Shown piece by piece: positions 1-64,000 of a stretch of 64,000 nucleotides of DNA. Location of the stretch: sequence record SRR31156797_5435, one strand, 5' to 3'. The notes below the pieces were generated by a model, which saw nothing but the letters and a program-made list of their open reading frames with translations, was not told the origin of the DNA and searched no databases. The position numbers were made by a program, and so were the translations under genes. How positions within the stretch are numbered: position 1 is the stretch's first letter; the number at the start of each line of letters is the position of its first letter.

Positions 1-612
1 CTTTCAATGATCTTGACCTCTTTTATGGCCTATGCTCTTTCAAGAAAATATTTGCATGGACGTGGCATCTTCAATTTTATTGTCGTATTTACGATGTTGT
101 TTAGCGGAGGGATGATCCCAAGTTTTATTTTGGTACAAAGCCTCGGCTTGATCGATTCTCTCTGGGCACTGATCTTACCGAGCGCCATCAGTGCATATAA
201 TATGATCATTATGAGAAACTTTTTCCAAGGGATTCCTGATAGTTTAGAGGAATCAGCAAAAATGGATGGTTGCTCTGATTGGGGCGTCTTTTTCCGTATC
301 ATCTTACCTCTTTCCTTACCATCGATTGCGACGATCTCTTTGTTCTACGCTGTTAGTTATTGGAATACTTATCAATCAGCGATTTTGTACATCAATGATT
401 CAGCGAAATGGCCGATCCAAGTGCTCCTTCGACAAATCGTGATTGTCTCCAGCGGGATGAACGCCGATGCCGCTAGTGTCGATGTTGTCCCCCCAGCACA
501 ATCCGTGAAAATGGCCGTGATCGTCGTTGCGACTTTGCCAATGTTGATCGCCTATCCATTTGTCCAGAAGTATTTCGTGAAAGGTGCCATGGTTGGTTCC
601 GTCAAAGGGTAG
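1..612 (+). CDS. Carbohydrate ABC transporter permease (LplC/YtcP-like), 5'-truncated by the window edge
   Basis: EAA loop 'SLEESAKMDG', hydrophobic helices and the C-terminal 'YPFVQKYFVKG..VGSVKG'; frame is open back to base 1. Confidence 0.9.
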   Translation, partial: LSMILTSFMAYALSRKYLHGRGIFNFIVVFTMLFSGGMIPSFILVQSLGLIDSLWALILPSAISAYNMIIMRNFFQGIPDSLEESAKMDGCSDWGVFFRIILPLSLPSIATISLFYAVSYWNTYQSAILYINDSAKWPIQVLLRQIVIVSSGMNADAASVDVVPPAQSVKMAVIVVATLPMLIAYPFVQKYFVKGAMVGSVKG

Positions 613-624
613 CCAACAGGCAGC

Positions 625-675
625 AAAGAAAAAAAGCGTTTTTTGATCGTTGATCAAAAAACGCTTTTTTTCTTT
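625..675. terminator. Bidirectional intrinsic terminator
   Basis: Perfect 24-bp inverted repeat AAAGAAAAAAAGCGTTTTTTGATC-gtt-GATCAAAAAACGCTTTTTTTCTTT between convergent genes. Confidence 0.85.
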
Positions 676-2888
676 TAATCTTTGGATCGTTTGCGATACT
701 CTCCGGGTGTCATCTGTTCTTTCTTTTTGAAAAAGCGGATGAAGTTTTGAGAGTTGGTATACTGTAGGTTGGCGGCGATTTCTTTGATGGTCAAATCGGT
801 TTCTCTTAACCACTTTTTCGCGACTTGCAATCGATAGTTTTGTAAGTAATCGGCAAAATTGATGGATAATTCCTTTTTAAACACATTACTTAAGTAATTG
901 GCATTATAATGCAACTGTTCAGCAATGCTATCTAAGGAGAGATCTTGGTCGTATTGTTGGTGTACGATCAAGACCATCTTTTCAGACAAGGAGCGAATTT
1001 CTCGATCTGTTTTGGCTTGTGTCGTTTCAACGATAGGTAAAACTAACTCTTGATAGATGATTTGCTCAACTTTGAACAAACTGGTTTGGTTGAGCACGGA
1101 TTGATAGACTTTACGACTATTCTGCAAGCTAGTATGATCTGCTCCTAGGAGTTGCCCTAGCTGAACGATACTGTTGATCAACTTAAACAAGGCACTTTCA
1201 ATCGTCAACGGATTTTTGTTTTCATGAATGATTTCGCGTACGACTTCTGTGTAACTCGTTTTGATGGTCGCTAGATCCCCACTACGCATTGCATCCAAAA
1301 AGGTGCTTTCTGCTTCTCTAGGGTACTGAACGATCGCGTTATTGTCTAATTGTGCCGCAATGTCGTCAAAAAAGATAATGACTTCTTCCCCTAAATTCAT
1401 TCGATAGTGCAAGGCTTCTTTAGCGTTATCAACCGCTAATTTGGTTTCTACGAGGCGGTCGTAGGATTGTGAGACCCCACAACTTATTTTGATTTTCAAG
1501 TAATCTTTTGCCGCTTGATGGATCTTTTGACAATAGGTCAATACTTGTTTTTGGTCAACTGATTCAGGAAGCTTTAAAATTGTTCCTTGGGTTTCTTGAC
1601 TGGAGATGATTGGCTGAAAACGCAAATTCGCCGGAATGATTTCAGAAACGAGATTCTCGATGGCAAGCAAGAATATATCAATAGTCGCTGTTTCTCGTCC
1701 ACACAAATCATCGATTTGAATCAGTAATACGGCATAGTGTTCCGTTTCGGATACTTCATACCCAAATTGTGACAGTTTTAAGTGACTATCTGCTTCTGAG
1801 ATACAGCCGCGAAACAAGTTTAATAAAAACAAGGATTCTAACTCGGGCTTTTGGTGTTCAACTTTGACGGCGAGATCGTGGTTTTGATGTAAGACCTGGT
1901 CGATATCGGAAATCAACTGATTGACTTCTAATTTCTGACCTTGTTTTTTGGGCTTTAAAAGCTCACCGATCCGATTAATGGGTGAGGTAGCCACGATCGC
2001 AATGCGATAGGATACTAATAAAAAGAGGATGATCAAAAGACTGCCAATCACGATCAAACCGCTTCTTAATTCACGGATTGCTTGCGAAACACTGGCAGGT
2101 GACAGACGGATCACATGATACCACTGATTGTAATCCGATTGTGTGACCACATACTTATTGTTTTCTTTGTCATTGAAGATACCATCGTCGTGGGCAGCTG
2201 CGATCATTGTTTCGTGTAAGTCAGAATCGATCACTTCACCATTATCGAAAAGCAGTTGTCCGTCCGCATGAAAAATATTCAAAAAGGAATCGTCATGATC
2301 TGCCACCAACTGCGCAATGGTATGGTCTTGGATTTCAGCGATCCCCAAAGCAGTGGTTTCCTGTCGAAAAACAGGCAGCGTCATCACCATTTTTAAATAG
2401 CCATCTTCTGGCAACCAATACAAGTAGCGTTGGTTGTCGATCAACGCTTGAAAAGCAGCGAATTCAGTATCATCGATCTGTTTTAAGGAGCCTTCTTCGA
2501 TTTTCCAATGCTGATTCAAATTCACCAATTGGTAGCTGGCGTTTTCGATTCCCATCACACCAATGTAAGCCAGTTGCGAATTGATCTCGCGCACTTGTCG
2601 ATAATTCGTCACGGAAAACGGCTGTTCCATCGTATCGGAAAAGCTTTGCGTACTGCTATATGTAGAAAAGGCATACTCCACCATCTGAATTTTTTGATCC
2701 AGATTTTCTTTGACTTGGTTGACCAAATTATGTTGACTTTGCAAAAACGTTTCTTGAATGTTTTGATACGTTCGATGATAAATGACCCCACTAAACCCAA
2801 TGATTAAAGCGCTACCAATTAGAAAAATCAAAATAAATATTTTATAAAACAAGTTGGATGTTTGATGATAGCTTAAAAAGAATTTCAT
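675..2888 (-). CDS. Membrane-anchored AraC-family regulator (YtdP/YesS-like)
   Basis: Two TM segments flanking a sensor-sized region; C-terminal AraC HTH 'LSLDSIAEQLHYNANYLS...SQNFIRFFKKKEQMTPGEYR'. Confidence 0.85.
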   Translation of the reverse strand: MKFFLSYHQTSNLFYKIFILIFLIGSALIIGFSGVIYHRTYQNIQETFLQSQHNLVNQVKENLDQKIQMVEYAFSTYSSTQSFSDTMEQPFSVTNYRQVREINSQLAYIGVMGIENASYQLVNLNQHWKIEEGSLKQIDDTEFAAFQALIDNQRYLYWLPEDGYLKMVMTLPVFRQETTALGIAEIQDHTIAQLVADHDDSFLNIFHADGQLLFDNGEVIDSDLHETMIAAAHDDGIFNDKENNKYVVTQSDYNQWYHVIRLSPASVSQAIRELRSGLIVIGSLLIILFLLVSYRIAIVATSPINRIGELLKPKKQGQKLEVNQLISDIDQVLHQNHDLAVKVEHQKPELESLFLLNLFRGCISEADSHLKLSQFGYEVSETEHYAVLLIQIDDLCGRETATIDIFLLAIENLVSEIIPANLRFQPIISSQETQGTILKLPESVDQKQVLTYCQKIHQAAKDYLKIKISCGVSQSYDRLVETKLAVDNAKEALHYRMNLGEEVIIFFDDIAAQLDNNAIVQYPREAESTFLDAMRSGDLATIKTSYTEVVREIIHENKNPLTIESALFKLINSIVQLGQLLGADHTSLQNSRKVYQSVLNQTSLFKVEQIIYQELVLPIVETTQAKTDREIRSLSEKMVLIVHQQYDQDLSLDSIAEQLHYNANYLSNVFKKELSINFADYLQNYRLQVAKKWLRETDLTIKEIAANLQYTNSQNFIRFFKKKEQMTPGEYRKRSKD

Positions 2889-2991
2889 AGACTCCCTCCC
2901 ATTACCTAACTATCTTCTTTTATACTAGCACATCCCAGAAAAAGTTCCTATGTTATTTTGAAAAATGTTTCACGTGTGCATCCTTGGTGTA

Positions 2992-3020
2992 TTGACATTC
3001 TCGCGGGAACAAGCTATGCT
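2992..3020 (+). promoter_or_regulatory. SigmaA promoter of the LacI gene
   Basis: TTGACA (2992-2997), 17-nt spacer, TATGCT (3015-3020). Confidence 0.75.
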
Positions 3021-3050
3021 TGAATCAAGCAAAAAGGAAGAAGGTTTTCT

Positions 3051-4031
3051 ATGGTCACGATCAAAGATATCGCCAAAGTCGCTGGTGTTTCACATACAAC
3101 TGTTTCTCGTGCGCTAAACGATAGCCCATTAATCAAGCCAGAAACAAAAAAGAAGATCGCAGCCATCGCTGAATCTTTACACTATGTGCCCAATGTCAAT
3201 GCCAAAAGTCTGGTGAATCAGAAATCTTATATCATTGGTCTTTATTTTTCTCATCTATCCATTGGTACTTCCGATAGCTTTTTAGTCGAAGTGATCAAAG
3301 GAATCAGTGATACCCTACCATCCGAATATACTTTGACGGTTCATGAATTATTGCAATCCGATACATTTGATGAAGAGCCGAATCGCCTAGATGGAGCGAT
3401 CGTGATGAGTCAAAGTGATCGTGATGACGGCTTTATCGCTGCTCTTTCAAAGAAAAACATTCCCATCGTCGTTTTGAATCGTCAATTGCAGGATGCAACC
3501 TTGATGAATGTCACTAGTAATGATGCCCAAGGGGTCTATCAAATGATCACCTATGTGCTTGAACAAGGCTTTCGAAAGATCGCCATGATCGAAGGGATCG
3601 CTTCCTTTGGTTCCGCTAGAGAGCGTCGCAAAGGATTTATGAAAGCGATTCAAGAAAAGCAGCTTGTCTGCCCGAAAGAATACTTCGTTGCTGGCGACTT
3701 CTCTTTGGAAAGTGGTCAGCTGGGTGCCCAGCAACTACTCGCTTTACCTGAACCACCTGAAGTGATTTTTTGCGCCAATGATGATATGGCGATCGGTGCG
3801 ATCAATGCCTGTCATCAAGCAGGACGAAAGATCCCAGAGGAGATCGGTATCATCGGTTTTGATGATAGTTCTTTTTCTCCCTATACGTATCCCCCATTAA
3901 CAACGATCCGCAAACCAGTCTATGAAATGAGTCAATTGGCAGCAACTCTGCTGTTGCAAGCATTTGCCAATCAAGTAGTTGAGAAACAACATTTCTTTGA
4001 TACCTCGTTAATCATTCGTCAATCGCTGTAA
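3051..4031 (+). CDS. LacI-family repressor, ExuR-like
   Basis: 'TIKDIAKVAGVSHTTVSRALN' HTH and sugar-binding domain; directly upstream of uxaBAC. Confidence 0.9.
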   Translation: MVTIKDIAKVAGVSHTTVSRALNDSPLIKPETKKKIAAIAESLHYVPNVNAKSLVNQKSYIIGLYFSHLSIGTSDSFLVEVIKGISDTLPSEYTLTVHELLQSDTFDEEPNRLDGAIVMSQSDRDDGFIAALSKKNIPIVVLNRQLQDATLMNVTSNDAQGVYQMITYVLEQGFRKIAMIEGIASFGSARERRKGFMKAIQEKQLVCPKEYFVAGDFSLESGQLGAQQLLALPEPPEVIFCANDDMAIGAINACHQAGRKIPEEIGIIGFDDSSFSPYTYPPLTTIRKPVYEMSQLAATLLLQAFANQVVEKQHFFDTSLIIRQSL

Positions 4032-4056
4032 GCCTCTTGTTTTCAAGAGTGCTTAC
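4028..4056 (+). terminator. Hairpin after the LacI gene (weak terminator or stabiliser)
   Basis: GTAAGCCTCTTG-tttt-CAAGAG(t)GCTTAC; no U tract on the + strand. Confidence 0.4.
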
Positions 4057-4063
4057 GCAAAAA

Positions 4064-4077
4064 TGTTAACGTGTGCA
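4064..4077. promoter_or_regulatory. Putative ExuR-like operator upstream of uxaB
   Basis: TGTTAACGTGTGCA, a LacI-type CG-centred site; near-copy GTTTCACGTGTGCA at 2967-2980. Confidence 0.6.
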
Positions 4078-4101
4078 TAACTATTTTTTAAGGAGGATTC
4101 T

Positions 4102-5505
4102 ATGAAAAAAATTACCGAACAACCCCATCAAACCTATCCAGCCCGAGTGATTCAATTCGGGGAAGGCAATTTTATGCGGGGCTTTTTTAACTGGCAGCTG
4201 CAGCAAATGAACAAACAAGGGCTTTTTAATGGCAGTGCCGTTGTGGTACAGCCGATTGATCACGGCTTGAAAGAGCTGTTGGCACAACAAGAAAATCTCT
4301 ACACCGTTATCTTAGAAGGACTTGTCGATGGCGCTTTATCTCAAACATTTGAAGTCGTCTCCACCATTGATCAAGTGCTGAATCCTTATCAGCAATGGGA
4401 AGACTATCTTGCTTTAGCCGAAGACGAGCAACTTGAGATCATCGTTTCTAATACGACGGAAGCAGGTATTGCGTTTCACCCAGAGGATACCTTACACGAT
4501 ACCCCTCCCTACAGTTTCCCTGCAAAACTGACCGCTCTTTTGTATCGTCGTTTTCAACGACAAAAACCGGGATTTTTGATCATTCCTTGTGAATTAATCG
4601 ATCGGAATGGGGAAAAACTAAAAGAGATCGTCTTACAATATGCCGCATTATGGTCTTTGGAGTCAGACTTCGTCAACTGGTTAGAAAAAGAAAACACCTT
4701 CTGCTGCAGCTTAGTCGATCGGATCGTTCCAGGATATCCTCGCGATAAAGTGGCACAATACCAAGAGATTCTTGGCTATGAGGATGCCGTAATGGTCACT
4801 GCGGAACCCTTTATGCTCTGGGTGATCGAAGGAAGCGGCGTAGCCGAAAAGCTTCCCTTGCAAGAAGCTGGGTTGAATGTGATCGTGACAGAAGATATGA
4901 CCCCCTATCGTGAACAAAAAGTACATTTATTAAATGGTCCTCATACGGCGATGGTTCCACTCGGTCTTTTAGCTGGTTTAGAAACCGTTGAAGAAGTAAT
5001 GAACGACCGTGATTTTGCAGCCTTTTTGGATGGTCTTTTTCTGGAAGAGTTGATTCCAATGCTTGATTTGCCTAAAGCGCAGCTTGCAGCTTATGCGGAA
5101 CAAATCAAAGAGCGCTTCAGAAATCCTTATGTGAAGCATCAGCTGCAATCGATCGCTTTAAACAGCGTCTCAAAATTCCGTGCGCGTCTTCAACCAGTCT
5201 TAACTCGTTATGTCCAACAAAACCAGCAGTTACCAAAACGAATCACTGCCGCACTGGCAGGGTTGCTGACTTTCTATCTCACTCGACCTTTTCAAGATGA
5301 TGACCTAGTGACAACCATATTTCAGCAAGTGAAACAATTACCAGCAGAAAGACAGATCGCCACTCTATTAAAAAATGAGCAACTCTGGCATGCAGACCTG
5401 AGCTTTATGACAGCGACAATCAATGAAATGTGCGCATGTCTAAAACAAGACGGACCCTGCCAGTTACTTGCGTCGATTGACACCCCTGAGCCAAGTTTGA
5501 AATAA
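4102..5505 (+). CDS. uxaB: Tagaturonate (altronate) oxidoreductase
   Basis: 'QFGEGNFMRGF', 'SNTTEAGI', 'LVDRIVPGYP', 'KVHLLNGPHT'; RBS AAGGAGG. Confidence 0.93.
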   Translation: MKKITEQPHQTYPARVIQFGEGNFMRGFFNWQLQQMNKQGLFNGSAVVVQPIDHGLKELLAQQENLYTVILEGLVDGALSQTFEVVSTIDQVLNPYQQWEDYLALAEDEQLEIIVSNTTEAGIAFHPEDTLHDTPPYSFPAKLTALLYRRFQRQKPGFLIIPCELIDRNGEKLKEIVLQYAALWSLESDFVNWLEKENTFCCSLVDRIVPGYPRDKVAQYQEILGYEDAVMVTAEPFMLWVIEGSGVAEKLPLQEAGLNVIVTEDMTPYREQKVHLLNGPHTAMVPLGLLAGLETVEEVMNDRDFAAFLDGLFLEELIPMLDLPKAQLAAYAEQIKERFRNPYVKHQLQSIALNSVSKFRARLQPVLTRYVQQNQQLPKRITAALAGLLTFYLTRPFQDDDLVTTIFQQVKQLPAERQIATLLKNEQLWHADLSFMTATINEMCACLKQDGPCQLLASIDTPEPSLK

Positions 5506-5517
5506 AGGAGAATCTTT

Positions 5518-7029
5518 ATGTCCAGCACATTAACAGAAACACCCGCGCAACTATTGAAATTGCACCCTAATGATAATGTCGCAGTCGCATTAAAACCACT
5601 AGCTGCTAAAACGACCCTTTCATTTGAAGACCAAACGATCACCCTTTTTGAGGATATTCCACAAGGACACAAAATCGCCCTCAAAGATCTAGCACAATCA
5701 CAAGACGTGATCAAATATGGCTATCCCATTGGACATCTCTTAGCTGACGTGAAAACTGGCCAATGGTTGCATACCCACAATGTCAAAACCAACCTTTCTG
5801 GTACCTTAGCATACACCTATGCCCCTGATTTGCATCCCGTCCGTTATCCAAAAAGGGCTGCGACGTTCCAAGGGTACCGGCGGGCAAATGGCAAAGTTGG
5901 GATTCGTAATGATTTACTGATCGTGCCAACAGTTGGTTGTATCAATGGTATCGCTGAGATCATTGTTGAAAATTTCAAGAAGAATCATCCAGATCTTGGC
6001 ACTTTTGATCATATTACGATCCTTAAACATCCCTACGGCTGCTCCCAGTTAGGCCAAGATCATCAAAACACCCATCAAATTTTAATTGATGCGGTGCATC
6101 ATCCAAATGCCGGTGGCGTCTTGGTCTTTGGCTTAGGTTGTGAGAACAACACCGTTCCCGAGTTTAAGAAAAACCTGGGTGACTACGATCCAAAGCGCGT
6201 CAAATTTATGGTGGCACAGGAAAGCGACGATGAAATTGCGGTCGGCGAAAGCTTATTAGAAGAATTACTGGAAGCAGCAAAAGAGGATCAACGAGAAGCC
6301 GTTCCCTTGAGTGATCTAAAGATCGGGTTAAAATGTGGGGGTTCTGACGGGTTTTCTGGGATCACCGCCAACCCTTTGTTGGGGGCATTTTCTGACTTTT
6401 TAGTTTCTCAAGGTGGCAGCACGGTCTTGACGGAAGTACCCGAAATGTTTGGCGCTGAACAAGTCTTGATGGCGCGTGCACAAGATGAAGCAACCTTTGA
6501 AAAAATCCTCCATCTAATCAACGACTTTAAAGATTATTTCCTTGCTTACGGTGAACCGGTCTATGAAAATCCTTCTCCTGGCAATAAGGCAGGCGGTATC
6601 ACTACGCTAGAAGATAAGTCATTAGGCTGTACCCAAAAATCTGGGACTTCCGCTGTCGTCGATGTCTTAAAATATGGGGAAAAACTCCGTAAGCCAGGCT
6701 TGAGCCTGCTGGAAGGTCCAGGAAACGACCTTGTTGCCGCTTCTGCACTGGCTTCTGCCGATTGCCAACTCGTCTTATTTACTACTGGTCGCGGCACGCC
6801 ATTTGGTGCCTATGTGCCGACCATGAAAGTTGCCACGAATCAAGAGATTTATCATAAGAAACCCCACTGGATGGATTTCAACGCTGGTCGCTTGTTGGAA
6901 GAGCCGATGGAGGTCGTGCTGGAAGACTTTATTCAAGCGATCATCGATACTGCCAGTGGAAAACCGACTCGTAATGAAGCCAACAACGTTCGTGAGATCG
7001 CCATCTTTAAAAATGGTGTGACACTATAA
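5518..7029 (+). CDS. uxaA: Altronate dehydratase
   Basis: SAF domain 'HPNDNVAVAL', 'HPYGCSQLG', 'KCGGSDGFSGITANP', 'FTTGRGTP'. Confidence 0.95.
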   Translation: MSSTLTETPAQLLKLHPNDNVAVALKPLAAKTTLSFEDQTITLFEDIPQGHKIALKDLAQSQDVIKYGYPIGHLLADVKTGQWLHTHNVKTNLSGTLAYTYAPDLHPVRYPKRAATFQGYRRANGKVGIRNDLLIVPTVGCINGIAEIIVENFKKNHPDLGTFDHITILKHPYGCSQLGQDHQNTHQILIDAVHHPNAGGVLVFGLGCENNTVPEFKKNLGDYDPKRVKFMVAQESDDEIAVGESLLEELLEAAKEDQREAVPLSDLKIGLKCGGSDGFSGITANPLLGAFSDFLVSQGGSTVLTEVPEMFGAEQVLMARAQDEATFEKILHLINDFKDYFLAYGEPVYENPSPGNKAGGITTLEDKSLGCTQKSGTSAVVDVLKYGEKLRKPGLSLLEGPGNDLVAASALASADCQLVLFTTGRGTPFGAYVPTMKVATNQEIYHKKPHWMDFNAGRLLEEPMEVVLEDFIQAIIDTASGKPTRNEANNVREIAIFKNGVTL

Positions 7030-7049
7030 CCAAAGAAAAGAGGTTAAAC

Positions 7050-8438
7050 ATGTTTTTAAATGAAAACTATTTACTGCCAAATGAAATTGCTCAAACCCTT
7101 TACCATGACTATGCCAAAGAGCTGCCGATTATTGATTACCACTGCCACCTAGACCCGAAAGAAATCTATGAGGATCGGCCCTTTAAAACTATCACCGAGG
7201 CATGGCTAAGTGGCGATCATTACAAGTGGAGATTGATGCGCGCTTGTGGCGTACCCGAAGAAGCGATTACGGGCAATGCCAGTGATTATGAAAAATTTTT
7301 GGCATGGTGTCAAACAGTGCCAAAATTGGTGGGAAACCCCCTTTACAGTTGGACCCATTTAGAGTTAAAGCGATTTTTTGCGATCGATCTTCCCGTTACT
7401 GAAGAAAATGCCGAAACTTTGTGGAGGCTATGCAACGAAAAATTGCAGCAAAAAGACTTTACCCGAAGAGCTTTGATTGCTCGCAGTAACGTCGAGATCG
7501 TTTGCACCACAGATGATCCAGTCGATGATCTTCACTATCATCACCAATTAAGCCAAACAGAGCAACGTTTTCGGGTCTTGCCGACCTTTCGACCTGACAA
7601 AGCGTTACAAATCGACCATCCGAATTTTCTTACCTATGTTACCAAACTCGAAAAGAGTGTCGAAAACGCGATCACTACCTACGATGCTTTCTTGACAGCC
7701 TTGCGGGACCGTGTAACCTACTTTCACCAGCATCACTGCCGCTTGTCTGACCATGCGCTGGATACTTTAGTGTATGCTGCGGACGAACAGTTATCTCTTG
7801 AAGCAATTTTTGCCAAAGCATTAGCTGGAGAATCTTTGGAGGAAAACGAAGTCTCGTTCTTCAAAACCAATGTTCTAGTTGAACTGATGAAGCTGTATCA
7901 CGAACATGGTTGGACGATGCAATTGCATGTCCATGCGTACCGTAACTGCAATCAACGAATGTTTGAGCACTTGGGACCAGATACGGGCTACGATGGCATC
8001 AATGATCAACCACTGACTCAAAACTTGCAGAAATTATTGAACGCTGCTGATGCGCAGGACCATTTGCCTCAAACGATTCTCTACTCCTTAAATCCCAATG
8101 ACTATGATGCACTCGTCGCTTTGATGGGGTGCTTCCAGCAAGAAGGCAATAATAAATTGCAGTTAGGATCTGGCTGGTGGTATAACGACACCCGCGCAGG
8201 CATGCGTCACCAATTGACGAAATTCGCAGATGGCAGTGTGATCTTTAACTTTGTCGGCATGCTGACGGATTCAAGAAGCTTTTTGTCTTACACCCGTCAT
8301 GAATATTTCCGACGCGTCTTTTGTGAATGGCTTGCTGAGATCGTTGTACGTGGTGAAGCACCTGCTGATCTTCGTCAGCTAAAACCATTAGTAGAAAATG
8401 TCTGTTATCAAAACGCCAACAACTACTTCAAATTTTAG
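7050..8438 (+). CDS. uxaC: Uronate (glucuronate/galacturonate) isomerase
   Basis: 'PIIDYHCHL', 'GDHYKWRLMR', 'GMLTDSRSFLSYTRHEYFRR'. Confidence 0.95.
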   Translation: MFLNENYLLPNEIAQTLYHDYAKELPIIDYHCHLDPKEIYEDRPFKTITEAWLSGDHYKWRLMRACGVPEEAITGNASDYEKFLAWCQTVPKLVGNPLYSWTHLELKRFFAIDLPVTEENAETLWRLCNEKLQQKDFTRRALIARSNVEIVCTTDDPVDDLHYHHQLSQTEQRFRVLPTFRPDKALQIDHPNFLTYVTKLEKSVENAITTYDAFLTALRDRVTYFHQHHCRLSDHALDTLVYAADEQLSLEAIFAKALAGESLEENEVSFFKTNVLVELMKLYHEHGWTMQLHVHAYRNCNQRMFEHLGPDTGYDGINDQPLTQNLQKLLNAADAQDHLPQTILYSLNPNDYDALVALMGCFQQEGNNKLQLGSGWWYNDTRAGMRHQLTKFADGSVIFNFVGMLTDSRSFLSYTRHEYFRRVFCEWLAEIVVRGEAPADLRQLKPLVENVCYQNANNYFKF

Positions 8439-8448
8439 GAGAAAGACA

Positions 8449-9120
8449 ATGGAAAAAATCGTCATCGTCGGTGATTCCACCGCATCGATCAAAGAGCCTA
8501 GCGCTCGTCCAGAAACGGGCTGGGGTGAAAAGATCTCACGCTATCTCCCCCAGCATCAAATCGTCAACTTGGCAAAAAATGGGCGTTCCTCCAAAAGCTT
8601 CATTGAAGAAGGACGCTTGTTGCAGGCAAAAAAAGAACTATATGCTGGTGATTATCTCTTGATTCAATTTGGACACAACGATCAAAAAACAGATAGTCGT
8701 GGTACGACACCTGTAGAATATCAGCATAATTTAGCAACCTTCGTGCAAACGGCACGCCAGCAGCAAGCGACACCGATCCTATTGACCTCGATCACTCGTT
8801 TGCATTACGTGGACCAACAGCAACTTGATCCTTTGGCAGTCGGTCCTTACCCAGAAGCAATGCGTGCTTTGGCTACCTCCTTGGATGTGGTCTGTCTGGA
8901 TCTTTTTGCCGCAACACAACGGTTCTTTTCAGCACTGGAACCACAACAGGCGAAAACCTATTTTCTTCATTTAGAAAAAAACCAGCACCCCAATTATCCA
9001 GCCGGCATTACGGATAACACGCATTTGAATAACCAAGGTGCTACAGCCGTCGCCAAATTAGTTGCCAAATGTTTGACAAATGCTCCATTACCGCTTGCAC
9101 AACAAGTTTTGTTAGATTGA
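8449..9120 (+). CDS. SGNH esterase, rhamnogalacturonan acetylesterase-like (YesY/RhgT, CE12)
   Basis: 'GDST', 'GWG', 'GRSS', 'QFGHND', 'DNTH' blocks; start moved to ATG 8449 after AGGAGA. Confidence 0.88.
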   Translation: MEKIVIVGDSTASIKEPSARPETGWGEKISRYLPQHQIVNLAKNGRSSKSFIEEGRLLQAKKELYAGDYLLIQFGHNDQKTDSRGTTPVEYQHNLATFVQTARQQQATPILLTSITRLHYVDQQQLDPLAVGPYPEAMRALATSLDVVCLDLFAATQRFFSALEPQQAKTYFLHLEKNQHPNYPAGITDNTHLNNQGATAVAKLVAKCLTNAPLPLAQQVLLD

Positions 9121-9202
9121 AACTCATTGTTCGTGTTGAATCTTCCCCATTTAGATTAGAAGAAACCATGTATCCCCCAAACTGGTTCGTTTCAGAATTT
9201 GA

Positions 9203-9252
9203 AAGTGACCGCTTAAAGTTAGCATTTTTCGTCTAACTTTGAGCGGTCACTT
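9203..9252. terminator. 20-bp inverted repeat between convergent genes (terminator and/or IS-end remnant)
   Basis: AAGTGACCGCTTAAAGTTAG-10nt-CTAACTTTGAGCGGTCACTT, one mismatch. Confidence 0.6.
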
Positions 9253-9312
9253 CCTCTATTCTACTTAGTTTAAAAGGCTATTTAATGATTGAATTTTGAT
9301 AGAAAGAAAATG

Positions 9313-11391
9313 CTAACGAAGCTTAATGAGCATCGCACACCCCATTAAGGGAGAAGGAAAAGAAAGGTACCACTTATTTTTCTTCTTTTGAAGCTGGATT
9401 CCCTGGCATTCAAATCCACAGGTATGAAGAATCGTACGAAAATCCATAGGTAGTTCAACCATTGTTTGGTCAAAGTTATGAATGATGAGCAAGGCTTGAT
9501 CACCAAGTTCCCGTTGAACGATTTGATAACCAGTTGGTTTTCGATAGGAAAGAATCTGACTTCGGACGACAGTTGTCGTTCCATCCTTGATCAAAGGACG
9601 ACAGTGATCGTAAAAGACGAAACAATCATCAATCACTTTCCACTGCTCTTTGGAAAGCTCATTGATATCGCCGGATAGACATATTCTTCCTAAAAAGGTA
9701 CTGATCAAAGAATAAAACAACCGTTGGGGTGAATCTCGCTTTCTAATGACCGCCCAAATCAGGCTTTGTCTCGGTAAAAGATGGTCATGCAAATTTGCTG
9801 CTATGATTGGGACACTGATTGCCTCATGAGCATCAGAAAAGCTCGACAGATCCGTCAGTTGGATCATTGAATACTCTAAGCGATGACCGCCTGACGAACA
9901 GTTTTCGATGATTAAATCAGGCAATTGCTGCTGAATACGCTTAATAAATGCCTGTGTTGCCAACAGCTGTAAGCGACTTTCTTCGCCAAAAGATTCCTTC
10001 CCATCAAAACCGATCCCAAAATTTTCATTATAATCGATTTTCAAATATCCGATATCATAGTACGTTAAAAAATTGATTACTCTCTCTTGTAAATAGTCAA
10101 TGACCCAAGGATCTCGCATATTCCAAAAGCGTCGATTGCCGACGGTTAGAGGCTGTCCATCTTTATTCAATAGATGTTCAAAAAACGTACTGGCAACTGA
10201 CTGATCTCCGACTGTTTCAATTTCAAACCAAATGCCCGGAATCAGATCATGCTGCTTGATAGCAGCGATCACCGTCTCTAATCCATTGGGAAACTGTGAC
10301 GAACTTACTTGCCAATCACCATGACTACGTTCCCATCCATGTTGATTGGCATACCAGCCAGCATCAATGACATAATATTGAATCGCTTTCCCTTTTAAGG
10401 CAGCCAAATTTTTCAAAGTCATAGCTTCTGTTGGTCGTCCCCAAGATGTACAAAATTCGTTGAATTGGATTGCCAAATCCTCTTCCGTAGGATGCTGTTT
10501 TTGTGCCAAAGGTAACGTCAATATCTTTGTTAATCTTTGGGCGGCACTTGCTTCATTCCCGCAAGTGACGGTTAGGTATGCTTTTGGAGTGACAAAAACT
10601 TCACCCGGCATAACAGCTTTTAGCCAATGGCCATAATCTCGGTCTGCTAATCCACCCGACAAACAAAAATCCTCATCAAGACGATACGCATCAAACTGCC
10701 ATGATCCTGGTTGCGCAAGACTAACTGCCCATGTAATATCCTTTTGTTTGTCATAGATTGCCGCTTGCGGAAACCACCCTCTAACTGGCATCGAACCCAC
10801 TTGCCCAAATTTTTCTAATCCTACACCAGAAGGCTTCCATGAGGGCTCAAGCTGTAAGTCTTCAAGCAATTGTATGGTTTTACGCCCTTCAAAACTCCAC
10901 TTGCTTTGATAGCGGATCAAGCTCAAATTGCCTATTGGATTCTCGTCATAAAATGGACTAAGATTACTCAATGAGAAGCTTGCCAACATTTCAAGCATCT
11001 GGGGAATCTTCGTCCGATTTTCAAAGGTCACATAAGTTTCTATTACTGGAAACCCTATCTGCCAGCTTACATAATGGGTATAGTGATTTCCTCTATCATC
11101 AGCTAAGATGGTAGCAATTTCTTTTTTATTCGATTCCTGTTTATCGATTTGTTTCACTAATCGAAGGCTTTTGACTGTTGCACTATTCCGCATCGTACTC
11201 CCTGTGCTGAACCCTTTTGGGTAATCATCACCTATCAGTTTTGCTTGAATCAAGGAATCAAATTTGGTCTTTTTAGGTAGCTGTACTTCATGATGCAAAG
11301 AAGTTGGGCTAAGGAGCCATTCCACAGATTCGGCGGATTGATAGTAGTCGATCGTCATATCGCCAAACACGACCGTGCGTAACTTTTGCAT
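9313..11391 (-). CDS. Divergent GH36 (alpha-galactosidase clan) glycoside hydrolase
   Basis: 'YYVIDAGWY', 'PGIWFEIE', nucleophile motif 'YLKIDYN', 'IENCSSGGHR', 'SFSDAHE'; RBS GAAAGGAGG before ATG 11391. Confidence 0.8.
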   Translation of the reverse strand: MQKLRTVVFGDMTIDYYQSAESVEWLLSPTSLHHEVQLPKKTKFDSLIQAKLIGDDYPKGFSTGSTMRNSATVKSLRLVKQIDKQESNKKEIATILADDRGNHYTHYVSWQIGFPVIETYVTFENRTKIPQMLEMLASFSLSNLSPFYDENPIGNLSLIRYQSKWSFEGRKTIQLLEDLQLEPSWKPSGVGLEKFGQVGSMPVRGWFPQAAIYDKQKDITWAVSLAQPGSWQFDAYRLDEDFCLSGGLADRDYGHWLKAVMPGEVFVTPKAYLTVTCGNEASAAQRLTKILTLPLAQKQHPTEEDLAIQFNEFCTSWGRPTEAMTLKNLAALKGKAIQYYVIDAGWYANQHGWERSHGDWQVSSSQFPNGLETVIAAIKQHDLIPGIWFEIETVGDQSVASTFFEHLLNKDGQPLTVGNRRFWNMRDPWVIDYLQERVINFLTYYDIGYLKIDYNENFGIGFDGKESFGEESRLQLLATQAFIKRIQQQLPDLIIENCSSGGHRLEYSMIQLTDLSSFSDAHEAISVPIIAANLHDHLLPRQSLIWAVIRKRDSPQRLFYSLISTFLGRICLSGDINELSKEQWKVIDDCFVFYDHCRPLIKDGTTTVVRSQILSYRKPTGYQIVQRELGDQALLIIHNFDQTMVELPMDFRTILHTCGFECQGIQLQKKKNKWYLSFPSPLMGCAMLIKLR

Positions 11392-11436
11392 ATAACGGCC
11401 TCCTTTCATTTGTATACTGCCTACTAATCGATTCCT

Positions 11437-12648
11437 TTAAAAAAAGCTCTGCGTAATAAGTCCTTGCAATTCAATCACCTGGTTTTTCCCAATTTCAATC
11501 TTCGTCGGATTCAAAAATTCCACTTGTTGAAGTTCCAGTTGAACACTTTCGTCCACCCGAAGAAAACAAGCTTCCCCTGTATAATCAATCTTGAGATTCT
11601 TAAATTGTAATCGGACCTGTTCACCGTTCCCAAAAAAGTTTGATGTCTTGCGAATCCCAGAAATCGAGCAATTCTCTATCAATAACTGGCGCAAAGGTCG
11701 ATTATTTTGCATTAGTTTCTTTTCGCCATACTCGTAAACAAGAAACTTATCTGCGTCAGCGATTTTACTATCAATTAAGCGAATGTTTTGGGCATCTTTT
11801 TGAATCGTATCTGCCTCAATCGCATAGTATTTAAAAATGGCATGGGTATAATACGTATTTTCTGAAAGGTGAGGATAACGCCCTGGACCTTGAAACCTAC
11901 AGTTTTTAAAGGTAATCGTATCGCCACCGATCCTCATTGCGTTGCAAGCTGTATTTAAAAAACAATCTTCTACCATCAGCTGCTCAATGTCATACCCAGC
12001 AAAGCAGTCATCTCCACAAGCTAAATGACAATCACTGACATAAATGTTGGTGGAATGATGTAAATTGAATCCGTCATGCCCCGCTTCGATGGTTACATTG
12101 TTTATTTGGACATTTTGACAGCCATCGATCGTATGACTCCAGTTAGCACTATTTTTAAAACAATAACCAGCTAATTGAACCCCCGTGATTTGGGAAAGGA
12201 TGATCCCCATCGGTCCACGAAAGCCTTCTTCTCCATTTTCGTCGAAAGTATCTTGACCATCGATCAACGATCCAGGTTCCCCGATGATCTTCACATTTTC
12301 TTCTTTAAAAGCCGTGATCATGGCATAAAAATAATACTCAGGTAAATGCCAAATTTTTTTGTAGTATTCATCGTGCAAGTAGTTGATCGTACTTGGTACT
12401 TGAAAATCACAATAGTCCGCTAAGTTTTGGCTTCCCCTTAAGATTGCCCCAGATTTTAAACGTAAGGTGATATTTGAATAAAGACGTAAAGAGCCAATCA
12501 AATAGTCCCCCTCTGGTATGATTACTTCTCCTCCTCCAGCCTTTCGACAAGCATCGATGCATGATTGAATCGCCTTTGTTTGATTTTTTTCTGAATTTGT
12601 TGACACCCCGTAATCAGTGATAATAAACGTGTTCCTTTGGTCTTCCAT
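11437..12648 (-). CDS. Right-handed beta-helix GH28-like hydrolase, cytoplasmic
   Basis: 'TKAIQSCIDAC..GGGEVIIPEGDYLIGSLRLYSNITLRL', 'HDG', 'GDDC'; no signal peptide. Confidence 0.7.
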   Translation of the reverse strand: MEDQRNTFIITDYGVSTNSEKNQTKAIQSCIDACRKAGGGEVIIPEGDYLIGSLRLYSNITLRLKSGAILRGSQNLADYCDFQVPSTINYLHDEYYKKIWHLPEYYFYAMITAFKEENVKIIGEPGSLIDGQDTFDENGEEGFRGPMGIILSQITGVQLAGYCFKNSANWSHTIDGCQNVQINNVTIEAGHDGFNLHHSTNIYVSDCHLACGDDCFAGYDIEQLMVEDCFLNTACNAMRIGGDTITFKNCRFQGPGRYPHLSENTYYTHAIFKYYAIEADTIQKDAQNIRLIDSKIADADKFLVYEYGEKKLMQNNRPLRQLLIENCSISGIRKTSNFFGNGEQVRLQFKNLKIDYTGEACFLRVDESVQLELQQVEFLNPTKIEIGKNQVIELQGLITQSFF

Positions 12649-12814
12649 TTTTCATTTCCTCCTGTCCAATAATCATTTTTTTCCACCCAATCATTTCTCA
12701 AAAATGAATACAATTCAATTATAATGCGGATCTAATTGTTGAATAACTGAAAAAACGATATAATTGGTGTCAGAAAGTTACCTTTCTAATGTCTTTGCTA
12801 TGAAGGAGTATCGA

Positions 12815-13798
12815 ATGATCTATCAGATTCATTTAAATCTACCAATTTTCAATTTATGGAGTGGGTTGTTTTCGAACAATAATAATCAAACATGGCGCCA
12901 CAAAGAAACCCATCATTCCGAAAATTTTGAACTTATCTTGCCAATAAAAAACGATGTTTCCTTGACCATCAACGAAAAAGAGGTATTGATCAAAGAAAAC
13001 GAATGCTTTTTGATACCGCCATATGCGAAAATCAAAGCTGCTGCTACAATTGAACATGAAGTTCATTTTTACTGGCTACATTTCATTGCTTCTTACCAAA
13101 CGATTTCTTTAAAAGAGCCTATGTTACAAAAAGGCCTACAGGATCTAGCAACACTAACGATGCCAACAGAGCTAAATAATTTTATCTTTCTCCCACAACG
13201 TTTCCAGTTAAAGTATCCCGAACGAATCGTTGTTTTGCTTAATCAATTGCTTACAAACGGAAAAAGACAACAATACACACAACGGGGGAATGATTTTTCT
13301 TTAACCTTATTACTGATCGCTCTTTGTGATGATTACCTAAATCAATTGGCACATACCGCGAAAAATCATGTCAAAAAAACTGCATTGATTGCCGAGTGGA
13401 TTCGGGTCAACCTTACAAGTGAACTCCACTTATCTGATATTGCTAACCATTTTGGCTTGAATCCCAATTATCTTAGCAGGCTGTTCAAAAAGGAACAGGG
13501 AATTGGTATCAAAGAGTATATGGTAAACATCAAAATTGATTATGCAAAAACACTTTTAGCAACAACCAATTTATCGGTCAATGAAGTAGCTGATCAAGCT
13601 TTCTTTTCCGATGCAAAGCATTTTATGAGGACCTTTAAACAGAAAAATGGCTTAACCCCTTCTGACTATCGAGCAGAAAATGCGCAAACCAACCTAAATT
13701 CTAGTCAAATGAATCTTTCCGCCCCGTTACCACAGCAATTAGGCAATGAGGCACTAAAGAAGCTTATCTATCAGATTTTGAAAGAAAATCATCAATAA
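12815..13798 (+). CDS. AraC-family regulator with cupin sensor domain
   Basis: 'FYWLHF' cupin and C-terminal HTH 'NPNYLSRLFKKEQG...HFMRTFKQKNGLTPSDYR'; RBS GAAGGAG before ATG 12815; divergent from the GH28-like gene. Confidence 0.88.
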   Translation: MIYQIHLNLPIFNLWSGLFSNNNNQTWRHKETHHSENFELILPIKNDVSLTINEKEVLIKENECFLIPPYAKIKAAATIEHEVHFYWLHFIASYQTISLKEPMLQKGLQDLATLTMPTELNNFIFLPQRFQLKYPERIVVLLNQLLTNGKRQQYTQRGNDFSLTLLLIALCDDYLNQLAHTAKNHVKKTALIAEWIRVNLTSELHLSDIANHFGLNPNYLSRLFKKEQGIGIKEYMVNIKIDYAKTLLATTNLSVNEVADQAFFSDAKHFMRTFKQKNGLTPSDYRAENAQTNLNSSQMNLSAPLPQQLGNEALKKLIYQILKENHQ

Positions 13799-13864
13799 AA
13801 AAACATTTGTCCACCTTTGGTCCGTTTTAACGGAACTTGTTCAAGGTGGATACAAATGTTTTTT
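13797..13864. terminator. Bidirectional terminator
   Basis: AAAAACATTTGT-CCACCTT...AAGGTGG-(at)-ACAAATGTTTTT between convergent genes. Confidence 0.7.
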
Positions 13865-13874
13865 GTTCTTTTAT

Positions 13875-16850
13875 TTAGAAATCGTAATAAAAAAGCAATT
13901 TTTCTTCTTCTGCAAGTGCATTTGCATCAGTTGTTTGTTTTTGTCCTAAGACGAGTGTCAATTCAGGGTCTTGCTCTTTTGCAACTGCTGAAAGATCGAT
14001 TTTTATGATTCGATCCTCATAAAACGGAGCGGTCAGAAAAACAAATCCTCGTCCCGTTCCCATGACAGAAAACGTCTCGTTTTCAGTAATTTCTGTTTGA
14101 TTTGCTTTGATCAACTGATCACCCGCAGCATTTTTTTCATCTGTAATTGACAAGTAACAGTTTGCCGATTGGTTCCACAGTGCAACCTTCCCTCCATCCA
14201 GAGGTATTAGTTGGAAAAGATCAGCTTCAACATATTTTTTACTGATTTGTAGAAGACTTTCATCGTTAGTGGATAAATAAGAATTTCGTGTCTCATAAAC
14301 ATACTCGTCGCCTACTTTGGTTAAGGTTCTTTCATACCAAGGTTCTAAGCGTGTTCTTATTCGCAAAGTTAAGCTTGGCGCAGTCTCATAAATCGGGCCA
14401 TTGTAAAAAGTCAACGTTGAAAAATTCAAATGATCATTATGGATGTACCCTTGGGCGCGCATTGCTGCAGCAGCTTTGCTTGTCCAGGTCGTATCAACGG
14501 GACTATCGTGAAAGCGTGCTGCCACTTGTTCATATATTGGACGCAACTCTCCGCGATTGATGCGTTCACTATCTAGCCGGGTCCAATACCCTCGATTCGG
14601 GTTTTGGAAAACGTTCATGAGGGGGGTGAATGGTACCTCTTCAAATAAATTGTACTTGGCAGCCCATTCAAAGGCTTTCACTAAGCGATAATCATGTAAT
14701 GAATAAAGATCGATCCCTTGATTCGCAGCGGCTTCAGCCACAGATGCCAAATAGCTGATCCCTAACTGAGCATGTGCTTGGTCACGTCCACTTTCAACCG
14801 ATTGCCCCGTATCACTAACATAGACAGCAATCGATCCATTGATATGAATCGACTGATACAGATTGATCGCCCGCTCAACGATCGGTTGACTATCTGTAAA
14901 AAGACCAATCGCCATCATCGCATTCATAGCCGCCGTATCCCAGTTGCCGTTTGCTAACATCGGAACCCCTAGATCTTCAATTACTGGATACACAGTATTA
15001 ATTAGCATTTCTTGGGTTTGGCTGATATCTTCGGCAGTATATCCAGAATAACCACCTTGATAATGCGCAAGTATCTCTGCTGCTTCTATTAATTTCGAAC
15101 TACTGATCGCAGCGCCCAAAATGCGATCACGGCCATCAATCACCTTTAAGGTTTGCGACCAGCCATTAATGATTTCTGTAGCTTTTTGTGCATAGTCATC
15201 CTCTTCTGTGATGACCCATTGTAGGGCTAAAAAGTACGCAGCATTGCTGGCGCTTTCAAATTTGCCGATATTGCCATGACCTTCTGGAGCACCGCGTCCC
15301 ACTCCTTCTAAAGGCGTATCTATAAATGTCAATGCACTTTGATCATTGGAGACCCCTTGTTTAAGTTTTAAATAATCACTATACCAGGGTTCTTTTTTCT
15401 CAGCGATTCGTTGTTTCATCTGATCGAGATGTTCAGTGGTCAGTTGGATACCTGGATGGGTAAAGGATCTAGCTTCACTTACTCCTTTTACCGTATACGT
15501 TGCCTGCTGATAAGTAACTTCGATGCTTTCAGGCAAATCCGCTACTGGGAAAACAGCTTGAAAATAGTCGCTTGTTTTCTGAACTTTAGCTGAAACATTT
15601 AATTGATAATCATCTGGCAGATCATCACTTGTGATCGGCAACCATCGAACAAACACTTGATTTGCACGTATTTCATGGTCAACAATCAGCGCTCCTGAGA
15701 ACTCAGTTTCTTCAAAAACAAAGTACGCTGGTCGATTTTGTTGTCGACTAGCAGTTAAGCTTCCTTCCTGCCAATGTAAAAACCAATGAGTAACGGAGGG
15801 TTCGTCTCGTAAAGTATCTAGATCTGAAGCGATCGTATAAAGGTTTGACTCAGGATAATAATGAATGGATAACCGTTCATTATCATTGACGGATGCGGCG
15901 GTAAAGTTGAATAAAAAGCGTTCGTCTTTCTTTTGATAATAGTTTTTTTGTTCATCTGATTCTGAAAAATAGTTTTGAAAGGTCAGAAATTTACCAGTGG
16001 TGGTTGATTGAATTTGAGCTGTCGGTTTTAAAGAACCAGTTATTTTGTGGATCGGTTCTGCCACATACAAAGCAAACGTCTCTGCTTCTTGTTCATTCCC
16101 TACTGTGTAAATTGCCCCATTTTCCCTAACGGCAAAGTAACTCCCCGAATCAGTTTTGATTTTCATGTACTTCACTGGTAATGAAGCGTTGGTGAAATAA
16201 TTACCAATCTTATGTCCCTCTATGGTTTGGGGTACTTCATCAGTTGTCCGTATAATCTTGACATAGGGCGCTCTTGTCGAACGAATTGAAAAAAGTTCGG
16301 ATGCAGCAATCGATTCATCAAGACTTTTTTCTGTATAAAAGTGGATGGTCACTTCTTGACGATTCGCAGCTTTGGCTTCTTTGATCAAATCAGTGATATC
16401 TAACGTAACTACTGCCTCTCCATTTGGCAGCGTGACTTCATACGTTTTCGTATCCTTCAATACGCTAGGCTTGTTGTCGTAAGTGATCGTATCAGAATCC
16501 CACTGACTCCCGGCTTGTCCTCCACTAGTCAATTCATTGGAAGCCTCTTGGAAAAACAACTGGTTGCCGCCATGAGTAGTCACCATTTCCAATTGGATCT
16601 GTTTGATCGTTTCTATGTCTGTCAAATCACTGATAGCTAATTTCATATAAGCTTCTCTTAATTTTCCTACAATTAATTTTTCTCTGTTTCGTTCTTTCAT
16701 CACTTCTCCATGTTGACCATTAAAGTTTGAGACAAACGCATCATCAACAATGATGATTTCCTCTCTTTCGCTAGCAAATCCTACTTGAACACTTAAAATA
16801 CTAAGAAACAGACTACCAAGCAACAAAAACCAAACTTTTGCGATCCCCAT
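13875..16850 (-). CDS. Secreted multidomain alginate-lyase-superfamily ((alpha/alpha) toroid) protein
   Basis: Signal peptide ending 'VGFA'; N-terminal 'WDSDTITYDNKP' CBM-like module; core motifs 'FTHPG', 'NGNWD', 'ESGRDQAHAQLG'; beta-rich flanking domains. Confidence 0.7.
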   Translation of the reverse strand: MGIAKVWFLLLGSLFLSILSVQVGFASEREEIIIVDDAFVSNFNGQHGEVMKERNREKLIVGKLREAYMKLAISDLTDIETIKQIQLEMVTTHGGNQLFFQEASNELTSGGQAGSQWDSDTITYDNKPSVLKDTKTYEVTLPNGEAVVTLDITDLIKEAKAANRQEVTIHFYTEKSLDESIAASELFSIRSTRAPYVKIIRTTDEVPQTIEGHKIGNYFTNASLPVKYMKIKTDSGSYFAVRENGAIYTVGNEQEAETFALYVAEPIHKITGSLKPTAQIQSTTTGKFLTFQNYFSESDEQKNYYQKKDERFLFNFTAASVNDNERLSIHYYPESNLYTIASDLDTLRDEPSVTHWFLHWQEGSLTASRQQNRPAYFVFEETEFSGALIVDHEIRANQVFVRWLPITSDDLPDDYQLNVSAKVQKTSDYFQAVFPVADLPESIEVTYQQATYTVKGVSEARSFTHPGIQLTTEHLDQMKQRIAEKKEPWYSDYLKLKQGVSNDQSALTFIDTPLEGVGRGAPEGHGNIGKFESASNAAYFLALQWVITEEDDYAQKATEIINGWSQTLKVIDGRDRILGAAISSSKLIEAAEILAHYQGGYSGYTAEDISQTQEMLINTVYPVIEDLGVPMLANGNWDTAAMNAMMAIGLFTDSQPIVERAINLYQSIHINGSIAVYVSDTGQSVESGRDQAHAQLGISYLASVAEAAANQGIDLYSLHDYRLVKAFEWAAKYNLFEEVPFTPLMNVFQNPNRGYWTRLDSERINRGELRPIYEQVAARFHDSPVDTTWTSKAAAAMRAQGYIHNDHLNFSTLTFYNGPIYETAPSLTLRIRTRLEPWYERTLTKVGDEYVYETRNSYLSTNDESLLQISKKYVEADLFQLIPLDGGKVALWNQSANCYLSITDEKNAAGDQLIKANQTEITENETFSVMGTGRGFVFLTAPFYEDRIIKIDLSAVAKEQDPELTLVLGQKQTTDANALAEEEKLLFYYDF

Positions 16851-16936
16851 TTTCTGCCTCCTTTTTTTAAAAAAATAGTCAAAATAATCGACCAACGTTA
16901 TCAGCTATGTCTTGTCTCTTTTCACAAAAAAGCTAT

Positions 16937-19900
16937 TTATGCTTTTCCAGATCTAAAACGCAATTGTGCTTGTTCTAAATGCCAATCGGCTACATTCAAT
17001 TCATCTTTACGTCCATCTTTTAGCCTTACAGTCAAGGTGTTTTCTGAAATCGTTGCCGACTCAACTTTGCTTTCTTGATCGTACTGCTCGAGAATCGTTG
17101 CAAACTGGGCTGTTCGTCCCTCTTTGCGAATACCAACTACTCGCCGATGATCGGATTCATCTCCTAACGGATAATCGCCACCTATCACAATCTCTAATGA
17201 TGCTGCATCAACGCCGCTGAGATCGATCGTTATCGTTCCAGAAATCGCTTCTGCAATTGGCGTGGCTGGCAAAGCGGATTGGATCACTTGGGTTCCAAAT
17301 TCGATAGGACCGCCAAAGTAATCTCGGTTCTCATATGGGGATTGTTTGATACCTTCTGTCACTCGTGGCAGTTGATTAATAGGAATTCTCTCCCCTGCGT
17401 GGGTCTTGATGACTCCTTCACCCCAAAACACTGCAGGCAAAGGCACGTCTTTTCCACTTCCGTATTCATTCGCAACATAAGTTGTCTTAGTTTCTAAAAC
17501 GATCGTTTGGCTCTTTGCAGGAATAGCTACTTGAATTTCTTCTTTTCCAAAAATCCAAGTACCCATCTTGTTTTCATGAAGAACACTCTTTTCCGTTCGA
17601 ATCTGATAAACCAGTTGCTGTTGTGTTTGACTATATGCTGGCTCCATCCCCACAAAAACGGGCGCATTTTGCGGGTGGATCATGTGAATAGCCAAGTTTA
17701 GTAATCCCGGTTGATTTTGACTGGTTCGCAACGGTGTGAGCCAGCCCTTATCATTGTATTTATGCATATCGACCGAAAAAGAAAACCTTAATGGTTCTTG
17801 TGCACGAAACCAATGCACATCTGTCATAAACTGAGCGCTTGATAACGGATCATCTGAAAGTTTTTCTGTTGTCTTTTGGTACGCGATATCTTTGCCAACT
17901 AAAAAGTACCGAGCATCTTGAGGGTCATTACTAAGTAAATAATCTGCTTCTAGCTCTTTAGCAAAAATTCCCTTTAATCCACTTGCATGGTATAGACAAT
18001 CAAAAGCATGGGTATCTTCTCCTTCCAGATAATCAAGTACAATGACATAGTCATCGGTCACTACAACTGCTCGTCGTTGGAGGATCTCTTCAGTAAAAGC
18101 GGATCTTTGGCTATATTCAGGTGTCTCATCAGGAATAAACACGCTTCGACCTTCTTGCCAGCATCTTTCGCGAAATGTCTCAGCGTTGCCGACTCTCCAA
18201 CCACCATAAGGCGGTTGACACCATTTCGTACGAATTTCCTGAACAATGTATTGGTACTCTGTCTCGCTTACACATGCCAACGTTTTCGTTGGTGCCGGAT
18301 CTTGCTGCTTGAGATCAACAACTGTCATATTATGGGTGAGCGAATTTTGAACATAAAACTTATACATAAACGTATGATAGGCATACCAAACATTTTCCGG
18401 GTTATAGAAACTTTTCCCAAAACGTCGCATCGAGTTTAACGCTAATCGATCATAGTGTCCATGAGCTCCCCCTAAAATTCCGCTCTTCAAAGTTACTTGA
18501 TATTGTTGTTCGGCAGAACGCTTCGGAGCATTCGAATGCAACAAAGCAATGCCAGCAACCTCAGCGATGACAGCCTCACGATAGGGAACCTTTTTCTCAT
18601 GAGGAGTATCTGACAACTGAGCGACACCAAAACAAAGATCACGGTCCTCGGGTCGAATCGTCCTAAGCAAAGAGAGATACGCGGGTTTTTGATACAAGCG
18701 GTAAGCTAAATCGTATCTTGGGTCCATTAGATGGACACCAACTGCTCGCGATTCACAGGAATCATTCATGCCAAATATCACGCCAGTTTCATCATAATAA
18801 TCGATCATGCTATCGGTCAGCATTTCAATGGAACGATAATTTTTGTCAGTAGGACCCCAGACTTCTGTGGAAAGCCCGTCAATGCGATCACTTTCATCTA
18901 AACCTTTCTGATGAAGATCATAGTATGGGGCATAATTTGCTGGGACTCTTTGCAAATGCAACTGGTAACCCCATTTGTTCACAATCTGACTGATTTCTAA
19001 AAAAAGACCCATTGCTAGCAAGTTGTAACCAATGGACGCTTCATACCACCAGCCATCATTTAGGATTCCTTTACTGATATGCTCGATCACCCCACCAGGA
19101 CAGTGTAAAAAGTAATCAATCTTCTCCAGATCCTGTAAAGCAGCTGCACAAGCAATGACCCCAGCTAATTCAGCTAAATTCCAATTCGATATTTTCCCCC
19201 GATGACATTCATCCCGAATAATGGACATAAATAGTCGAAAGGCTTCCTCAATCTTTTGTTTGTCATCTTTTGTAAGCAAACCGCTATGCTTCAATCGATC
19301 ATAAGTTAGCGCTGCGTGTTTAAAAAACTCACCTTCATGGACTAATTCTTGATTTCCTGCATGTGGTAAAACAAGGTATCCTTTTTCATCGTCAACCAAT
19401 TTTTTCAAGAATTCAGCCGCATTTTTTCCAAATACTTCTTCCTCACTCAGCAAATAAATCAACGCAGCATTTCCTGCTTCGTCTGATTGCCTACTCATAA
19501 AAAGATAGGGCAATTCAGGATCGATTTTAGGCACCTGCCAAAGCTTAGCCCTTTGATAGAGCTGTTGGTACTTTGCCTGCGCCCATGGTGTGCTGCCTAT
19601 TTTCTCTTGGATCTCATGGATATCAGCGCTTGAAAGGGTGGTCGTGAACGTTTCTTCGTAACGACCCGTTATAAAGGTTAAGGTTTGCGTAAAACCTCTA
19701 CGATCAATGAGTTGGATTTTATGCTTTTCTGAAGCCAATGGACCAAAACGGAGATCATCAAATACACTGAGGAGAACCACTTTTTCTTCAAAAGGCTTCA
19801 GTTCTAGCCCTTTGATTGGTTGATCCGAGCCGCTCTCATGAAACAGTGTCGTCAAAATCTCCCAGCCCATTTTCTGCTGCGCGATCTGAACAAATTGTGG

Positions 19901-20415
19901 TTTTGAGGTGGTATTTGTCAAAGTTATCTCATAATCGACTTGTTTTTTCTGCAATGCTTTTCCTTTGATTGTAGCATCCATATATACGCAGGGTGCCGCA
20001 ATAATCTCTAGTTGTTTGATCGCCTCTTTTTTTACCCCCCAACACTCAATGCCGACAATAGCTTTTAAATAAATCAGCATTCCTTGATCAAACCCAAACT
20101 GGCTGAAAGGCACATATTGGGTTTGCCCCGAAAGCAGCACTACTTCAGTTTCAAAAAACGGATCGCCTCTTCTTGTGGATTGCGATTTACACTGCATGCC
20201 AAACGAATCTTCATCCGCTTGTTTTTTTGCGCCCCCACTTCTAAGCGAAGGCCCCACCAACCTAGCGCATTGGCTGCACACGGTTGGTACTGGATAAAGC
20301 CATGTTCGACCCAGTGCATTACTCTTTTAGAATTTGAAAATAGCCAGGTACATTTGTTTTCCTCTGATTGTTCATTCCACGATAAAATATCATAAGTAGT
20401 TACTTTCTTTTTCAT
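16937..20415 (-). pseudogene. Large heparinase II/III-like oligosaccharide lyase interrupted by a -1 frameshift near the 5' end
   Basis: RBS AAGGAG and ATG 20415 open a 91-aa frame ending at 20140; the 1114-aa frame lacks a good RBS and carries 'SNWNLAE', 'DGWWYEASIGY', 'HGHYDRL', 'SLTHN'; adding one base gives 1159 aa. Confidence 0.65.
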
Positions 20416-21823
20416 CTTCGACTCCTTGTTTCGACCAGTGCAATTGTTTAAATCTTTTCGGTGTGACGCCGAAAAATCGTTTGAAATTTTTGGTGAAATA
20501 CGATTGAGAAGAAAAACCCACTTGTTTGGCGATTTTTACGATCGGCAAATTGGTTGTCAAAAGTAGTTCCTTTGCTTTTTCCAAACGTTTTTCCGTGATA
20601 TATTCACTTAACAAACGACCAGTTAACGCTTTGAACGTTGCTGCCATATAATTTGGACTCAAAAAAACTTGTTCAGCAATCGTCTGATTGGTCAGATCCC
20701 CTGCCATTTGTTGCTCAATAATGCGATCGATTTTTTCAATGATCGACAAATGCGCCTGCTGGTCAAGGTTTTGATAATTGATCAGTAATTCCGCGAATAG
20801 TTGATACATTTTTTCTTCAATTTGGTCAAAGGTTGTTAAGGCCATGATTTCTTCTTGAAAGGGACGTTGCTCTTCTTCAGCAAGAAAGTTACTATACTCG
20901 TTAACTTTACGAAGGAGATTCATACAGGTCGTTTTCATCTCCTCAGCATCTAATCCGACAAACTGTTTTAATAACCGAAAAAAACTGGTCAATGTCTCTT
21001 GAATTTCACTTTGGCAAGACTGATGCAATGCCTCAACTAGCTTTCTTGAGGATTTATTGACTTCGTTGTTTCGCTCAAAACGAAATTGTCGCCATTTTTT
21101 TCTTTGTTGTTCAACACGCCAATACGTTAGATTCGTTCGTGACCAAAACGAGGCAATTGTCATCACCATCCGGGCTTCTTGATAGCTTTTTACTATATTA
21201 CCGTCACTACGATAACTACTATAAAACCCCTTTTGTCCAGATAAAATGATTCGCTCATACGTAAAATGAGTAAGTCTTAAAATAGAGATTCTATTGCCTT
21301 CCCATTCACCTTCGATCCCTTCACCTCCTGTAGGTATAAATCCTTCGGCATCCAAAACAGTAACGATTCCGGTATTTTTAATCAAGGGTATGATCTCCCG
21401 TTTGAAGAGAAGATCAATTGTGTGCCTTTGATGCTTACGCTTGTTTTCTATTTGTATTTCTTGCAAAAGCTTGATCAAAGCTTCTTCTAATTCCTTCTCA
21501 TCAATTGGCTTTAACAAATAGTTTTGAACGCCATGTTGAATCGCCTCTTGTGCGTAAGAAAATTCGCCAAAAGCGGATAATATAATGATTTTTGTTTCTG
21601 GAGCCTGTGTTTTGATTTTCTTTGCCAATGCAAGTCCGTCCATGATGGGCATCTGAATATCTGAAAGAACGATTTCAGGAGTGGTTTCTCTAAACATTGC
21701 TAATCCTTCTGCGCCATTTTTGGCTAATCCGACGATTTCAATCCCTAGATTTTGCCAATCAATCGATTGAGCGATGCCATCACGACTGATTTTTTCATCA
21801 TCGACAATCAAACAGCGATACAT
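20390..21823 (-). CDS. Two-component response regulator, REC+AraC (YesN-like)
   Basis: 'LIVDDE', 'SDIQMPIMDG', 'YLLKP', C-terminal AraC HTH. Confidence 0.92.
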   Translation of the reverse strand: MYRCLIVDDEKISRDGIAQSIDWQNLGIEIVGLAKNGAEGLAMFRETTPEIVLSDIQMPIMDGLALAKKIKTQAPETKIIILSAFGEFSYAQEAIQHGVQNYLLKPIDEKELEEALIKLLQEIQIENKRKHQRHTIDLLFKREIIPLIKNTGIVTVLDAEGFIPTGGEGIEGEWEGNRISILRLTHFTYERIILSGQKGFYSSYRSDGNIVKSYQEARMVMTIASFWSRTNLTYWRVEQQRKKWRQFRFERNNEVNKSSRKLVEALHQSCQSEIQETLTSFFRLLKQFVGLDAEEMKTTCMNLLRKVNEYSNFLAEEEQRPFQEEIMALTTFDQIEEKMYQLFAELLINYQNLDQQAHLSIIEKIDRIIEQQMAGDLTNQTIAEQVFLSPNYMAATFKALTGRLLSEYITEKRLEKAKELLLTTNLPIVKIAKQVGFSSQSYFTKNFKRFFGVTPKRFKQLHWSKQGVEDEKESNYL

Positions 21824-21826
21824 CCG

Positions 21827-22435
21827 TTACGCCTCCTTCGAAAGCTGTTTTTTCCAACGGTTGAGCAAAATCGTCGTTGTAAGATATAAAGGGAGTGAAA
21901 AACTCAGAATCGGAATGATCCCTGGTATGAGTAAACTTAATACCAAGACAGCACTGTAACTAACGATGATTTTGATTGAAGAAAACTGCCAGAATAAAGG
22001 TAATAAAAAAGCATTTTTAAGTAGCGCTTTTGTGGATAACGAAAAATGTACTTCATTCAATGAAAAATAAGGTACGACCAGAACGAGTAAATAGAGCAAA
22101 CTAAGGTACGCCGCTCTTTCTAACAGCAAAGAATTTTGTATAAATAAAACCCTACTGAACAGTAAACCTGTACAAATCAGAGACAATAGGAGCGAAAGCC
22201 AGAAGAATTTTTTGATATTCTTTAGGTAGCAATACCACGCTTCTTTTAGCCATGAAAACTCATTTTCTGAAACGAGAGCCTTACGAAAAACTGCTACAAG
22301 TGAGATCGTTGCTGGTAAAGCGCCAAAAACCCCTCCACCTAATAGGACAAAAAATAACCAACAGAGATTCATCGCTACCAAACGACTAAATAAAAGCGTC
22401 GTTTCATAGAGCCAAGCAGCCCAATTCTCTTTCAC
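21827..22435 (-). CDS. YesL/DUF624 membrane protein
   Basis: 'NLCWLFFVLLGGGVFGALPAT' signature; GTG start 22435 after GGAGGTG. Confidence 0.8.
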   Translation of the reverse strand: MKENWAAWLYETTLLFSRLVAMNLCWLFFVLLGGGVFGALPATISLVAVFRKALVSENEFSWLKEAWYCYLKNIKKFFWLSLLLSLICTGLLFSRVLFIQNSLLLERAAYLSLLYLLVLVVPYFSLNEVHFSLSTKALLKNAFLLPLFWQFSSIKIIVSYSAVLVLSLLIPGIIPILSFSLPLYLTTTILLNRWKKQLSKEA

Positions 22436-22507
22436 CTCTTCATCACCTCCATAATGAGGAGGATCACCAAACAAATAGACCTTTCTAAGAGTGATCCTCA
22501 AAATGAT

Positions 22508-24190
22508 TTAACGTGCTGCGAACCATGCTTGAGCGATCGTTTGCTCAGATTCTACACAACGGTCGTATCCTAGATTTTTCGCTTTCTCAATCATTTCATT
22601 CTTTAAGCTATCAAATGTTTCATCATCTCGGGCATAGATCATTTGCCATGAGTATTCTTTAATGACTGCACCTACTTGATTGTAGGTCAAGTCTAGTTCA
22701 TCCCCTCGCTCAACTAATGGAACATCTGCGATATCGTAAGATGCTAGCAAGCCATTTTCAAGCAAGTATTCTTTTGAATTTAGCGCACCATCGTGATCTT
22801 CTGTCCACTGTTTATCTAACTCTGTCGCACTTTCTAAAAGCGTCGTTTCCCAAACGGAACGATTTGCTGGTTCGTTCAAAATTGGGCTTACGGATTGTTG
22901 ATCCACACTTGGTCCATTGACTAATTTTTTGAACGTCTCTGATAAAGCACCGCCACCTGCTTCTTCTGGTGCCTGTGCTTCCCAGCTGCCGCTGCCTAAT
23001 TCTGTGAGATAGGGTTTGCCATCATCATTGATATCCCACATGATTCCTTGAGGACCGTTTTCCCAGAACAAATGTCCTTCATCAGAATATAGGAAGTCCA
23101 AAAGTTCTAATGCTTTGTCTTTGTTCTTTGCATTCTTACTAACCGCCCAGAACCAGTTGTTCCCGTAGGTCGTCGTTTTTTGATCCGCTACTAGAAGGTC
23201 ATTGTTTGGTACTAGCTTGTACCCTTTGCCTTGACTGGTTAATTCGGGATTGACGGGATTAAAATTCAGTTCGCCAGTGTAGCCCCATGGCATGATCGCC
23301 GATTGTCCTTTTTCCGCCTTCTTTAAATAGTCCTCCCATGTCTGTGAAGCAGAATCGGGATCTAGCAATCCTTTTTTATGCAGATCATTCGCCCATTTCA
23401 ACGCTTGCAGATACAGACTATCTTCACTCAAAATATCTTCATAACTATCATCAAGGACAGACACGTTGATGAACTCATAGCGATTTACACCATCAGTATC
23501 AGTATAACCTTGAGATTTTGCTATACTACGCAATTGGTTGACACTATTTCCATCCCATTCGCTGAACAAGGAAAGAGCATAAAATTTATCTCCATTTTCA
23601 GTTTCAGGATGTGCCTCGACCATTTGCTCTGCCAAAACCCCGTAATCCCAATACGTTTCAATTTCTGGACTGCCTAATTCTTTATAATAATCATAACGCA
23701 TTGACGGCAACCAGGTCGGATTTGTTTTGGTTACTTCTGCTTCTTGGGAAACGGTGGTTGGTATGCCGTACAATCCCTCAAAAATAGTCTCAGCTCGAGC
23801 TACGGCGTCCTCAAAACGGGTAACATTCGGCAGTTTCTCCTTATACTCAGTCAAATCCTCGATAATACCAGCCGTTTTTGCTCGATTCAAATCCTTTTGA
23901 GTTGTAAAAACGATCAAATCCCCCAATTCCCCAGTAGTCAAACGCGTCTCTAATCGACTTGTCCCTCCGACACTGTTAGGAATCACATTTACATTGACGC
24001 CCAATTCATCTTGAAGATATTTCCCTACGTACCCTCTGATCTCTCCCTCATAGGTACTTGACATTGAATAAATCGATACATCCTGAGCACCTTGAGGCTC
24101 ATCACTGCTTTCGTTGTTGCTACCGCACGCTGCTGTCCCCACTAACAATCCACCTAGCATTAATGCTTTCCCAGTCTTTTTTAAATCCAT
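22508..24190 (-). CDS. ABC transporter sugar-binding lipoprotein
   Basis: Lipobox 'TAAC', 'RYDYYKELG', 'LLDFLYSDEG'. Confidence 0.9.
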   Translation of the reverse strand: MDLKKTGKALMLGGLLVGTAACGSNNESSDEPQGAQDVSIYSMSSTYEGEIRGYVGKYLQDELGVNVNVIPNSVGGTSRLETRLTTGELGDLIVFTTQKDLNRAKTAGIIEDLTEYKEKLPNVTRFEDAVARAETIFEGLYGIPTTVSQEAEVTKTNPTWLPSMRYDYYKELGSPEIETYWDYGVLAEQMVEAHPETENGDKFYALSLFSEWDGNSVNQLRSIAKSQGYTDTDGVNRYEFINVSVLDDSYEDILSEDSLYLQALKWANDLHKKGLLDPDSASQTWEDYLKKAEKGQSAIMPWGYTGELNFNPVNPELTSQGKGYKLVPNNDLLVADQKTTTYGNNWFWAVSKNAKNKDKALELLDFLYSDEGHLFWENGPQGIMWDINDDGKPYLTELGSGSWEAQAPEEAGGGALSETFKKLVNGPSVDQQSVSPILNEPANRSVWETTLLESATELDKQWTEDHDGALNSKEYLLENGLLASYDIADVPLVERGDELDLTYNQVGAVIKEYSWQMIYARDDETFDSLKNEMIEKAKNLGYDRCVESEQTIAQAWFAAR

Positions 24191-24210
24191 TCTCTTTCCT
24201 CCTAATTTTT

Positions 24211-25146
24211 TTATCCTTTGACCGCTCCAATCGTTATTCCTTTAACAAAGAAACGTTGAAAGAACGGGTAAATGGCAAATATTGGTAAAACGACCATCAT
24301 TGTTACCGTTAATTTGACAGACTGAGCTGTCTGCGCCGTAGCAGCAACTTGATCAATAGAGATATTTCCCGAATTGATTTCATTCGCTAACGCTGTGGAC
24401 TGTGTCAAATAACGGTAAAGCACATACTGCAAGGTATGTAAATCCTCACGCGTTACATAAATCACTGTATCCATAAAACTATTCCATTGTCCAACTGCGC
24501 TGAAGATGGCCAAAGTGGCTAAAATCGGCACCATTAGTGGCAAAGCGATTTTGAAAAACATCGTGATGATCCCAGCACCGTCCATCTCTGCCGATTCCTG
24601 CAAAGAACTTGGAATACTAGACTCGATATACGTTTTAACTAAAACAATGTTGTAAGCTGAAACCATACCCGGAATGACGTAAACGAGAAAGTTATCCAAT
24701 AAACCTAAGTAATTGAATAACATATAGACGGGAATCGTCCCCGCGCTGACATACATCGTTGAAATAATAAAACGGTAAACAAATTTGCGCCCCGTCATTT
24801 TTTGTTGGGTCATCATAAAGCCAAGAAATCCTGAACATAAGACAGTCAACGTCGTCCCAATAACGGTCCGAGCGACGCTGATGATAAATGCATTTGTGAT
24901 ATTTGGGATCTCCAAAATTTGTTTATAATTTTGAAAATGAATGTCTTTAGGTATAAACAAGACTTCCCCCATTGCACTCAACTGATTGTCACTGATCGTA
25001 TTGATAAAAATATAGTAAAATGGGTAAGCACACAAAAACATGAAAAGAAAAAAGAATAAGATATTGAAGAAATTAAATACTCGTTCACCTATCGACAACG
25101 TATCTTTTACTGAATAGGCTTTATTTTTATTACTAATAGCTGCCAT
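24211..25146 (-). CDS. Carbohydrate ABC permease (LplC-like)
   Basis: 'SLQESAEMDGA', 'YPFFQRFFVKGITIGAVKG'. Confidence 0.92.
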   Translation of the reverse strand: MAAISNKNKAYSVKDTLSIGERVFNFFNILFFFLFMFLCAYPFYYIFINTISDNQLSAMGEVLFIPKDIHFQNYKQILEIPNITNAFIISVARTVIGTTLTVLCSGFLGFMMTQQKMTGRKFVYRFIISTMYVSAGTIPVYMLFNYLGLLDNFLVYVIPGMVSAYNIVLVKTYIESSIPSSLQESAEMDGAGIITMFFKIALPLMVPILATLAIFSAVGQWNSFMDTVIYVTREDLHTLQYVLYRYLTQSTALANEINSGNISIDQVAATAQTAQSVKLTVTMMVVLPIFAIYPFFQRFFVKGITIGAVKG

Positions 25147-25158
25147 ACTGTACTCCCC

Positions 25159-26094
25159 CTAGAAGATCGATTCACCGCGAACGGTTTTTGACAAACGGTT
25201 AACTGAATAGAATAAAATCAAACTGACGACCGTTTTCAAAATACTGACAACCGTTGCTAATGAGAAGTTCCCTTGACCGATCCCGATGTTGTACGTATAT
25301 AGATCTAGTACTTCTAGAGAACTTTTCGTCATCGCATTAGAGAAAACGAAATACTGTTCCATTCCAGTATTGATCATGTTGGCAACACTCATCATGAGTA
25401 AAACGAAAAAGGTTGGCAACAAACCCGGAATCGTGATATGAAGAACTTTTTTCAAACGATTCGCGCCATCTATACTGGCAGCTTCATACAATTCTTGATC
25501 GATCCCATTGATCGCCGCTAAGTACATAATGGCGCTCCAACCGATGCCCTTCCATACCCCTAAAGCCGTCATTTTCAGCCACATATGACTGTTATCTAGC
25601 AAAAAATTGATTGGTGTATCAATAAATCCCCAGTCAACCAATAGATTATTGATGACCCCATTATCAACTGATAAAAAGGCAAAAACTAAAGAATAAACCA
25701 AAACCCAACTGACAAAATGTGGCGCAGTCGTCATGGTTTGAATGAGCCGTCTTAGTTTACTGCTTCTGATTTCGTATAATAAAATGGCAAAAAACATTGG
25801 TAACACACTAGTTGCTAACCCTAAAAAGCTCATACCTAGTGTGTTTTTCATCACGCGTATGATGATATTCACTTGTTCTCTGGAAGAGATCAACATTCGA
25901 AACCATTTGAATCCTACAAATGGCATATCTGCCAAAGAAGCACCGGGTGAATAATCAATAAAAGCTAAATACCAGCCCAACATCGGCAAATACCCAAAAA
26001 CTAGAACAACTAGCAAAAAGGGCAACACCCAGTACAATAGCTTATTTCCAGTGGAAAAACAGCTCTTCTTTCTTTTAATGGTTGCTGTACTCAT
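25159..26094 (-). CDS. Carbohydrate ABC permease (LplB-like)
   Basis: 'PHFVSWV', 'ELYEAASIDGA'. Confidence 0.92.
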   Translation of the reverse strand: MSTATIKRKKSCFSTGNKLLYWVLPFLLVVLVFGYLPMLGWYLAFIDYSPGASLADMPFVGFKWFRMLISSREQVNIIIRVMKNTLGMSFLGLATSVLPMFFAILLYEIRSSKLRRLIQTMTTAPHFVSWVLVYSLVFAFLSVDNGVINNLLVDWGFIDTPINFLLDNSHMWLKMTALGVWKGIGWSAIMYLAAINGIDQELYEAASIDGANRLKKVLHITIPGLLPTFFVLLMMSVANMINTGMEQYFVFSNAMTKSSLEVLDLYTYNIGIGQGNFSLATVVSILKTVVSLILFYSVNRLSKTVRGESIF

Positions 26095-26120
26095 TTAAAA
26101 ACCTCCTTCTAAAGCTCTTT

Positions 26121-26134
26121 AGTAAACGCTTTCT
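26121..26134 (-). promoter_or_regulatory. Putative cre (CcpA) site
   Basis: AGAAAGCGTTTACT just downstream of TATAAT (26143-26148, minus strand). Confidence 0.55.
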
Positions 26135-26164
26135 TATATAGGATTATACGATTTGAGAAGGATT

Positions 26165-26203
26165 GAAAACTGGTAATATTCACCGAAAATGGTAATATCT
26201 ACC
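26165..26203. repeat. Tandem 20/19-bp direct repeat, candidate response-regulator site
   Basis: GAAAACTGGTAATATTCACC followed by GAAAATGGTAATATCTACC, overlapping the expected -35 region. Confidence 0.6.
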
Positions 26204-26222
26204 ACAATAAAATGGTTTGATC

Positions 26223-27884
26223 CTAAAGCACGCTCTTATTCAACTCAATTTGAAACACACTTCCTTCCCCTTGTTTTGAAAAGAATTCTACCCTCACCTG
26301 ATCCCCATAAGAAGATTTCAAGATATTGATGATGGATTGCAAGGAAAAGCCTCCCTTTTTTAGCTCTAATTGTTCCCCGCTGCGAATTTTCTCTACTATC
26401 TCTGGCGAGGCACCCGCGCCATTATCTGCGACTAGAAGGATTAACGTTTCCTCTTTTTTAGCAACAGTAACTTTGATTTTCCCTTGACCTTTTACATAGA
26501 TACCATGCTGAAAAGCATTCTCTGCTATGGGTTGTAAAATTCGATGAAGAATTTGAATCGACTCTACATCGATTTCAGGATCAACAGCAATCTCATAGTC
26601 AAGTTGATCTGCAAAGCGTAATCGTTGAATGGATAAGTAATGTTTCACTAAATCTAATTCCTCTTTTAAAGAAACGAAGTTTTTTCCTTTCGCTAAAATG
26701 AGTCGATAGTACTGAGCGAGATCGTTCGTTATTTGAACGACTTGCTCTGTCTCACCTGCTTTTGCACACCAAGAAATGATTGCTAACGTATTGTATAAAA
26801 AATGGGGTTGAATCTGTGCTTGAAATTTACTCAACTGCGCCTTTCTTTTCAAGGCTTCATCTGATTTGATCTTAAGCAGAAGATTTTCTAAATCTTCAAT
26901 CATTTTATTAAAGGTTGCTTCTAGTTGACCAATTTCATCATTACTCGAAATGGCGATTTTGTGCGGTAATTGCTGACCATTCGTCAATTTCATTTTTTCG
27001 CATAACCTTCGAATCGGAGAAACGAGCCATTTATAGAAGATATTCGTAAAAACGATCATCATACTAAGCAAAAAAATAATCAAAAGGAAATTGCTATTCA
27101 GAAAATCCTTTAACGACACACGAAAATTCTCTTTCGCATAAAAAGTCAGCAACTGCCACTGATTTTTTAATGGAACTTCCTGAATCAAGTAATTTTCCTT
27201 ATCTTGGTGATCAGCAAACAGCAATGGATCATAGATCACTGCTCCGGTAGCATCTAAAATAGAGAACCCACTTTGATTGTCGAGATTTTCATTCACCGAT
27301 TGGAAAAGAAAAAGAGGATTGACATACAGATTGATCCAGCCCTTTTTCCGCTGATTCGATTCAAAAGGATTGATTGGAAAATGATAATATAATTGCTGAT
27401 CTTGATCCAAATACCAACCGAAGGTCAAAGGATCTTCCTGATACAGCTGATGATCAGTGACCATGCTTTTAGATGAAACAGTATATTGAAGGTCGTACAG
27501 CTGTATCTGTATACTTGCCAGTGTCGGGGTGGTAGAAAGAAGTTTGCGTATAAGAGGAATGACGGTCGTCTGAAAATCAAAAGAAGGCTGATCGTTGATC
27601 GTCCTTTCGGAAACATATCTTTGTAAAAAATTGACAAACTCATTGTCTGAAACCAGCTCGATGCCTAACTCTTCGATCGATTCAATTCCTACATTAAAAT
27701 TCGTCTGATTTTTTTCACTGGCATTCTTTAATAAAAGTTCTCCTTGGTCCAACAGTACTCGCTGCGATTGAAGATAAAGATAAGTAGATAATATGAGAAA
27801 AAACGTGAGAAACAAGCTACTTAAACTAACGATCATTTTTTTGAGCAAAGACTGCTGTCGGATTAATTCAAAAAGTTTATTCAT
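26223..27884 (-). CDS. Sensor histidine kinase (YesM-like)
   Basis: Two TMs, HAMP 'DEIGQL', 'QAQIQPHFLYNTL', 'QPIAENAFQHG', 'DNGAG'. Confidence 0.92.
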   Translation of the reverse strand: MNKLFELIRQQSLLKKMIVSLSSLFLTFFLILSTYLYLQSQRVLLDQGELLLKNASEKNQTNFNVGIESIEELGIELVSDNEFVNFLQRYVSERTINDQPSFDFQTTVIPLIRKLLSTTPTLASIQIQLYDLQYTVSSKSMVTDHQLYQEDPLTFGWYLDQDQQLYYHFPINPFESNQRKKGWINLYVNPLFLFQSVNENLDNQSGFSILDATGAVIYDPLLFADHQDKENYLIQEVPLKNQWQLLTFYAKENFRVSLKDFLNSNFLLIIFLLSMMIVFTNIFYKWLVSPIRRLCEKMKLTNGQQLPHKIAISSNDEIGQLEATFNKMIEDLENLLLKIKSDEALKRKAQLSKFQAQIQPHFLYNTLAIISWCAKAGETEQVVQITNDLAQYYRLILAKGKNFVSLKEELDLVKHYLSIQRLRFADQLDYEIAVDPEIDVESIQILHRILQPIAENAFQHGIYVKGQGKIKVTVAKKEETLILLVADNGAGASPEIVEKIRSGEQLELKKGGFSLQSIINILKSSYGDQVRVEFFSKQGEGSVFQIELNKSVL

Positions 27885-27907
27885 TTGTAATCTCCTCTCC
27901 GACAAAA

Positions 27908-27921
27908 AGTAGGCGCTTACA
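27908..27921 (-). promoter_or_regulatory. Putative cre site
   Basis: TGTAAGCGCCTACT upstream of the kinase RBS. Confidence 0.45.
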
Positions 27922-28191
27922 CAATTGTTATCGCCATTTGACTACTCTGTTCCTGCGTGATTCTGAGTTCATGATACTCGATCATTATTCATACGATCTT
28001 CTTTTGCTCCTCAAGGCTTTTCATTCTTTGAAAAAAGGCACAGACTATGGGCAATCTGGCGCTGCTCATTCATTCTGTGCCCGTCTTTCTTTTATTTTGT
28101 CTTTCATGCTATCTCGTTCTATCCTTGAACAAAACGAGCGAACAATGAATGAATCGCTTAAGCAAAACCCGCTGATTCACTTTACGCCCTC

Positions 28192-29775
28192 TCACGAATG
28201 GCTTTCCGTGTAAGTAAAGAAATCAAAATCTGCGTAGGATCGATGATTATCCATGTCTTGTGCACAGATACCTACCATTGCGCCGGTAAAAGCTAGTTTC
28301 CCGTTTTCTTTGATAAAATCACTACTTAATTGGGCAGCTGAGACCGGATCACCAATCATTTGCCATGGTTCATCCCCGACAGCATATGAAAACTGTGCCC
28401 ATTCATGATCCACTTCCACTGCTAAATGAATGGCAAGATTCGGTTGGATAACTAATCGTTCTGAAGCATATTGAAACTGATTGATCGCATCTGTTTCTAA
28501 TTGGATATATTTTTCTTTGGTTTCCTCATCGTAGGAAACATGCAGGTAATGCCAATTATCTGTATCAAAAAATAAGGTCAAACCTGCTAATTGTTGAAAC
28601 GACTGTGGTTCAAATTCCATTTTGGTTTCTACGCGAAAGGCAAAATGCTGCCAACGTCTGGCAATCAACGTCTGACGATGCAAACTCGTTATACTTTGTT
28701 GACCGTAAAGACGTAAATACCCTTTTCTTTCTGAAAGTGAGCACTGGCTGCCAATTGGCTGTCGAAGACTTTTAAAGTAACTTGGCAAAGTCGGCTCATC
28801 AAAATCTGTCCGAGAACTATGGTCTTTTTTTTGAATGACTTCTTTTGCAATACTTGGTTCATCAATCAAACGTTCTGGTGCTGAGGTACCAGTAGCTAAA
28901 CGAGGCCAGCCATCGATCCACTCTATTTTTTGAAGGGCGGTTTCCCGACCTAATGGACAATAGCCACGCTCCGTCAATGGGCGTGCACAAATGTGAACGA
29001 TATACCATTCATCAGCCGATACTTGAACAAAAGAAGCATGACCACTTTTTTGTAACGGATTTTTCGGATCATTTTTGGTTGTTAAAAAAGGATGATACGG
29101 TGAAAGCTCATATGGACCCATCACCTGTTTTGCTCGACATACTGTCGCAGCGTGACTATAATCGGTTCCACCAGCAGCTGCTAGTAAATAATACCAACCA
29201 TCTTTTTTTAGGATCTGTGGCCCCTCACAGACCCCTAGATCTGTTCCTTCAAAGAATTTTTTTCTTTCCCCCACCAAAGATTTTGTAGCTAAATCGAATT
29301 CCTGCATCACAAGACCAGCAAACCGTTTCTTTTCCAAACGATGGTCAAAAAGCATACTCATTAGATAATGTTTTCCATCATCATCATGAAAAAATGCCGG
29401 ATCAAATCCACTGGCAGTGACAAAGACAGGTTCACTCCAAGGTCCAGTAATTTCTTTTGCCGATAGCACATAATTCAGTGTGTCTTTGAATGCCGTTCCT
29501 GTTTTCACATCAGTGATCAACAACCAAAATTGCCCTTCGGAGTAGCTTAAGTGTGGCGCCCAAATACTACCGGAATTTAGATTGCCCACTAAGCTAACAG
29601 TGGTCTCGCCTTGTAACGGCTGAGCAACAAGCGTCCAATTTACTAAATCAGATGAATGATAGATTTCAACACCGGGCATCCATTCAAACGTTGACGTTGC
29701 TAGATAATAATCAGATCCGACTTTGACTACACTGGCGTCAGGATTAAATCCTCTAAGTATTGGATTTTCTATCAT
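28192..29775 (-). CDS. GH43 beta-xylosidase/arabinofuranosidase (XynB-like, with C-terminal beta-sandwich)
   Basis: 'NPILRGFNPD', 'ATSTFEW', 'IWAP', 'GFDP', 'EGP', 'LGRET', 'RRWQHF'. Confidence 0.9.
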   Translation of the reverse strand: MIENPILRGFNPDASVVKVGSDYYLATSTFEWMPGVEIYHSSDLVNWTLVAQPLQGETTVSLVGNLNSGSIWAPHLSYSEGQFWLLITDVKTGTAFKDTLNYVLSAKEITGPWSEPVFVTASGFDPAFFHDDDGKHYLMSMLFDHRLEKKRFAGLVMQEFDLATKSLVGERKKFFEGTDLGVCEGPQILKKDGWYYLLAAAGGTDYSHAATVCRAKQVMGPYELSPYHPFLTTKNDPKNPLQKSGHASFVQVSADEWYIVHICARPLTERGYCPLGRETALQKIEWIDGWPRLATGTSAPERLIDEPSIAKEVIQKKDHSSRTDFDEPTLPSYFKSLRQPIGSQCSLSERKGYLRLYGQQSITSLHRQTLIARRWQHFAFRVETKMEFEPQSFQQLAGLTLFFDTDNWHYLHVSYDEETKEKYIQLETDAINQFQYASERLVIQPNLAIHLAVEVDHEWAQFSYAVGDEPWQMIGDPVSAAQLSSDFIKENGKLAFTGAMVGICAQDMDNHRSYADFDFFTYTESHS

Positions 29776-30581
29776 TTGCTTTCCTCCTGGTGACATTCAG
29801 TGCCATAAATTTCAATTTGTGTTAGCGCTGGAAAGGGTGATTCATCATGATGCTTAATCAATTCCTTTAACAAAATTGAGGAAGTACGGATTTTGGTAAA
29901 GCTGAAATATTGACGATCGAGTTGATTCGTTGGTTTCAGGATTTCTTGTTGTCCGTTGGAAAATTCGAGTGTCACTTGCGTCCAGTAACTATCATGAGGA
30001 TAGTCTCCTCTAAGAACCAAAGCGATTTTGTCGATCTCAACGTTGCGACCAAAATCGATCGTCAATTGCGCGTCCGCTTGTTGATTGATGCCCCATGATT
30101 GATATGGAAAAGACCCGTGGTTCTCGTTGGCGATCATGCCATCGATCGCATTTCTTGCAAAAAATGTCGAATCATTTCTAGTTTCCACATTGGCATAAGC
30201 ATGAGGATAGGCGCCACTATGATTCTTTTGATCATGGGCATTCACTGCCAAATTTCGATAGGCGTTGATTTCGTATTCTTTTGCTAACCAGGCGTGTAGA
30301 TAATGGCGTTTTCCTGAAAATAATTTAGGCGAATACGCTCGCCGTAGCGTGTCTTCTGTAATGATTGGAAAGATCCATTCACTTTCTTTCAAATAAACCA
30401 GACTTGGTGCAAGTGCCTCATCCACTTGCAGCCAGACGAATAGTGGCGCTTTCGTCGTCGTAAGCATAATTTTCTCACCGGCTTGATAAGTCCGATCTTT
30501 AAATGCAAGATAAACTTCTTCTGAGTGGGTATGTTCCTCGATCGTGTGCCCCTCATGATCAATTAGTTTTAGTGTCAGCAT
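29772..30581 (-). CDS. Conserved cytoplasmic carbohydrate-binding-like protein (galactose-binding/discoidin fold)
   Basis: 'FFARNAIDG', 'SWG', 'LTIDFGR', 'PALTQIEIYG'; no signal peptide. Confidence 0.65.
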   Translation of the reverse strand: MLTLKLIDHEGHTIEEHTHSEEVYLAFKDRTYQAGEKIMLTTTKAPLFVWLQVDEALAPSLVYLKESEWIFPIITEDTLRRAYSPKLFSGKRHYLHAWLAKEYEINAYRNLAVNAHDQKNHSGAYPHAYANVETRNDSTFFARNAIDGMIANENHGSFPYQSWGINQQADAQLTIDFGRNVEIDKIALVLRGDYPHDSYWTQVTLEFSNGQQEILKPTNQLDRQYFSFTKIRTSSILLKELIKHHDESPFPALTQIEIYGTECHQEESK

Positions 30582-30582
30582 A

Positions 30583-32751
30583 TTATGTCTCCTTTATCGG
30601 CATAATTTTCCATCTTGTTGCAAAAAAATCTTCCGACGGTTTGGGAATCATTAGTCCGATTTCCATCAACTCAGCGCCGGATCGTACCGTTTCATTGACT
30701 TGATACAGTTGGTCATTCTTTAAGGATTTCAGCTTTAAGCGCTTTGGAACTGTGTTTGGTTTATTTAAAATATTGATATGAGTAACGATCACTTCACTCG
30801 TCATTAAGTTCTGTTTTTGCCATGCGTATTCATTTTGTGAATCATAGACAGCGAGTCTCGTCTGTTGACCAAATTGGAGTGTTTGCCTTTCTAGCTTGTA
30901 CTGCTTGATCTGTTGTGCCAAACAATCTTTTTCTGCTTCAGATAATGCTAAAAGATTCAATTCATATCCAAAATTGCCTTGTTGAGCCACAAGTGCTCGT
31001 GTGTGAAGGGAGGTCACTCTGCCTACTTGGTGATTCGGCGATGCTGTGACATGGCAGCCCATCGTGCTGGGTGGATAAAGCAGTGAGGTCCCTTTTTGGA
31101 TTTCTAATCTTGCGATGGCATCAGAGTCATCACTTGTCCAGATTTGAGGCGTGTAATATAGCATGCCCGGATCAAAACGACCGCCACCTCCAGCACAGCT
31201 TTCTATCAAAACATTAGGAAATCGCTTAGTGATCGTTTCTAAGACATGATATAAGCCTAAAATATAGCGATGAGAAAATTCTTGCTGATGTTCTTTTTTC
31301 AATCCACTAGAAAAGCTGTCAGTGATATTGCGATTCATATCCCATTTCAAATAATTGATCTCATGGGTGTCTAACAACCAGGTTATCTGTTCAATCAAAT
31401 ATTTTTGGACTTCATTTAAAGACAAGTCTAAAACATACTGATATCGGACTTGCTGTGGTCGACGATTTGGTACACGTACGATCCATTCGGGATGCTGCTG
31501 GTAGAGAAGGCTTTTTTTCGATACCATCTCTGGTTCGATCCATAAACCGAAATCGAGTCCTAGCTCTTTGATTGCCGTAATCAGTTGTTGCAAACTGCCC
31601 CCCAATTTTTCTTGATTTGGTGTCCAGTCACCTAACGACGTTCGTTCATTTTCTCGCTTGCCAAACCAACCATCATCTAAAACAAAGCATTCGATACCGA
31701 TTTTAGCGCCCTCATTAGCTAATCGCAAAATGCGTTCTTGATCAAAGTCAAAATAGGTTGCCTCCCAATTATTCAATAAAATCGGACGCTCTTTGTTTTT
31801 AAAAGCACGAGGTACGACACAGTCCTCATAAAAAGCATGAAATTTCTGACTCATTTGATTCAAACCATCTGCATACAAGAAAATCGCTTCTGGCGTATCA
31901 AATGATTCACTCGGAGCTAATGTCCAACTAAAGTCGAAAGGATTGATCCCGATTTGCATCCGGGTGTTTTGATGCATGTCGACCTCGGCGCTTGCAACAA
32001 AATTCCCACTGTACATTAATTGACAAGAGATGACCGCACCAGCTGCTTCTGTGGTATCTGGGGAAACTAACGCTATAAAAGGATTTTGTCCATGACCACT
32101 CGCCCCACGTTTACTATCGATTCCCTGCAGCCCCTGAACAAGTTTGCGTCTTGAAAGATGCATTTCTCTACCCCAAGCCCCTGATAAAAGTAATAACTCA
32201 AAATCATCCGTTAAAAAGTCAAGATTGAGAGACATCGCTTTGGTCAATACGACCTCCTGATCTGAAGGATTACTAAAGGTGACCGATTGTGTAAAGACAT
32301 CTTGCTCCTGAAACGCAGTGATCTTTAGGTGGAGACTCACTCCTGTATAACGATCGCTTAATTCAATAATTAGATAATCAAGCCTTTCAGTATTTGCGTA
32401 AGGCAATCCATTAAGTGGCTGTTTGATTTTACTAAATGAATGATCAACGTATCTAAAATCTGAAAGACGGCTGCCGTCAGCGTAAATTTCTTGATGAGCT
32501 GGACTTCTTAGATCAGAATTGCCAAATGCAGGATAGCCTACAGGTATCTGTTCCAGCTTAAAGTTTTCAATACTGTCGGTATCAGCCAGATAGCTTGCCC
32601 TTGGAATCTCCGTGATCACATAGGATAGATCACTTTTAGGTAGTTTTTTTCCAAAATAAGCCAAAGTTAGATAGCCATTCTCTGTGACTATAAAGCTAAG
32701 TTGGCTGTGCTTTGTTGTAAGCGTGATCGTTTCTTTGCCTGAACAGTTCAT
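30583..32751 (-). CDS. GH36 alpha-galactosidase
   Basis: 'NNWEATYFDF', 'FVLDDGWFG', 'YLKWDMNR', 'ESCAGGGGRFD', 'WTSDDSD'. Confidence 0.93.
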   Translation of the reverse strand: MNCSGKETITLTTKHSQLSFIVTENGYLTLAYFGKKLPKSDLSYVITEIPRASYLADTDSIENFKLEQIPVGYPAFGNSDLRSPAHQEIYADGSRLSDFRYVDHSFSKIKQPLNGLPYANTERLDYLIIELSDRYTGVSLHLKITAFQEQDVFTQSVTFSNPSDQEVVLTKAMSLNLDFLTDDFELLLLSGAWGREMHLSRRKLVQGLQGIDSKRGASGHGQNPFIALVSPDTTEAAGAVISCQLMYSGNFVASAEVDMHQNTRMQIGINPFDFSWTLAPSESFDTPEAIFLYADGLNQMSQKFHAFYEDCVVPRAFKNKERPILLNNWEATYFDFDQERILRLANEGAKIGIECFVLDDGWFGKRENERTSLGDWTPNQEKLGGSLQQLITAIKELGLDFGLWIEPEMVSKKSLLYQQHPEWIVRVPNRRPQQVRYQYVLDLSLNEVQKYLIEQITWLLDTHEINYLKWDMNRNITDSFSSGLKKEHQQEFSHRYILGLYHVLETITKRFPNVLIESCAGGGGRFDPGMLYYTPQIWTSDDSDAIARLEIQKGTSLLYPPSTMGCHVTASPNHQVGRVTSLHTRALVAQQGNFGYELNLLALSEAEKDCLAQQIKQYKLERQTLQFGQQTRLAVYDSQNEYAWQKQNLMTSEVIVTHINILNKPNTVPKRLKLKSLKNDQLYQVNETVRSGAELMEIGLMIPKPSEDFFATRWKIMPIKET

Positions 32752-32763
32752 TGGTCGCTCCTT

Positions 32764-33894
32764 TTACCAAATCAAAAAATCTTTATCTAGCAAGCGTAAA
32801 ATCGCTTCGACAAAATAATAATCACTGTAAATGATCGGCACTTCTGTCCACGGTTCATCGTGATAGCTGCCTGTTGCGCAATCAATCAAACCGTCTTTTT
32901 CCTCATCCCAAATCGCATAGTTGGCCTCTGTCGCTTTTAAAATATTGATCGCCGCATCTGTGTAAAGATCTTTTTCTAAATCGTCTACGTGTTTTGCGAT
33001 TTCCAATAGGCCACAGGCAGCACATAATCCAGCAGAAGTATCGATCATCACGGGATTTTTAGGTGAACGAAAATCAACAACTGGTATCCAGTCTGTTTTC
33101 GAGACTTCCGCAATAAAATAGTGAGCAACTTTTTTGGCTGTTTCTAAATATTCCTTTTTCCCCGTATGCAGATAACTTAATGCAAATCCATAGATTGCCC
33201 ACGATTGACCACGAGACCAAGCAGAACCTGAGGCATAGCCTTGTCCGGCTGGTGTTTCAACTAGTTCACCGTTTGTTGGATCAAATACACCGATATGATT
33301 GACTGAACCATCTGGTCGAACGATGTGATTCATTACTTTGTCGGCATGGTCTTCTGCCATATAACGAAAACGTGGATCACCGATTGCTTCTTCTGCCCAA
33401 TACAACAAGGGAATATTTAGCATCGAATCAATAATGACCCAACCGGAACGATCGCGATTCCAAGAGCGAATAAAACCTCCTCTTGGATTGTAGCGACCCG
33501 CTAATAGATGTGCAGCATGTAATCCTCTTGCTTTTGAACGCTCATTTTCCGTCAAACGGTAATTAGCGACCGCTGTATGCAGCCACATAAACCCAACATC
33601 ATGATGCAGTCCGGTGTATTGATCGAAAGCTTTATCCAACCGAACTTCATTTATTTCTGCTGTTTCTTTATAGGCTGGTTTCCCAGTTGCGTGATACATC
33701 TGCCATAACATCCCAGCCCAAAACCCATTGGTCCACCACACGGGATCAGTTACACCTTTATCTTCTTCATATAAACCTGTCATCTCATTAGGAATGTACG
33801 GGATTTTTTCCCCCACCCGCGCTACTTGTACTTCTAATTTGTGGTCGATTTTTTCAAAAATTTTTAGTGCCCATTGTTTGATTTCATCATTCAT
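32764..33894 (-). CDS. ugl: GH88 unsaturated glucuronyl hydrolase
   Basis: 'WTNGFWAG', 'HDVGF', 'IIDSMLN', 'WSRGQSWAIYG', 'DTSA'. Confidence 0.9.
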   Translation of the reverse strand: MNDEIKQWALKIFEKIDHKLEVQVARVGEKIPYIPNEMTGLYEEDKGVTDPVWWTNGFWAGMLWQMYHATGKPAYKETAEINEVRLDKAFDQYTGLHHDVGFMWLHTAVANYRLTENERSKARGLHAAHLLAGRYNPRGGFIRSWNRDRSGWVIIDSMLNIPLLYWAEEAIGDPRFRYMAEDHADKVMNHIVRPDGSVNHIGVFDPTNGELVETPAGQGYASGSAWSRGQSWAIYGFALSYLHTGKKEYLETAKKVAHYFIAEVSKTDWIPVVDFRSPKNPVMIDTSAGLCAACGLLEIAKHVDDLEKDLYTDAAINILKATEANYAIWDEEKDGLIDCATGSYHDEPWTEVPIIYSDYYFVEAILRLLDKDFLIW

Positions 33895-35669
33895 TTCGCA
33901 AATCGCTCCTTTTTAATTGTTAAATCAACGTTTCCCCTAAGTTGAAACGCATTATTCGTTTCATGAAAAGTAACTTTTGGAAGCAGCTGCTTGGTTTTTT
34001 GACCAATGATATGCGCAACCAAAACAGTCCGCCCAGCTTCGATCACAGTCGTTAACGTCGGAACTGCATTTTTTTCACTAGAATAAATATTGGTGTTAGG
34101 TCCTTGAGGAATCACTCTGGCAGTTCGCACATCACCAAGATTACGAATGATCGATTCCCCTTGTTCGTTTTCAATAGCGCAAGAATTCTCCTGAATGATC
34201 GCCTGATTGTATTTGCGGTTCCAATTTGCCAAAGGAAAACCACCTTCAACCACTTCCAACGGTTGGTTTGTATGAATCTCATGGATGCGGATATGATTGG
34301 CAGCATCGATTGGAACCAAATACGTCGTGATCGAAACCTCTTGCCAGACATGCCAAAAACTAACCCCATAGGAATCATACATCTTTGTTTTTTCAATTTT
34401 CCCACGGGTCATATACTGCTGATGACCGGGTATTGAAACTGCTAACGTCGAATCGATTGCAAATTGCTCGATTCCTTGGATATCCCGCGTGACATTAAAG
34501 CCAAAATAGCTTGAATAAGCAAACTTGCTGTACTTTTCAAAATGATGGTACAAAAGTGGATTATTGCTACATTGCAAACTACTTAACGCGGTTGTCTGAT
34601 GTAAGTCGTGATTGATATGAAATCCAGCATGTGCTTGAACAGTTTTATCTCTTCGTTGGATGTTCATGGCGCTGATCGCCTGCCAAAACTCATGCTCTTC
34701 AGGGAGTGCGAGCACAACAAAGGTTTTAAATGCCCACATAGGTGACCCGGGGGCATTGTAATCTTCCGATAATAATTGCTGATTGTATCCATATCCGATC
34801 GAGAGGTTTTGTTCTTTAGGTAAAACGATAGGTCTTTTTTGCCAATCAGAAATATTTTTTTCCATTAGTCCTTTTATTTCGGACACAGACAAACTCGTTT
34901 CTCGATAGGCCTCTGTAAGCAAAAGCGCACTCCAAAACGAACAATGTGCAAAACGATAGGTCAAACTACGACCAAAAGGAATCGATCGACCCTCTGCGTC
35001 AAACCAGTGTTTAAACGATTCTGCAAAAATGATGGCTCGCTTTTTGTAGCGCGTTTTGATCTCTTCAGGAAAGCAATAATTGATCAATAACCCATAAAAG
35101 TGAAAAGCAAAAGCAACATAATAATCTCTTTGGCGATTGACCCCATCTGAGTACCATCCTTCACCTAAATAACATTCTTCAATTATTGCCAATGCTTCGT
35201 CTATTTTTTCTTGAGAATAAGGACTATTATTTTTCTTCAAACCAAGATTGACCAATAGCAAAAAGAAAAACCAATTGCCCTTGGGCAGATCAATCTCGTT
35301 GATTTGATATAACCATGCGAGGAGTTCTTTTTTACCTTTGTTCGAAAATAGTTGAAAGAAGGAGGATGGATAACGACCCAATATAAAACCTAATACACCT
35401 AATTCCACTGCAATCTGGCGATTTTCTGTTGAGAGTTTAGGTAAATTTCCTTCTTCGACACAATCAATAAAATCTTGGACAGTGTCGAATGTCTTGAGCT
35501 TCTGGGGTTGGTCACCATACGCTGGGAAAATCCCCCAAAAACTCCTCATTATTGCTTCAAACGATCGAATTTCTTTGGTATAGCTGCTACCGCTTTGTGC
35601 CAGATATGAGCGATCGTTGGGCAACATCCTTTCCATCCACATCTGCAAGTCTTTTTTAGAAATCATCAT
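33891..35669 (-). CDS. DUF2264 protein (GH154-like putative beta-glucuronidase)
   Basis: 'NWFFF', 'YLGEGWYSDG', 'DYY..FAFHFY', 'FGRSLTYRFA', 'EDYNAPGSPMWA', 'KYSKFAYSS'. Confidence 0.85.
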   Translation of the reverse strand: MMISKKDLQMWMERMLPNDRSYLAQSGSSYTKEIRSFEAIMRSFWGIFPAYGDQPQKLKTFDTVQDFIDCVEEGNLPKLSTENRQIAVELGVLGFILGRYPSSFFQLFSNKGKKELLAWLYQINEIDLPKGNWFFFLLLVNLGLKKNNSPYSQEKIDEALAIIEECYLGEGWYSDGVNRQRDYYVAFAFHFYGLLINYCFPEEIKTRYKKRAIIFAESFKHWFDAEGRSIPFGRSLTYRFAHCSFWSALLLTEAYRETSLSVSEIKGLMEKNISDWQKRPIVLPKEQNLSIGYGYNQQLLSEDYNAPGSPMWAFKTFVVLALPEEHEFWQAISAMNIQRRDKTVQAHAGFHINHDLHQTTALSSLQCSNNPLLYHHFEKYSKFAYSSYFGFNVTRDIQGIEQFAIDSTLAVSIPGHQQYMTRGKIEKTKMYDSYGVSFWHVWQEVSITTYLVPIDAANHIRIHEIHTNQPLEVVEGGFPLANWNRKYNQAIIQENSCAIENEQGESIIRNLGDVRTARVIPQGPNTNIYSSEKNAVPTLTTVIEAGRTVLVAHIIGQKTKQLLPKVTFHETNNAFQLRGNVDLTIKKERFAK

Positions 35670-36088
35670 TAAAAGAAATCCTCGAATGATTCTTTGATAG
35701 AAGGACGTAAATTTTGAACAGTCATCCCCTTGCGCACCTCTTCAATAATTGCTGCGATCTGCTGTTCTGATGTGCTTTGACTAACTATAATTTCCATAGC
35801 AAGAGGGAGATTCATACCGGTAACTAATACTACGTTCGGTTGCTGGGTCAAACGCATGGCCGAGTTACAAACACTGCCACCAGCAATATCACCTAGAATA
35901 ACAACTTGTGTTTCCTCATCGATCAGCGCTTCGATTTGATTGGTGATCAAATCTGGATGGCCTCCTGGCATCAGTCCAAAGGCATATAAATTTTCCTGAG
36001 TGCCGATAATCATTTCTAATGCTTTTTTCAAGCCATTGGCTAATTCGTTATGTGAGATCAAAAAATATTTTTTCTTCACTTTGTTCAC
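35669..36088 (-). CDS. Mannose-family PTS EIIA
   Basis: 'LISHNELANGL', 'GDIAGGSV', 'TGMNLPL'. Confidence 0.9.
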   Translation of the reverse strand: MNKVKKKYFLISHNELANGLKKALEMIIGTQENLYAFGLMPGGHPDLITNQIEALIDEETQVVILGDIAGGSVCNSAMRLTQQPNVVLVTGMNLPLAMEIIVSQSTSEQQIAAIIEEVRKGMTVQNLRPSIKESFEDFF

Positions 36089-36120
36089 TCCTTGTTCGAT
36101 TTTGCTATTCGCTTAGTTAT

Positions 36121-36138
36121 AAGCAATATGTATGCCAA
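36121..36138 (-). promoter_or_regulatory. Sigma54 (-24/-12) promoter for the EIIA-hydrolase operon
   Basis: TTGGCATACATATTGCTT (GG-N10-GC). Confidence 0.85.
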
Positions 36139-36240
36139 CTTTCTGTCGAAAGTGGCGAACTGTTTGTTTTTCCTTTTCGAAAATGATGCCTGCAACTGTC
36201 TCGAACGAGGACCAAACGTATTTATGTCGATCAAAAGCTA

Positions 36241-36275
36241 AGAGAACTTCTCTGAATCAACCAGAAAAGTTCTCT
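36241..36275 (-). terminator. Intrinsic terminator after EIID
   Basis: AGAGAACTTTTCTG-loop-CAGAGAAGTTCTCT on the minus strand. Confidence 0.6.
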
Positions 36276-36281
36276 ATCAAC

Positions 36282-37124
36282 TTATCCTGCAATACCTAGA
36301 ATCGTCAAAACGACTGATGCTAAAAACATCACGACTAATGCTAAAACAGGACGATTGTGTTTACGCAAGTAGGCAAAGCAACCCATAGTGATCGCTAACG
36401 GTAATAAACCTGGCATGATCGAGTCAAACACATTTTGCAGGTTGAAGGTCGTTCCTGACAATTCTGCAACAAAAGTTGTTCTAAACGTTACAAATTGAGC
36501 CGTCATTGCTCCCGTCATGATCAATCCCAACACTGCAGAACCTTTTGTAATTGCCGCAAAGGTACCTGATTTGAGTGCCTCTGAGATGAACTGACCGCCT
36601 GCTTTATAGCCTAACACCGTTGTAAACCAACGAATCAGCATGTTTGGTACATTTACGACTAATAAGAACAAGATCGGTCCTAAAATGTTTCCTTGTTCAC
36701 TGAGCCCTAATGCGATCCCGGTTGCAATGACTCGCAAGACAGAAAGATAAATCGCATCACCGATCCCAGCTAATGGACCCATCAAAGAAGTTTTTAATGC
36801 AGAGATCGAAGTAGCATCAAAAAACTCTCCTTTGTCTTTCATTGCCTTATTCTCTTCTTCCATCGATAACCCTAAAGCAGAGATAAAGCCATTCATTGCA
36901 GGTGCGGTGTTATAGAAATCCAAATTACGATTCATTGCTTCATAAAACTCATCGGTATCTTTTCCATATACTTTTTGTAAAAAAGGTGCCATTAACCACC
37001 CATAGGTAATTCCTTGTTGCTTTGTATAACTTGTACAAAACATTAAATATTGGTTTCTCCAGAACATTTTCGAAACGATTTTTCGTTCTTCTTTGTTTAA
37101 TTTAAGCATATCATTTTTAGTCAT
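36282..37124 (-). CDS. Mannose-family PTS EIID
   Basis: 'LKTSLMGPLAGIGD', 'FDSIMPGLLPL'; start position approximate. Confidence 0.9.
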   Translation of the reverse strand: MTKNDMLKLNKEERKIVSKMFWRNQYLMFCTSYTKQQGITYGWLMAPFLQKVYGKDTDEFYEAMNRNLDFYNTAPAMNGFISALGLSMEEENKAMKDKGEFFDATSISALKTSLMGPLAGIGDAIYLSVLRVIATGIALGLSEQGNILGPILFLLVVNVPNMLIRWFTTVLGYKAGGQFISEALKSGTFAAITKGSAVLGLIMTGAMTAQFVTFRTTFVAELSGTTFNLQNVFDSIMPGLLPLAITMGCFAYLRKHNRPVLALVVMFLASVVLTILGIAG

Positions 37125-37977
37125 TGAAAAAGTCATCTCCTTCGTCTTCACTTGCGGTCGATACAGTTGGACCACTGCTAACAGCTGGATTCTTCGCTGC
37201 TCTCAACTCTGCCATCACAACTAATGCTGCAACGATAAATCCGATAAATGCAATCTGTACTAAAGACAAGATACTACTTGACTGGGTTGTGATCACACCA
37301 TCTTTGACTTCGGTCGCACGTTGATAGAAAAAGAATGCACCTAAAGCAAATCCTAAAAAGTAATAGGGAGCCAAAGATTTTTGCCATAGCATTTTTAGTA
37401 GTAGAGCAAGACCAATTGCTGGTAGCATGGTTGAAGCGACGGTCATAGAACTTTGAACCCATTCAGGTAACCAGTCAACAAACGTTTTTACTGCATCGGC
37501 ACCTAAAAGGATAACGACAAAACCTAATAAGAAATAGCACAGTTCAAATCCCCAAAACTGAATATGCCATAATCGGCTGAATGCTCGATAATTGTGATCC
37601 TTAATATGTTTTTCAAATCGAGGAACTAATGAAGTGACAACCATCTTCATAACGGAATATAGCAAGGTACCTAACATGGAGATCGGTACAGCTAATGCGA
37701 TCGCTACATTTAAATCCGAACCAACGATCATGGCAAATGCAGCACCAAAAATGGATCCTAAAGTAATATCCGAAGGCATAACGCCTCCTAAACTAACATT
37801 TCCTAAGAAAATCAATTCCAGCTGAGCACCCATAATAATTCCTTCAGTCGGATGACCGAGAAGCATTCCTAATAAGGCAACGATAAAAATAGGTCTAGCT
37901 AGCTGAGTGGATCCCCACCAATCCAAAAATTTTGCTAAAGCGACGACAAATCCAACGATTAACGCATTGACTAACAT
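37117..37977 (-). CDS. Mannose-family PTS EIIC
   Basis: 'RPIF..LLGMLLG', 'GAQLELIFLG..SLGG', 'MLPAIGLALL'. Confidence 0.9.
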   Translation of the reverse strand: MLVNALIVGFVVALAKFLDWWGSTQLARPIFIVALLGMLLGHPTEGIIMGAQLELIFLGNVSLGGVMPSDITLGSIFGAAFAMIVGSDLNVAIALAVPISMLGTLLYSVMKMVVTSLVPRFEKHIKDHNYRAFSRLWHIQFWGFELCYFLLGFVVILLGADAVKTFVDWLPEWVQSSMTVASTMLPAIGLALLLKMLWQKSLAPYYFLGFALGAFFFYQRATEVKDGVITTQSSSILSLVQIAFIGFIVAALVVMAELRAAKNPAVSSGPTVSTASEDEGDDFFND

Positions 37978-37981
37978 AAGT

Positions 37982-38470
37982 TTAACCTCCTATTAATGAT
38001 TTCAAAGATTGTGGGGTATCATCTGGTAACGGTTGATAGCTAAAATCATACCCAGCATCAAAGATCTCTTTCAGTGTTTCTTTGTCTTCTTCTGATAAAT
38101 AGACAGTCTCTGTGATCTTTTCTTTGTCTGACAGACTACCGCCGATCCGTCCATAATTTGCCATATTCAACATTGGTTTCTCTTTAAGTTTTGGCACAAG
38201 ACCAGCGACATATTTCGGTTCATTTGTAACAACTAAGATTTTTAATTGTTCCGAGCGTGGATCATTCAAAATAGCAATCGCTTTTTCTAATGAGAGCACT
38301 GCAACTTTCACCCCTGAAGGCCCTGCCATTTTTAACGCACTTACTTGAATTTCGTTTTGTGCGATACCATCACTAACGACGACGATGCGACTAATCCCCA
38401 ACTCCTTCGACCATTTCACAGCTACTTGACCATGCACAAGACGGTCATCGATTCTTATCATTGAGATCAT
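37982..38470 (-). CDS. Mannose-family PTS EIIB
   Basis: 'RIDDRLVHGQV' phospho-His motif. Confidence 0.93.
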   Translation of the reverse strand: MISMIRIDDRLVHGQVAVKWSKELGISRIVVVSDGIAQNEIQVSALKMAGPSGVKVAVLSLEKAIAILNDPRSEQLKILVVTNEPKYVAGLVPKLKEKPMLNMANYGRIGGSLSDKEKITETVYLSEEDKETLKEIFDAGYDFSYQPLPDDTPQSLKSLIGG

Positions 38471-38508
38471 ATTGTTTCCTCCATTTTTTGTTTTGTCGTA
38501 TTACTAAT

Positions 38509-38526
38509 AAGCAATTTCTGTGCCAA
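38509..38526 (-). promoter_or_regulatory. Sigma54 (-24/-12) promoter for EIIBCD
   Basis: TTGGCACAGAAATTGCTT (GG-N10-GC). Confidence 0.9.
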
Positions 38527-38732
38527 GTTTCTGGCGATAACAAATATTTCGCTCATCTTCTCACAAGAATAAATAAAAACGCTATCATAAAAGGCTTTCT
38601 ATTTACTGATATAAAAAATTGTTCCTAGTTTAAAAAACAAAAAAAATCCATTCTTTCCAGCCAAAAAAGTGAAAACGAAACACTTGATCATCTGTCGGAA
38701 TGGATTGTTTTAGTGTCGAAGAAGAATTTTTA

Positions 38733-41471
38733 TCAGTCGAAAATAATCTCACAGAGATAATTTAGCTCGTATTCGCTGATTTTGATATTGTAAGCCACCT
38801 CTAAGCCCTCTAATGCTTTGGCGATAGTTGCTTTTTCTTCCATAAACTTGCTCGGATCTCCTTGATAAATTGGGACTTCTTGATTTCGGATCAGACGTTC
38901 TACTAAGCTTGCGATATGTACATATAATATCGCTTTTTTACTGTTGGATAATTGAAGCTGTAAGTACCGCTCCAAACTAACAAATCCTTGGTCAATATAG
39001 GAAATGACTTTATTGACATCTAAGATCGTCACCGCCGAAAGCAGCCGTTCGATCGATAGATTTCGTACAAGATTGTCATTGATCGCTTTACGAATGGCCG
39101 GATCTTTGACAAGAACAAAAATATCATCAATGATTTCTTGTCCTTTACCAGAAATCAAGTCTTCTAAAGCGATGTATGGGACACCATCAATTTCTGGATC
39201 AGCTGTTCCCACGATTCCTTGCACATCATATTGTTGAAATAGACCATTCTTCTTTCCATACTTTTTCAAGTAATGGTAATCTACCGCTTCGATCTCAAAC
39301 TTCGTTTCTTCAGGGATACTCGCTTTCAAAAATGATTGCAGCTGCTGTGCTGTTCCAAGACCAGTCTGACAAACAGTGATCAGCAGTGGCTGCTTTTGCT
39401 TTCTCGGATAAGTAACTTTGTATTCGATCGAGAGACCTTCCTTGATTTTATCGCCAATAATCTTAAGGTCGTAATTATTTTGCATCATTTCACCCACGAA
39501 TAATGCTTGCTGTGTCGTGACGTTATTGATAATCAATAATGGCCCATCTAACAATGGTTCTAACGTATCTGCTAAGAACATAAGTGAACCCATGTCCGCT
39601 AAAACGATCAATCCTTTTGAGCAATCATTGGCTTTTATATAATGCGTCATAAATTCTTTGACTTTATCCACGCTGACATTAAAAGGCATATCAAAGGCAT
39701 CAAAAATGTGTTCCTTCATAAAACGATTCACGACATCAGCGATACTGCTAGCAGTGGAAAATCCGTGGGCCAAAATGACGCCTCGGATCGCGTCTTGTTG
39801 ACTTTCTAAACCTAATCCTTTGAAGTAAAAAGCCAGTAAGATTTTCTCCATTCTCATCAAAGTAACATCAAGCTTTGTCTCTACTAATTCCAATAAAGAA
39901 TTGAGGAGCTTTGATTCCATCAATAAATGCACATTCATAAACGATTCGATCGAATCAATGGTCTTTTCGTCAATTTTGGGAATATTGAAAATAAAATTAT
40001 TCCGTTTATACAAATAACTTGTCAGGGCGATAATCGAGTTGCCGCGAATTTTAATAAAAAAACTAGCTTCTAAGAAATTTACTAGTTCCTTGACTGTATT
40101 ACGCAATAACTTCAAGGTTGGTTTTTCTTCTGCATCCTCGTAAACCAACATCTCCACGACTGTGCTGGCTTCTCTAGAAAGCTGTTTGACTAAATAATCT
40201 TCAGTGATTCCACCGCTTTCATATTGCTGAAACAATTTCTCAAAAACTTTAAAGATTGCATGAATGATCGTACTATCCGCTGTTTCTAGGTGCATGAAAT
40301 CACCGGCTTGGCTTTGGGGTGTGATGCGGATATCTTTGTTTTCTAGATTATCGATTTCTTTCAAAGAAAGAAATCGAGACAACAAACTATTTTCGATTGA
40401 CTCGGAATTGATCAAAACATAGGGGTGATTTTTTTGACGACTATACGCATTTGCACAGATAATCTTGATCAAGTTTTTCAATTCACCGACATTGTCGCGA
40501 TAATTTAAATACAACAACCGATTCAAGACCCATGACGTAATGACGATTTCTTTTGCAAATTTTTGACTTTCATGAATCAAAAACGTATAGATATATTCAG
40601 AAATTTCTTTTTTTGTCCGTTGTTGCAACGACGGGATCTGAACCGTGATGGGCACGCGCCGGATAAATGTTCTTAAAAAATTTTGTTGAATATCTTCCGT
40701 AGTTGCAAAAATCAAACGGACCTGCGCTTTTCTGGTTTTATTACTTTCACCTATTCTCGAAAAGGTTTGATTATCCATAAAGGTAAATAATTTCTCTTGG
40801 CTTTCTGCTGGTAAACGATGGCATTCATCTAAAAATAAGATTCCCCCGTCAGCAGCTTCCAAAAGGCCTACTTGTTCTTCGTTTGCTCCAGTGAATGCAC
40901 CTTTTTTATAGCCAAATAAGATACTACTCAATAACTCTTGATTATGATAGTACTGCGCACAATTTAATTCTAAAAAGGGGGCAGTTTCTCCAATGAGCTT
41001 TTTTTCAACGCAAAATTCATGCATCTTTTTTGCGAGTAAGCTCTTACCAACACCGGTTTCTCCGTGAAGCATGATTGGCAGTCCTGTGTCGGGATAAAAT
41101 GAGGCAGCTTTGATTTGATCGATCACTCGCTGCAAACTTGAACGATTTCCGATCAATGTCGACAAAACATCATTTCCCTGCTCTTGATTTTTTGTTTCAT
41201 TTAGAAGCTCTTCATAGGTATCGTAGACGGTCTGTTTTGGCGTAAAAAAGCGTTCAGAAAAAACTGTTTTGTCATAAAAGATTGCCGGTCTACTACGAAT
41301 CTTAAGGACCCGTTCTTCTTTTACTAATTCGTTCAAGTATTGGCTCGTGGTATTTCTTTGAATACCGACTTTTTCGGAAATCCCTTCTGTCGTTAAGGTC
41401 TCACTTGGTGCAATTTTTTCAACTTGATTCGTATGCTCCTTCAAAACAGTCAAAACTCTTTCTTTTGACAT
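38733..41471 (-). CDS. LevR/ManR-type sigma54 activator (HTH-AAA+-PRD-EIIA-EIIB-PRD)
   Basis: Walker A 'GETGVGKS', 'GAFTGA', 'LFLDECH', EIIA 'AHGFSTA', EIIB 'VCQTGLGTA'. Confidence 0.92.
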   Translation of the reverse strand: MSKERVLTVLKEHTNQVEKIAPSETLTTEGISEKVGIQRNTTSQYLNELVKEERVLKIRSRPAIFYDKTVFSERFFTPKQTVYDTYEELLNETKNQEQGNDVLSTLIGNRSSLQRVIDQIKAASFYPDTGLPIMLHGETGVGKSLLAKKMHEFCVEKKLIGETAPFLELNCAQYYHNQELLSSILFGYKKGAFTGANEEQVGLLEAADGGILFLDECHRLPAESQEKLFTFMDNQTFSRIGESNKTRKAQVRLIFATTEDIQQNFLRTFIRRVPITVQIPSLQQRTKKEISEYIYTFLIHESQKFAKEIVITSWVLNRLLYLNYRDNVGELKNLIKIICANAYSRQKNHPYVLINSESIENSLLSRFLSLKEIDNLENKDIRITPQSQAGDFMHLETADSTIIHAIFKVFEKLFQQYESGGITEDYLVKQLSREASTVVEMLVYEDAEEKPTLKLLRNTVKELVNFLEASFFIKIRGNSIIALTSYLYKRNNFIFNIPKIDEKTIDSIESFMNVHLLMESKLLNSLLELVETKLDVTLMRMEKILLAFYFKGLGLESQQDAIRGVILAHGFSTASSIADVVNRFMKEHIFDAFDMPFNVSVDKVKEFMTHYIKANDCSKGLIVLADMGSLMFLADTLEPLLDGPLLIINNVTTQQALFVGEMMQNNYDLKIIGDKIKEGLSIEYKVTYPRKQKQPLLITVCQTGLGTAQQLQSFLKASIPEETKFEIEAVDYHYLKKYGKKNGLFQQYDVQGIVGTADPEIDGVPYIALEDLISGKGQEIIDDIFVLVKDPAIRKAINDNLVRNLSIERLLSAVTILDVNKVISYIDQGFVSLERYLQLQLSNSKKAILYVHIASLVERLIRNQEVPIYQGDPSKFMEEKATIAKALEGLEVAYNIKISEYELNYLCEIIFD

Positions 41472-41564
41472 CTTTTCCCCTCTATTCAAAACTTTTTACA
41501 AAAGTCTTTATTCTTCTTTGCTACGTGTTCTATTATCTTATTGTAGCCCTTACAGTCTACAACA

Positions 41565-41600
41565 AAGGAGACAGCAATTCAAAAAGAATTCTGCCTCCTT
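41565..41600 (-). terminator. Terminator after kduD
   Basis: AAGGAGGCAGAATTC-TTTTT-GAATTGCTGTCTCCTT followed by TGTT on the minus strand. Confidence 0.55.
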
Positions 41601-41609
41601 ACGATTGTT

Positions 41610-42416
41610 TTATTCAGGTTGTTTCCCGATATACGCCAAGATACCGCCGTCTACATATAAGACATGGCCATTGACAAAGTTGGATGCCTCAGAAGCTAAG
41701 AAAACAGTTGGTCCTGCTAAATCTTCTGGCTCACCCCAACGGGCAGCAGGTGTTTTCGCTACGATAAATTGATCAAATGGGTGACGAGAACCGTCTGGTT
41801 GGATCTCTCGTAATGGTGCGGTTTGCGGTGTTGCAATATAACCAGGTCCGATCCCATTACATTGAATGTTAGCTGAACCAAATTCAGCACAAATGTTTTT
41901 CGTCAACATTTTCAAGCCGCCTTTAGCCGCTGCGTAACCAGCCACCGTTTCTCTTCCCAATTCACTCATCATTGAGCAAATGTTGATGATTTTTCCATGT
42001 CCTTTTTTGATCATTGACGGTAAGACTGCTTTTGAAACGATAAATGGAGCGTTCAAGTCCACGTCAACGACTTGGCGGAAGTCTTCAGCAGACATCTCCA
42101 ACATCGGAATTCGTTTGATGATCCCAGCATTATTGACTAAGATATCGATCACGCCAACTTCTTCTTCGATCTGCTTGACCATTTCGTTGACTGCTTTTTC
42201 ATCCGTTACATCACAGACATAGCCGTGGGCTTCGATCCCTGCTTCACGATAGTTTGCTAATCCTTTATCCACTGATTCTTGATCCAAGTTGTTAAAAACG
42301 ATCGTTGCTCCTGCTGCTGCTAATGAACGAGCGATCGTAAAACCGATCCCATAGACAGCTCCAGTCACTAATGCGATCTTACCATCTAAACGAAATTGAT
42401 CCATTGAAAAATCCAT
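41610..42416 (-). CDS. kduD: 2-keto-3-deoxygluconate dehydrogenase / gluconate 5-dehydrogenase SDR
   Basis: 'TGAVYGIG', 'NNAG', 'YAAAKGG'; adjacent to kduI. Confidence 0.88.
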   Translation of the reverse strand: MDFSMDQFRLDGKIALVTGAVYGIGFTIARSLAAAGATIVFNNLDQESVDKGLANYREAGIEAHGYVCDVTDEKAVNEMVKQIEEEVGVIDILVNNAGIIKRIPMLEMSAEDFRQVVDVDLNAPFIVSKAVLPSMIKKGHGKIINICSMMSELGRETVAGYAAAKGGLKMLTKNICAEFGSANIQCNGIGPGYIATPQTAPLREIQPDGSRHPFDQFIVAKTPAARWGEPEDLAGPTVFLASEASNFVNGHVLYVDGGILAYIGKQPE

Positions 42417-42438
42417 AATTGATAAACCCTCTTTCTTT

Positions 42439-43281
42439 TTATTTTAAGTCGTCCATTGCCACCATATCCATGTCGGTATAGGTGATATTTTCGCCACACA
42501 TTGCCCAGATAAAGGAGTAGTTACTGGTTCCAACACCCGAATGGATCGACCAGCTTGGAGAAATAACTGCTTGTTCTTCACTAACGACTAAATGCTTCGT
42601 TTCATCTGGTTTGCCCATCATATGGAACACTTTTGTGTCTTCGTTGGCAAAATCAAAATACACATATGCTTCCATCCGACGTTCATGGGTATGACTTGGC
42701 ATCGTATTCCAAGCACTGCCTGGTTCTAAGATCGTGTACCCCATTTGTAATTGACAGCTTTCACAAACATTTGGGTGAATGTATTGATAAATTTTCCGTT
42801 CATTTAATGTCAAGCCCTCGCCTGTCTCCATTGGTGTGACTTGATCGATACTGATTTTTACATTTGGGTATTTCTTATGTGCTGGCACGCAAGATAGATA
42901 GAATTTCGCTGGATTTGCTGGATCATCTGAGTGGAACAAGACTTGTTTGGTTTCCTTGCCGATATAGTAGCCGTCTTGTTTTTTCATTGGTTCTTTTTGG
43001 CCATCGATCGTGATCGCACCAGGTCCTCCAATATTGATGACGCCTAATTCGCGACGTTCTAAGAAGTATTCCACCCCTAATTCGCTGCTTAATTGCACTT
43101 CTAACGCTTCTTCTGTCGGTGTCACTCCGCCAAAGATCATCCGATCATTGTGGGTATAGGTCAGCATGATTTGTCCTGGTGTGAAAATTTTCTCTACCAA
43201 AAATTCTCTGCGTAATTCCTCGGTACTATAGTGACGAATATCAAGTGGACTATGGGTATAGCGTGTTTCCATGTGTTGCAT
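42439..43281 (-). CDS. kduI: 4-deoxy-L-threo-5-hexosulose-uronate isomerase
   Basis: 'FLERRELG', 'WNTMPSHTHERRMEAY', 'SPSWSIHSGVG'. Confidence 0.96.
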   Translation of the reverse strand: MQHMETRYTHSPLDIRHYSTEELRREFLVEKIFTPGQIMLTYTHNDRMIFGGVTPTEEALEVQLSSELGVEYFLERRELGVINIGGPGAITIDGQKEPMKKQDGYYIGKETKQVLFHSDDPANPAKFYLSCVPAHKKYPNVKISIDQVTPMETGEGLTLNERKIYQYIHPNVCESCQLQMGYTILEPGSAWNTMPSHTHERRMEAYVYFDFANEDTKVFHMMGKPDETKHLVVSEEQAVISPSWSIHSGVGTSNYSFIWAMCGENITYTDMDMVAMDDLK

Positions 43282-43293
43282 GTTTTATTCCTC

Positions 43294-44292
43294 CTATCGA
43301 ATAATTTTTCCTGAACCTGTTGCAATAAATTCTTGTATCTCATTGGCGCTAAACTGATTACAGTCGCCATGGATCGTATGTTTCAAAGCAGATGCTGCAG
43401 TGGCAAAATCAATGATTTCTTGGTCTTGTTTCTTCGTGACAAGACCATGTAGGACACCAGCTGAAAAGGCATCGCCGCCTCCGACGCGATCAACGATGGG
43501 ATTGATCTCATGGGTAGCAGAAACGACATAATTGCCGTTGTGCCATAGGCTTCCTGTCAATTGATTGTGACTTGCTGAGAGCACCTGGCGACTAGTTGAA
43601 TAAAAGAGCTGGATATTTGGATATTTCCGATGCATTTCTTGATAATAGTAGTCATCTTCGACTTCCTCTGTTGGAGCTGATACATCCATAAAGACTTGGG
43701 CATCTAACTGTCCTGCCGAGCAATAATCGACATAGGGGAGCACTTCTTGCAAAAAGACGCGTGCTTCAGCGGTCGTCCACAGTTTTCCACGATAATTGAT
43801 ATCGAAACTGATTTTACAACCAGCTGCTTTCGCTTCTTTGATCAACGTCAGTAAAAGTGTCTGCCAAGTCGTTGAAAGAGCGGGCGTGATCCCTGAAAGG
43901 TGAACAATGTCAACCCCATCAAAAAGGTCAGATTGCCACTCATTTTCTTTCATTTGAGCAAAGCTAGAGGCTGCGCGATCATAAACCACTCGCGCTGCTC
44001 GTTCCCCGATACCGGTTTCAATATAGTAAGTACCTAGTCGGGAACCGCCACGAAGCAAGTGGCGACAATCGACGCCATAGCTTCGTAAATGATGAAAAAC
44101 GGCATCTCCTAAAGCATTCTCAGGCACTTTACTAGCAAAAGAAACGCGATGACCAAAATTCGCCAAGGAGATCGCAACATTGGCTTCCCCACCGCCATAA
44201 TGGGCAGCAAACATCGAACTATGGGCGATTCGGTCGCCTAACGTTGTCGATAGACGCAACATGATTTCTCCTAGTGTCAGAATATTTGCCAT
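43294..44292 (-). CDS. kdgK: 2-keto-3-deoxygluconate kinase (PfkB family)
   Basis: 'GEIMLRL', 'GGGEANVA', 'DRVGGGDAF'. Confidence 0.92.
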   Translation of the reverse strand: MANILTLGEIMLRLSTTLGDRIAHSSMFAAHYGGGEANVAISLANFGHRVSFASKVPENALGDAVFHHLRSYGVDCRHLLRGGSRLGTYYIETGIGERAARVVYDRAASSFAQMKENEWQSDLFDGVDIVHLSGITPALSTTWQTLLLTLIKEAKAAGCKISFDINYRGKLWTTAEARVFLQEVLPYVDYCSAGQLDAQVFMDVSAPTEEVEDDYYYQEMHRKYPNIQLFYSTSRQVLSASHNQLTGSLWHNGNYVVSATHEINPIVDRVGGGDAFSAGVLHGLVTKKQDQEIIDFATAASALKHTIHGDCNQFSANEIQEFIATGSGKIIR

Positions 44293-44293
44293 C

Positions 44294-44941
44294 TTACTTT
44301 CCTCGAATCTCTTTTAATTTTGCCGCATATTGTTTCGCTACTTCTGTTACTTTGTCAAAATCCCCACTTGCTGCTGGCGCTAACAAATTCCCCCCTACAC
44401 CAACGGCTACGACACCCGCCGCAAACCATTCTTGCATGTTGTCTAAGCTGACACCACCGGTCGGCATAATGTTTAATTGTGGCAATGGCGCTTTGAAGGC
44501 CGAGATGATACTTGGTCCATACGCACTACCTGGGAATAGTTTAATGATATCTGCGCCTGCTTTTAAGGCGTCCTTCATTTCTGAAATGGTCATGCAGCCA
44601 GGCAGATACGGGATTTGATATAAATTACATAATTCAGCCGTTTCTTGATCAAAAGTTGGGCTTACCACATATTCTGCGCCTGCCATGATCGCTAAACGAG
44701 CGGTCACTGCATCAAGAACGGTCCCCGCACCAACAACTACCTCTGGATTCTCTTTGAAGGTTGCTACTAATTCAGCGATTACATCCGCCGCTTGAGGCAC
44801 TGTAAAAGTCAACTCAATGCCGGTGATCCCCCCTGCAACGATCGCTTTACTTGCTTGTAGTGCTTCTTCTTTTGAAGCGCCACGTACAACAGCGATCACA
44901 CCGCTTTCCTTTAGTTTCATTAAATTCGCTACTTTTTTCAT
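44294..44941 (-). CDS. eda: KDPG/KHG aldolase
   Basis: 'GAGTVLD', 'KLFP', 'MPTGGV'. Confidence 0.93.
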   Translation of the reverse strand: MKKVANLMKLKESGVIAVVRGASKEEALQASKAIVAGGITGIELTFTVPQAADVIAELVATFKENPEVVVGAGTVLDAVTARLAIMAGAEYVVSPTFDQETAELCNLYQIPYLPGCMTISEMKDALKAGADIIKLFPGSAYGPSIISAFKAPLPQLNIMPTGGVSLDNMQEWFAAGVVAVGVGGNLLAPAASGDFDKVTEVAKQYAAKLKEIRGK

Positions 44942-44957
44942 TAAGACCCTCCGCTTA

Positions 44958-44993
44958 TTTCCTATTTGGAAAATGGTATTTATTATAAAGAAA
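44958..44993. promoter_or_regulatory. Tandem IclR-type operators upstream of eda
   Basis: TTTCC-N5-GGAAA (44958) and TTTAT-N5-AGAAA (44979), downstream of TTGCAA-16-TATAAT (minus strand, 45032-45005). Confidence 0.65.
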
Positions 44994-45051
44994 CTTACAC
45001 GTTCATTATACCGTTCTCGTTTTTATTTGCAAGGGCTTTCCATTAAAAAGT

Positions 45052-45804
45052 TTACAACGCTTGCTCAATTTGTTGTTTTGTCGCAATAATCGCATCGATC
45101 AATGTCGTTTTGTATTTTGGGGTCAAGCGGTATTTCGGTAGGCTGATAGAAAACGCCCCAACGATCTCCTGATCTTTTGTCAGTGAGGCGCCGATGCAAT
45201 AGATTTCTTGTTCCATTTCTTCATCATCAAAGGCTACTTGGTTCGCTTTTGCCTGTTCCAATTCTTTCTTCAACTTCAACTGATTTGTAATGGTATTTTC
45301 GGTATAAGCGGTTAAAGGCGTTGCTGCCAAGTACTCCTCTACTTGAGGGGCATCAAACTCCGCTAAAACGGCTTTCCCCATGGCAGAGCTATACAACGGT
45401 CTTGTGATTCCTACTTTTGAAGACATGCGGATCGTTTGATTCTGAGGCTCCAATTTATTGACATAAAGAATCTCATTGGCGGTCAAGACGCCTAAGTGGA
45501 TCGTTTCATCCGCCGTTTTCTGCAATGCTTCCAAGTAAGGCAAGCTGATTTCCACTAAATCAAGCTCTTGAATGTTTTGATTGGCATACTTGATCAGCTT
45601 AGACCCTAAGCGATAATTCTTCTCTTTGTCGCGTTTGACATAGCCGATCATTTGTAGCGTTTCCAATATTTTCAAAGCTGTGGATGGGGTCAGTTTCGTT
45701 GCTTCTGAAATTTCTTGCAATGGTTTACTTGGCGCTTCTGCGAGGTAATCTAAAATGGTTGCTGCTTTTAGTAGTACGGTTCCATATGGTTTTTGTGTCA
45801 TCAT
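45052..45804 (-). CDS. IclR-family repressor (KdgR-like)
   Basis: N-terminal HTH, 'ETIHL', 'SSAMGKA', 'DDEEME'. Confidence 0.9.
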   Translation of the reverse strand: MMTQKPYGTVLLKAATILDYLAEAPSKPLQEISEATKLTPSTALKILETLQMIGYVKRDKEKNYRLGSKLIKYANQNIQELDLVEISLPYLEALQKTADETIHLGVLTANEILYVNKLEPQNQTIRMSSKVGITRPLYSSAMGKAVLAEFDAPQVEEYLAATPLTAYTENTITNQLKLKKELEQAKANQVAFDDEEMEQEIYCIGASLTKDQEIVGAFSISLPKYRLTPKYKTTLIDAIIATKQQIEQAL

Positions 45805-45818
45805 TTCTCCACCTTTAT

Positions 45819-45854
45819 TTTCTATATAAGAAATTATAATATCTTTTTAGGAAA
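45819..45854. promoter_or_regulatory. Tandem IclR-type autoregulatory operators
   Basis: TTTCT-N5-AGAAA (45819) and TATCT-N5-GGAAA (45840). Confidence 0.6.
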
Positions 45855-45955
45855 TGCACAATCTTTTTTCCTATATATCAGCATGACGCGATTCCTATTT
45901 TACTTTCTGTCGTTATTCATTGTATGATGAAGACAAGACAAAGGAGTGCCGAACA

Positions 45956-46696
45956 ATGGACTTAAATGTATTGATCAAAGGAAAAAAATTGACTGACAAT
46001 GAGCTGCAAATTCTTGATTATTTGCTTGCAAATACCGCTGCGATCGATGGACTGCCCTTAAGAGAAATCGCGAAAGCGGTCTACACTTCCCCCGCAACCA
46101 TCGTGCGGCTTGCGCAAAAATTAGGTTTTTCTGGCTATCTAGAGCTACTTTACTTCTTGAAGAATCGCTTGAAAAATCAGACGATCACTGAAGCCGCCAT
46201 CGATTACCAAATTGACGCTGCCAGTATTGCAGATACGATCGAAGCGATCAAAGAAATCTATGGACGAAACAAGAACAAGTTTATTACGATTTATGCAACA
46301 GGTTTTTCGGGGATCGTGGCAGAATACCTTCACAAAAAAATGCTTGTCAACGGCATCAAAACCTTATTAGTCAGTGCTTCTGACTCAGGTGGGATCATTA
46401 GTAACAACATTGAGAACATCAGTATGCTGATCACCATCTCTAAATCTGGCGAAACACAAAAAGTACTGGAGAAGATGGCGTTAGCCAATGAGCATCACAT
46501 ACCAACTGTTTTGTTTTGCGGGAACGGTGAGCATCGCGCCAATCAACTAGCGACCTTTTCCTTTGAAGTGACAGATGAACGTCCCTACGACACCCAAAAC
46601 ATCCAGTACACCAGTTTCTTTGGCAAACTGCTCTTATTGATGGAATATATCGTTGACGCTTTCACGTGTGTTGAAAAAGAAAACCAGCAACCCTAG
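45956..46696 (+). CDS. RpiR/MurR-family regulator (GlvR-like)
   Basis: 'SPATIVRLAQKLGFSGY', SIS motif 'ISKSGET'; RBS AAGGAG. Confidence 0.9.
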   Translation: MDLNVLIKGKKLTDNELQILDYLLANTAAIDGLPLREIAKAVYTSPATIVRLAQKLGFSGYLELLYFLKNRLKNQTITEAAIDYQIDAASIADTIEAIKEIYGRNKNKFITIYATGFSGIVAEYLHKKMLVNGIKTLLVSASDSGGIISNNIENISMLITISKSGETQKVLEKMALANEHHIPTVLFCGNGEHRANQLATFSFEVTDERPYDTQNIQYTSFFGKLLLLMEYIVDAFTCVEKENQQP

Positions 46697-46710
46697 TGGA
46701 TTGCTGGTTT
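46681..46710. terminator. Bidirectional terminator
   Basis: AAACCAGCAA-CC-ctagt-GG-(a)-TTGCTGGTTT between convergent genes. Confidence 0.7.
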
Positions 46711-46714
46711 TTGC

Positions 46715-48088
46715 TTATGCATGAAAATACGTTTTTGCCAGTTCTTGATAAAGCGCGTGGTTCTGCAGATCAGGAACAAATTTTTCATCTGGCTGATCTT
46801 GCCGCACAACAGAGCTTTTGTACAAATCATACAAGCCGAATATCGGTTCATTTTCATCGGAAAGATAACAGGTTAGCCCCAACACATCCGCGGTCATTTG
46901 ACCTAATAGTTTTGTTTGAAAGAAACCACCACTTACAGTGACTGCCCCTTCCAACTGCGCCATTTGCTTTAATAAATCGATGTTCATCAGCATGCCTTCG
47001 AGGACTGCCCGTAACATATCTGAGCGATTGTGTTTCAGGGTCAAGCCAGAAAAGCCACCTGTGATTTCATTCGTCCAAAAGGGTGCCCGCTCGCCATTTA
47101 AATAGGGGAAAAAACGTAAACCGTTGCTGCCGATCGGTGATTCCTCCATGACTTGCGGCAGATAATGATAAAACCCATCAGGATCTTCTGATAAGGTCTC
47201 TTTTGCCCAAGCAAGCACACAACCGCCATTATTCGAAGGTGCCCCTACGACATAGAGGTCTTCTTGCAGATAGTAGCAAAAATTTTGTTTTTGGCGATCA
47301 AAGACCGTGGTCTCACTTACTTTACGAACCGCCGCACTGGTTCCGATCGTCAAGCTGTTGCGGATCCCTGTAGAAATATAGCCAGCATATGCTGCCAAAC
47401 ACCCATCGCTAGCCCCACACATCACTTCTACCTCAGGCTTCAAGCCACACCGCTGCGCCATCTCCTTGGTAATCAAAAAACGATCAGTCGGTGCACATAA
47501 AGGCGCTAATTGGGCTTTTGAAAGGGATAAATAGTTGAGAATCTTTTGACTCCATTGCTTTTCTTTCAAAGAAAAAAGACCGGTCGCTGATGCGGTACTA
47601 TAATCGATCCGTGCTTGTCCAGTAAACAACGCCATTGCTAGTTCTTTTAAGCCTAACCATTTCGTCTCTTTGGAATATGAACCACTTGTTTGAAAATAAG
47701 CCAGTTTCGCAAAGGGAGACATCGCATGGATCGGTGTCCCTGTCTCTTCATAAAACGTTGCCGCCAGATCCGTTTGACGAAAGGCCGTCATCGTTTGATT
47801 CGCTTGATTGTCTGACCAAATGTAAATCTCTTCTGCTGTCTCACCAGCCACTGGCATCAAACTGTGCATGGCGGTACTGAACCCGATCACTGTGATTGCC
47901 GCTTTTAATTGGGCGGGAATCGTTGTGACACCACTGATTAATTGGCTACTGATCTGGGTCGCTGATTGGGTCTGTTTTAACCCGTGGCTATGGGTTTTGA
48001 TTGGTAATGACTGTGAGTAAATGATTTTCCGATCTTCAATGACCCCAAATTTTATGGCTGTTGTGCCGATATCAATCCCTAAAAACAT
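46715..48088 (-). CDS. gntK: Gluconokinase (FGGY family)
   Basis: 'GIDIGTT', 'STAMHSL', 'TGTPIHAMSP', 'GASDGCLA', 'PYLNGERAP'. Confidence 0.8.
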   Translation of the reverse strand: MFLGIDIGTTAIKFGVIEDRKIIYSQSLPIKTHSHGLKQTQSATQISSQLISGVTTIPAQLKAAITVIGFSTAMHSLMPVAGETAEEIYIWSDNQANQTMTAFRQTDLAATFYEETGTPIHAMSPFAKLAYFQTSGSYSKETKWLGLKELAMALFTGQARIDYSTASATGLFSLKEKQWSQKILNYLSLSKAQLAPLCAPTDRFLITKEMAQRCGLKPEVEVMCGASDGCLAAYAGYISTGIRNSLTIGTSAAVRKVSETTVFDRQKQNFCYYLQEDLYVVGAPSNNGGCVLAWAKETLSEDPDGFYHYLPQVMEESPIGSNGLRFFPYLNGERAPFWTNEITGGFSGLTLKHNRSDMLRAVLEGMLMNIDLLKQMAQLEGAVTVSGGFFQTKLLGQMTADVLGLTCYLSDENEPIFGLYDLYKSSVVRQDQPDEKFVPDLQNHALYQELAKTYFHA

Positions 48089-48232
48089 CGCATTGCTCCC
48101 TCTCATCTGATTCAATTAGCTTTATTCTACCATAGTTAGTGGCATATTCTAGCATACCTGTCTGATCGTTTTGTTGAGAAGACGTTTAGTGATGATTTTC
48201 TTCAGAGAAGTATTCTTCCACAGCAAAAATCA

Positions 48233-48266
48233 AAAAAAGAAAGATTCTTGGAGAATCTTCCTCTTT
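48233..48266 (-). terminator. Terminator after the GH4 gene
   Basis: GAAGATTCT-cca-AGAATCTTTC followed by TTTTTT on the minus strand. Confidence 0.65.
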
Positions 48267-48308
48267 CCAGTTATCCCATCAGAAAATGTTTCGCAAATGT
48301 GAAACAAA

Positions 48309-51268
<2,960 letters not shown>

Positions 51269-51332
51269 TGAGGAAACTCCTTTGTAATTGATTTGTAGGT
51301 TCATTATAGGAAACATTTGTTACTAATAGAAT

Positions 51333-51346
51333 AGCAAACGTTTTCA
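51333..51346 (-). promoter_or_regulatory. Putative cre site
   Basis: TGAAAACGTTTGCT upstream of EIICB. Confidence 0.6.
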
Positions 51347-51432
51347 ATTCAATGCGTTTCAAAGATTGGAATGTGTTTCATCCTGTTTACTTCCTTGCTA
51401 GTGGCGATTACAAGCAACAAAAAAAGAGTGAA

Positions 51433-52011
51433 TCAAGATTGATCCACTCTGTTTAGATGCAACACTTTTTGATAGAAATACAAGGGCCCAGACAGACAAA
51501 ACAGATAGAAGATACCTGGTGCTGATTGCCATGTGAAGAAATAGCCGATCGCTGCTAGGACTAAGATTCCGATCCCTTTATGGTAGTGCATCATCGTAAA
51601 GAAAAAACTACTACGAAAAAGGTCAAACAGGTTTTGCCGATCTTGCATTTTTGATTGCATCACATACAGGTTAATGTTGTAGGACAACAAAAAAGTAAGA
51701 AAAATGATGGTCAAAAAAGAGAAAAACAATGAATTCGTCAAAGTAGCAGAACGCCACAAGCTGAGTCCGCATAAAAATGAGAAGAGATTGAAGACCCCTA
51801 GTGGCAGAGTCTTCAATAACGCGCTTTTGCTATTTTTCAAAAAGGGTTTTAGCAGTTTTGCTTCAGGATGTTCGTAAGCATCGACCACTGCTCGCAAAGC
51901 GGCTGGAAACGTGATGATCGGAAACGATACCACTAAAAACAAGAGATTCAATACCAGCATACGAAAAACGATTTCGCAAAGACGATAAAAACGACTCTCT
52001 AAAGCAAACAT
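51433..52011 (-). CDS. YesL/DUF624 membrane protein
   Basis: 'LNLLFLVVSFPIITFPAA'; follows the SBP gene; start uncertain (52011 or 52020). Confidence 0.75.
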   Translation of the reverse strand: MFALESRFYRLCEIVFRMLVLNLLFLVVSFPIITFPAALRAVVDAYEHPEAKLLKPFLKNSKSALLKTLPLGVFNLFSFLCGLSLWRSATLTNSLFFSFLTIIFLTFLLSYNINLYVMQSKMQDRQNLFDLFRSSFFFTMMHYHKGIGILVLAAIGYFFTWQSAPGIFYLFCLSGPLYFYQKVLHLNRVDQS

Positions 52012-52026
52012 CACACTCACACACCT

Positions 52027-53670
52027 TTAGTTTAATTTTTCAATATTTTCAGCGATTTTCTCATTTCGGTAATCAACGATTGCTGACCATCCATTGTTTT
52101 CTCGTTCTTTTAGGTAGTCTTCCCAAATCTGACGGCCCGCTTCTTCCGAGTCTGCTTGAATAAAGTTGACCAACGCTTGCACTCTTGCTGTGTTGATGGA
52201 AGTGAGGTTTCTTGCTTCAGAACCGGTGCGAGGATCAATGTCTTCGATCTCAAAACGCGGCGCCAATTTGTCTTGCGACCATTCCACCATCTGCCGAATC
52301 GATGTTGCTGGTTTTTGTCCCATTTGAATGGCGTAATTGTCATTGCCAACAAACCAATAAGAACCTAAACCAATTTCCTTATCAAAGCGAGCAATATCAG
52401 AATTTCGTAACGCTTCTGTTTCTTCTGAGTACTCAACCACGCCATCCACAAGATTGTATGTTTCCCCTTCGATACCAAAGGTAGTGACCATCGTGCCATA
52501 CTCACTTGCTAAATACGTCAAAAGTTCCATGGCTTTTTGGGGTTCTTTTGTCGACGTCGTGATGAAGGTTTGTGTCCATCCACCAATATTTCCGCCAGTA
52601 AAAGTGGAATCATCGCCATTCGAATTTTTCGGACCATCGACGGCAATATAGGTTTGCTCAGGATTACGGGCATTATTATCGGACATAAACTCATTGAGTC
52701 CCTTCGTATTCGTATGCAGGTAAGCAAAATAACGCCCTTGTCCTAGTTTTTCCTTCATCGTGTTGTCATTGTCTGAAAACTGGTCATTGTTGATGTATCC
52801 CTCATTGTACGCTTTTCTAAATGTCTCGATCCAAGTGATGTACTCCTCATCAGCGTCACGATCATTGAATTGACCGTCTACACTTGGTGCGATACTGAGA
52901 AAGTCTTGCAAAGTACCACCATAGGCGCCATCCCCACCATTGGAAATATCTAGTGCAGTCGAAGCAAATGGGACTAGAGCTGCACCATCATCTGCTGTCG
53001 GAAATGCTTCTTTTGCCCGTTTTAACGCATCTAAAAATCCTTCTGGCGTCGACATATCGGGTTCCCCTAATGCTTCATAAATATCTTTGCGGACAATGAA
53101 AACTTGGTCTCCTACTACATTGCCGTCCTCATAATCTTGTGCAGTCGTGGAAAAGCTTGGGTATCCATAAATGTTGCCATCTTCTAAAGTAAACCATTGA
53201 ACAGATTCCGGTTTCGCTGCATGTTCTAAGAAGTAAGGGTCATATTTTTCTGCCAAAAGATTTAATGGCAAGGCAAATTTTGTCGCTTCATTTGCAGCAG
53301 ACAGGTTTTTATCGAAGGTCATGATATCTGGAAGATCGCCACCAGCTAGCATCGTATTAAGGTTCTCGTCATTTCCTGAAATAAATTCGACATTGATATT
53401 CATATCTTCTTTGATTTTTCGCGTCACAGTATCTTTGCCCCAACCCGGCTGAGCATACCAATCAAAATTGACATACCATTTCAAAGTAGCTTCATGGTCG
53501 GTGTCCTTTTGCCAGCTAGGCGTGTCTTTATCTGCTTCAAAGCGGGCTTCTGGCAGATCTTCTACGACGGCGGCCCCTTTGGAATCATTATTGGAATTGC
53601 CGCAGGCTCCTAATACTATGGTTGACGTAAGTGCGAGACCGATCCCTAAAAATAATTTGCTTGCTTTCAT
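52027..53670 (-). CDS. ABC transporter sugar-binding lipoprotein
   Basis: Lipobox 'LGAC', 'GDLPD', 'VRKDIYEALG'. Confidence 0.9.
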   Translation of the reverse strand: MKASKLFLGIGLALTSTIVLGACGNSNNDSKGAAVVEDLPEARFEADKDTPSWQKDTDHEATLKWYVNFDWYAQPGWGKDTVTRKIKEDMNINVEFISGNDENLNTMLAGGDLPDIMTFDKNLSAANEATKFALPLNLLAEKYDPYFLEHAAKPESVQWFTLEDGNIYGYPSFSTTAQDYEDGNVVGDQVFIVRKDIYEALGEPDMSTPEGFLDALKRAKEAFPTADDGAALVPFASTALDISNGGDGAYGGTLQDFLSIAPSVDGQFNDRDADEEYITWIETFRKAYNEGYINNDQFSDNDNTMKEKLGQGRYFAYLHTNTKGLNEFMSDNNARNPEQTYIAVDGPKNSNGDDSTFTGGNIGGWTQTFITTSTKEPQKAMELLTYLASEYGTMVTTFGIEGETYNLVDGVVEYSEETEALRNSDIARFDKEIGLGSYWFVGNDNYAIQMGQKPATSIRQMVEWSQDKLAPRFEIEDIDPRTGSEARNLTSINTARVQALVNFIQADSEEAGRQIWEDYLKERENNGWSAIVDYRNEKIAENIEKLN

Positions 53671-53688
53671 TTTTTTCTCTCCTTTTGT

Positions 53689-54564
53689 CTATTCTTTTAC
53701 TGATCCAAGAGTCATCCCTTGAATAAAGTACTTTTGTAAAAATGGATAGATGACGACGACAGGAACCGTCGTGACGACCATGGTTGCTAATTGCAATGAC
53801 TGTGAAGTCGTATTTCTGACCACATTGGTTCCGGTCGCCACTGCAGGCGATAGATTTTCCGAAACGATCCGAAATAGTAGCATTTGTAAAGGATATAAAC
53901 TGCGATCATCCACATAGATATTGGCGGTCATGTAGTCGTTCCACTGAAAGACGCCGTGGAATAATGCAATGGTTGCCAAAACTGGAAGGGACAATGGCAA
54001 AATGATTTTCACGAAAATAATAAAAGGATTGGCGCCATCCATCATGGCAGATTCTTCCAGCGAAAATGGAATGCTCCGGAAAAAATTCATCAAAATCACC
54101 ATATCGTAAAAAGAAAATAAGACAGGAATGATGTAAACCCAAAAATTATTTAACAACCCTAATTCTTTGAATAAGAGAAAGGTTGGGATCATTCCTCCGG
54201 AAACGAACATCGTTAAAATCCCCATGTTCATGTAGATTTTCCGTCCCATTAAGTTTCTGCGACTCATCCCATAGGCGACCATCGCCGTTAATGCCGTATG
54301 CAAAACAACGCCAATCACTGTTTTTGCAACTGAGATAACAAAAGCTTTATAGATCGCAGAATCTTCAAAAACGGTGTAGTAACTTTCTAGTGAAAATTCC
54401 CGTGGCCAGAAATAGATCCCCCCTCTTGCGGCATCGGTTGCATCATTGAACGACAAAGCGACGATATTCCATAATGGCAACGCAATGATGGCTAAAAAGA
54501 ATACCATGAAAATCACATTGGCGGTATTGAAGATCTTCTCATCTTTTGAAAATGTTTGTTTCAT
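53689..54564 (-). CDS. Carbohydrate ABC permease (LplC-like)
   Basis: 'SLEESAMMDGA', 'YPFLQKYFIQG'. Confidence 0.92.
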   Translation of the reverse strand: MKQTFSKDEKIFNTANVIFMVFFLAIIALPLWNIVALSFNDATDAARGGIYFWPREFSLESYYTVFEDSAIYKAFVISVAKTVIGVVLHTALTAMVAYGMSRRNLMGRKIYMNMGILTMFVSGGMIPTFLLFKELGLLNNFWVYIIPVLFSFYDMVILMNFFRSIPFSLEESAMMDGANPFIIFVKIILPLSLPVLATIALFHGVFQWNDYMTANIYVDDRSLYPLQMLLFRIVSENLSPAVATGTNVVRNTTSQSLQLATMVVTTVPVVVIYPFLQKYFIQGMTLGSVKE

Positions 54565-54576
54565 ACTTTTCCTCCT

Positions 54577-55524
54577 CTAAAAGACTGATTCATCACTGAT
54601 TTTTTTGGTCAAAAGATGACTTCCTACTACGAGGATCAAAGAAACAACCGACACAAACAGGCCAACGGCGGTCGCATAGGAGAAGTCTCCTTGTTGGATC
54701 CCCATTTTATAGACAAATGAATTAATGACTTCACTGGACTGATAATTGACAGGGTTTTGTAAGACGAGTGTCTGATCGAGGTTAGAACCCAATAACCCCC
54801 CCACTGACAAAACAAATGTCAAGGCGATAATATGACGGATCGAAGGAATCGTGATCCGCGTGATCTGCTGGAACTTCGTGGCGCCATCCATTCTAGCTGC
54901 TTCATAAAGAGCTGGATTGATCCCCGTCATAGCAGCGATGTATAAAATCGTATTCCAGCCAACTTCTTTCCAAATATCGGAAATGACTGCAATCGCCCAA
55001 TATTTTTCGGGATCGGTCAAGAAGCGGATCGGTTCATCGATCAACCCAAAACCTAACAGTAAATTATTGACCAGACCGGTATCAGACAACCACGTAATAA
55101 ACATGCCACCTAAGATGACCCAAGAAAGAAAGTGCGGCAAATAAGACACCGTTTGAACGACCTTCTTCAAGCGCACATGAACGATTTCATTGATCAATAC
55201 CGCTAAACCAATCGCCGCTGGAAAGCCAATCAGTAGTTTAAAAAAGCTGATGCCCAATGTATTACTCATCACCGTCCAAAACATTGAATCACTAAAAAAT
55301 TCTTGAAAATATTGAGTACCGACCCACTCCGCATTTGCGATCGAATCAAGAACTGAGTAATCTTTAAACGCGATAACGATCCCATACAATGGGATAAAAT
55401 TAAAAATAATCATCAAGATAATACCTGGCCAAACCATCGCTTGATAAAAGCTTTGGCTTTTTAGTTTTTGCAAAAATGACCTTTTCTGTGGGGTTGCTTT
55501 TAGCATGACACCTTTTGATTCCAT
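54577..55524 (-). CDS. Carbohydrate ABC permease (LplB-like)
   Basis: 'YLPHFLSWV', 'LYEAARMDGA'. Confidence 0.92.
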   Translation of the reverse strand: MESKGVMLKATPQKRSFLQKLKSQSFYQAMVWPGIILMIIFNFIPLYGIVIAFKDYSVLDSIANAEWVGTQYFQEFFSDSMFWTVMSNTLGISFFKLLIGFPAAIGLAVLINEIVHVRLKKVVQTVSYLPHFLSWVILGGMFITWLSDTGLVNNLLLGFGLIDEPIRFLTDPEKYWAIAVISDIWKEVGWNTILYIAAMTGINPALYEAARMDGATKFQQITRITIPSIRHIIALTFVLSVGGLLGSNLDQTLVLQNPVNYQSSEVINSFVYKMGIQQGDFSYATAVGLFVSVVSLILVVGSHLLTKKISDESVF

Positions 55525-55581
55525 TTTTCCACCCTTTCTAAAACGCTTACTTTTTCACCCAAAGGAAATACATGCTTTCCT

Positions 55582-56499
55582 TTATTGGTTCATCAATTGA
55601 TAGACCGCACCAATCATACCAGCATCATTTTTTAATTTTGCTCGTTGAATCGGTGCAATCGTGCGACCTTCTAAATAACCAATACTTTCATGGCGAGCTT
55701 TTAGCTGGCTCATGGTCTCTTCAAGCCTTGTCATGAAACCATCATTTTCACTGACCCCACCACCAACCAAAATCAGCTCGGGATCAAATGTACTGATCAA
55801 ATTCAGTAAGCCCACTGATAAATCTTGGAAAAATTGAGCAATCACTTGGTTCGCTACTACTTCTCCTTGTTCTCCTCTCTGGAAGATCTCGACTGCATCT
55901 TGAGGCAGATCACTTCGCCCTTGTTGCTGAAGTGCCAGTTGATACTGATGGCAAAGACCACCCACGATGGCTGCTCGTTGATTCAAGGAAACTGACTCTA
56001 GATTTCCCTGTTCAGGCAATGTGTCGATCAGCATCCACCCAAATTCACCTGCCATGCCATGACTGCCTCGATAGAGCTGATTGTTGACGATGATCCCGCC
56101 ACCAATACCAGTTCCCACAACAAGACAAAGATAGTTCTCACAAGCCTGTGCATGCCCAAGCCATTTTTCAGCAATCGCTGCAGCATTGGCATCATTTTCA
56201 ACAAGGACTGGCAGCTTGACACGTTTCTCTAATTCCAACTTTAGGTTGATTCCATAAAGCGGTTTGATTGATCCTGCCGTGATCATCGTGCCATCTTTTT
56301 GGATGATGCCCGGTGCGCTAATACCGACACCTTCGATCATTGCGTCTTGCTGCAGCGATTCGATCAATGCTGTGATGGATTGCAAAAATTTTTCTTTTTC
56401 ATGAATGGTTGGCATCTGTCCTTTCTTCACAATTTCACCCGTTCTCAAAATCACACCATATTTGATAGCCGTTCCTCCAACATCAATTCCAATAAACAT
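55582..56499 (-). CDS. ROK-family sugar kinase (beta-glucoside kinase-like)
   Basis: 'GIDVGGT', 'ENDANAAA', 'GTGIGGG', 'AGEFG'; no HTH. Confidence 0.88.
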   Translation of the reverse strand: MFIGIDVGGTAIKYGVILRTGEIVKKGQMPTIHEKEKFLQSITALIESLQQDAMIEGVGISAPGIIQKDGTMITAGSIKPLYGINLKLELEKRVKLPVLVENDANAAAIAEKWLGHAQACENYLCLVVGTGIGGGIIVNNQLYRGSHGMAGEFGWMLIDTLPEQGNLESVSLNQRAAIVGGLCHQYQLALQQQGRSDLPQDAVEIFQRGEQGEVVANQVIAQFFQDLSVGLLNLISTFDPELILVGGGVSENDGFMTRLEETMSQLKARHESIGYLEGRTIAPIQRAKLKNDAGMIGAVYQLMNQ

Positions 56500-56512
56500 T
56501 GCTTCACCCTCA

Positions 56513-57514
56513 TTATTCATTTACTTGTTTTGTCGATTGATTAATACTCAATTCTCCTGGTAAAACGTAGGAGACACCACATGCATTTTCCTCAATCATT
56601 TCGATCAAGTGGTTTACTGCCGTGACCCCTTGCAATTGGATTGGATTTTTCACAGTCGTCAACCGAGGCATGAAATAGTCCAAGAGATCGATGCCATCAA
56701 AGCCAATTACGCTGAAATCATCCGGCACCCGCCACTTGGTCTCATGGATCGCCTTGACCGTTCCGATCGCACTAAGATCATTTCCCGCCAGAAACGCTGT
56801 GGGTAAATCTTTCTGCTCTAGCAAAAACTGTTGCACGCGGACTCTCGTTCGTTCTTCTTCAAAGAACCCCTGCAATTGATAGTCCGACCGTTTAGAAACC
56901 CCTGCCTCGTTTAATGCTTCTAAATACCCTCTTAAACGCTCATCACTATCATAAACACCAGTAATACCACTGATAAAGGCAATTTTTTTGTGGCCAAGTG
57001 ACAAAAGATACTCGGTGGCTGCTTTCCCTTTTTCGAAAGAATCAAAGACTACACTGCCGAAGTTCTTCTCTTGAATGTTTCGATCGATAAAGACGGCTTT
57101 GATTTGTTCTCGTTCCATCGCAGCCAAATCCTGCTTCGTTAAAAAATCTTCAAATCCAATAATGCCATCAACAACACCACCTAAAATACTATTGAGGACA
57201 ACGCGCTTATCTGCAGATAAAAACACGTTGACTGCATACCCATGTTTTTCTGCCTCTCTGGCAATGGCTTCAACTAGTACGCTAAAGTAGGGGCCCTTAA
57301 TGCTGGTGGTGTAAAAACCAAGCATCTTGGTTTTCGTGTTTTTTAATTGTTTGCCCATCAAATTTGGGACATAATGCAACCGCTGCGCGGCAGCCATCAC
57401 ACGTTCTTTCGTTGCGGGCCGAACAACATCGACACCGTTTAATGCTTTAGACACGGTCGCAATCGACACGTTTGCCTCCTTTGCCACTTCCCGAATCGTG
57501 ATTCGATTTGTCAA
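56513..57514 (-). CDS. LacI-family repressor
   Basis: 'TIREVAKEANVSIATVSKALN'; TTG start after AGGAGGGG. Confidence 0.92.
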   Translation of the reverse strand: MTNRITIREVAKEANVSIATVSKALNGVDVVRPATKERVMAAAQRLHYVPNLMGKQLKNTKTKMLGFYTTSIKGPYFSVLVEAIAREAEKHGYAVNVFLSADKRVVLNSILGGVVDGIIGFEDFLTKQDLAAMEREQIKAVFIDRNIQEKNFGSVVFDSFEKGKAATEYLLSLGHKKIAFISGITGVYDSDERLRGYLEALNEAGVSKRSDYQLQGFFEEERTRVRVQQFLLEQKDLPTAFLAGNDLSAIGTVKAIHETKWRVPDDFSVIGFDGIDLLDYFMPRLTTVKNPIQLQGVTAVNHLIEMIEENACGVSYVLPGELSINQSTKQVNE

Positions 57515-57549
57515 ATGATTCTCCCCTCCTGAAGGATTCTTCCCAAAAA

Positions 57550-57563
57550 TAAAAACGTTTTTA
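57550..57563. promoter_or_regulatory. LacI/cre-type operator
   Basis: Perfect palindrome TAAAAACGTTTTTA; near-copies TAAAAACGTTTTCA at 57623 and 59992. Confidence 0.65.
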
Positions 57564-57714
57564 TTTTGCTGAAAAAATCAACGACCACTCTAAGGTTGGC
57601 CATCCGATAAACCAACTATATATAAAAACGTTTTCACCCACAATGGTTCTAGGTCTAGTTGGCGCATGTACCAGCACCTTGAAACCTGTGCCACTTTGGT
57701 ACAAGTTGTACCCG

Positions 57715-57739
57715 AAAAAAAAAGCCTCGAAAGGCTTTT
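57715..57739 (-). terminator. Terminator after GH3
   Basis: AAAAGCCT-TTCG-AGGCTTTT followed by a T tract on the minus strand. Confidence 0.8.
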
Positions 57740-59882
57740 AAATCGTGAGCGCACCAATCAACTTCGCTGAGGCAGCAGCAAAGCCAAGGTATAAGGAAAT
57801 CGTACCAGGATCACTTTCTGTCGAGAAATCGGAATGAACATAAGCAAAATCCTCTGGTGTAACATAGAATGAATGCTGCCTTTCTTCGGCTGCAGCAAGA
57901 TGGATTTTTTGCCATTGTTTCAATTCCCTCATCGGTCGTGCTACTTCCGTAACATCGTCTCTGCTATAGAGTTGCAATGTCGTTGTATGCGGCACATCGC
58001 CCTCATTTTTCAGTGTGCAACTGATCTCAAATGGCGCACCCTTTTCCTGAGGAATAATGATTTGGGTGTGGGTAATCGTGCATTTACTATAGCCTATCCC
58101 CGAGCCAAAAGAAAACAACGGCTCATTTTTTTCATCCATATAGCGCGAAATATATTTTTGATCACTATTCTCTTCTGTCAGTGGCCGACCTGTAGAGAGT
58201 TGAGCATAAGTCAACGGCAACTGTCCTTCTGCCCTTGGAAAACTCATAGCTAAACGTCCTTGCGGTTCAGAGTCGCCCATCAACAAATCTGCCAATGCAT
58301 TACCGCCTTCTGATCCAGGGAACCAGGCAATCATGATGGCTTGACAAAGAGGCTCGATGGCGGTCAAAACCAGTGGTCTGCCACAGAAAAGAATCGTTGC
58401 GATCCTAGGATTGACCTGACTTACTGCTTCAATCAATGCTTCTTGCTTTCTTGATAAAGAAAGTTTGGTCAGACTTGCCGCTTCTCCCGCTTCCTCGCTG
58501 GTTTCCCCCAGAGCCAATAAAACGACTTCAGCTCCTTTAGCGACTTTACACGCCTCATCAAGAAAGGCGCTCGTCAACATTTCCCCATCAGGGTATGGTA
58601 AGACAGTTAAGTCAATTTCTTTTTGAGAAAGACCTTCCGCTAAGGAGACCGCAGCCTCTGGTTTGCCGATCCACGACCAAGCCCCCAAAAGATCCTTTGA
58701 ATCTGCTTTGGGACCGATCAGCGCGACCTTTTGTTTTTTCTGCAAAGGCAACAGTGCCTGGTTTTTCAGAAGAACCGTTGTTTGCTTTGCTGCTTCTCTT
58801 GAAAGAAGACGGGTTTCCTTTAGGAGTCTAGGCGTTAAGTTTTCCGGTGCTAACCCTCTATAAGGGTCTTCAAAAAGGCCTAGCTTGTTCTTTAAATGTA
58901 GCACATGAAAAACCGCCTTATTCAACTGCTCTTTCATAGCAGGATCTGCCTGAATGATTTGCTCTAGTGCGTTCAAATAGCAATCACTCATCATATCCAT
59001 TTCGACACCTGCAGTAAAAGCTTTCTGTGCGGCTTCCTTTCGATCAGCAGCTACACGATGCGCCATCAATTCCGCCACCGCTGCCCAATCTGAGATGATC
59101 AAGCCATCAAACCCAAGCTTTTCTCGCAATACTTCCTGCAACAATGGTTGATTGGCTGTGGCCGGCACACCATGGATCGTATTAAAAGAAGTCATGACCA
59201 ATTCTGCACCAGCTTCAATCGCCGCCTGAAACGCGGGCAGATAATTTTGGTAGAGCTCCAGATCAGACAAATCGACAGTATGGTAATCCCGGCCGCCTTC
59301 TGCAGCGCCATAGCCGATAAAGTGTTTGACACAAGCAGCAATTCGCTGTTTATTTTCTGCAAGGGAAGCAGTTCCTTGATACCCTCGTACATAAGCAGCC
59401 GTCAACACCGCAGATAAGGTCGGATCTTCCCCATTACTTTCCAAGACCCTCCCCCAGCGCGCGTCTTTAACATGATCCGCCATCGGTGAAAACGTGACAT
59501 GGACACCAGCTTCTGCCGCTTCTTTTGCTGAAGCTTTAGCAACCTCTTCCACTAACTGCGCATCAAAGGAAGATGCTAATGCCAGTGGAATTGGGAAAAT
59601 CGTTTCATACCCATGGATAACATCTGCCATAAAAACAAGAGGAATCTTTAAGCGACTTTTCTCAAGATAAGACGTTTGGATGGCATACACTTGTTCCGCA
59701 GTATGAGTGCCCAACACAGAACCAATCGAAAATAATTGGTCTTCACTCATGTGCCATTGTTGCATCGGACCGGTGATTTCTCCTCCTTGCGCAAAAAAAT
59801 CTGGCGTCAATTGGACCAACTGGCCCACTTTTTCAGCTACAGTCATTTGGTCAATCAGTTCTTTTAGTTTTACGGTTTCCAC
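57738..59882 (-). CDS. GH3 beta-glucosidase (BglX-like), cytoplasmic
   Basis: 'EKVGQL', 'DVIHG', 'RWGR', 'KHF', nucleophile 'ISDW', FnIII 'RPMRELK'; GTG start probable. Confidence 0.92.
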   Translation of the reverse strand: METVKLKELIDQMTVAEKVGQLVQLTPDFFAQGGEITGPMQQWHMSEDQLFSIGSVLGTHTAEQVYAIQTSYLEKSRLKIPLVFMADVIHGYETIFPIPLALASSFDAQLVEEVAKASAKEAAEAGVHVTFSPMADHVKDARWGRVLESNGEDPTLSAVLTAAYVRGYQGTASLAENKQRIAACVKHFIGYGAAEGGRDYHTVDLSDLELYQNYLPAFQAAIEAGAELVMTSFNTIHGVPATANQPLLQEVLREKLGFDGLIISDWAAVAELMAHRVAADRKEAAQKAFTAGVEMDMMSDCYLNALEQIIQADPAMKEQLNKAVFHVLHLKNKLGLFEDPYRGLAPENLTPRLLKETRLLSREAAKQTTVLLKNQALLPLQKKQKVALIGPKADSKDLLGAWSWIGKPEAAVSLAEGLSQKEIDLTVLPYPDGEMLTSAFLDEACKVAKGAEVVLLALGETSEEAGEAASLTKLSLSRKQEALIEAVSQVNPRIATILFCGRPLVLTAIEPLCQAIMIAWFPGSEGGNALADLLMGDSEPQGRLAMSFPRAEGQLPLTYAQLSTGRPLTEENSDQKYISRYMDEKNEPLFSFGSGIGYSKCTITHTQIIIPQEKGAPFEISCTLKNEGDVPHTTTLQLYSRDDVTEVARPMRELKQWQKIHLAAAEERQHSFYVTPEDFAYVHSDFSTESDPGTISLYLGFAAASAKLIGALTI

Positions 59883-60140
59883 TATTATTCTCTCCAATCA
59901 TTAGGCTCTATTCTTTTGCTTATCGAACTTGCGGCATTTGCTCCTTCTTAGCAGAAGCAACATGTTGCCGATTCCTTTCATTCAGTATAATTAAAAACGT
60001 TTTCAAAAAAAGACGGTCTTCATACTTTGGTGCAACTCATGGCAAAAAGGAAAAATCTTCATCATGGTACAAGGTGTACCATAAATAATGGATAACACCA
60101 AATCCCCTGATACATCCGACATTGTGTCTTCTCCGATGCT

Positions 60141-60180
60141 AACAAAAAGAAGCTGCAATTCGCTGCAGCTTCTTTTTGTT
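60141..60180. terminator. Terminator after the WxL gene
   Basis: Perfect 17-bp inverted repeat AACAAAAAGAAGCTGCA-6nt-TGCAGCTTCTTTTTGTT. Confidence 0.85.
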
Positions 60181-60185
60181 TATTG

Positions 60186-62510
60186 TTAAGGAACAAATGA
60201 AAGTTCCCAAAGAATGGTTGCTGAATATCTCGTGGCTTGAGGAGTCGCACTAATTGGCACCTCAAGTTTGACACTTTGATCCATTGTTTCTCGATCGCCA
60301 AAGCGCTGGACCCAAGTGCCTCTGCCTTGGTTGGCACCTGCTTGTGCGATTATCTCCGCATTTCCAACAGTCAGTGCTGCTTGCTTTTTATGAGTAGGTG
60401 GCTCAGACACGTTTTCTCGAGTCGTTACTACATCGATATTGTCTAATAAAATTCTAGCACCAGTCAGTTGATGCCCTTCATCACTTTCAAAAGGCTCTCG
60501 TAAGGTTGCACGGAGGGTCCAACCGGAATTTTCCCGCCTCCGATCTGAAACCTGCACATAATTAGGGCGTAGATTATCATTTGGATCAGCCGGCTGAAGG
60601 AGTTTTTGCGGCAGGGCATCGTAGGTCGTCGTTTCTGACCGAATGCCAACTGTCCCAAACTGGAATTGGGAAACAAAATCCAAGCTGACAAACCCTTGTT
60701 CTGCATCAATCTCAGGCGGATTCTCAGGATTTACTTGCGTATCCGGATCAAGAGGGTCTACTGGTTGCGGAGTACTTTCCAAACCATAAACCAGCCAGTA
60801 TTCTTGTTCATCTCGGGTGACTCTTGTTTCCAGCGGCTGACCGTCCCGCTCGTAAAGATATTGATAATAAGGAATTGTCAAAGGCAAGATATCAACCGAT
60901 TCATTTACGAATTCTCCTTGATAGGTTGGTTCCCTCAATGCTACCCCTTCTTCATCTATGTGATTGATCTTGATGTTCGATGGCACGCGATCAAATAAAA
61001 AAGTAACATTCTGATGGAAAGGCTGCGGCATAATATCAAATGTACCTGGGTCAAAGTGTTCTGTGTCAAACTCAACCCCATAATAGTCATACCCTAACTG
61101 ATAGGGTTCATCGCTCTCTCGGTTCTTGGGGTCAAGGGTATGAAGGAAACGTAATGGTAGTTCTAATGTTTCAGTTGGTAGAATATCCTCCCCTGTCTCT
61201 CGATCTCGATAATCCACATGGACGGTTCCGGTACCAATGTAATAATTCATCTCTTCAAAATAAAAGGTATGGCGATCACTTCTCGCACCAGTACTACCGG
61301 AAATAATAAATGCCATTGCAGAAACATCTGATGGCTGCCAATCACTGATGTCACGTTCCCAAATCATATCTCTATAAGTAACTTTAAACCAGCGACCTTC
61401 ATTATTTGGCTGATATTCAATCAGGATCGGGTCATCTGCTCCATTTCTAGCACCCGTAGTTGCTGCTGGAGCATCACCTTCCATATATGTTTCCAGTAAT
61501 AATGGTGTACTATGATAGATAAAGCCAGCAAAGGGCGCTCCATTGACAGCTATAGGGTCTCTTTCAACGATAAACCTATTCTGGTCAAAAAAACCTCGAG
61601 TAGCATTATAGTTATTGTCTAGTTTAAAAGCAAACGCATCCCTCAAACCTCCGATTCCAAACGCATTGCCCTCATGACCTATCCTATAGGTCTCAGAATT
61701 GTGAAAACCAAAAGCCATCCCATCAGCACCAAGAGGTTTAGACCCAATATTGGCTTTACCTTTAAGCGTAAATGGCTGATCCAGACTAATTCTGTCTTTT
61801 AAGGTAACATAACCGACTGACCAAGTTGTATCTTCTGTTAGTACTAATAGCCCAGTTTCATCATTGTAAGTAGCAGTATTTTCGTGACCTTCAATAGCAA
61901 AGTGTTCTCTAAAATTGTTTTTGTTAATTGTCACTTCGACCATCTGTCCACTTCTATCATCAGCTTCTGGCTCTCTCGCTTCCGCATCCGCAGCTTGATC
62001 TGCTTCCGCAGAGTCATTCTCTTCTTCAGTCGAATCAGTGTCTTCGGCCTCCGTATGATCTAAGATCAGCAGGCGCTGCGTAGCAGCCTCGGCAACGATG
62101 ATCTCATATTCTCCGATCGTATCCACAAGAATCGGTAAGACAAAAGTCGTTTGTGGGGTCTCGCTGTTCAGCTGCCACACACCTTCGTGGTCTGTTGCTA
62201 CCACCGTTAGTTCATCGTTCAAAGCTTCCTGATCAATGCTTATTTCCTGAGGCAACGCGATGTCCACCGTTTCGAGGGCAACTTCTGAGTAGAAAATAAA
62301 ATCTATTACGTGCTCGACCTCGCCTTGGATCAGTTCCTCCGCAAAGGAGATTTCTCCACTCACTTCATCGTCGGCCTTCTCCTCGTGTTCTTCCTCTGGT
62401 GTCCACGAAAAAATCGTCTCGGCATTCATGATTGTTAATGTTGTAATCAGTGGGAGTAAGGCAAGTAGAACCAGCAACCACTTATTTTTTTTGCGAAAAA
62501 ATGAGTTCAT
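60186..62510 (-). CDS. Large WxL cell-surface protein with L-type lectin and MucBP-like domains
   Basis: Signal peptide; lectin motifs 'GADGMAFGF' and 'SGSTG'; 'PVDPLDP', 'YVQVSDRR..SGWTL', terminal 'YSATILWEL'. Confidence 0.85.
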   Translation of the reverse strand: MNSFFRKKNKWLLVLLALLPLITTLTIMNAETIFSWTPEEEHEEKADDEVSGEISFAEELIQGEVEHVIDFIFYSEVALETVDIALPQEISIDQEALNDELTVVATDHEGVWQLNSETPQTTFVLPILVDTIGEYEIIVAEAATQRLLILDHTEAEDTDSTEEENDSAEADQAADAEAREPEADDRSGQMVEVTINKNNFREHFAIEGHENTATYNDETGLLVLTEDTTWSVGYVTLKDRISLDQPFTLKGKANIGSKPLGADGMAFGFHNSETYRIGHEGNAFGIGGLRDAFAFKLDNNYNATRGFFDQNRFIVERDPIAVNGAPFAGFIYHSTPLLLETYMEGDAPAATTGARNGADDPILIEYQPNNEGRWFKVTYRDMIWERDISDWQPSDVSAMAFIISGSTGARSDRHTFYFEEMNYYIGTGTVHVDYRDRETGEDILPTETLELPLRFLHTLDPKNRESDEPYQLGYDYYGVEFDTEHFDPGTFDIMPQPFHQNVTFLFDRVPSNIKINHIDEEGVALREPTYQGEFVNESVDILPLTIPYYQYLYERDGQPLETRVTRDEQEYWLVYGLESTPQPVDPLDPDTQVNPENPPEIDAEQGFVSLDFVSQFQFGTVGIRSETTTYDALPQKLLQPADPNDNLRPNYVQVSDRRRENSGWTLRATLREPFESDEGHQLTGARILLDNIDVVTTRENVSEPPTHKKQAALTVGNAEIIAQAGANQGRGTWVQRFGDRETMDQSVKLEVPISATPQATRYSATILWELSFVP

Positions 62511-62555
62511 CGCATTCACTCCTAAATGTCATTTCTCTTATTTTCCCCATGGGAT

Positions 62556-62921
62556 CTAGCCCCACTTAGGGAATGTTGATTTCCCTTTTTTGATAAGTTG
62601 TTTTACTACGTATATGTTAAGTGCGGTGATCAGCAAGAGACTTCCGAGAATCACCCAATCCAACCGTTGAATGAAGTTTGTCTGGGGCAGCTGCCCGCCG
62701 GGTTTACCCGTGTCTTGCGGTGGACGCGGAACAGGACCGGTTGGTGGAGATGGTTCTGGTTGATCCAAAGGCTCATAAATCCCGGTAAACCCCACTGTCC
62801 CCTCCGTTTCCGTTGAACGTCTCTCCTCGCCAAAACTCGTTCTTGTAAACCCGAAAGCGAACAATAAGACCAAACATACTTTCAAAGCCCTTCCTCTAAT
62901 AGATGCACCGTTGATATCCAT
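62556..62921 (-). CDS. Small sortase-anchored protein (LPQTN)
   Basis: Signal peptide, 'TEGTVGFTG', Pro-rich linker, 'LPQTN', TM and basic tail; RBS GGAGGAGG. Confidence 0.8.
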   Translation of the reverse strand: MDINGASIRGRALKVCLVLLFAFGFTRTSFGEERRSTETEGTVGFTGIYEPLDQPEPSPPTGPVPRPPQDTGKPGGQLPQTNFIQRLDWVILGSLLLITALNIYVVKQLIKKGKSTFPKWG

Positions 62922-63372
62922 TCTCCCTCCTCCTTGTGAGTTGTTCATTTCGAAAACGATCGTTTTTGAGACGTGTTATTTTATTAAAGCCAATCTCTTT
63001 ACAAAAGCCTAAATAGTACTGTTTATATGGAATTCATTCTATCTTGATCGTAGTCGTACTTGATATCTCAAAAACCATGGTTTTCAAACATGTCATACTA
63101 ATTATATCGATGTTCTACTTAGAATAAAATTCACGATATTCCTCGATCGATGAATATCCTGCATGAAGTTAAAAAAAACATACGTTTCATTCATATGTTA
63201 TTGTTGCAACTATTTTAGAAACTTGCCATCTCCCTTTTATACAACAAAAAGCTCAATGATCTTAGATTACGTTATTCCTTTAATCCTCGACACCTTGAAT
63301 CGACGCTTCATGTCAGGCGTCCCTCTCATTTTCTATAAACAAGACTGAACCGTAATTAGCTTGCTAAAATGC

Positions 63373-63442
63373 AAAAAAACAAACAGGTCCAAAAGTTATC
63401 AAAAGAAAAGTCTCTTGATCCATTAAACCTGTTTGTTTTTTT
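63373..63442 (-). terminator. Long-loop inverted repeat after the RpiR gene
   Basis: AAAAAAACAAACAGG...CCTGTTTGTTTTTTT. Confidence 0.55.
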
Positions 63443-63466
63443 CATTTATTAAAGGAAAAATGTAGC

Positions 63467-64000
63467 TTATTCCCCTGCGGATAAAGAAAACTGACGAACC
63501 GTCTCCGACAACGCTTCGACTAAGAAAAGGCAAGGAATTTGCGTCGTCAAATCTTCATACTTGTTGATGCGTTTCACATCAACTGAATAGTCTAAGACAT
63601 AATCGGACATTCGCCCCAGTGTGCTGTTGGCGTCACTGGTGATTGCTACAGTGGTGAAGTCAGGATTATTACGAAAGCCATTGACCACTTCAATGATCTC
63701 GGTGGTCGTTCCGGTGATTGAAAGGACCACGATCATATTGTCTGACGTATGTTTCAGCTTCGCAAAGATTGGATAGGTATTATCCACCAAAGCATAACTG
63801 TTAAATCCGATCGTGGCAAAACGGCGGGCAGCATATTCACACATTGAACCTGACGCACCGATGCCATAAAAAATAATATTCTCACATTCCAGCATTCGTT
63901 CAGCGATTCGCCGGATTTTTCCTTCGATGTCTCGCGGGAAGCGTTCCGGATCCAAAACGGTCATACTGCTAAAAAAACTGACAGCATCTAACTCAGGTGC
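63467..64000 (-). CDS. RpiR-family regulator, SIS domain, 5'-truncated by the window edge
   Basis: 'IFYGIGASG', 'LSITGTT', 'VAITS'; frame is open to the window edge. Confidence 0.85.
   Translation of the reverse strand, partial: APELDAVSFFSSMTVLDPERFPRDIEGKIRRIAERMLECENIIFYGIGASGSMCEYAARRFATIGFNSYALVDNTYPIFAKLKHTSDNMIVVLSITGTTTEIIEVVNGFRNNPDFTTVAITSDANSTLGRMSDYVLDYSVDVKRINKYEDLTTQIPCLFLVEALSETVRQFSLSAGE

Follow-up and report, generated by a model that had tools for sequence, protein, structure and literature searches.

A candidate accessory island for the catabolism of a branched, glucuronic acid-containing polysaccharide in an Enterococcus-like bacterium

Introduction

The rhamnogalacturonan system of Bacillus subtilis, of the yesL-yesM-yesN/lplABC type, includes PL11 and GH105 enzymes, and its chemistry is that of galacturonic acid and rhamnose (GalA-Rha). 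The glycosaminoglycan (GAG) cluster of firmicutes, known from Streptococcus, Lacticaseibacillus and Enterococcus, is described in the available part of its report as combining PTS components EIIABCD, an unsaturated glucuronyl hydrolase (UGL), KduI/DhuI, KduD/DhuD, KdgK, KdgA and a lyase of family PL8 or PL12 (PMC6045597). Bacteroides caccae PUL25, according to the excerpt available, encodes PL35, GH88, the GH154 dehydratase BcGDH and GH109 (PMC12269599). The type-II arabinogalactan (gum arabic) cluster of gummivore bifidobacteria encodes the endo/exo-beta-1,3-galactanase GH43_24 together with GH42, GH30_9, GH78 and PL27, and the same source, in the part available, reports that B. biavatii uses gum-arabic oligosaccharides (PMC13712309).

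The locus described here shares features with each of these systems. It is found in some strains of an Enterococcus-like bacterium and lies in a stretch of 64,000 nucleotides from sequence record SRR31156797_5435; this whole stretch is referred to as the window. An original prediction, made from the letters of the window, proposed a lyase-driven locus with two import routes for a uronic acid-containing heteroglycan. We find that interpretation partly supported.

Results

A single accessory insert between two core-genome gene groups

Window positions 1-9148 and 41596-60000 are contiguous in the three closest genomes compared (on G001:C88, with 99% identity, on G003:C7 and on G008:C9). Between them, 9149..41595 is an accessory block of 32,447 bp that replaces a 212-bp intergenic spacer of G001, G003 and G008; in the more distant G002 the flanks are likewise adjacent, with a gap of 345 bp. 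Since the flanks are joined in the three closest genomes, the block represents one accessory insert of 32.4 kb, and it behaves as a single unit of inheritance, one indel relative to those genomes. The original prediction had outlined a contiguous block of about 32 kb by gene content, with extents nearly equal to those of the independently found indel, and every gene it named is present among the 21 ORFs. Its placement of the block between the following two gene groups is also confirmed.

4102..9120, + strand: left flank, core genome; uxaB, uxaA, uxaC and a GDSL esterase gene (Pfam; 99% identical in G001)
41610..44941, - strand: right flank, core genome; kduD, kduI, kdgK and eda (Pfam, NCBIfam)

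The island is inserted exactly where the KduI-KduD-KdgK-Eda pathway begins. BLAST found no repeats at the junctions, direct repeats included, and no integrase or transposase was matched by Pfam among the 21 block ORFs; an origin as a mobile element was rejected on these grounds. The order KduI-KduD-LevR is usual in other genera, so gain through recombination at the kdu genes, or loss in the relatives, is possible. An argument for foreign origin from GC content was dropped because the values for island (0.37-0.43) and flanks (0.41-0.46) are too close.

ORF listing and Pfam place the 21 ORFs in 9313-41489. At a threshold of E<=1e-5, Pfam matched 19 of the 21, the exceptions being ORFs of 1114 and 269 amino acids. 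Gaps of 286, 262, 193 and 115 bp and separate regulators indicate at least four transcription units. The block encodes a single protein with a signal peptide and a single lipoprotein. The DNA was found in bat-gut and mouse runs, among others; habitats of low-share matches were set aside in this reading. Contigs from metatranscriptome run X15, which as products of an RNA library are no proof of transcription, span 27 of 30 bins of 13800-28200 at 90-99% identity.

Part A: a sigma54-controlled PTS with a predicted dehydratase and glycosidases

Part A consists of a LevR-type activator, two sigma54 promoters, a mannose-family PTS, GH154 (DUF2264), GH88, GH36, a 269-aa protein and GH43.

38733..41489, - strand: LevR-type sigma54-dependent activator, AAA+ sigma54 domain plus PRD (Pfam)
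38510..38525, - strand: sigma54 -24/-12 promoter TGGCAC-N5-TTGCT, 40 nt upstream of the EIIB start codon
36282..38470, - strand: PTS EIIB, EIIC and EIID, mannose/GalNAc family (Pfam, NCBIfam)
36122..36137, - strand: second sigma54 -24/-12-like site, TGGCAT-N5-TTGCT, 34 nt upstream of EIIA
35669..36088, - strand: PTS EIIA, mannose family (Pfam, NCBIfam)
33891..35669, - strand: two-domain DUF2264/GH154 protein, predicted beta-D-glucuronate dehydratase (Pfam, PDB matches)
32764..33894, - strand: GH88 unsaturated glucuronyl hydrolase (PDB sequence matches)
30583..32751, - strand: canonical GH36 alpha-galactosidase, 722 aa, AgaA/AgaB-like (AgaB 4fnq, E 5.6e-212)
29772..30581, - strand: 269-aa cytoplasmic protein with a weak F5/8C or DUF7402-like domain (F5/8C E 4e-5, short of the Pfam cut-off)
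28192..29796, - strand: GH43 plus GH43_C2, XynB3-like beta-xylosidase (Pfam; XynB3 2exh, E 1.4e-163)

The activator matches the NCBIfam DagR model over its full length at 1.4e-146, short of the model cut-off. A 15-pair hairpin (36241-36275) precedes the second sigma54-like site. Exact consensus sites occur at the matching position before EIIB in G146, G060 and G094, and before EIIA in G060, G048 and G116. A loose sigma54 pattern was found 20 times in the whole window against 19.96 expected, which is chance level, so that the weight of these sites rests only on their position and conservation. The rpoN gene is present in all three of the closest genomes.

The GH154 protein matches DUF2264 at 4e-84 (profile positions 28-348 of 353) and DUF2264_C at 2e-27 in Pfam, and among PDB sequences it matches 8oi4 (7e-17), 9o4u, named "beta-D-glucuronic acid dehydratase" (1.9e-12), and 9nwf (1.3e-11). 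Its gene overlaps the GH88 gene by 4 nt, and the same pairing occurs in G048, G060, G094, G146 and G013. With E values of 1.2e-65 to the Bacillus UGL 1vd5 and 4e-47 to the streptococcal UGLs 2zzr/3anj, the GH88 protein is, judged by these matches, a true UGL. The original prediction had read DUF2264 as a misfit to a GAG substrate. This point needs revising, as GH154 acts as a beta-glucuronate dehydratase and so prepares GlcA for GH88, a couple demonstrated biochemically in 2025 according to the accessible part of the report (PMC12269599); the same couple explains the presence of DUF2264 in the island. A search of the literature under the name DUF2264 found nothing.

The 269-aa gene overlaps the GH43 gene by 25 nt. 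Homologs are present in 59 of 134 family genomes, most of them no farther than 5 kb from a DUF2264 gene. Canonical GH36 and XynB3-like GH43 proteins are common housekeeping-type enzymes for raffinose and xylo-oligosaccharides, respectively. The GH43 protein is possibly also an alpha-L-arabinofuranosidase.

Part B: an ABC importer and two lyase-like proteins

Part B comprises a two-component system, an ABC importer, a DUF624 protein, a cytoplasmic PL17-like protein and a secreted PL5/PL38-like protein.

26223..27905, - strand: sensor histidine kinase, His_kinase/HAMP, YesM-type (Pfam)
24211..26094, - strand: two ABC permeases (Pfam)
22508..24190, - strand: 560-aa lipoprotein solute-binding protein of the ABC importer (Pfam; N-terminal ...GTAAC lipobox)
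21827..22501, - strand: DUF624 membrane protein, YesL-type (Pfam)
20390..21823, - strand: response regulator with AraC output domain, YesN-type (Pfam)
16937..20415, - strand: cytoplasmic PL17-like (Hep II/III-like) protein, 1159 aa when intact (fold and profile matches)
13875..16850, - strand: secreted multidomain lyase-like protein, 991 aa from the ATG at 16850 (Pfam, signal peptide, model)

The ABC permeases are 80% identical to those of L001/G045 and G094, and no ABC ATPase gene is found among the 21 ORFs of the block. Together with the mannose-family EIIA, EIIB, EIIC and EIID of part A, this importer bears out the proposal of dual import.

The secreted protein, predicted beforehand as a secreted protein of lyase fold, consists of a signal peptide, a CBM96-like domain, beta-rich modules, an (alpha/alpha)6 barrel (aa 461-820) and a C-terminal beta-trefoil. 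Pfam matches CBM96 and, passing the cut-off, Alginate_lyase (1.7e-14). A relative of 991 aa, P0121, is 99% identical. Searched as a single sequence against the PDB, the protein has no match at E<=1, and the best PL5 match of its family profile to PDB sequences (E 0.3) is not significant. The model has a pLDDT of 88. In VIA-align comparisons the barrel reaches Z 26.6 to PL5 A1-III (4f10; rmsd 3.5, 313 residues aligned), Z 24.8 to PL38 8bdq, and Z 24-26 to PL17-N, PL38 and PL35, with the chondroitinase 9o3q (Z 26.2) level with the best matches. The best match of the CBM96-like domain is the chondroitin-sulfate-binding CBM 8wab (Z 19.5). Identity to solved lyases in the structural alignments is 12-14%. 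A likeness to PL27 (BACCELL_00875/BT0263) was rejected: 5no8 is the top Foldseek hit (E 2.5e-7), but its TM is 0.17-0.23 and it is absent among the VIA-align matches listed. The fold lists also contain chains of botulinum and tetanus toxin binding domains, which are lectin-like jelly-roll and beta-trefoil neighbors of carbohydrate-binding modules and have no bearing on toxicity.

In this assembly only, the gene for the PL17-like protein is interrupted: a single-base frameshift falls in the homopolymer at 20153-20158, an A6 run on the + strand. X2, X5 and X15 have one more A behind 20152, X1 does not, and an intact relative of 1159 aa, P0001, 99% identical, reads through the site. The model (pLDDT 87, pTM 0.88) shows an (alpha/alpha)6 toroid plus an anti-parallel beta-sheet domain, the two-domain fold of PL17, and also matches PL15 and heparinase lyases. 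Foldseek returns the PL17 structures 4ok2, 4ojz and 7bjt at E 4e-17 to 2e-16, Alg17c at 3.6e-17, with TM (target) of 0.61-0.65; PL8, PL12 and PL21 are only weaker fold neighbors. As a single sequence this protein likewise has no PDB match at E<=1, and its Pfam matches are sub-threshold (Hepar_II_III_C 0.095, Alginate_lyase 0.11). A profile of 40 family sequences searched against PDB sequences finds PL17 at 1.7e-6, over about 125 residues. H360, N411, Y464, H652, Y655 and H695 are invariant in the family alignment. The cytoplasmic lyase of HepII/III type in the original prediction is thus present, with a PL17/PL15/heparinase fold, but it is frameshifted here and, judged from the model, nearer to PL17 than to heparinase II/III. 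With exolytic PL17 (Alg17c) and PL15 (Atu3025, exoHep) it shares the (alpha/alpha) toroid, the beta-sheet domain and a cytoplasmic location; in contrast to them it has two additional N-terminal beta-sandwich domains and extra C-terminal ones, and identity to PL17/PL15 lyases is about 11%. At 11-14% identity to solved lyases, the lyase chemistry of both proteins is putative.

Part C: an AraC regulator and two further enzymes

Part C consists of an AraC regulator, a GH28-like enzyme and a divergent GH36-like enzyme.

12764..13798, + strand: AraC-family regulator, divergent from the GH28-like/GH36-like pair (Pfam)
11437..12648, - strand: GH28-like beta-helix protein, 403 aa, without signal peptide (Pfam GH28 5e-9, Pect-lyase_RHGA_epim 2e-11)
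9313..11409, - strand: divergent GH36-like enzyme, 698 aa, cytoplasmic (Pfam Melibiase 7e-28; PDB GH36 1.9e-21)

An AraC homolog 64% identical occupies the same divergent position in G060, and this regulator completes the predicted set of three, beside the kinase-regulator pair and the LevR-like activator. NCBIfam models for rhamnogalacturonidase and galacturonidase match the GH28-like protein at 1e-24, short of cut-off, and the beta-L-arabinopyranosidase model matches the 698-aa protein at 1.5e-39, far short of its cut-off. Five of the 134 family genomes carry the GH28-like gene, at 6 places in all; at 4 of these, part A or B genes lie no more than about 12 kb away. The GH36-like gene occurs in 6 of the 134, beside a part-A cassette in all 6. 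The enzyme families foreseen for the block (GH88, two GH36s, GH43, a GH28-like enzyme of weak score and a CBM-like protein) are accordingly all present.

Gene neighborhoods in other genomes

The order of part A is kept, at 50-90% identity, in G048, G060, G094, G146 and G013; G116 keeps part A without the dehydratase gene, and in G007 part A is rearranged. The kduI/kduD genes adjoin part A in G048, G060, G013 and G007. In L001/G045 part B stands by itself, with neither A nor C within 10 kb, and in G048 part A is accompanied only by kdu genes, which makes the locus modular. The original prediction had named independent occurrence of the sub-operons as evidence against a single locus, and this is what is found for half of that test, in the two cases just given. 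Its view of one locus stands as to the single 32.4-kb indel and to a neighborhood that recurs in other genera and another family, and is qualified by the modularity. The same families recombine in differing orders in seven family genomes (G060, G094, G146, G116, G013, G007 and G048). The closest relatives of parts A, B and C lie in different genomes, so the island may be a recent mosaic.

Both full-length homologs of the secreted protein (in G146 and G013) adjoin part A; G045 has a short homolog, placed after the PL17-like gene. Among 401 class genomes the PL17-like gene occurs in three, the Paenibacillaceae-like G252, G483 and G456, where it lies within 10 kb of GH88 (50% identity), GH43 (44-45%), GH28 and ABC permease genes; G252 and G483 add histidine-kinase and response-regulator genes, and G456 an AraC-type regulator. 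At E<=0.001 the two lyase-like families have at least 217 and at least 77 database relatives, spread over Paenibacillus, Lachnospiraceae, bifidobacteria and lactic acid bacteria; relatives with a named source are mostly from Paenibacillus, Clostridium puniceum, Lachnospiraceae and primate bifidobacteria. Giant F5/8C proteins by the related loci (G094, G146, G252) were considered as GH43_24 galactanases and rejected, having no GH43 match in Pfam at E<=1; their N-termini match Alginate_lyase weakly (1.6e-4 to 4.9e-3).

Discussion

Proposed pathway and substrate

Homology and gene context make it reasonably likely that the block functions as a single accessory island for the breakdown of a branched polysaccharide with beta-linked glucuronic acid. 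The secreted CBM96-like/(alpha/alpha)6-barrel protein would cut the polymer outside the cell by beta-elimination. Products would enter through the ABC importer, induced via the YesM/YesN-type two-component system, and through the mannose-family PTS, whose two sigma54 promoters the LevR-type activator would control. In the cytoplasm, GH88 would remove unsaturated uronates from non-reducing ends. Saturated terminal GlcA would be dehydrated by GH154 and then removed by GH88, or released by the PL17-like protein acting as an exo-lyase (frameshifted here). The two GH36 enzymes, GH43 and the GH28-like enzyme would strip alpha-Gal or beta-L-Arap, Xyl or Araf, and further uronide, and the released keto-uronate would pass to the adjacent KduI-KduD-KdgK-Eda pathway. 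The single signal peptide and single lipoprotein fit such a scheme of cutting outside and finishing inside.

The substrate is probably plant-derived, either an exudate gum or an acidic glycan associated with pectin or arabinogalactan-protein (AGP). Pointing toward plants are the named sources of the relatives, mostly Paenibacillus, Clostridium puniceum, Lachnospiraceae and primate bifidobacteria, as well as the use of gum-arabic oligosaccharides by B. biavatii and the presence of GH36, GH154 and a PL in a bifidobacterial cluster for type-II arabinogalactan (PMC13712309). Because no beta-galactanase, beta-galactosidase, rhamnosidase or mannosidase was found among the island ORFs by Pfam and NCBIfam, no textbook gum or AGP structure is fully covered. 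More tentatively, and with rather less than even confidence, we suggest that the 991-aa and 1159-aa proteins may be the founders of two uncharacterised polysaccharide-lyase families. With GH154 and GH88 they might define a new Gram-positive pathway that depolymerises a glucuronate-rich glycan of plant exudate or mucilage, with a sigma54-controlled PTS and an ABC system importing the fragments in parallel; a further enzyme of that pathway might be the 269-aa protein, which travels with GH154 in many Enterococcaceae.

Alternative readings

An enlarged version of the streptococcal, lactobacillal and enterococcal GAG cluster, acting on heparosan, heparin, hyaluronan or chondroitin of the host, appears very unlikely, despite several points of contact. 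In that cluster a lyase yields unsaturated disaccharides, which a mannose-type PTS takes up, UGL cleaves and Kdu enzymes process further. The combination of PTS EIIABCD, GH88 and kduI/kduD/kdgK/eda is the architecture given in the available part of PMC6045597; the sole GH154 dehydratase with a defined pathway acts in a chondroitin PUL, as far as the excerpt of PMC12269599 goes; chondroitin-related structures are prominent among the matches of the secreted protein (8wab, 9o3q); and carriers of the DNA include the bat-gut and mouse runs. Yet Pfam finds no hexosaminidase, N-acetylglucosamine-6-P deacetylase/deaminase or sulfatase among the 21 ORFs, which agrees with the original view that this is not a plain GAG cluster. 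GAG repeats offer nothing for the GH36, GH43 beta-xylosidase or GH28-like enzymes to act on, sequence searches link neither lyase-like protein to PL8, PL12 or PL21, and the relatives are mostly in soil and plant bacteria. The dehydratase, moreover, is of the two-domain kind, like BT3677, which did not act on chondrosine in the portion of the report available (PMC12269599).

The Pfam matches to Alginate_lyase and CBM96, and nearest folds among the alginate lyases of PL5, PL17, PL38 and PL39, would suit a polyuronide made by microbes or algae: alginate, beta-1,4-glucuronan, a bacterial capsule or exopolysaccharide, or a fungal glucurono-xylo-glycan. So would the joint occurrence of Xyl, GlcA and alpha-Gal in some fungal and bacterial heteroglycans. 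To our knowledge, alginate breakdown needs neither GH88 nor a glucuronate dehydratase; no gene of DEH-reductase type is particular to the island, its hosts are bacteria of land and gut, and identity to any alginate lyase is only 11-14%. Binding of alginate by the founding CBM96, reported in the available part of PMC9971899, supports this reading, which we nonetheless regard as unlikely. The same low probability is given to a chance assembly of three unrelated sugar operons, side by side in a recombination hot spot and without a common substrate. Separate regulators and several transcription units, parts standing alone in other genomes, and nearest relatives scattered over different genomes are what such an assembly would produce; repeated recombination of the same families in seven family genomes, the proximity of the PL17-like gene to GH88 and GH43 in all three class genomes that carry it, and the inheritance of the whole block as one indel argue against it. 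The preferred reading remains a single island for a branched glucuronic acid-containing glycan.

Significance

The island offers a compact, strain-variable test bed for the substrates of two widespread and unstudied lyase-like families, which are an open point, as are the questions whether GH154 dehydratase and GH88 act as a couple in Gram-positive, PTS-fed pathways and why one locus has two import routes. Since strains with the island, strains without it and strains whose PL17-like gene is broken coexist in nature, comparing their growth could quickly reveal the glycan. Should this prove to be a plant gum or mucilage, the island would help to account for niche adaptation of plant- and gut-associated enterococci.

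Comparison with known systems

The island shares with the B. subtilis yes/lpl-type system a YesM/YesN-type histidine kinase and AraC-type response regulator, a YesL-like DUF624 protein, a large lipoprotein solute-binding protein with two permeases and no ATPase gene, and uronate-active neighbors. It differs in having neither PL11 nor GH105, and its chemistry points to GlcA (GH88/GH154) rather than GalA-Rha.

With the bifidobacterial arabinogalactan cluster, as far as the available part of its description extends (PMC13712309), it has in common an intracellular GH36 (alpha-Gal/beta-L-Arap), GH154, a polysaccharide lyase (putative in the island) and ABC import without an ATPase gene. It lacks the GH43_24, GH42, GH30_9, GH78 and PL27 of that cluster; Pfam and NCBIfam find none of the type-II arabinogalactan enzymes (GH43_24, GH30, GH42, GH2, GH35) in the island, whose GH43 is XynB3-like.

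The firmicute GAG cluster, within what the excerpt of PMC6045597 covers, resembles the island in its mannose-family PTS with separate EIIA, cytoplasmic GH88 and adjacent kdu/kdg genes, with the lyase outside and the UGL inside. Unlike that cluster, the island has sigma54/LevR control, GH154, two GH36s, GH43, the GH28-like enzyme, the 269-aa protein and a second importer, of ABC type, with its own two-component system. In fold its lyase-like proteins are PL5/PL38-like and PL17-like as against the PL8 or PL12 of that cluster, and amino-sugar and sulfatase genes are absent from its 21 ORFs by Pfam and NCBIfam.

No description of the combination was found in the literature searched on such systems, as the original prediction had supposed. 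B. caccae PUL25, in the portion of PMC12269599 available, follows a like logic: lyase, GH154 and GH88 together allow both saturated and unsaturated terminal GlcA to be removed without a beta-glucuronidase. PUL25 is Gram-negative, SusC/D-based and chondroitin-specific, with a single-domain dehydratase, whereas the island is Gram-positive, imports by PTS and ABC systems, has a dehydratase of two domains like BT3677, and carries other glycosidases.

Boundaries and gene content of the island

Window positions 1-9148 and 41596-60000 are matched at 99% identity on a single contig of the nearest comparison genome, G001, with 212 bp between them, and junction BLAST places the exact break after 9148 and before 41596. 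The flanks are arranged in the same way in G003 and G008 (95-97% identity) and likewise lie adjacent, with a 345-bp gap, in the more distant G002; about 3 kb separates them in G004. The 32,447 bp found in the window are missing from the same site in all five genomes of the genus examined. The window holds no counterpart of the 212-bp spacer of G001, comparison of the junctions showed no repeats, and Pfam found no integrase or transposase domain in the 21 ORFs of the island. The block is a single indel, a well-bounded and real feature. It represents either a gain in the window lineage or a loss elsewhere; both readings are kept, since other genera usually have the order KduI-KduD-LevR-PTS.

The coordinates originally predicted for the locus, 9313-41471, correspond to the first and last genes of the insert, 9149-41595, and the gene inventory predicted with them was borne out by the ORF list and the Pfam scan. 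The ORF listing gives 21 ORFs over 9313-41489, 20 of them on the minus strand. In the Pfam scan, which took in 46 ORFs of the window, 19 of the 21 island ORFs had a match at E<=1e-5, the exceptions being the 1114-aa and 269-aa ORFs. Pfam and NCBIfam identify the flanks as follows.

Flanking genes
4102-9120, left flank: uxaB-uxaA-uxaC and a GDSL esterase
41610-45804, right flank: kduD-kduI-kdgK-eda and an IclR regulator

Farther out, upstream of the LacI-uxaBAC genes, a 737-aa AraC-family protein with a hydrophobic N-terminus (675-2888) may be a membrane-bound sugar sensor-regulator. Downstream sugar loci (46715-59897) encode an FGGY kinase, a GH4 with PTS EIICB and an ABC system that includes 547-aa and 195-aa ORFs without a Pfam match, then a ROK kinase, a LacI regulator and a GH3. 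A 777-aa surface protein (60186-62519) has both a legume-lectin-type and a WxL cell-wall-binding domain.

Transcription units and sigma54 sites

Gene spacing and motif scans suggest that the island comprises four or five transcription units. The features of the PTS end are these.

Regulatory features
38733-41489: LevR-type activator, a unit of its own
40 nt before EIIB: near-perfect sigma54 site TGGCAC-N5-TTGCT, which would drive EIIB-EIIC-EIID
36241-36275: hairpin of 15 pairs, after EIIB-EIIC-EIID
34 nt before EIIA: sigma54 site TGGCAT-N5-TTGCT

The genes for EIIA, DUF2264, GH88, GH36, the 269-aa ORF and GH43 overlap or almost touch one another; with LevR and EIIBCD they form part A. After a 286-bp gap, part B follows with the histidine kinase, two permeases, the solute-binding protein, DUF624, the response regulator, the PL17-like gene and the secreted lyase-like gene. 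In part C, the AraC gene is divergent from the GH28-like/GH36-like pair, with 115 bp between them.

A loose sigma54 pattern is unenriched across the window (20 matches against 19.96 expected). The exact pattern TGGCAC-N5-TTGCW recurs at the same positions as in the island, before EIIB in G146, G060 and G094 and before EIIA in G060, G048 and G116, and rpoN was found in all three of the closest genomes. Exact -24/-12 sites also lie upstream of kduI in G048 (locus L026, 5904-5919) and G013 (L017, 1065-1080), and upstream of the GH36-like gene in G094 (L030, 5703-5718). Judged by these motifs, the LevR regulon in those species may take in the Kdu genes and the divergent GH36.

Two lyase-fold proteins

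The secreted protein starts at the ATG at 16850, as indicated by the database protein P0121 (99% identical, 991 aa). It carries a signal peptide, and inspection by eye found no anchor motif. In its model (pLDDT 88), a CBM96-like domain (Z 19.5 to 8wab) is followed by beta-rich modules, then by an (alpha/alpha)6 barrel (residues 461-820) and, at the C-terminus, a beta-trefoil. The barrel is about equally similar to PL5 A1-III (Z 26.6), the PL17 N-domain, PL35, PL38 and PL39, at 12-14% identity, while a profile of 38 family sequences has no significant sequence match in the PDB.

The cytoplasmic 1159-aa PL17-like protein belongs to a family of about 1130-1200 aa, named 'COG1470 family' or 'heparinase II/III family' in databases, with at least 217 relatives at E<=0.001 among 7999 candidates examined. 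Its model (pLDDT 87, pTM 0.88) runs from N-terminal beta-sandwiches through an alpha/alpha toroid and a beta-sheet domain to C-terminal beta-sandwiches. Foldseek ranks the exolytic PL17 enzyme Alg17c at the top (E 3.6e-17, TM to target 0.61-0.65), followed in order by exoHep, PL39, PL15, PL40, PL21 and PL12; a 40-sequence profile of the family matches PL17 at 1.7e-6 only. Because the folds match and sequence matches are weak or absent, both proteins are lyase-fold members outside any solved family, and putative lyases.

In the window the 1159-aa frame falls into two: the ORF that starts with the ATG at 20415 ends at 20140, and from 20281 onward the long frame is open again. Six bases (A6) make up the run at 20153-20158, against the seven (A7) needed by the intact gene as judged from P0001, a database protein 99% identical. 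When contigs of four public sequencing runs were aligned over 13800-28200, an extra A behind 20152 was present in those of X2, X5 and X15 and absent from the contig (depth 56.5) of X1, the possible source run of the window DNA. The frameshift is therefore confined to the window strain or assembly, other copies of the gene being intact; it represents a private pseudogene allele or else a homopolymer error. Thirteen studies, with 18 runs in all, contain the stretch; they include isolates as well as plant, bat-gut, freshwater and mouse metagenomes.

Glycosidases and the 269-aa protein

GH88 matches Bacillus UGL at 1.2e-65, the GH43 is XynB3-like (1.4e-163) and the 722-aa GH36 is AgaA/AgaB-like (5.6e-212). 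The 698-aa GH36-like protein is a remote GH36 (1.9e-21), and its best NCBIfam model, beta-L-arabinopyranosidase, scores far under its cut-off; by eye it retains the K-x-D-x-N and C-x-x-G-G-x-R motifs. The GH28-like protein, also a remote match, retains a G-D-D motif.

The DUF2264 protein matches three solved relatives, two of them deposited as glucuronate dehydratases. Alvarez et al. (JBC 2025, PMC12269599) show that the GH154 family lacks glycosidase activity and acts by dehydration: a terminal saturated beta-GlcA becomes a 4,5-unsaturated residue, the form that GH88 takes off. GH154 genes, they add, commonly adjoin GH88 or GH105 genes. The island protein has an extra C-terminal domain, DUF2264_C, as BT3677 likewise has an extra C-terminal domain (PMC12269599). 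For enterococci, the papers listed by our literature searches mention GH154 only within CAZyme lists.

The cytoplasmic 269-aa ORF (29772-30581) has a sub-threshold F5/8C match only, and falls with 'carbohydrate-binding / DUF7402' clusters in the ESM Atlas. In a first sample of 41 relatives, a homologue lay within 5 kb of the DUF2264 match in 12 of the 14 DUF2264-positive genomes. The protein is a predicted partner of the dehydratase/GH88 pathway.

Distribution and gene neighborhoods

Homologues of island proteins in 134 Enterococcaceae-level genomes
PL17-like: 2 genomes
Secreted lyase-like: 3 genomes at E<=1e-20; 3 of 4 places adjoin part A or the PL17-like gene
GH28-like: 5 genomes, 6 places; of the 5 places with known context, 4 are no more than about 12 kb from part A or B and 1 is elsewhere
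GH36-like: 6 genomes; adjoins the part-A cassette in every one
269-aa protein: 59 genomes; mostly within 5 kb of the DUF2264 (GH154) gene

Neighborhoods were mapped by tblastn of all island proteins onto loci from other genomes; L001 and G045, and L002 and G094, gave identical match maps, and each pair was counted once. The order LevR, EIIBCD, EIIA, DUF2264, GH88, GH36, 269-aa gene, GH43 is kept at 50-90% identity in G048, G060, G094, G146 and G013, with kduI-kduD directly upstream in G048, G060 and G013. Part A lacks DUF2264 in G116 and is rearranged in G007. Beside the cassette in G048, the GH36-like gene (C22:29285-30819) is a decayed copy in pieces, with five stop codons (3 and 2 in two matching pieces).

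Two joint observations would have contradicted the original prediction: sub-operons induced by unrelated substrates, and their independent occurrence in other genomes. Synteny bears on the second, and there it is divided. The modules are separable, with their closest relatives in different genomes, and L001 has part B but neither A nor C within 10 kb of it; these observations speak against a single substrate. What speaks most strongly for a single substrate of the island is that enzymes of the part-A and part-B types sit side by side in G252, G483 and G456, the three of 401 class genomes with the PL17-like gene. Each of them has, no more than 10 kb from that gene, ABC permeases, a GH28 enzyme, a GH88 with 50% identity to its island counterpart and a GH43 with 44-45%. 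Histidine-kinase and response-regulator genes are nearby in G252 and G483, and an AraC-type regulator in G456; a second Hepar_II_III protein is encoded in two of the three genomes, and a 269-aa homologue in one. In G094, about 27 kb separates part A from part B on the same contig, a solute-binding-protein homologue directly follows the GH43 gene, and a GH28-like gene follows the lyase-like genes. Its part-B homologue carries PTS EIIC and EIID and esterase genes between the ABC permease and histidine kinase genes (L002, 4241-5851), so that a single gene string holds components of both ABC and PTS systems.

Giant proteins of 1188+ to 1828 aa adjoin related loci in G094, G252 and G146 (L037:1085-6571, L041:5272-9735, L036:16437-20000). 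Each combines a weak N-terminal Alginate_lyase-like region with F5/8C, FIVAR and Big_2 domains, and a GH28 of about 480 aa accompanies it. They may represent a third uncharacterized lyase-like family of the same pathway. Assignment of these extracellular proteins to GH43_24 was rejected in favor of the lyase-like description, Pfam at E<=1 having found no GH43 in them.

Candidate substrates and proposed pathway

The original prediction judged a simple GAG a poor fit, and that judgment stands: Pfam and NCBIfam find no amino-sugar or sulfatase genes in the island, which also carries enzymes without a role on GAGs, making a plain GAG unlikely. Alginate is unlikely as well, given that GH88 and GH154 act on GlcA-type ends and that the hosts are land and gut bacteria. 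A plant-derived substrate is favored by the range of hosts of the two lyase-like families, namely Clostridium puniceum, Lachnospiraceae, Paenibacillus (with SLH anchors), Agrilactobacillus and Enterococcus camelliae, by the GH28 enzymes in related loci, and by a GH78 rhamnosidase in G060. Members of the families are likewise found in Bifidobacterium biavatii, B. amazonense and B. callimiconis, a set that we take to come from gum-feeding primates. A 2026 study of bifidobacteria from gummivorous primates describes a cluster for type-II arabinogalactan that includes intracellular GH36, GH154 and a PL, and use of gum-arabic oligosaccharides by B. biavatii (PMC13712309). Against a classical AGP locus stands the absence of beta-galactanase and beta-galactosidase from the island, as does the lyase-like rather than GH43_24 character of the giant extracellular proteins in related loci. 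Within an overall reading that we regard as reasonably probable, our tentative working guess is a gum or mucilage glycan of plants, acidic, whose backbone contains uronate or whose side chains are abundantly capped with GlcA.

On such a glycan, the sole secreted enzyme would cleave the acidic polymer by beta-elimination. The ABC system, turned on by the two-component sensor, would import larger fragments, and the PTS, turned on by LevR and sigma54, small ones. Inside the cell, GH88 would remove unsaturated ends; saturated GlcA exposed by trimming would be primed for GH88 by the GH154 dehydratase or removed by the PL17-like protein as an exo-lyase. GH36, GH36-like, GH43 and GH28-like enzymes would strip neutral and other residues, and the keto-uronate would enter the adjacent Kdu/Kdg pathway.

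Comparison with known systems

The island is best read as a Gram-positive polysaccharide utilization locus. The original prediction did not recognize its gene combination as a described system, and our literature searches turned up no description of it. Among the nearest systems on record, it shares PTS, UGL and Kdu with the Firmicute GAG cluster; lyase, GH154 and GH88 with B. caccae PUL25; and its sensor and ABC architecture with B. subtilis systems of the YesLMN/LplABC type. It brings together features of these three systems and has in addition two uncharacterized lyase-like families, sigma54 control and a conserved 269-aa protein.
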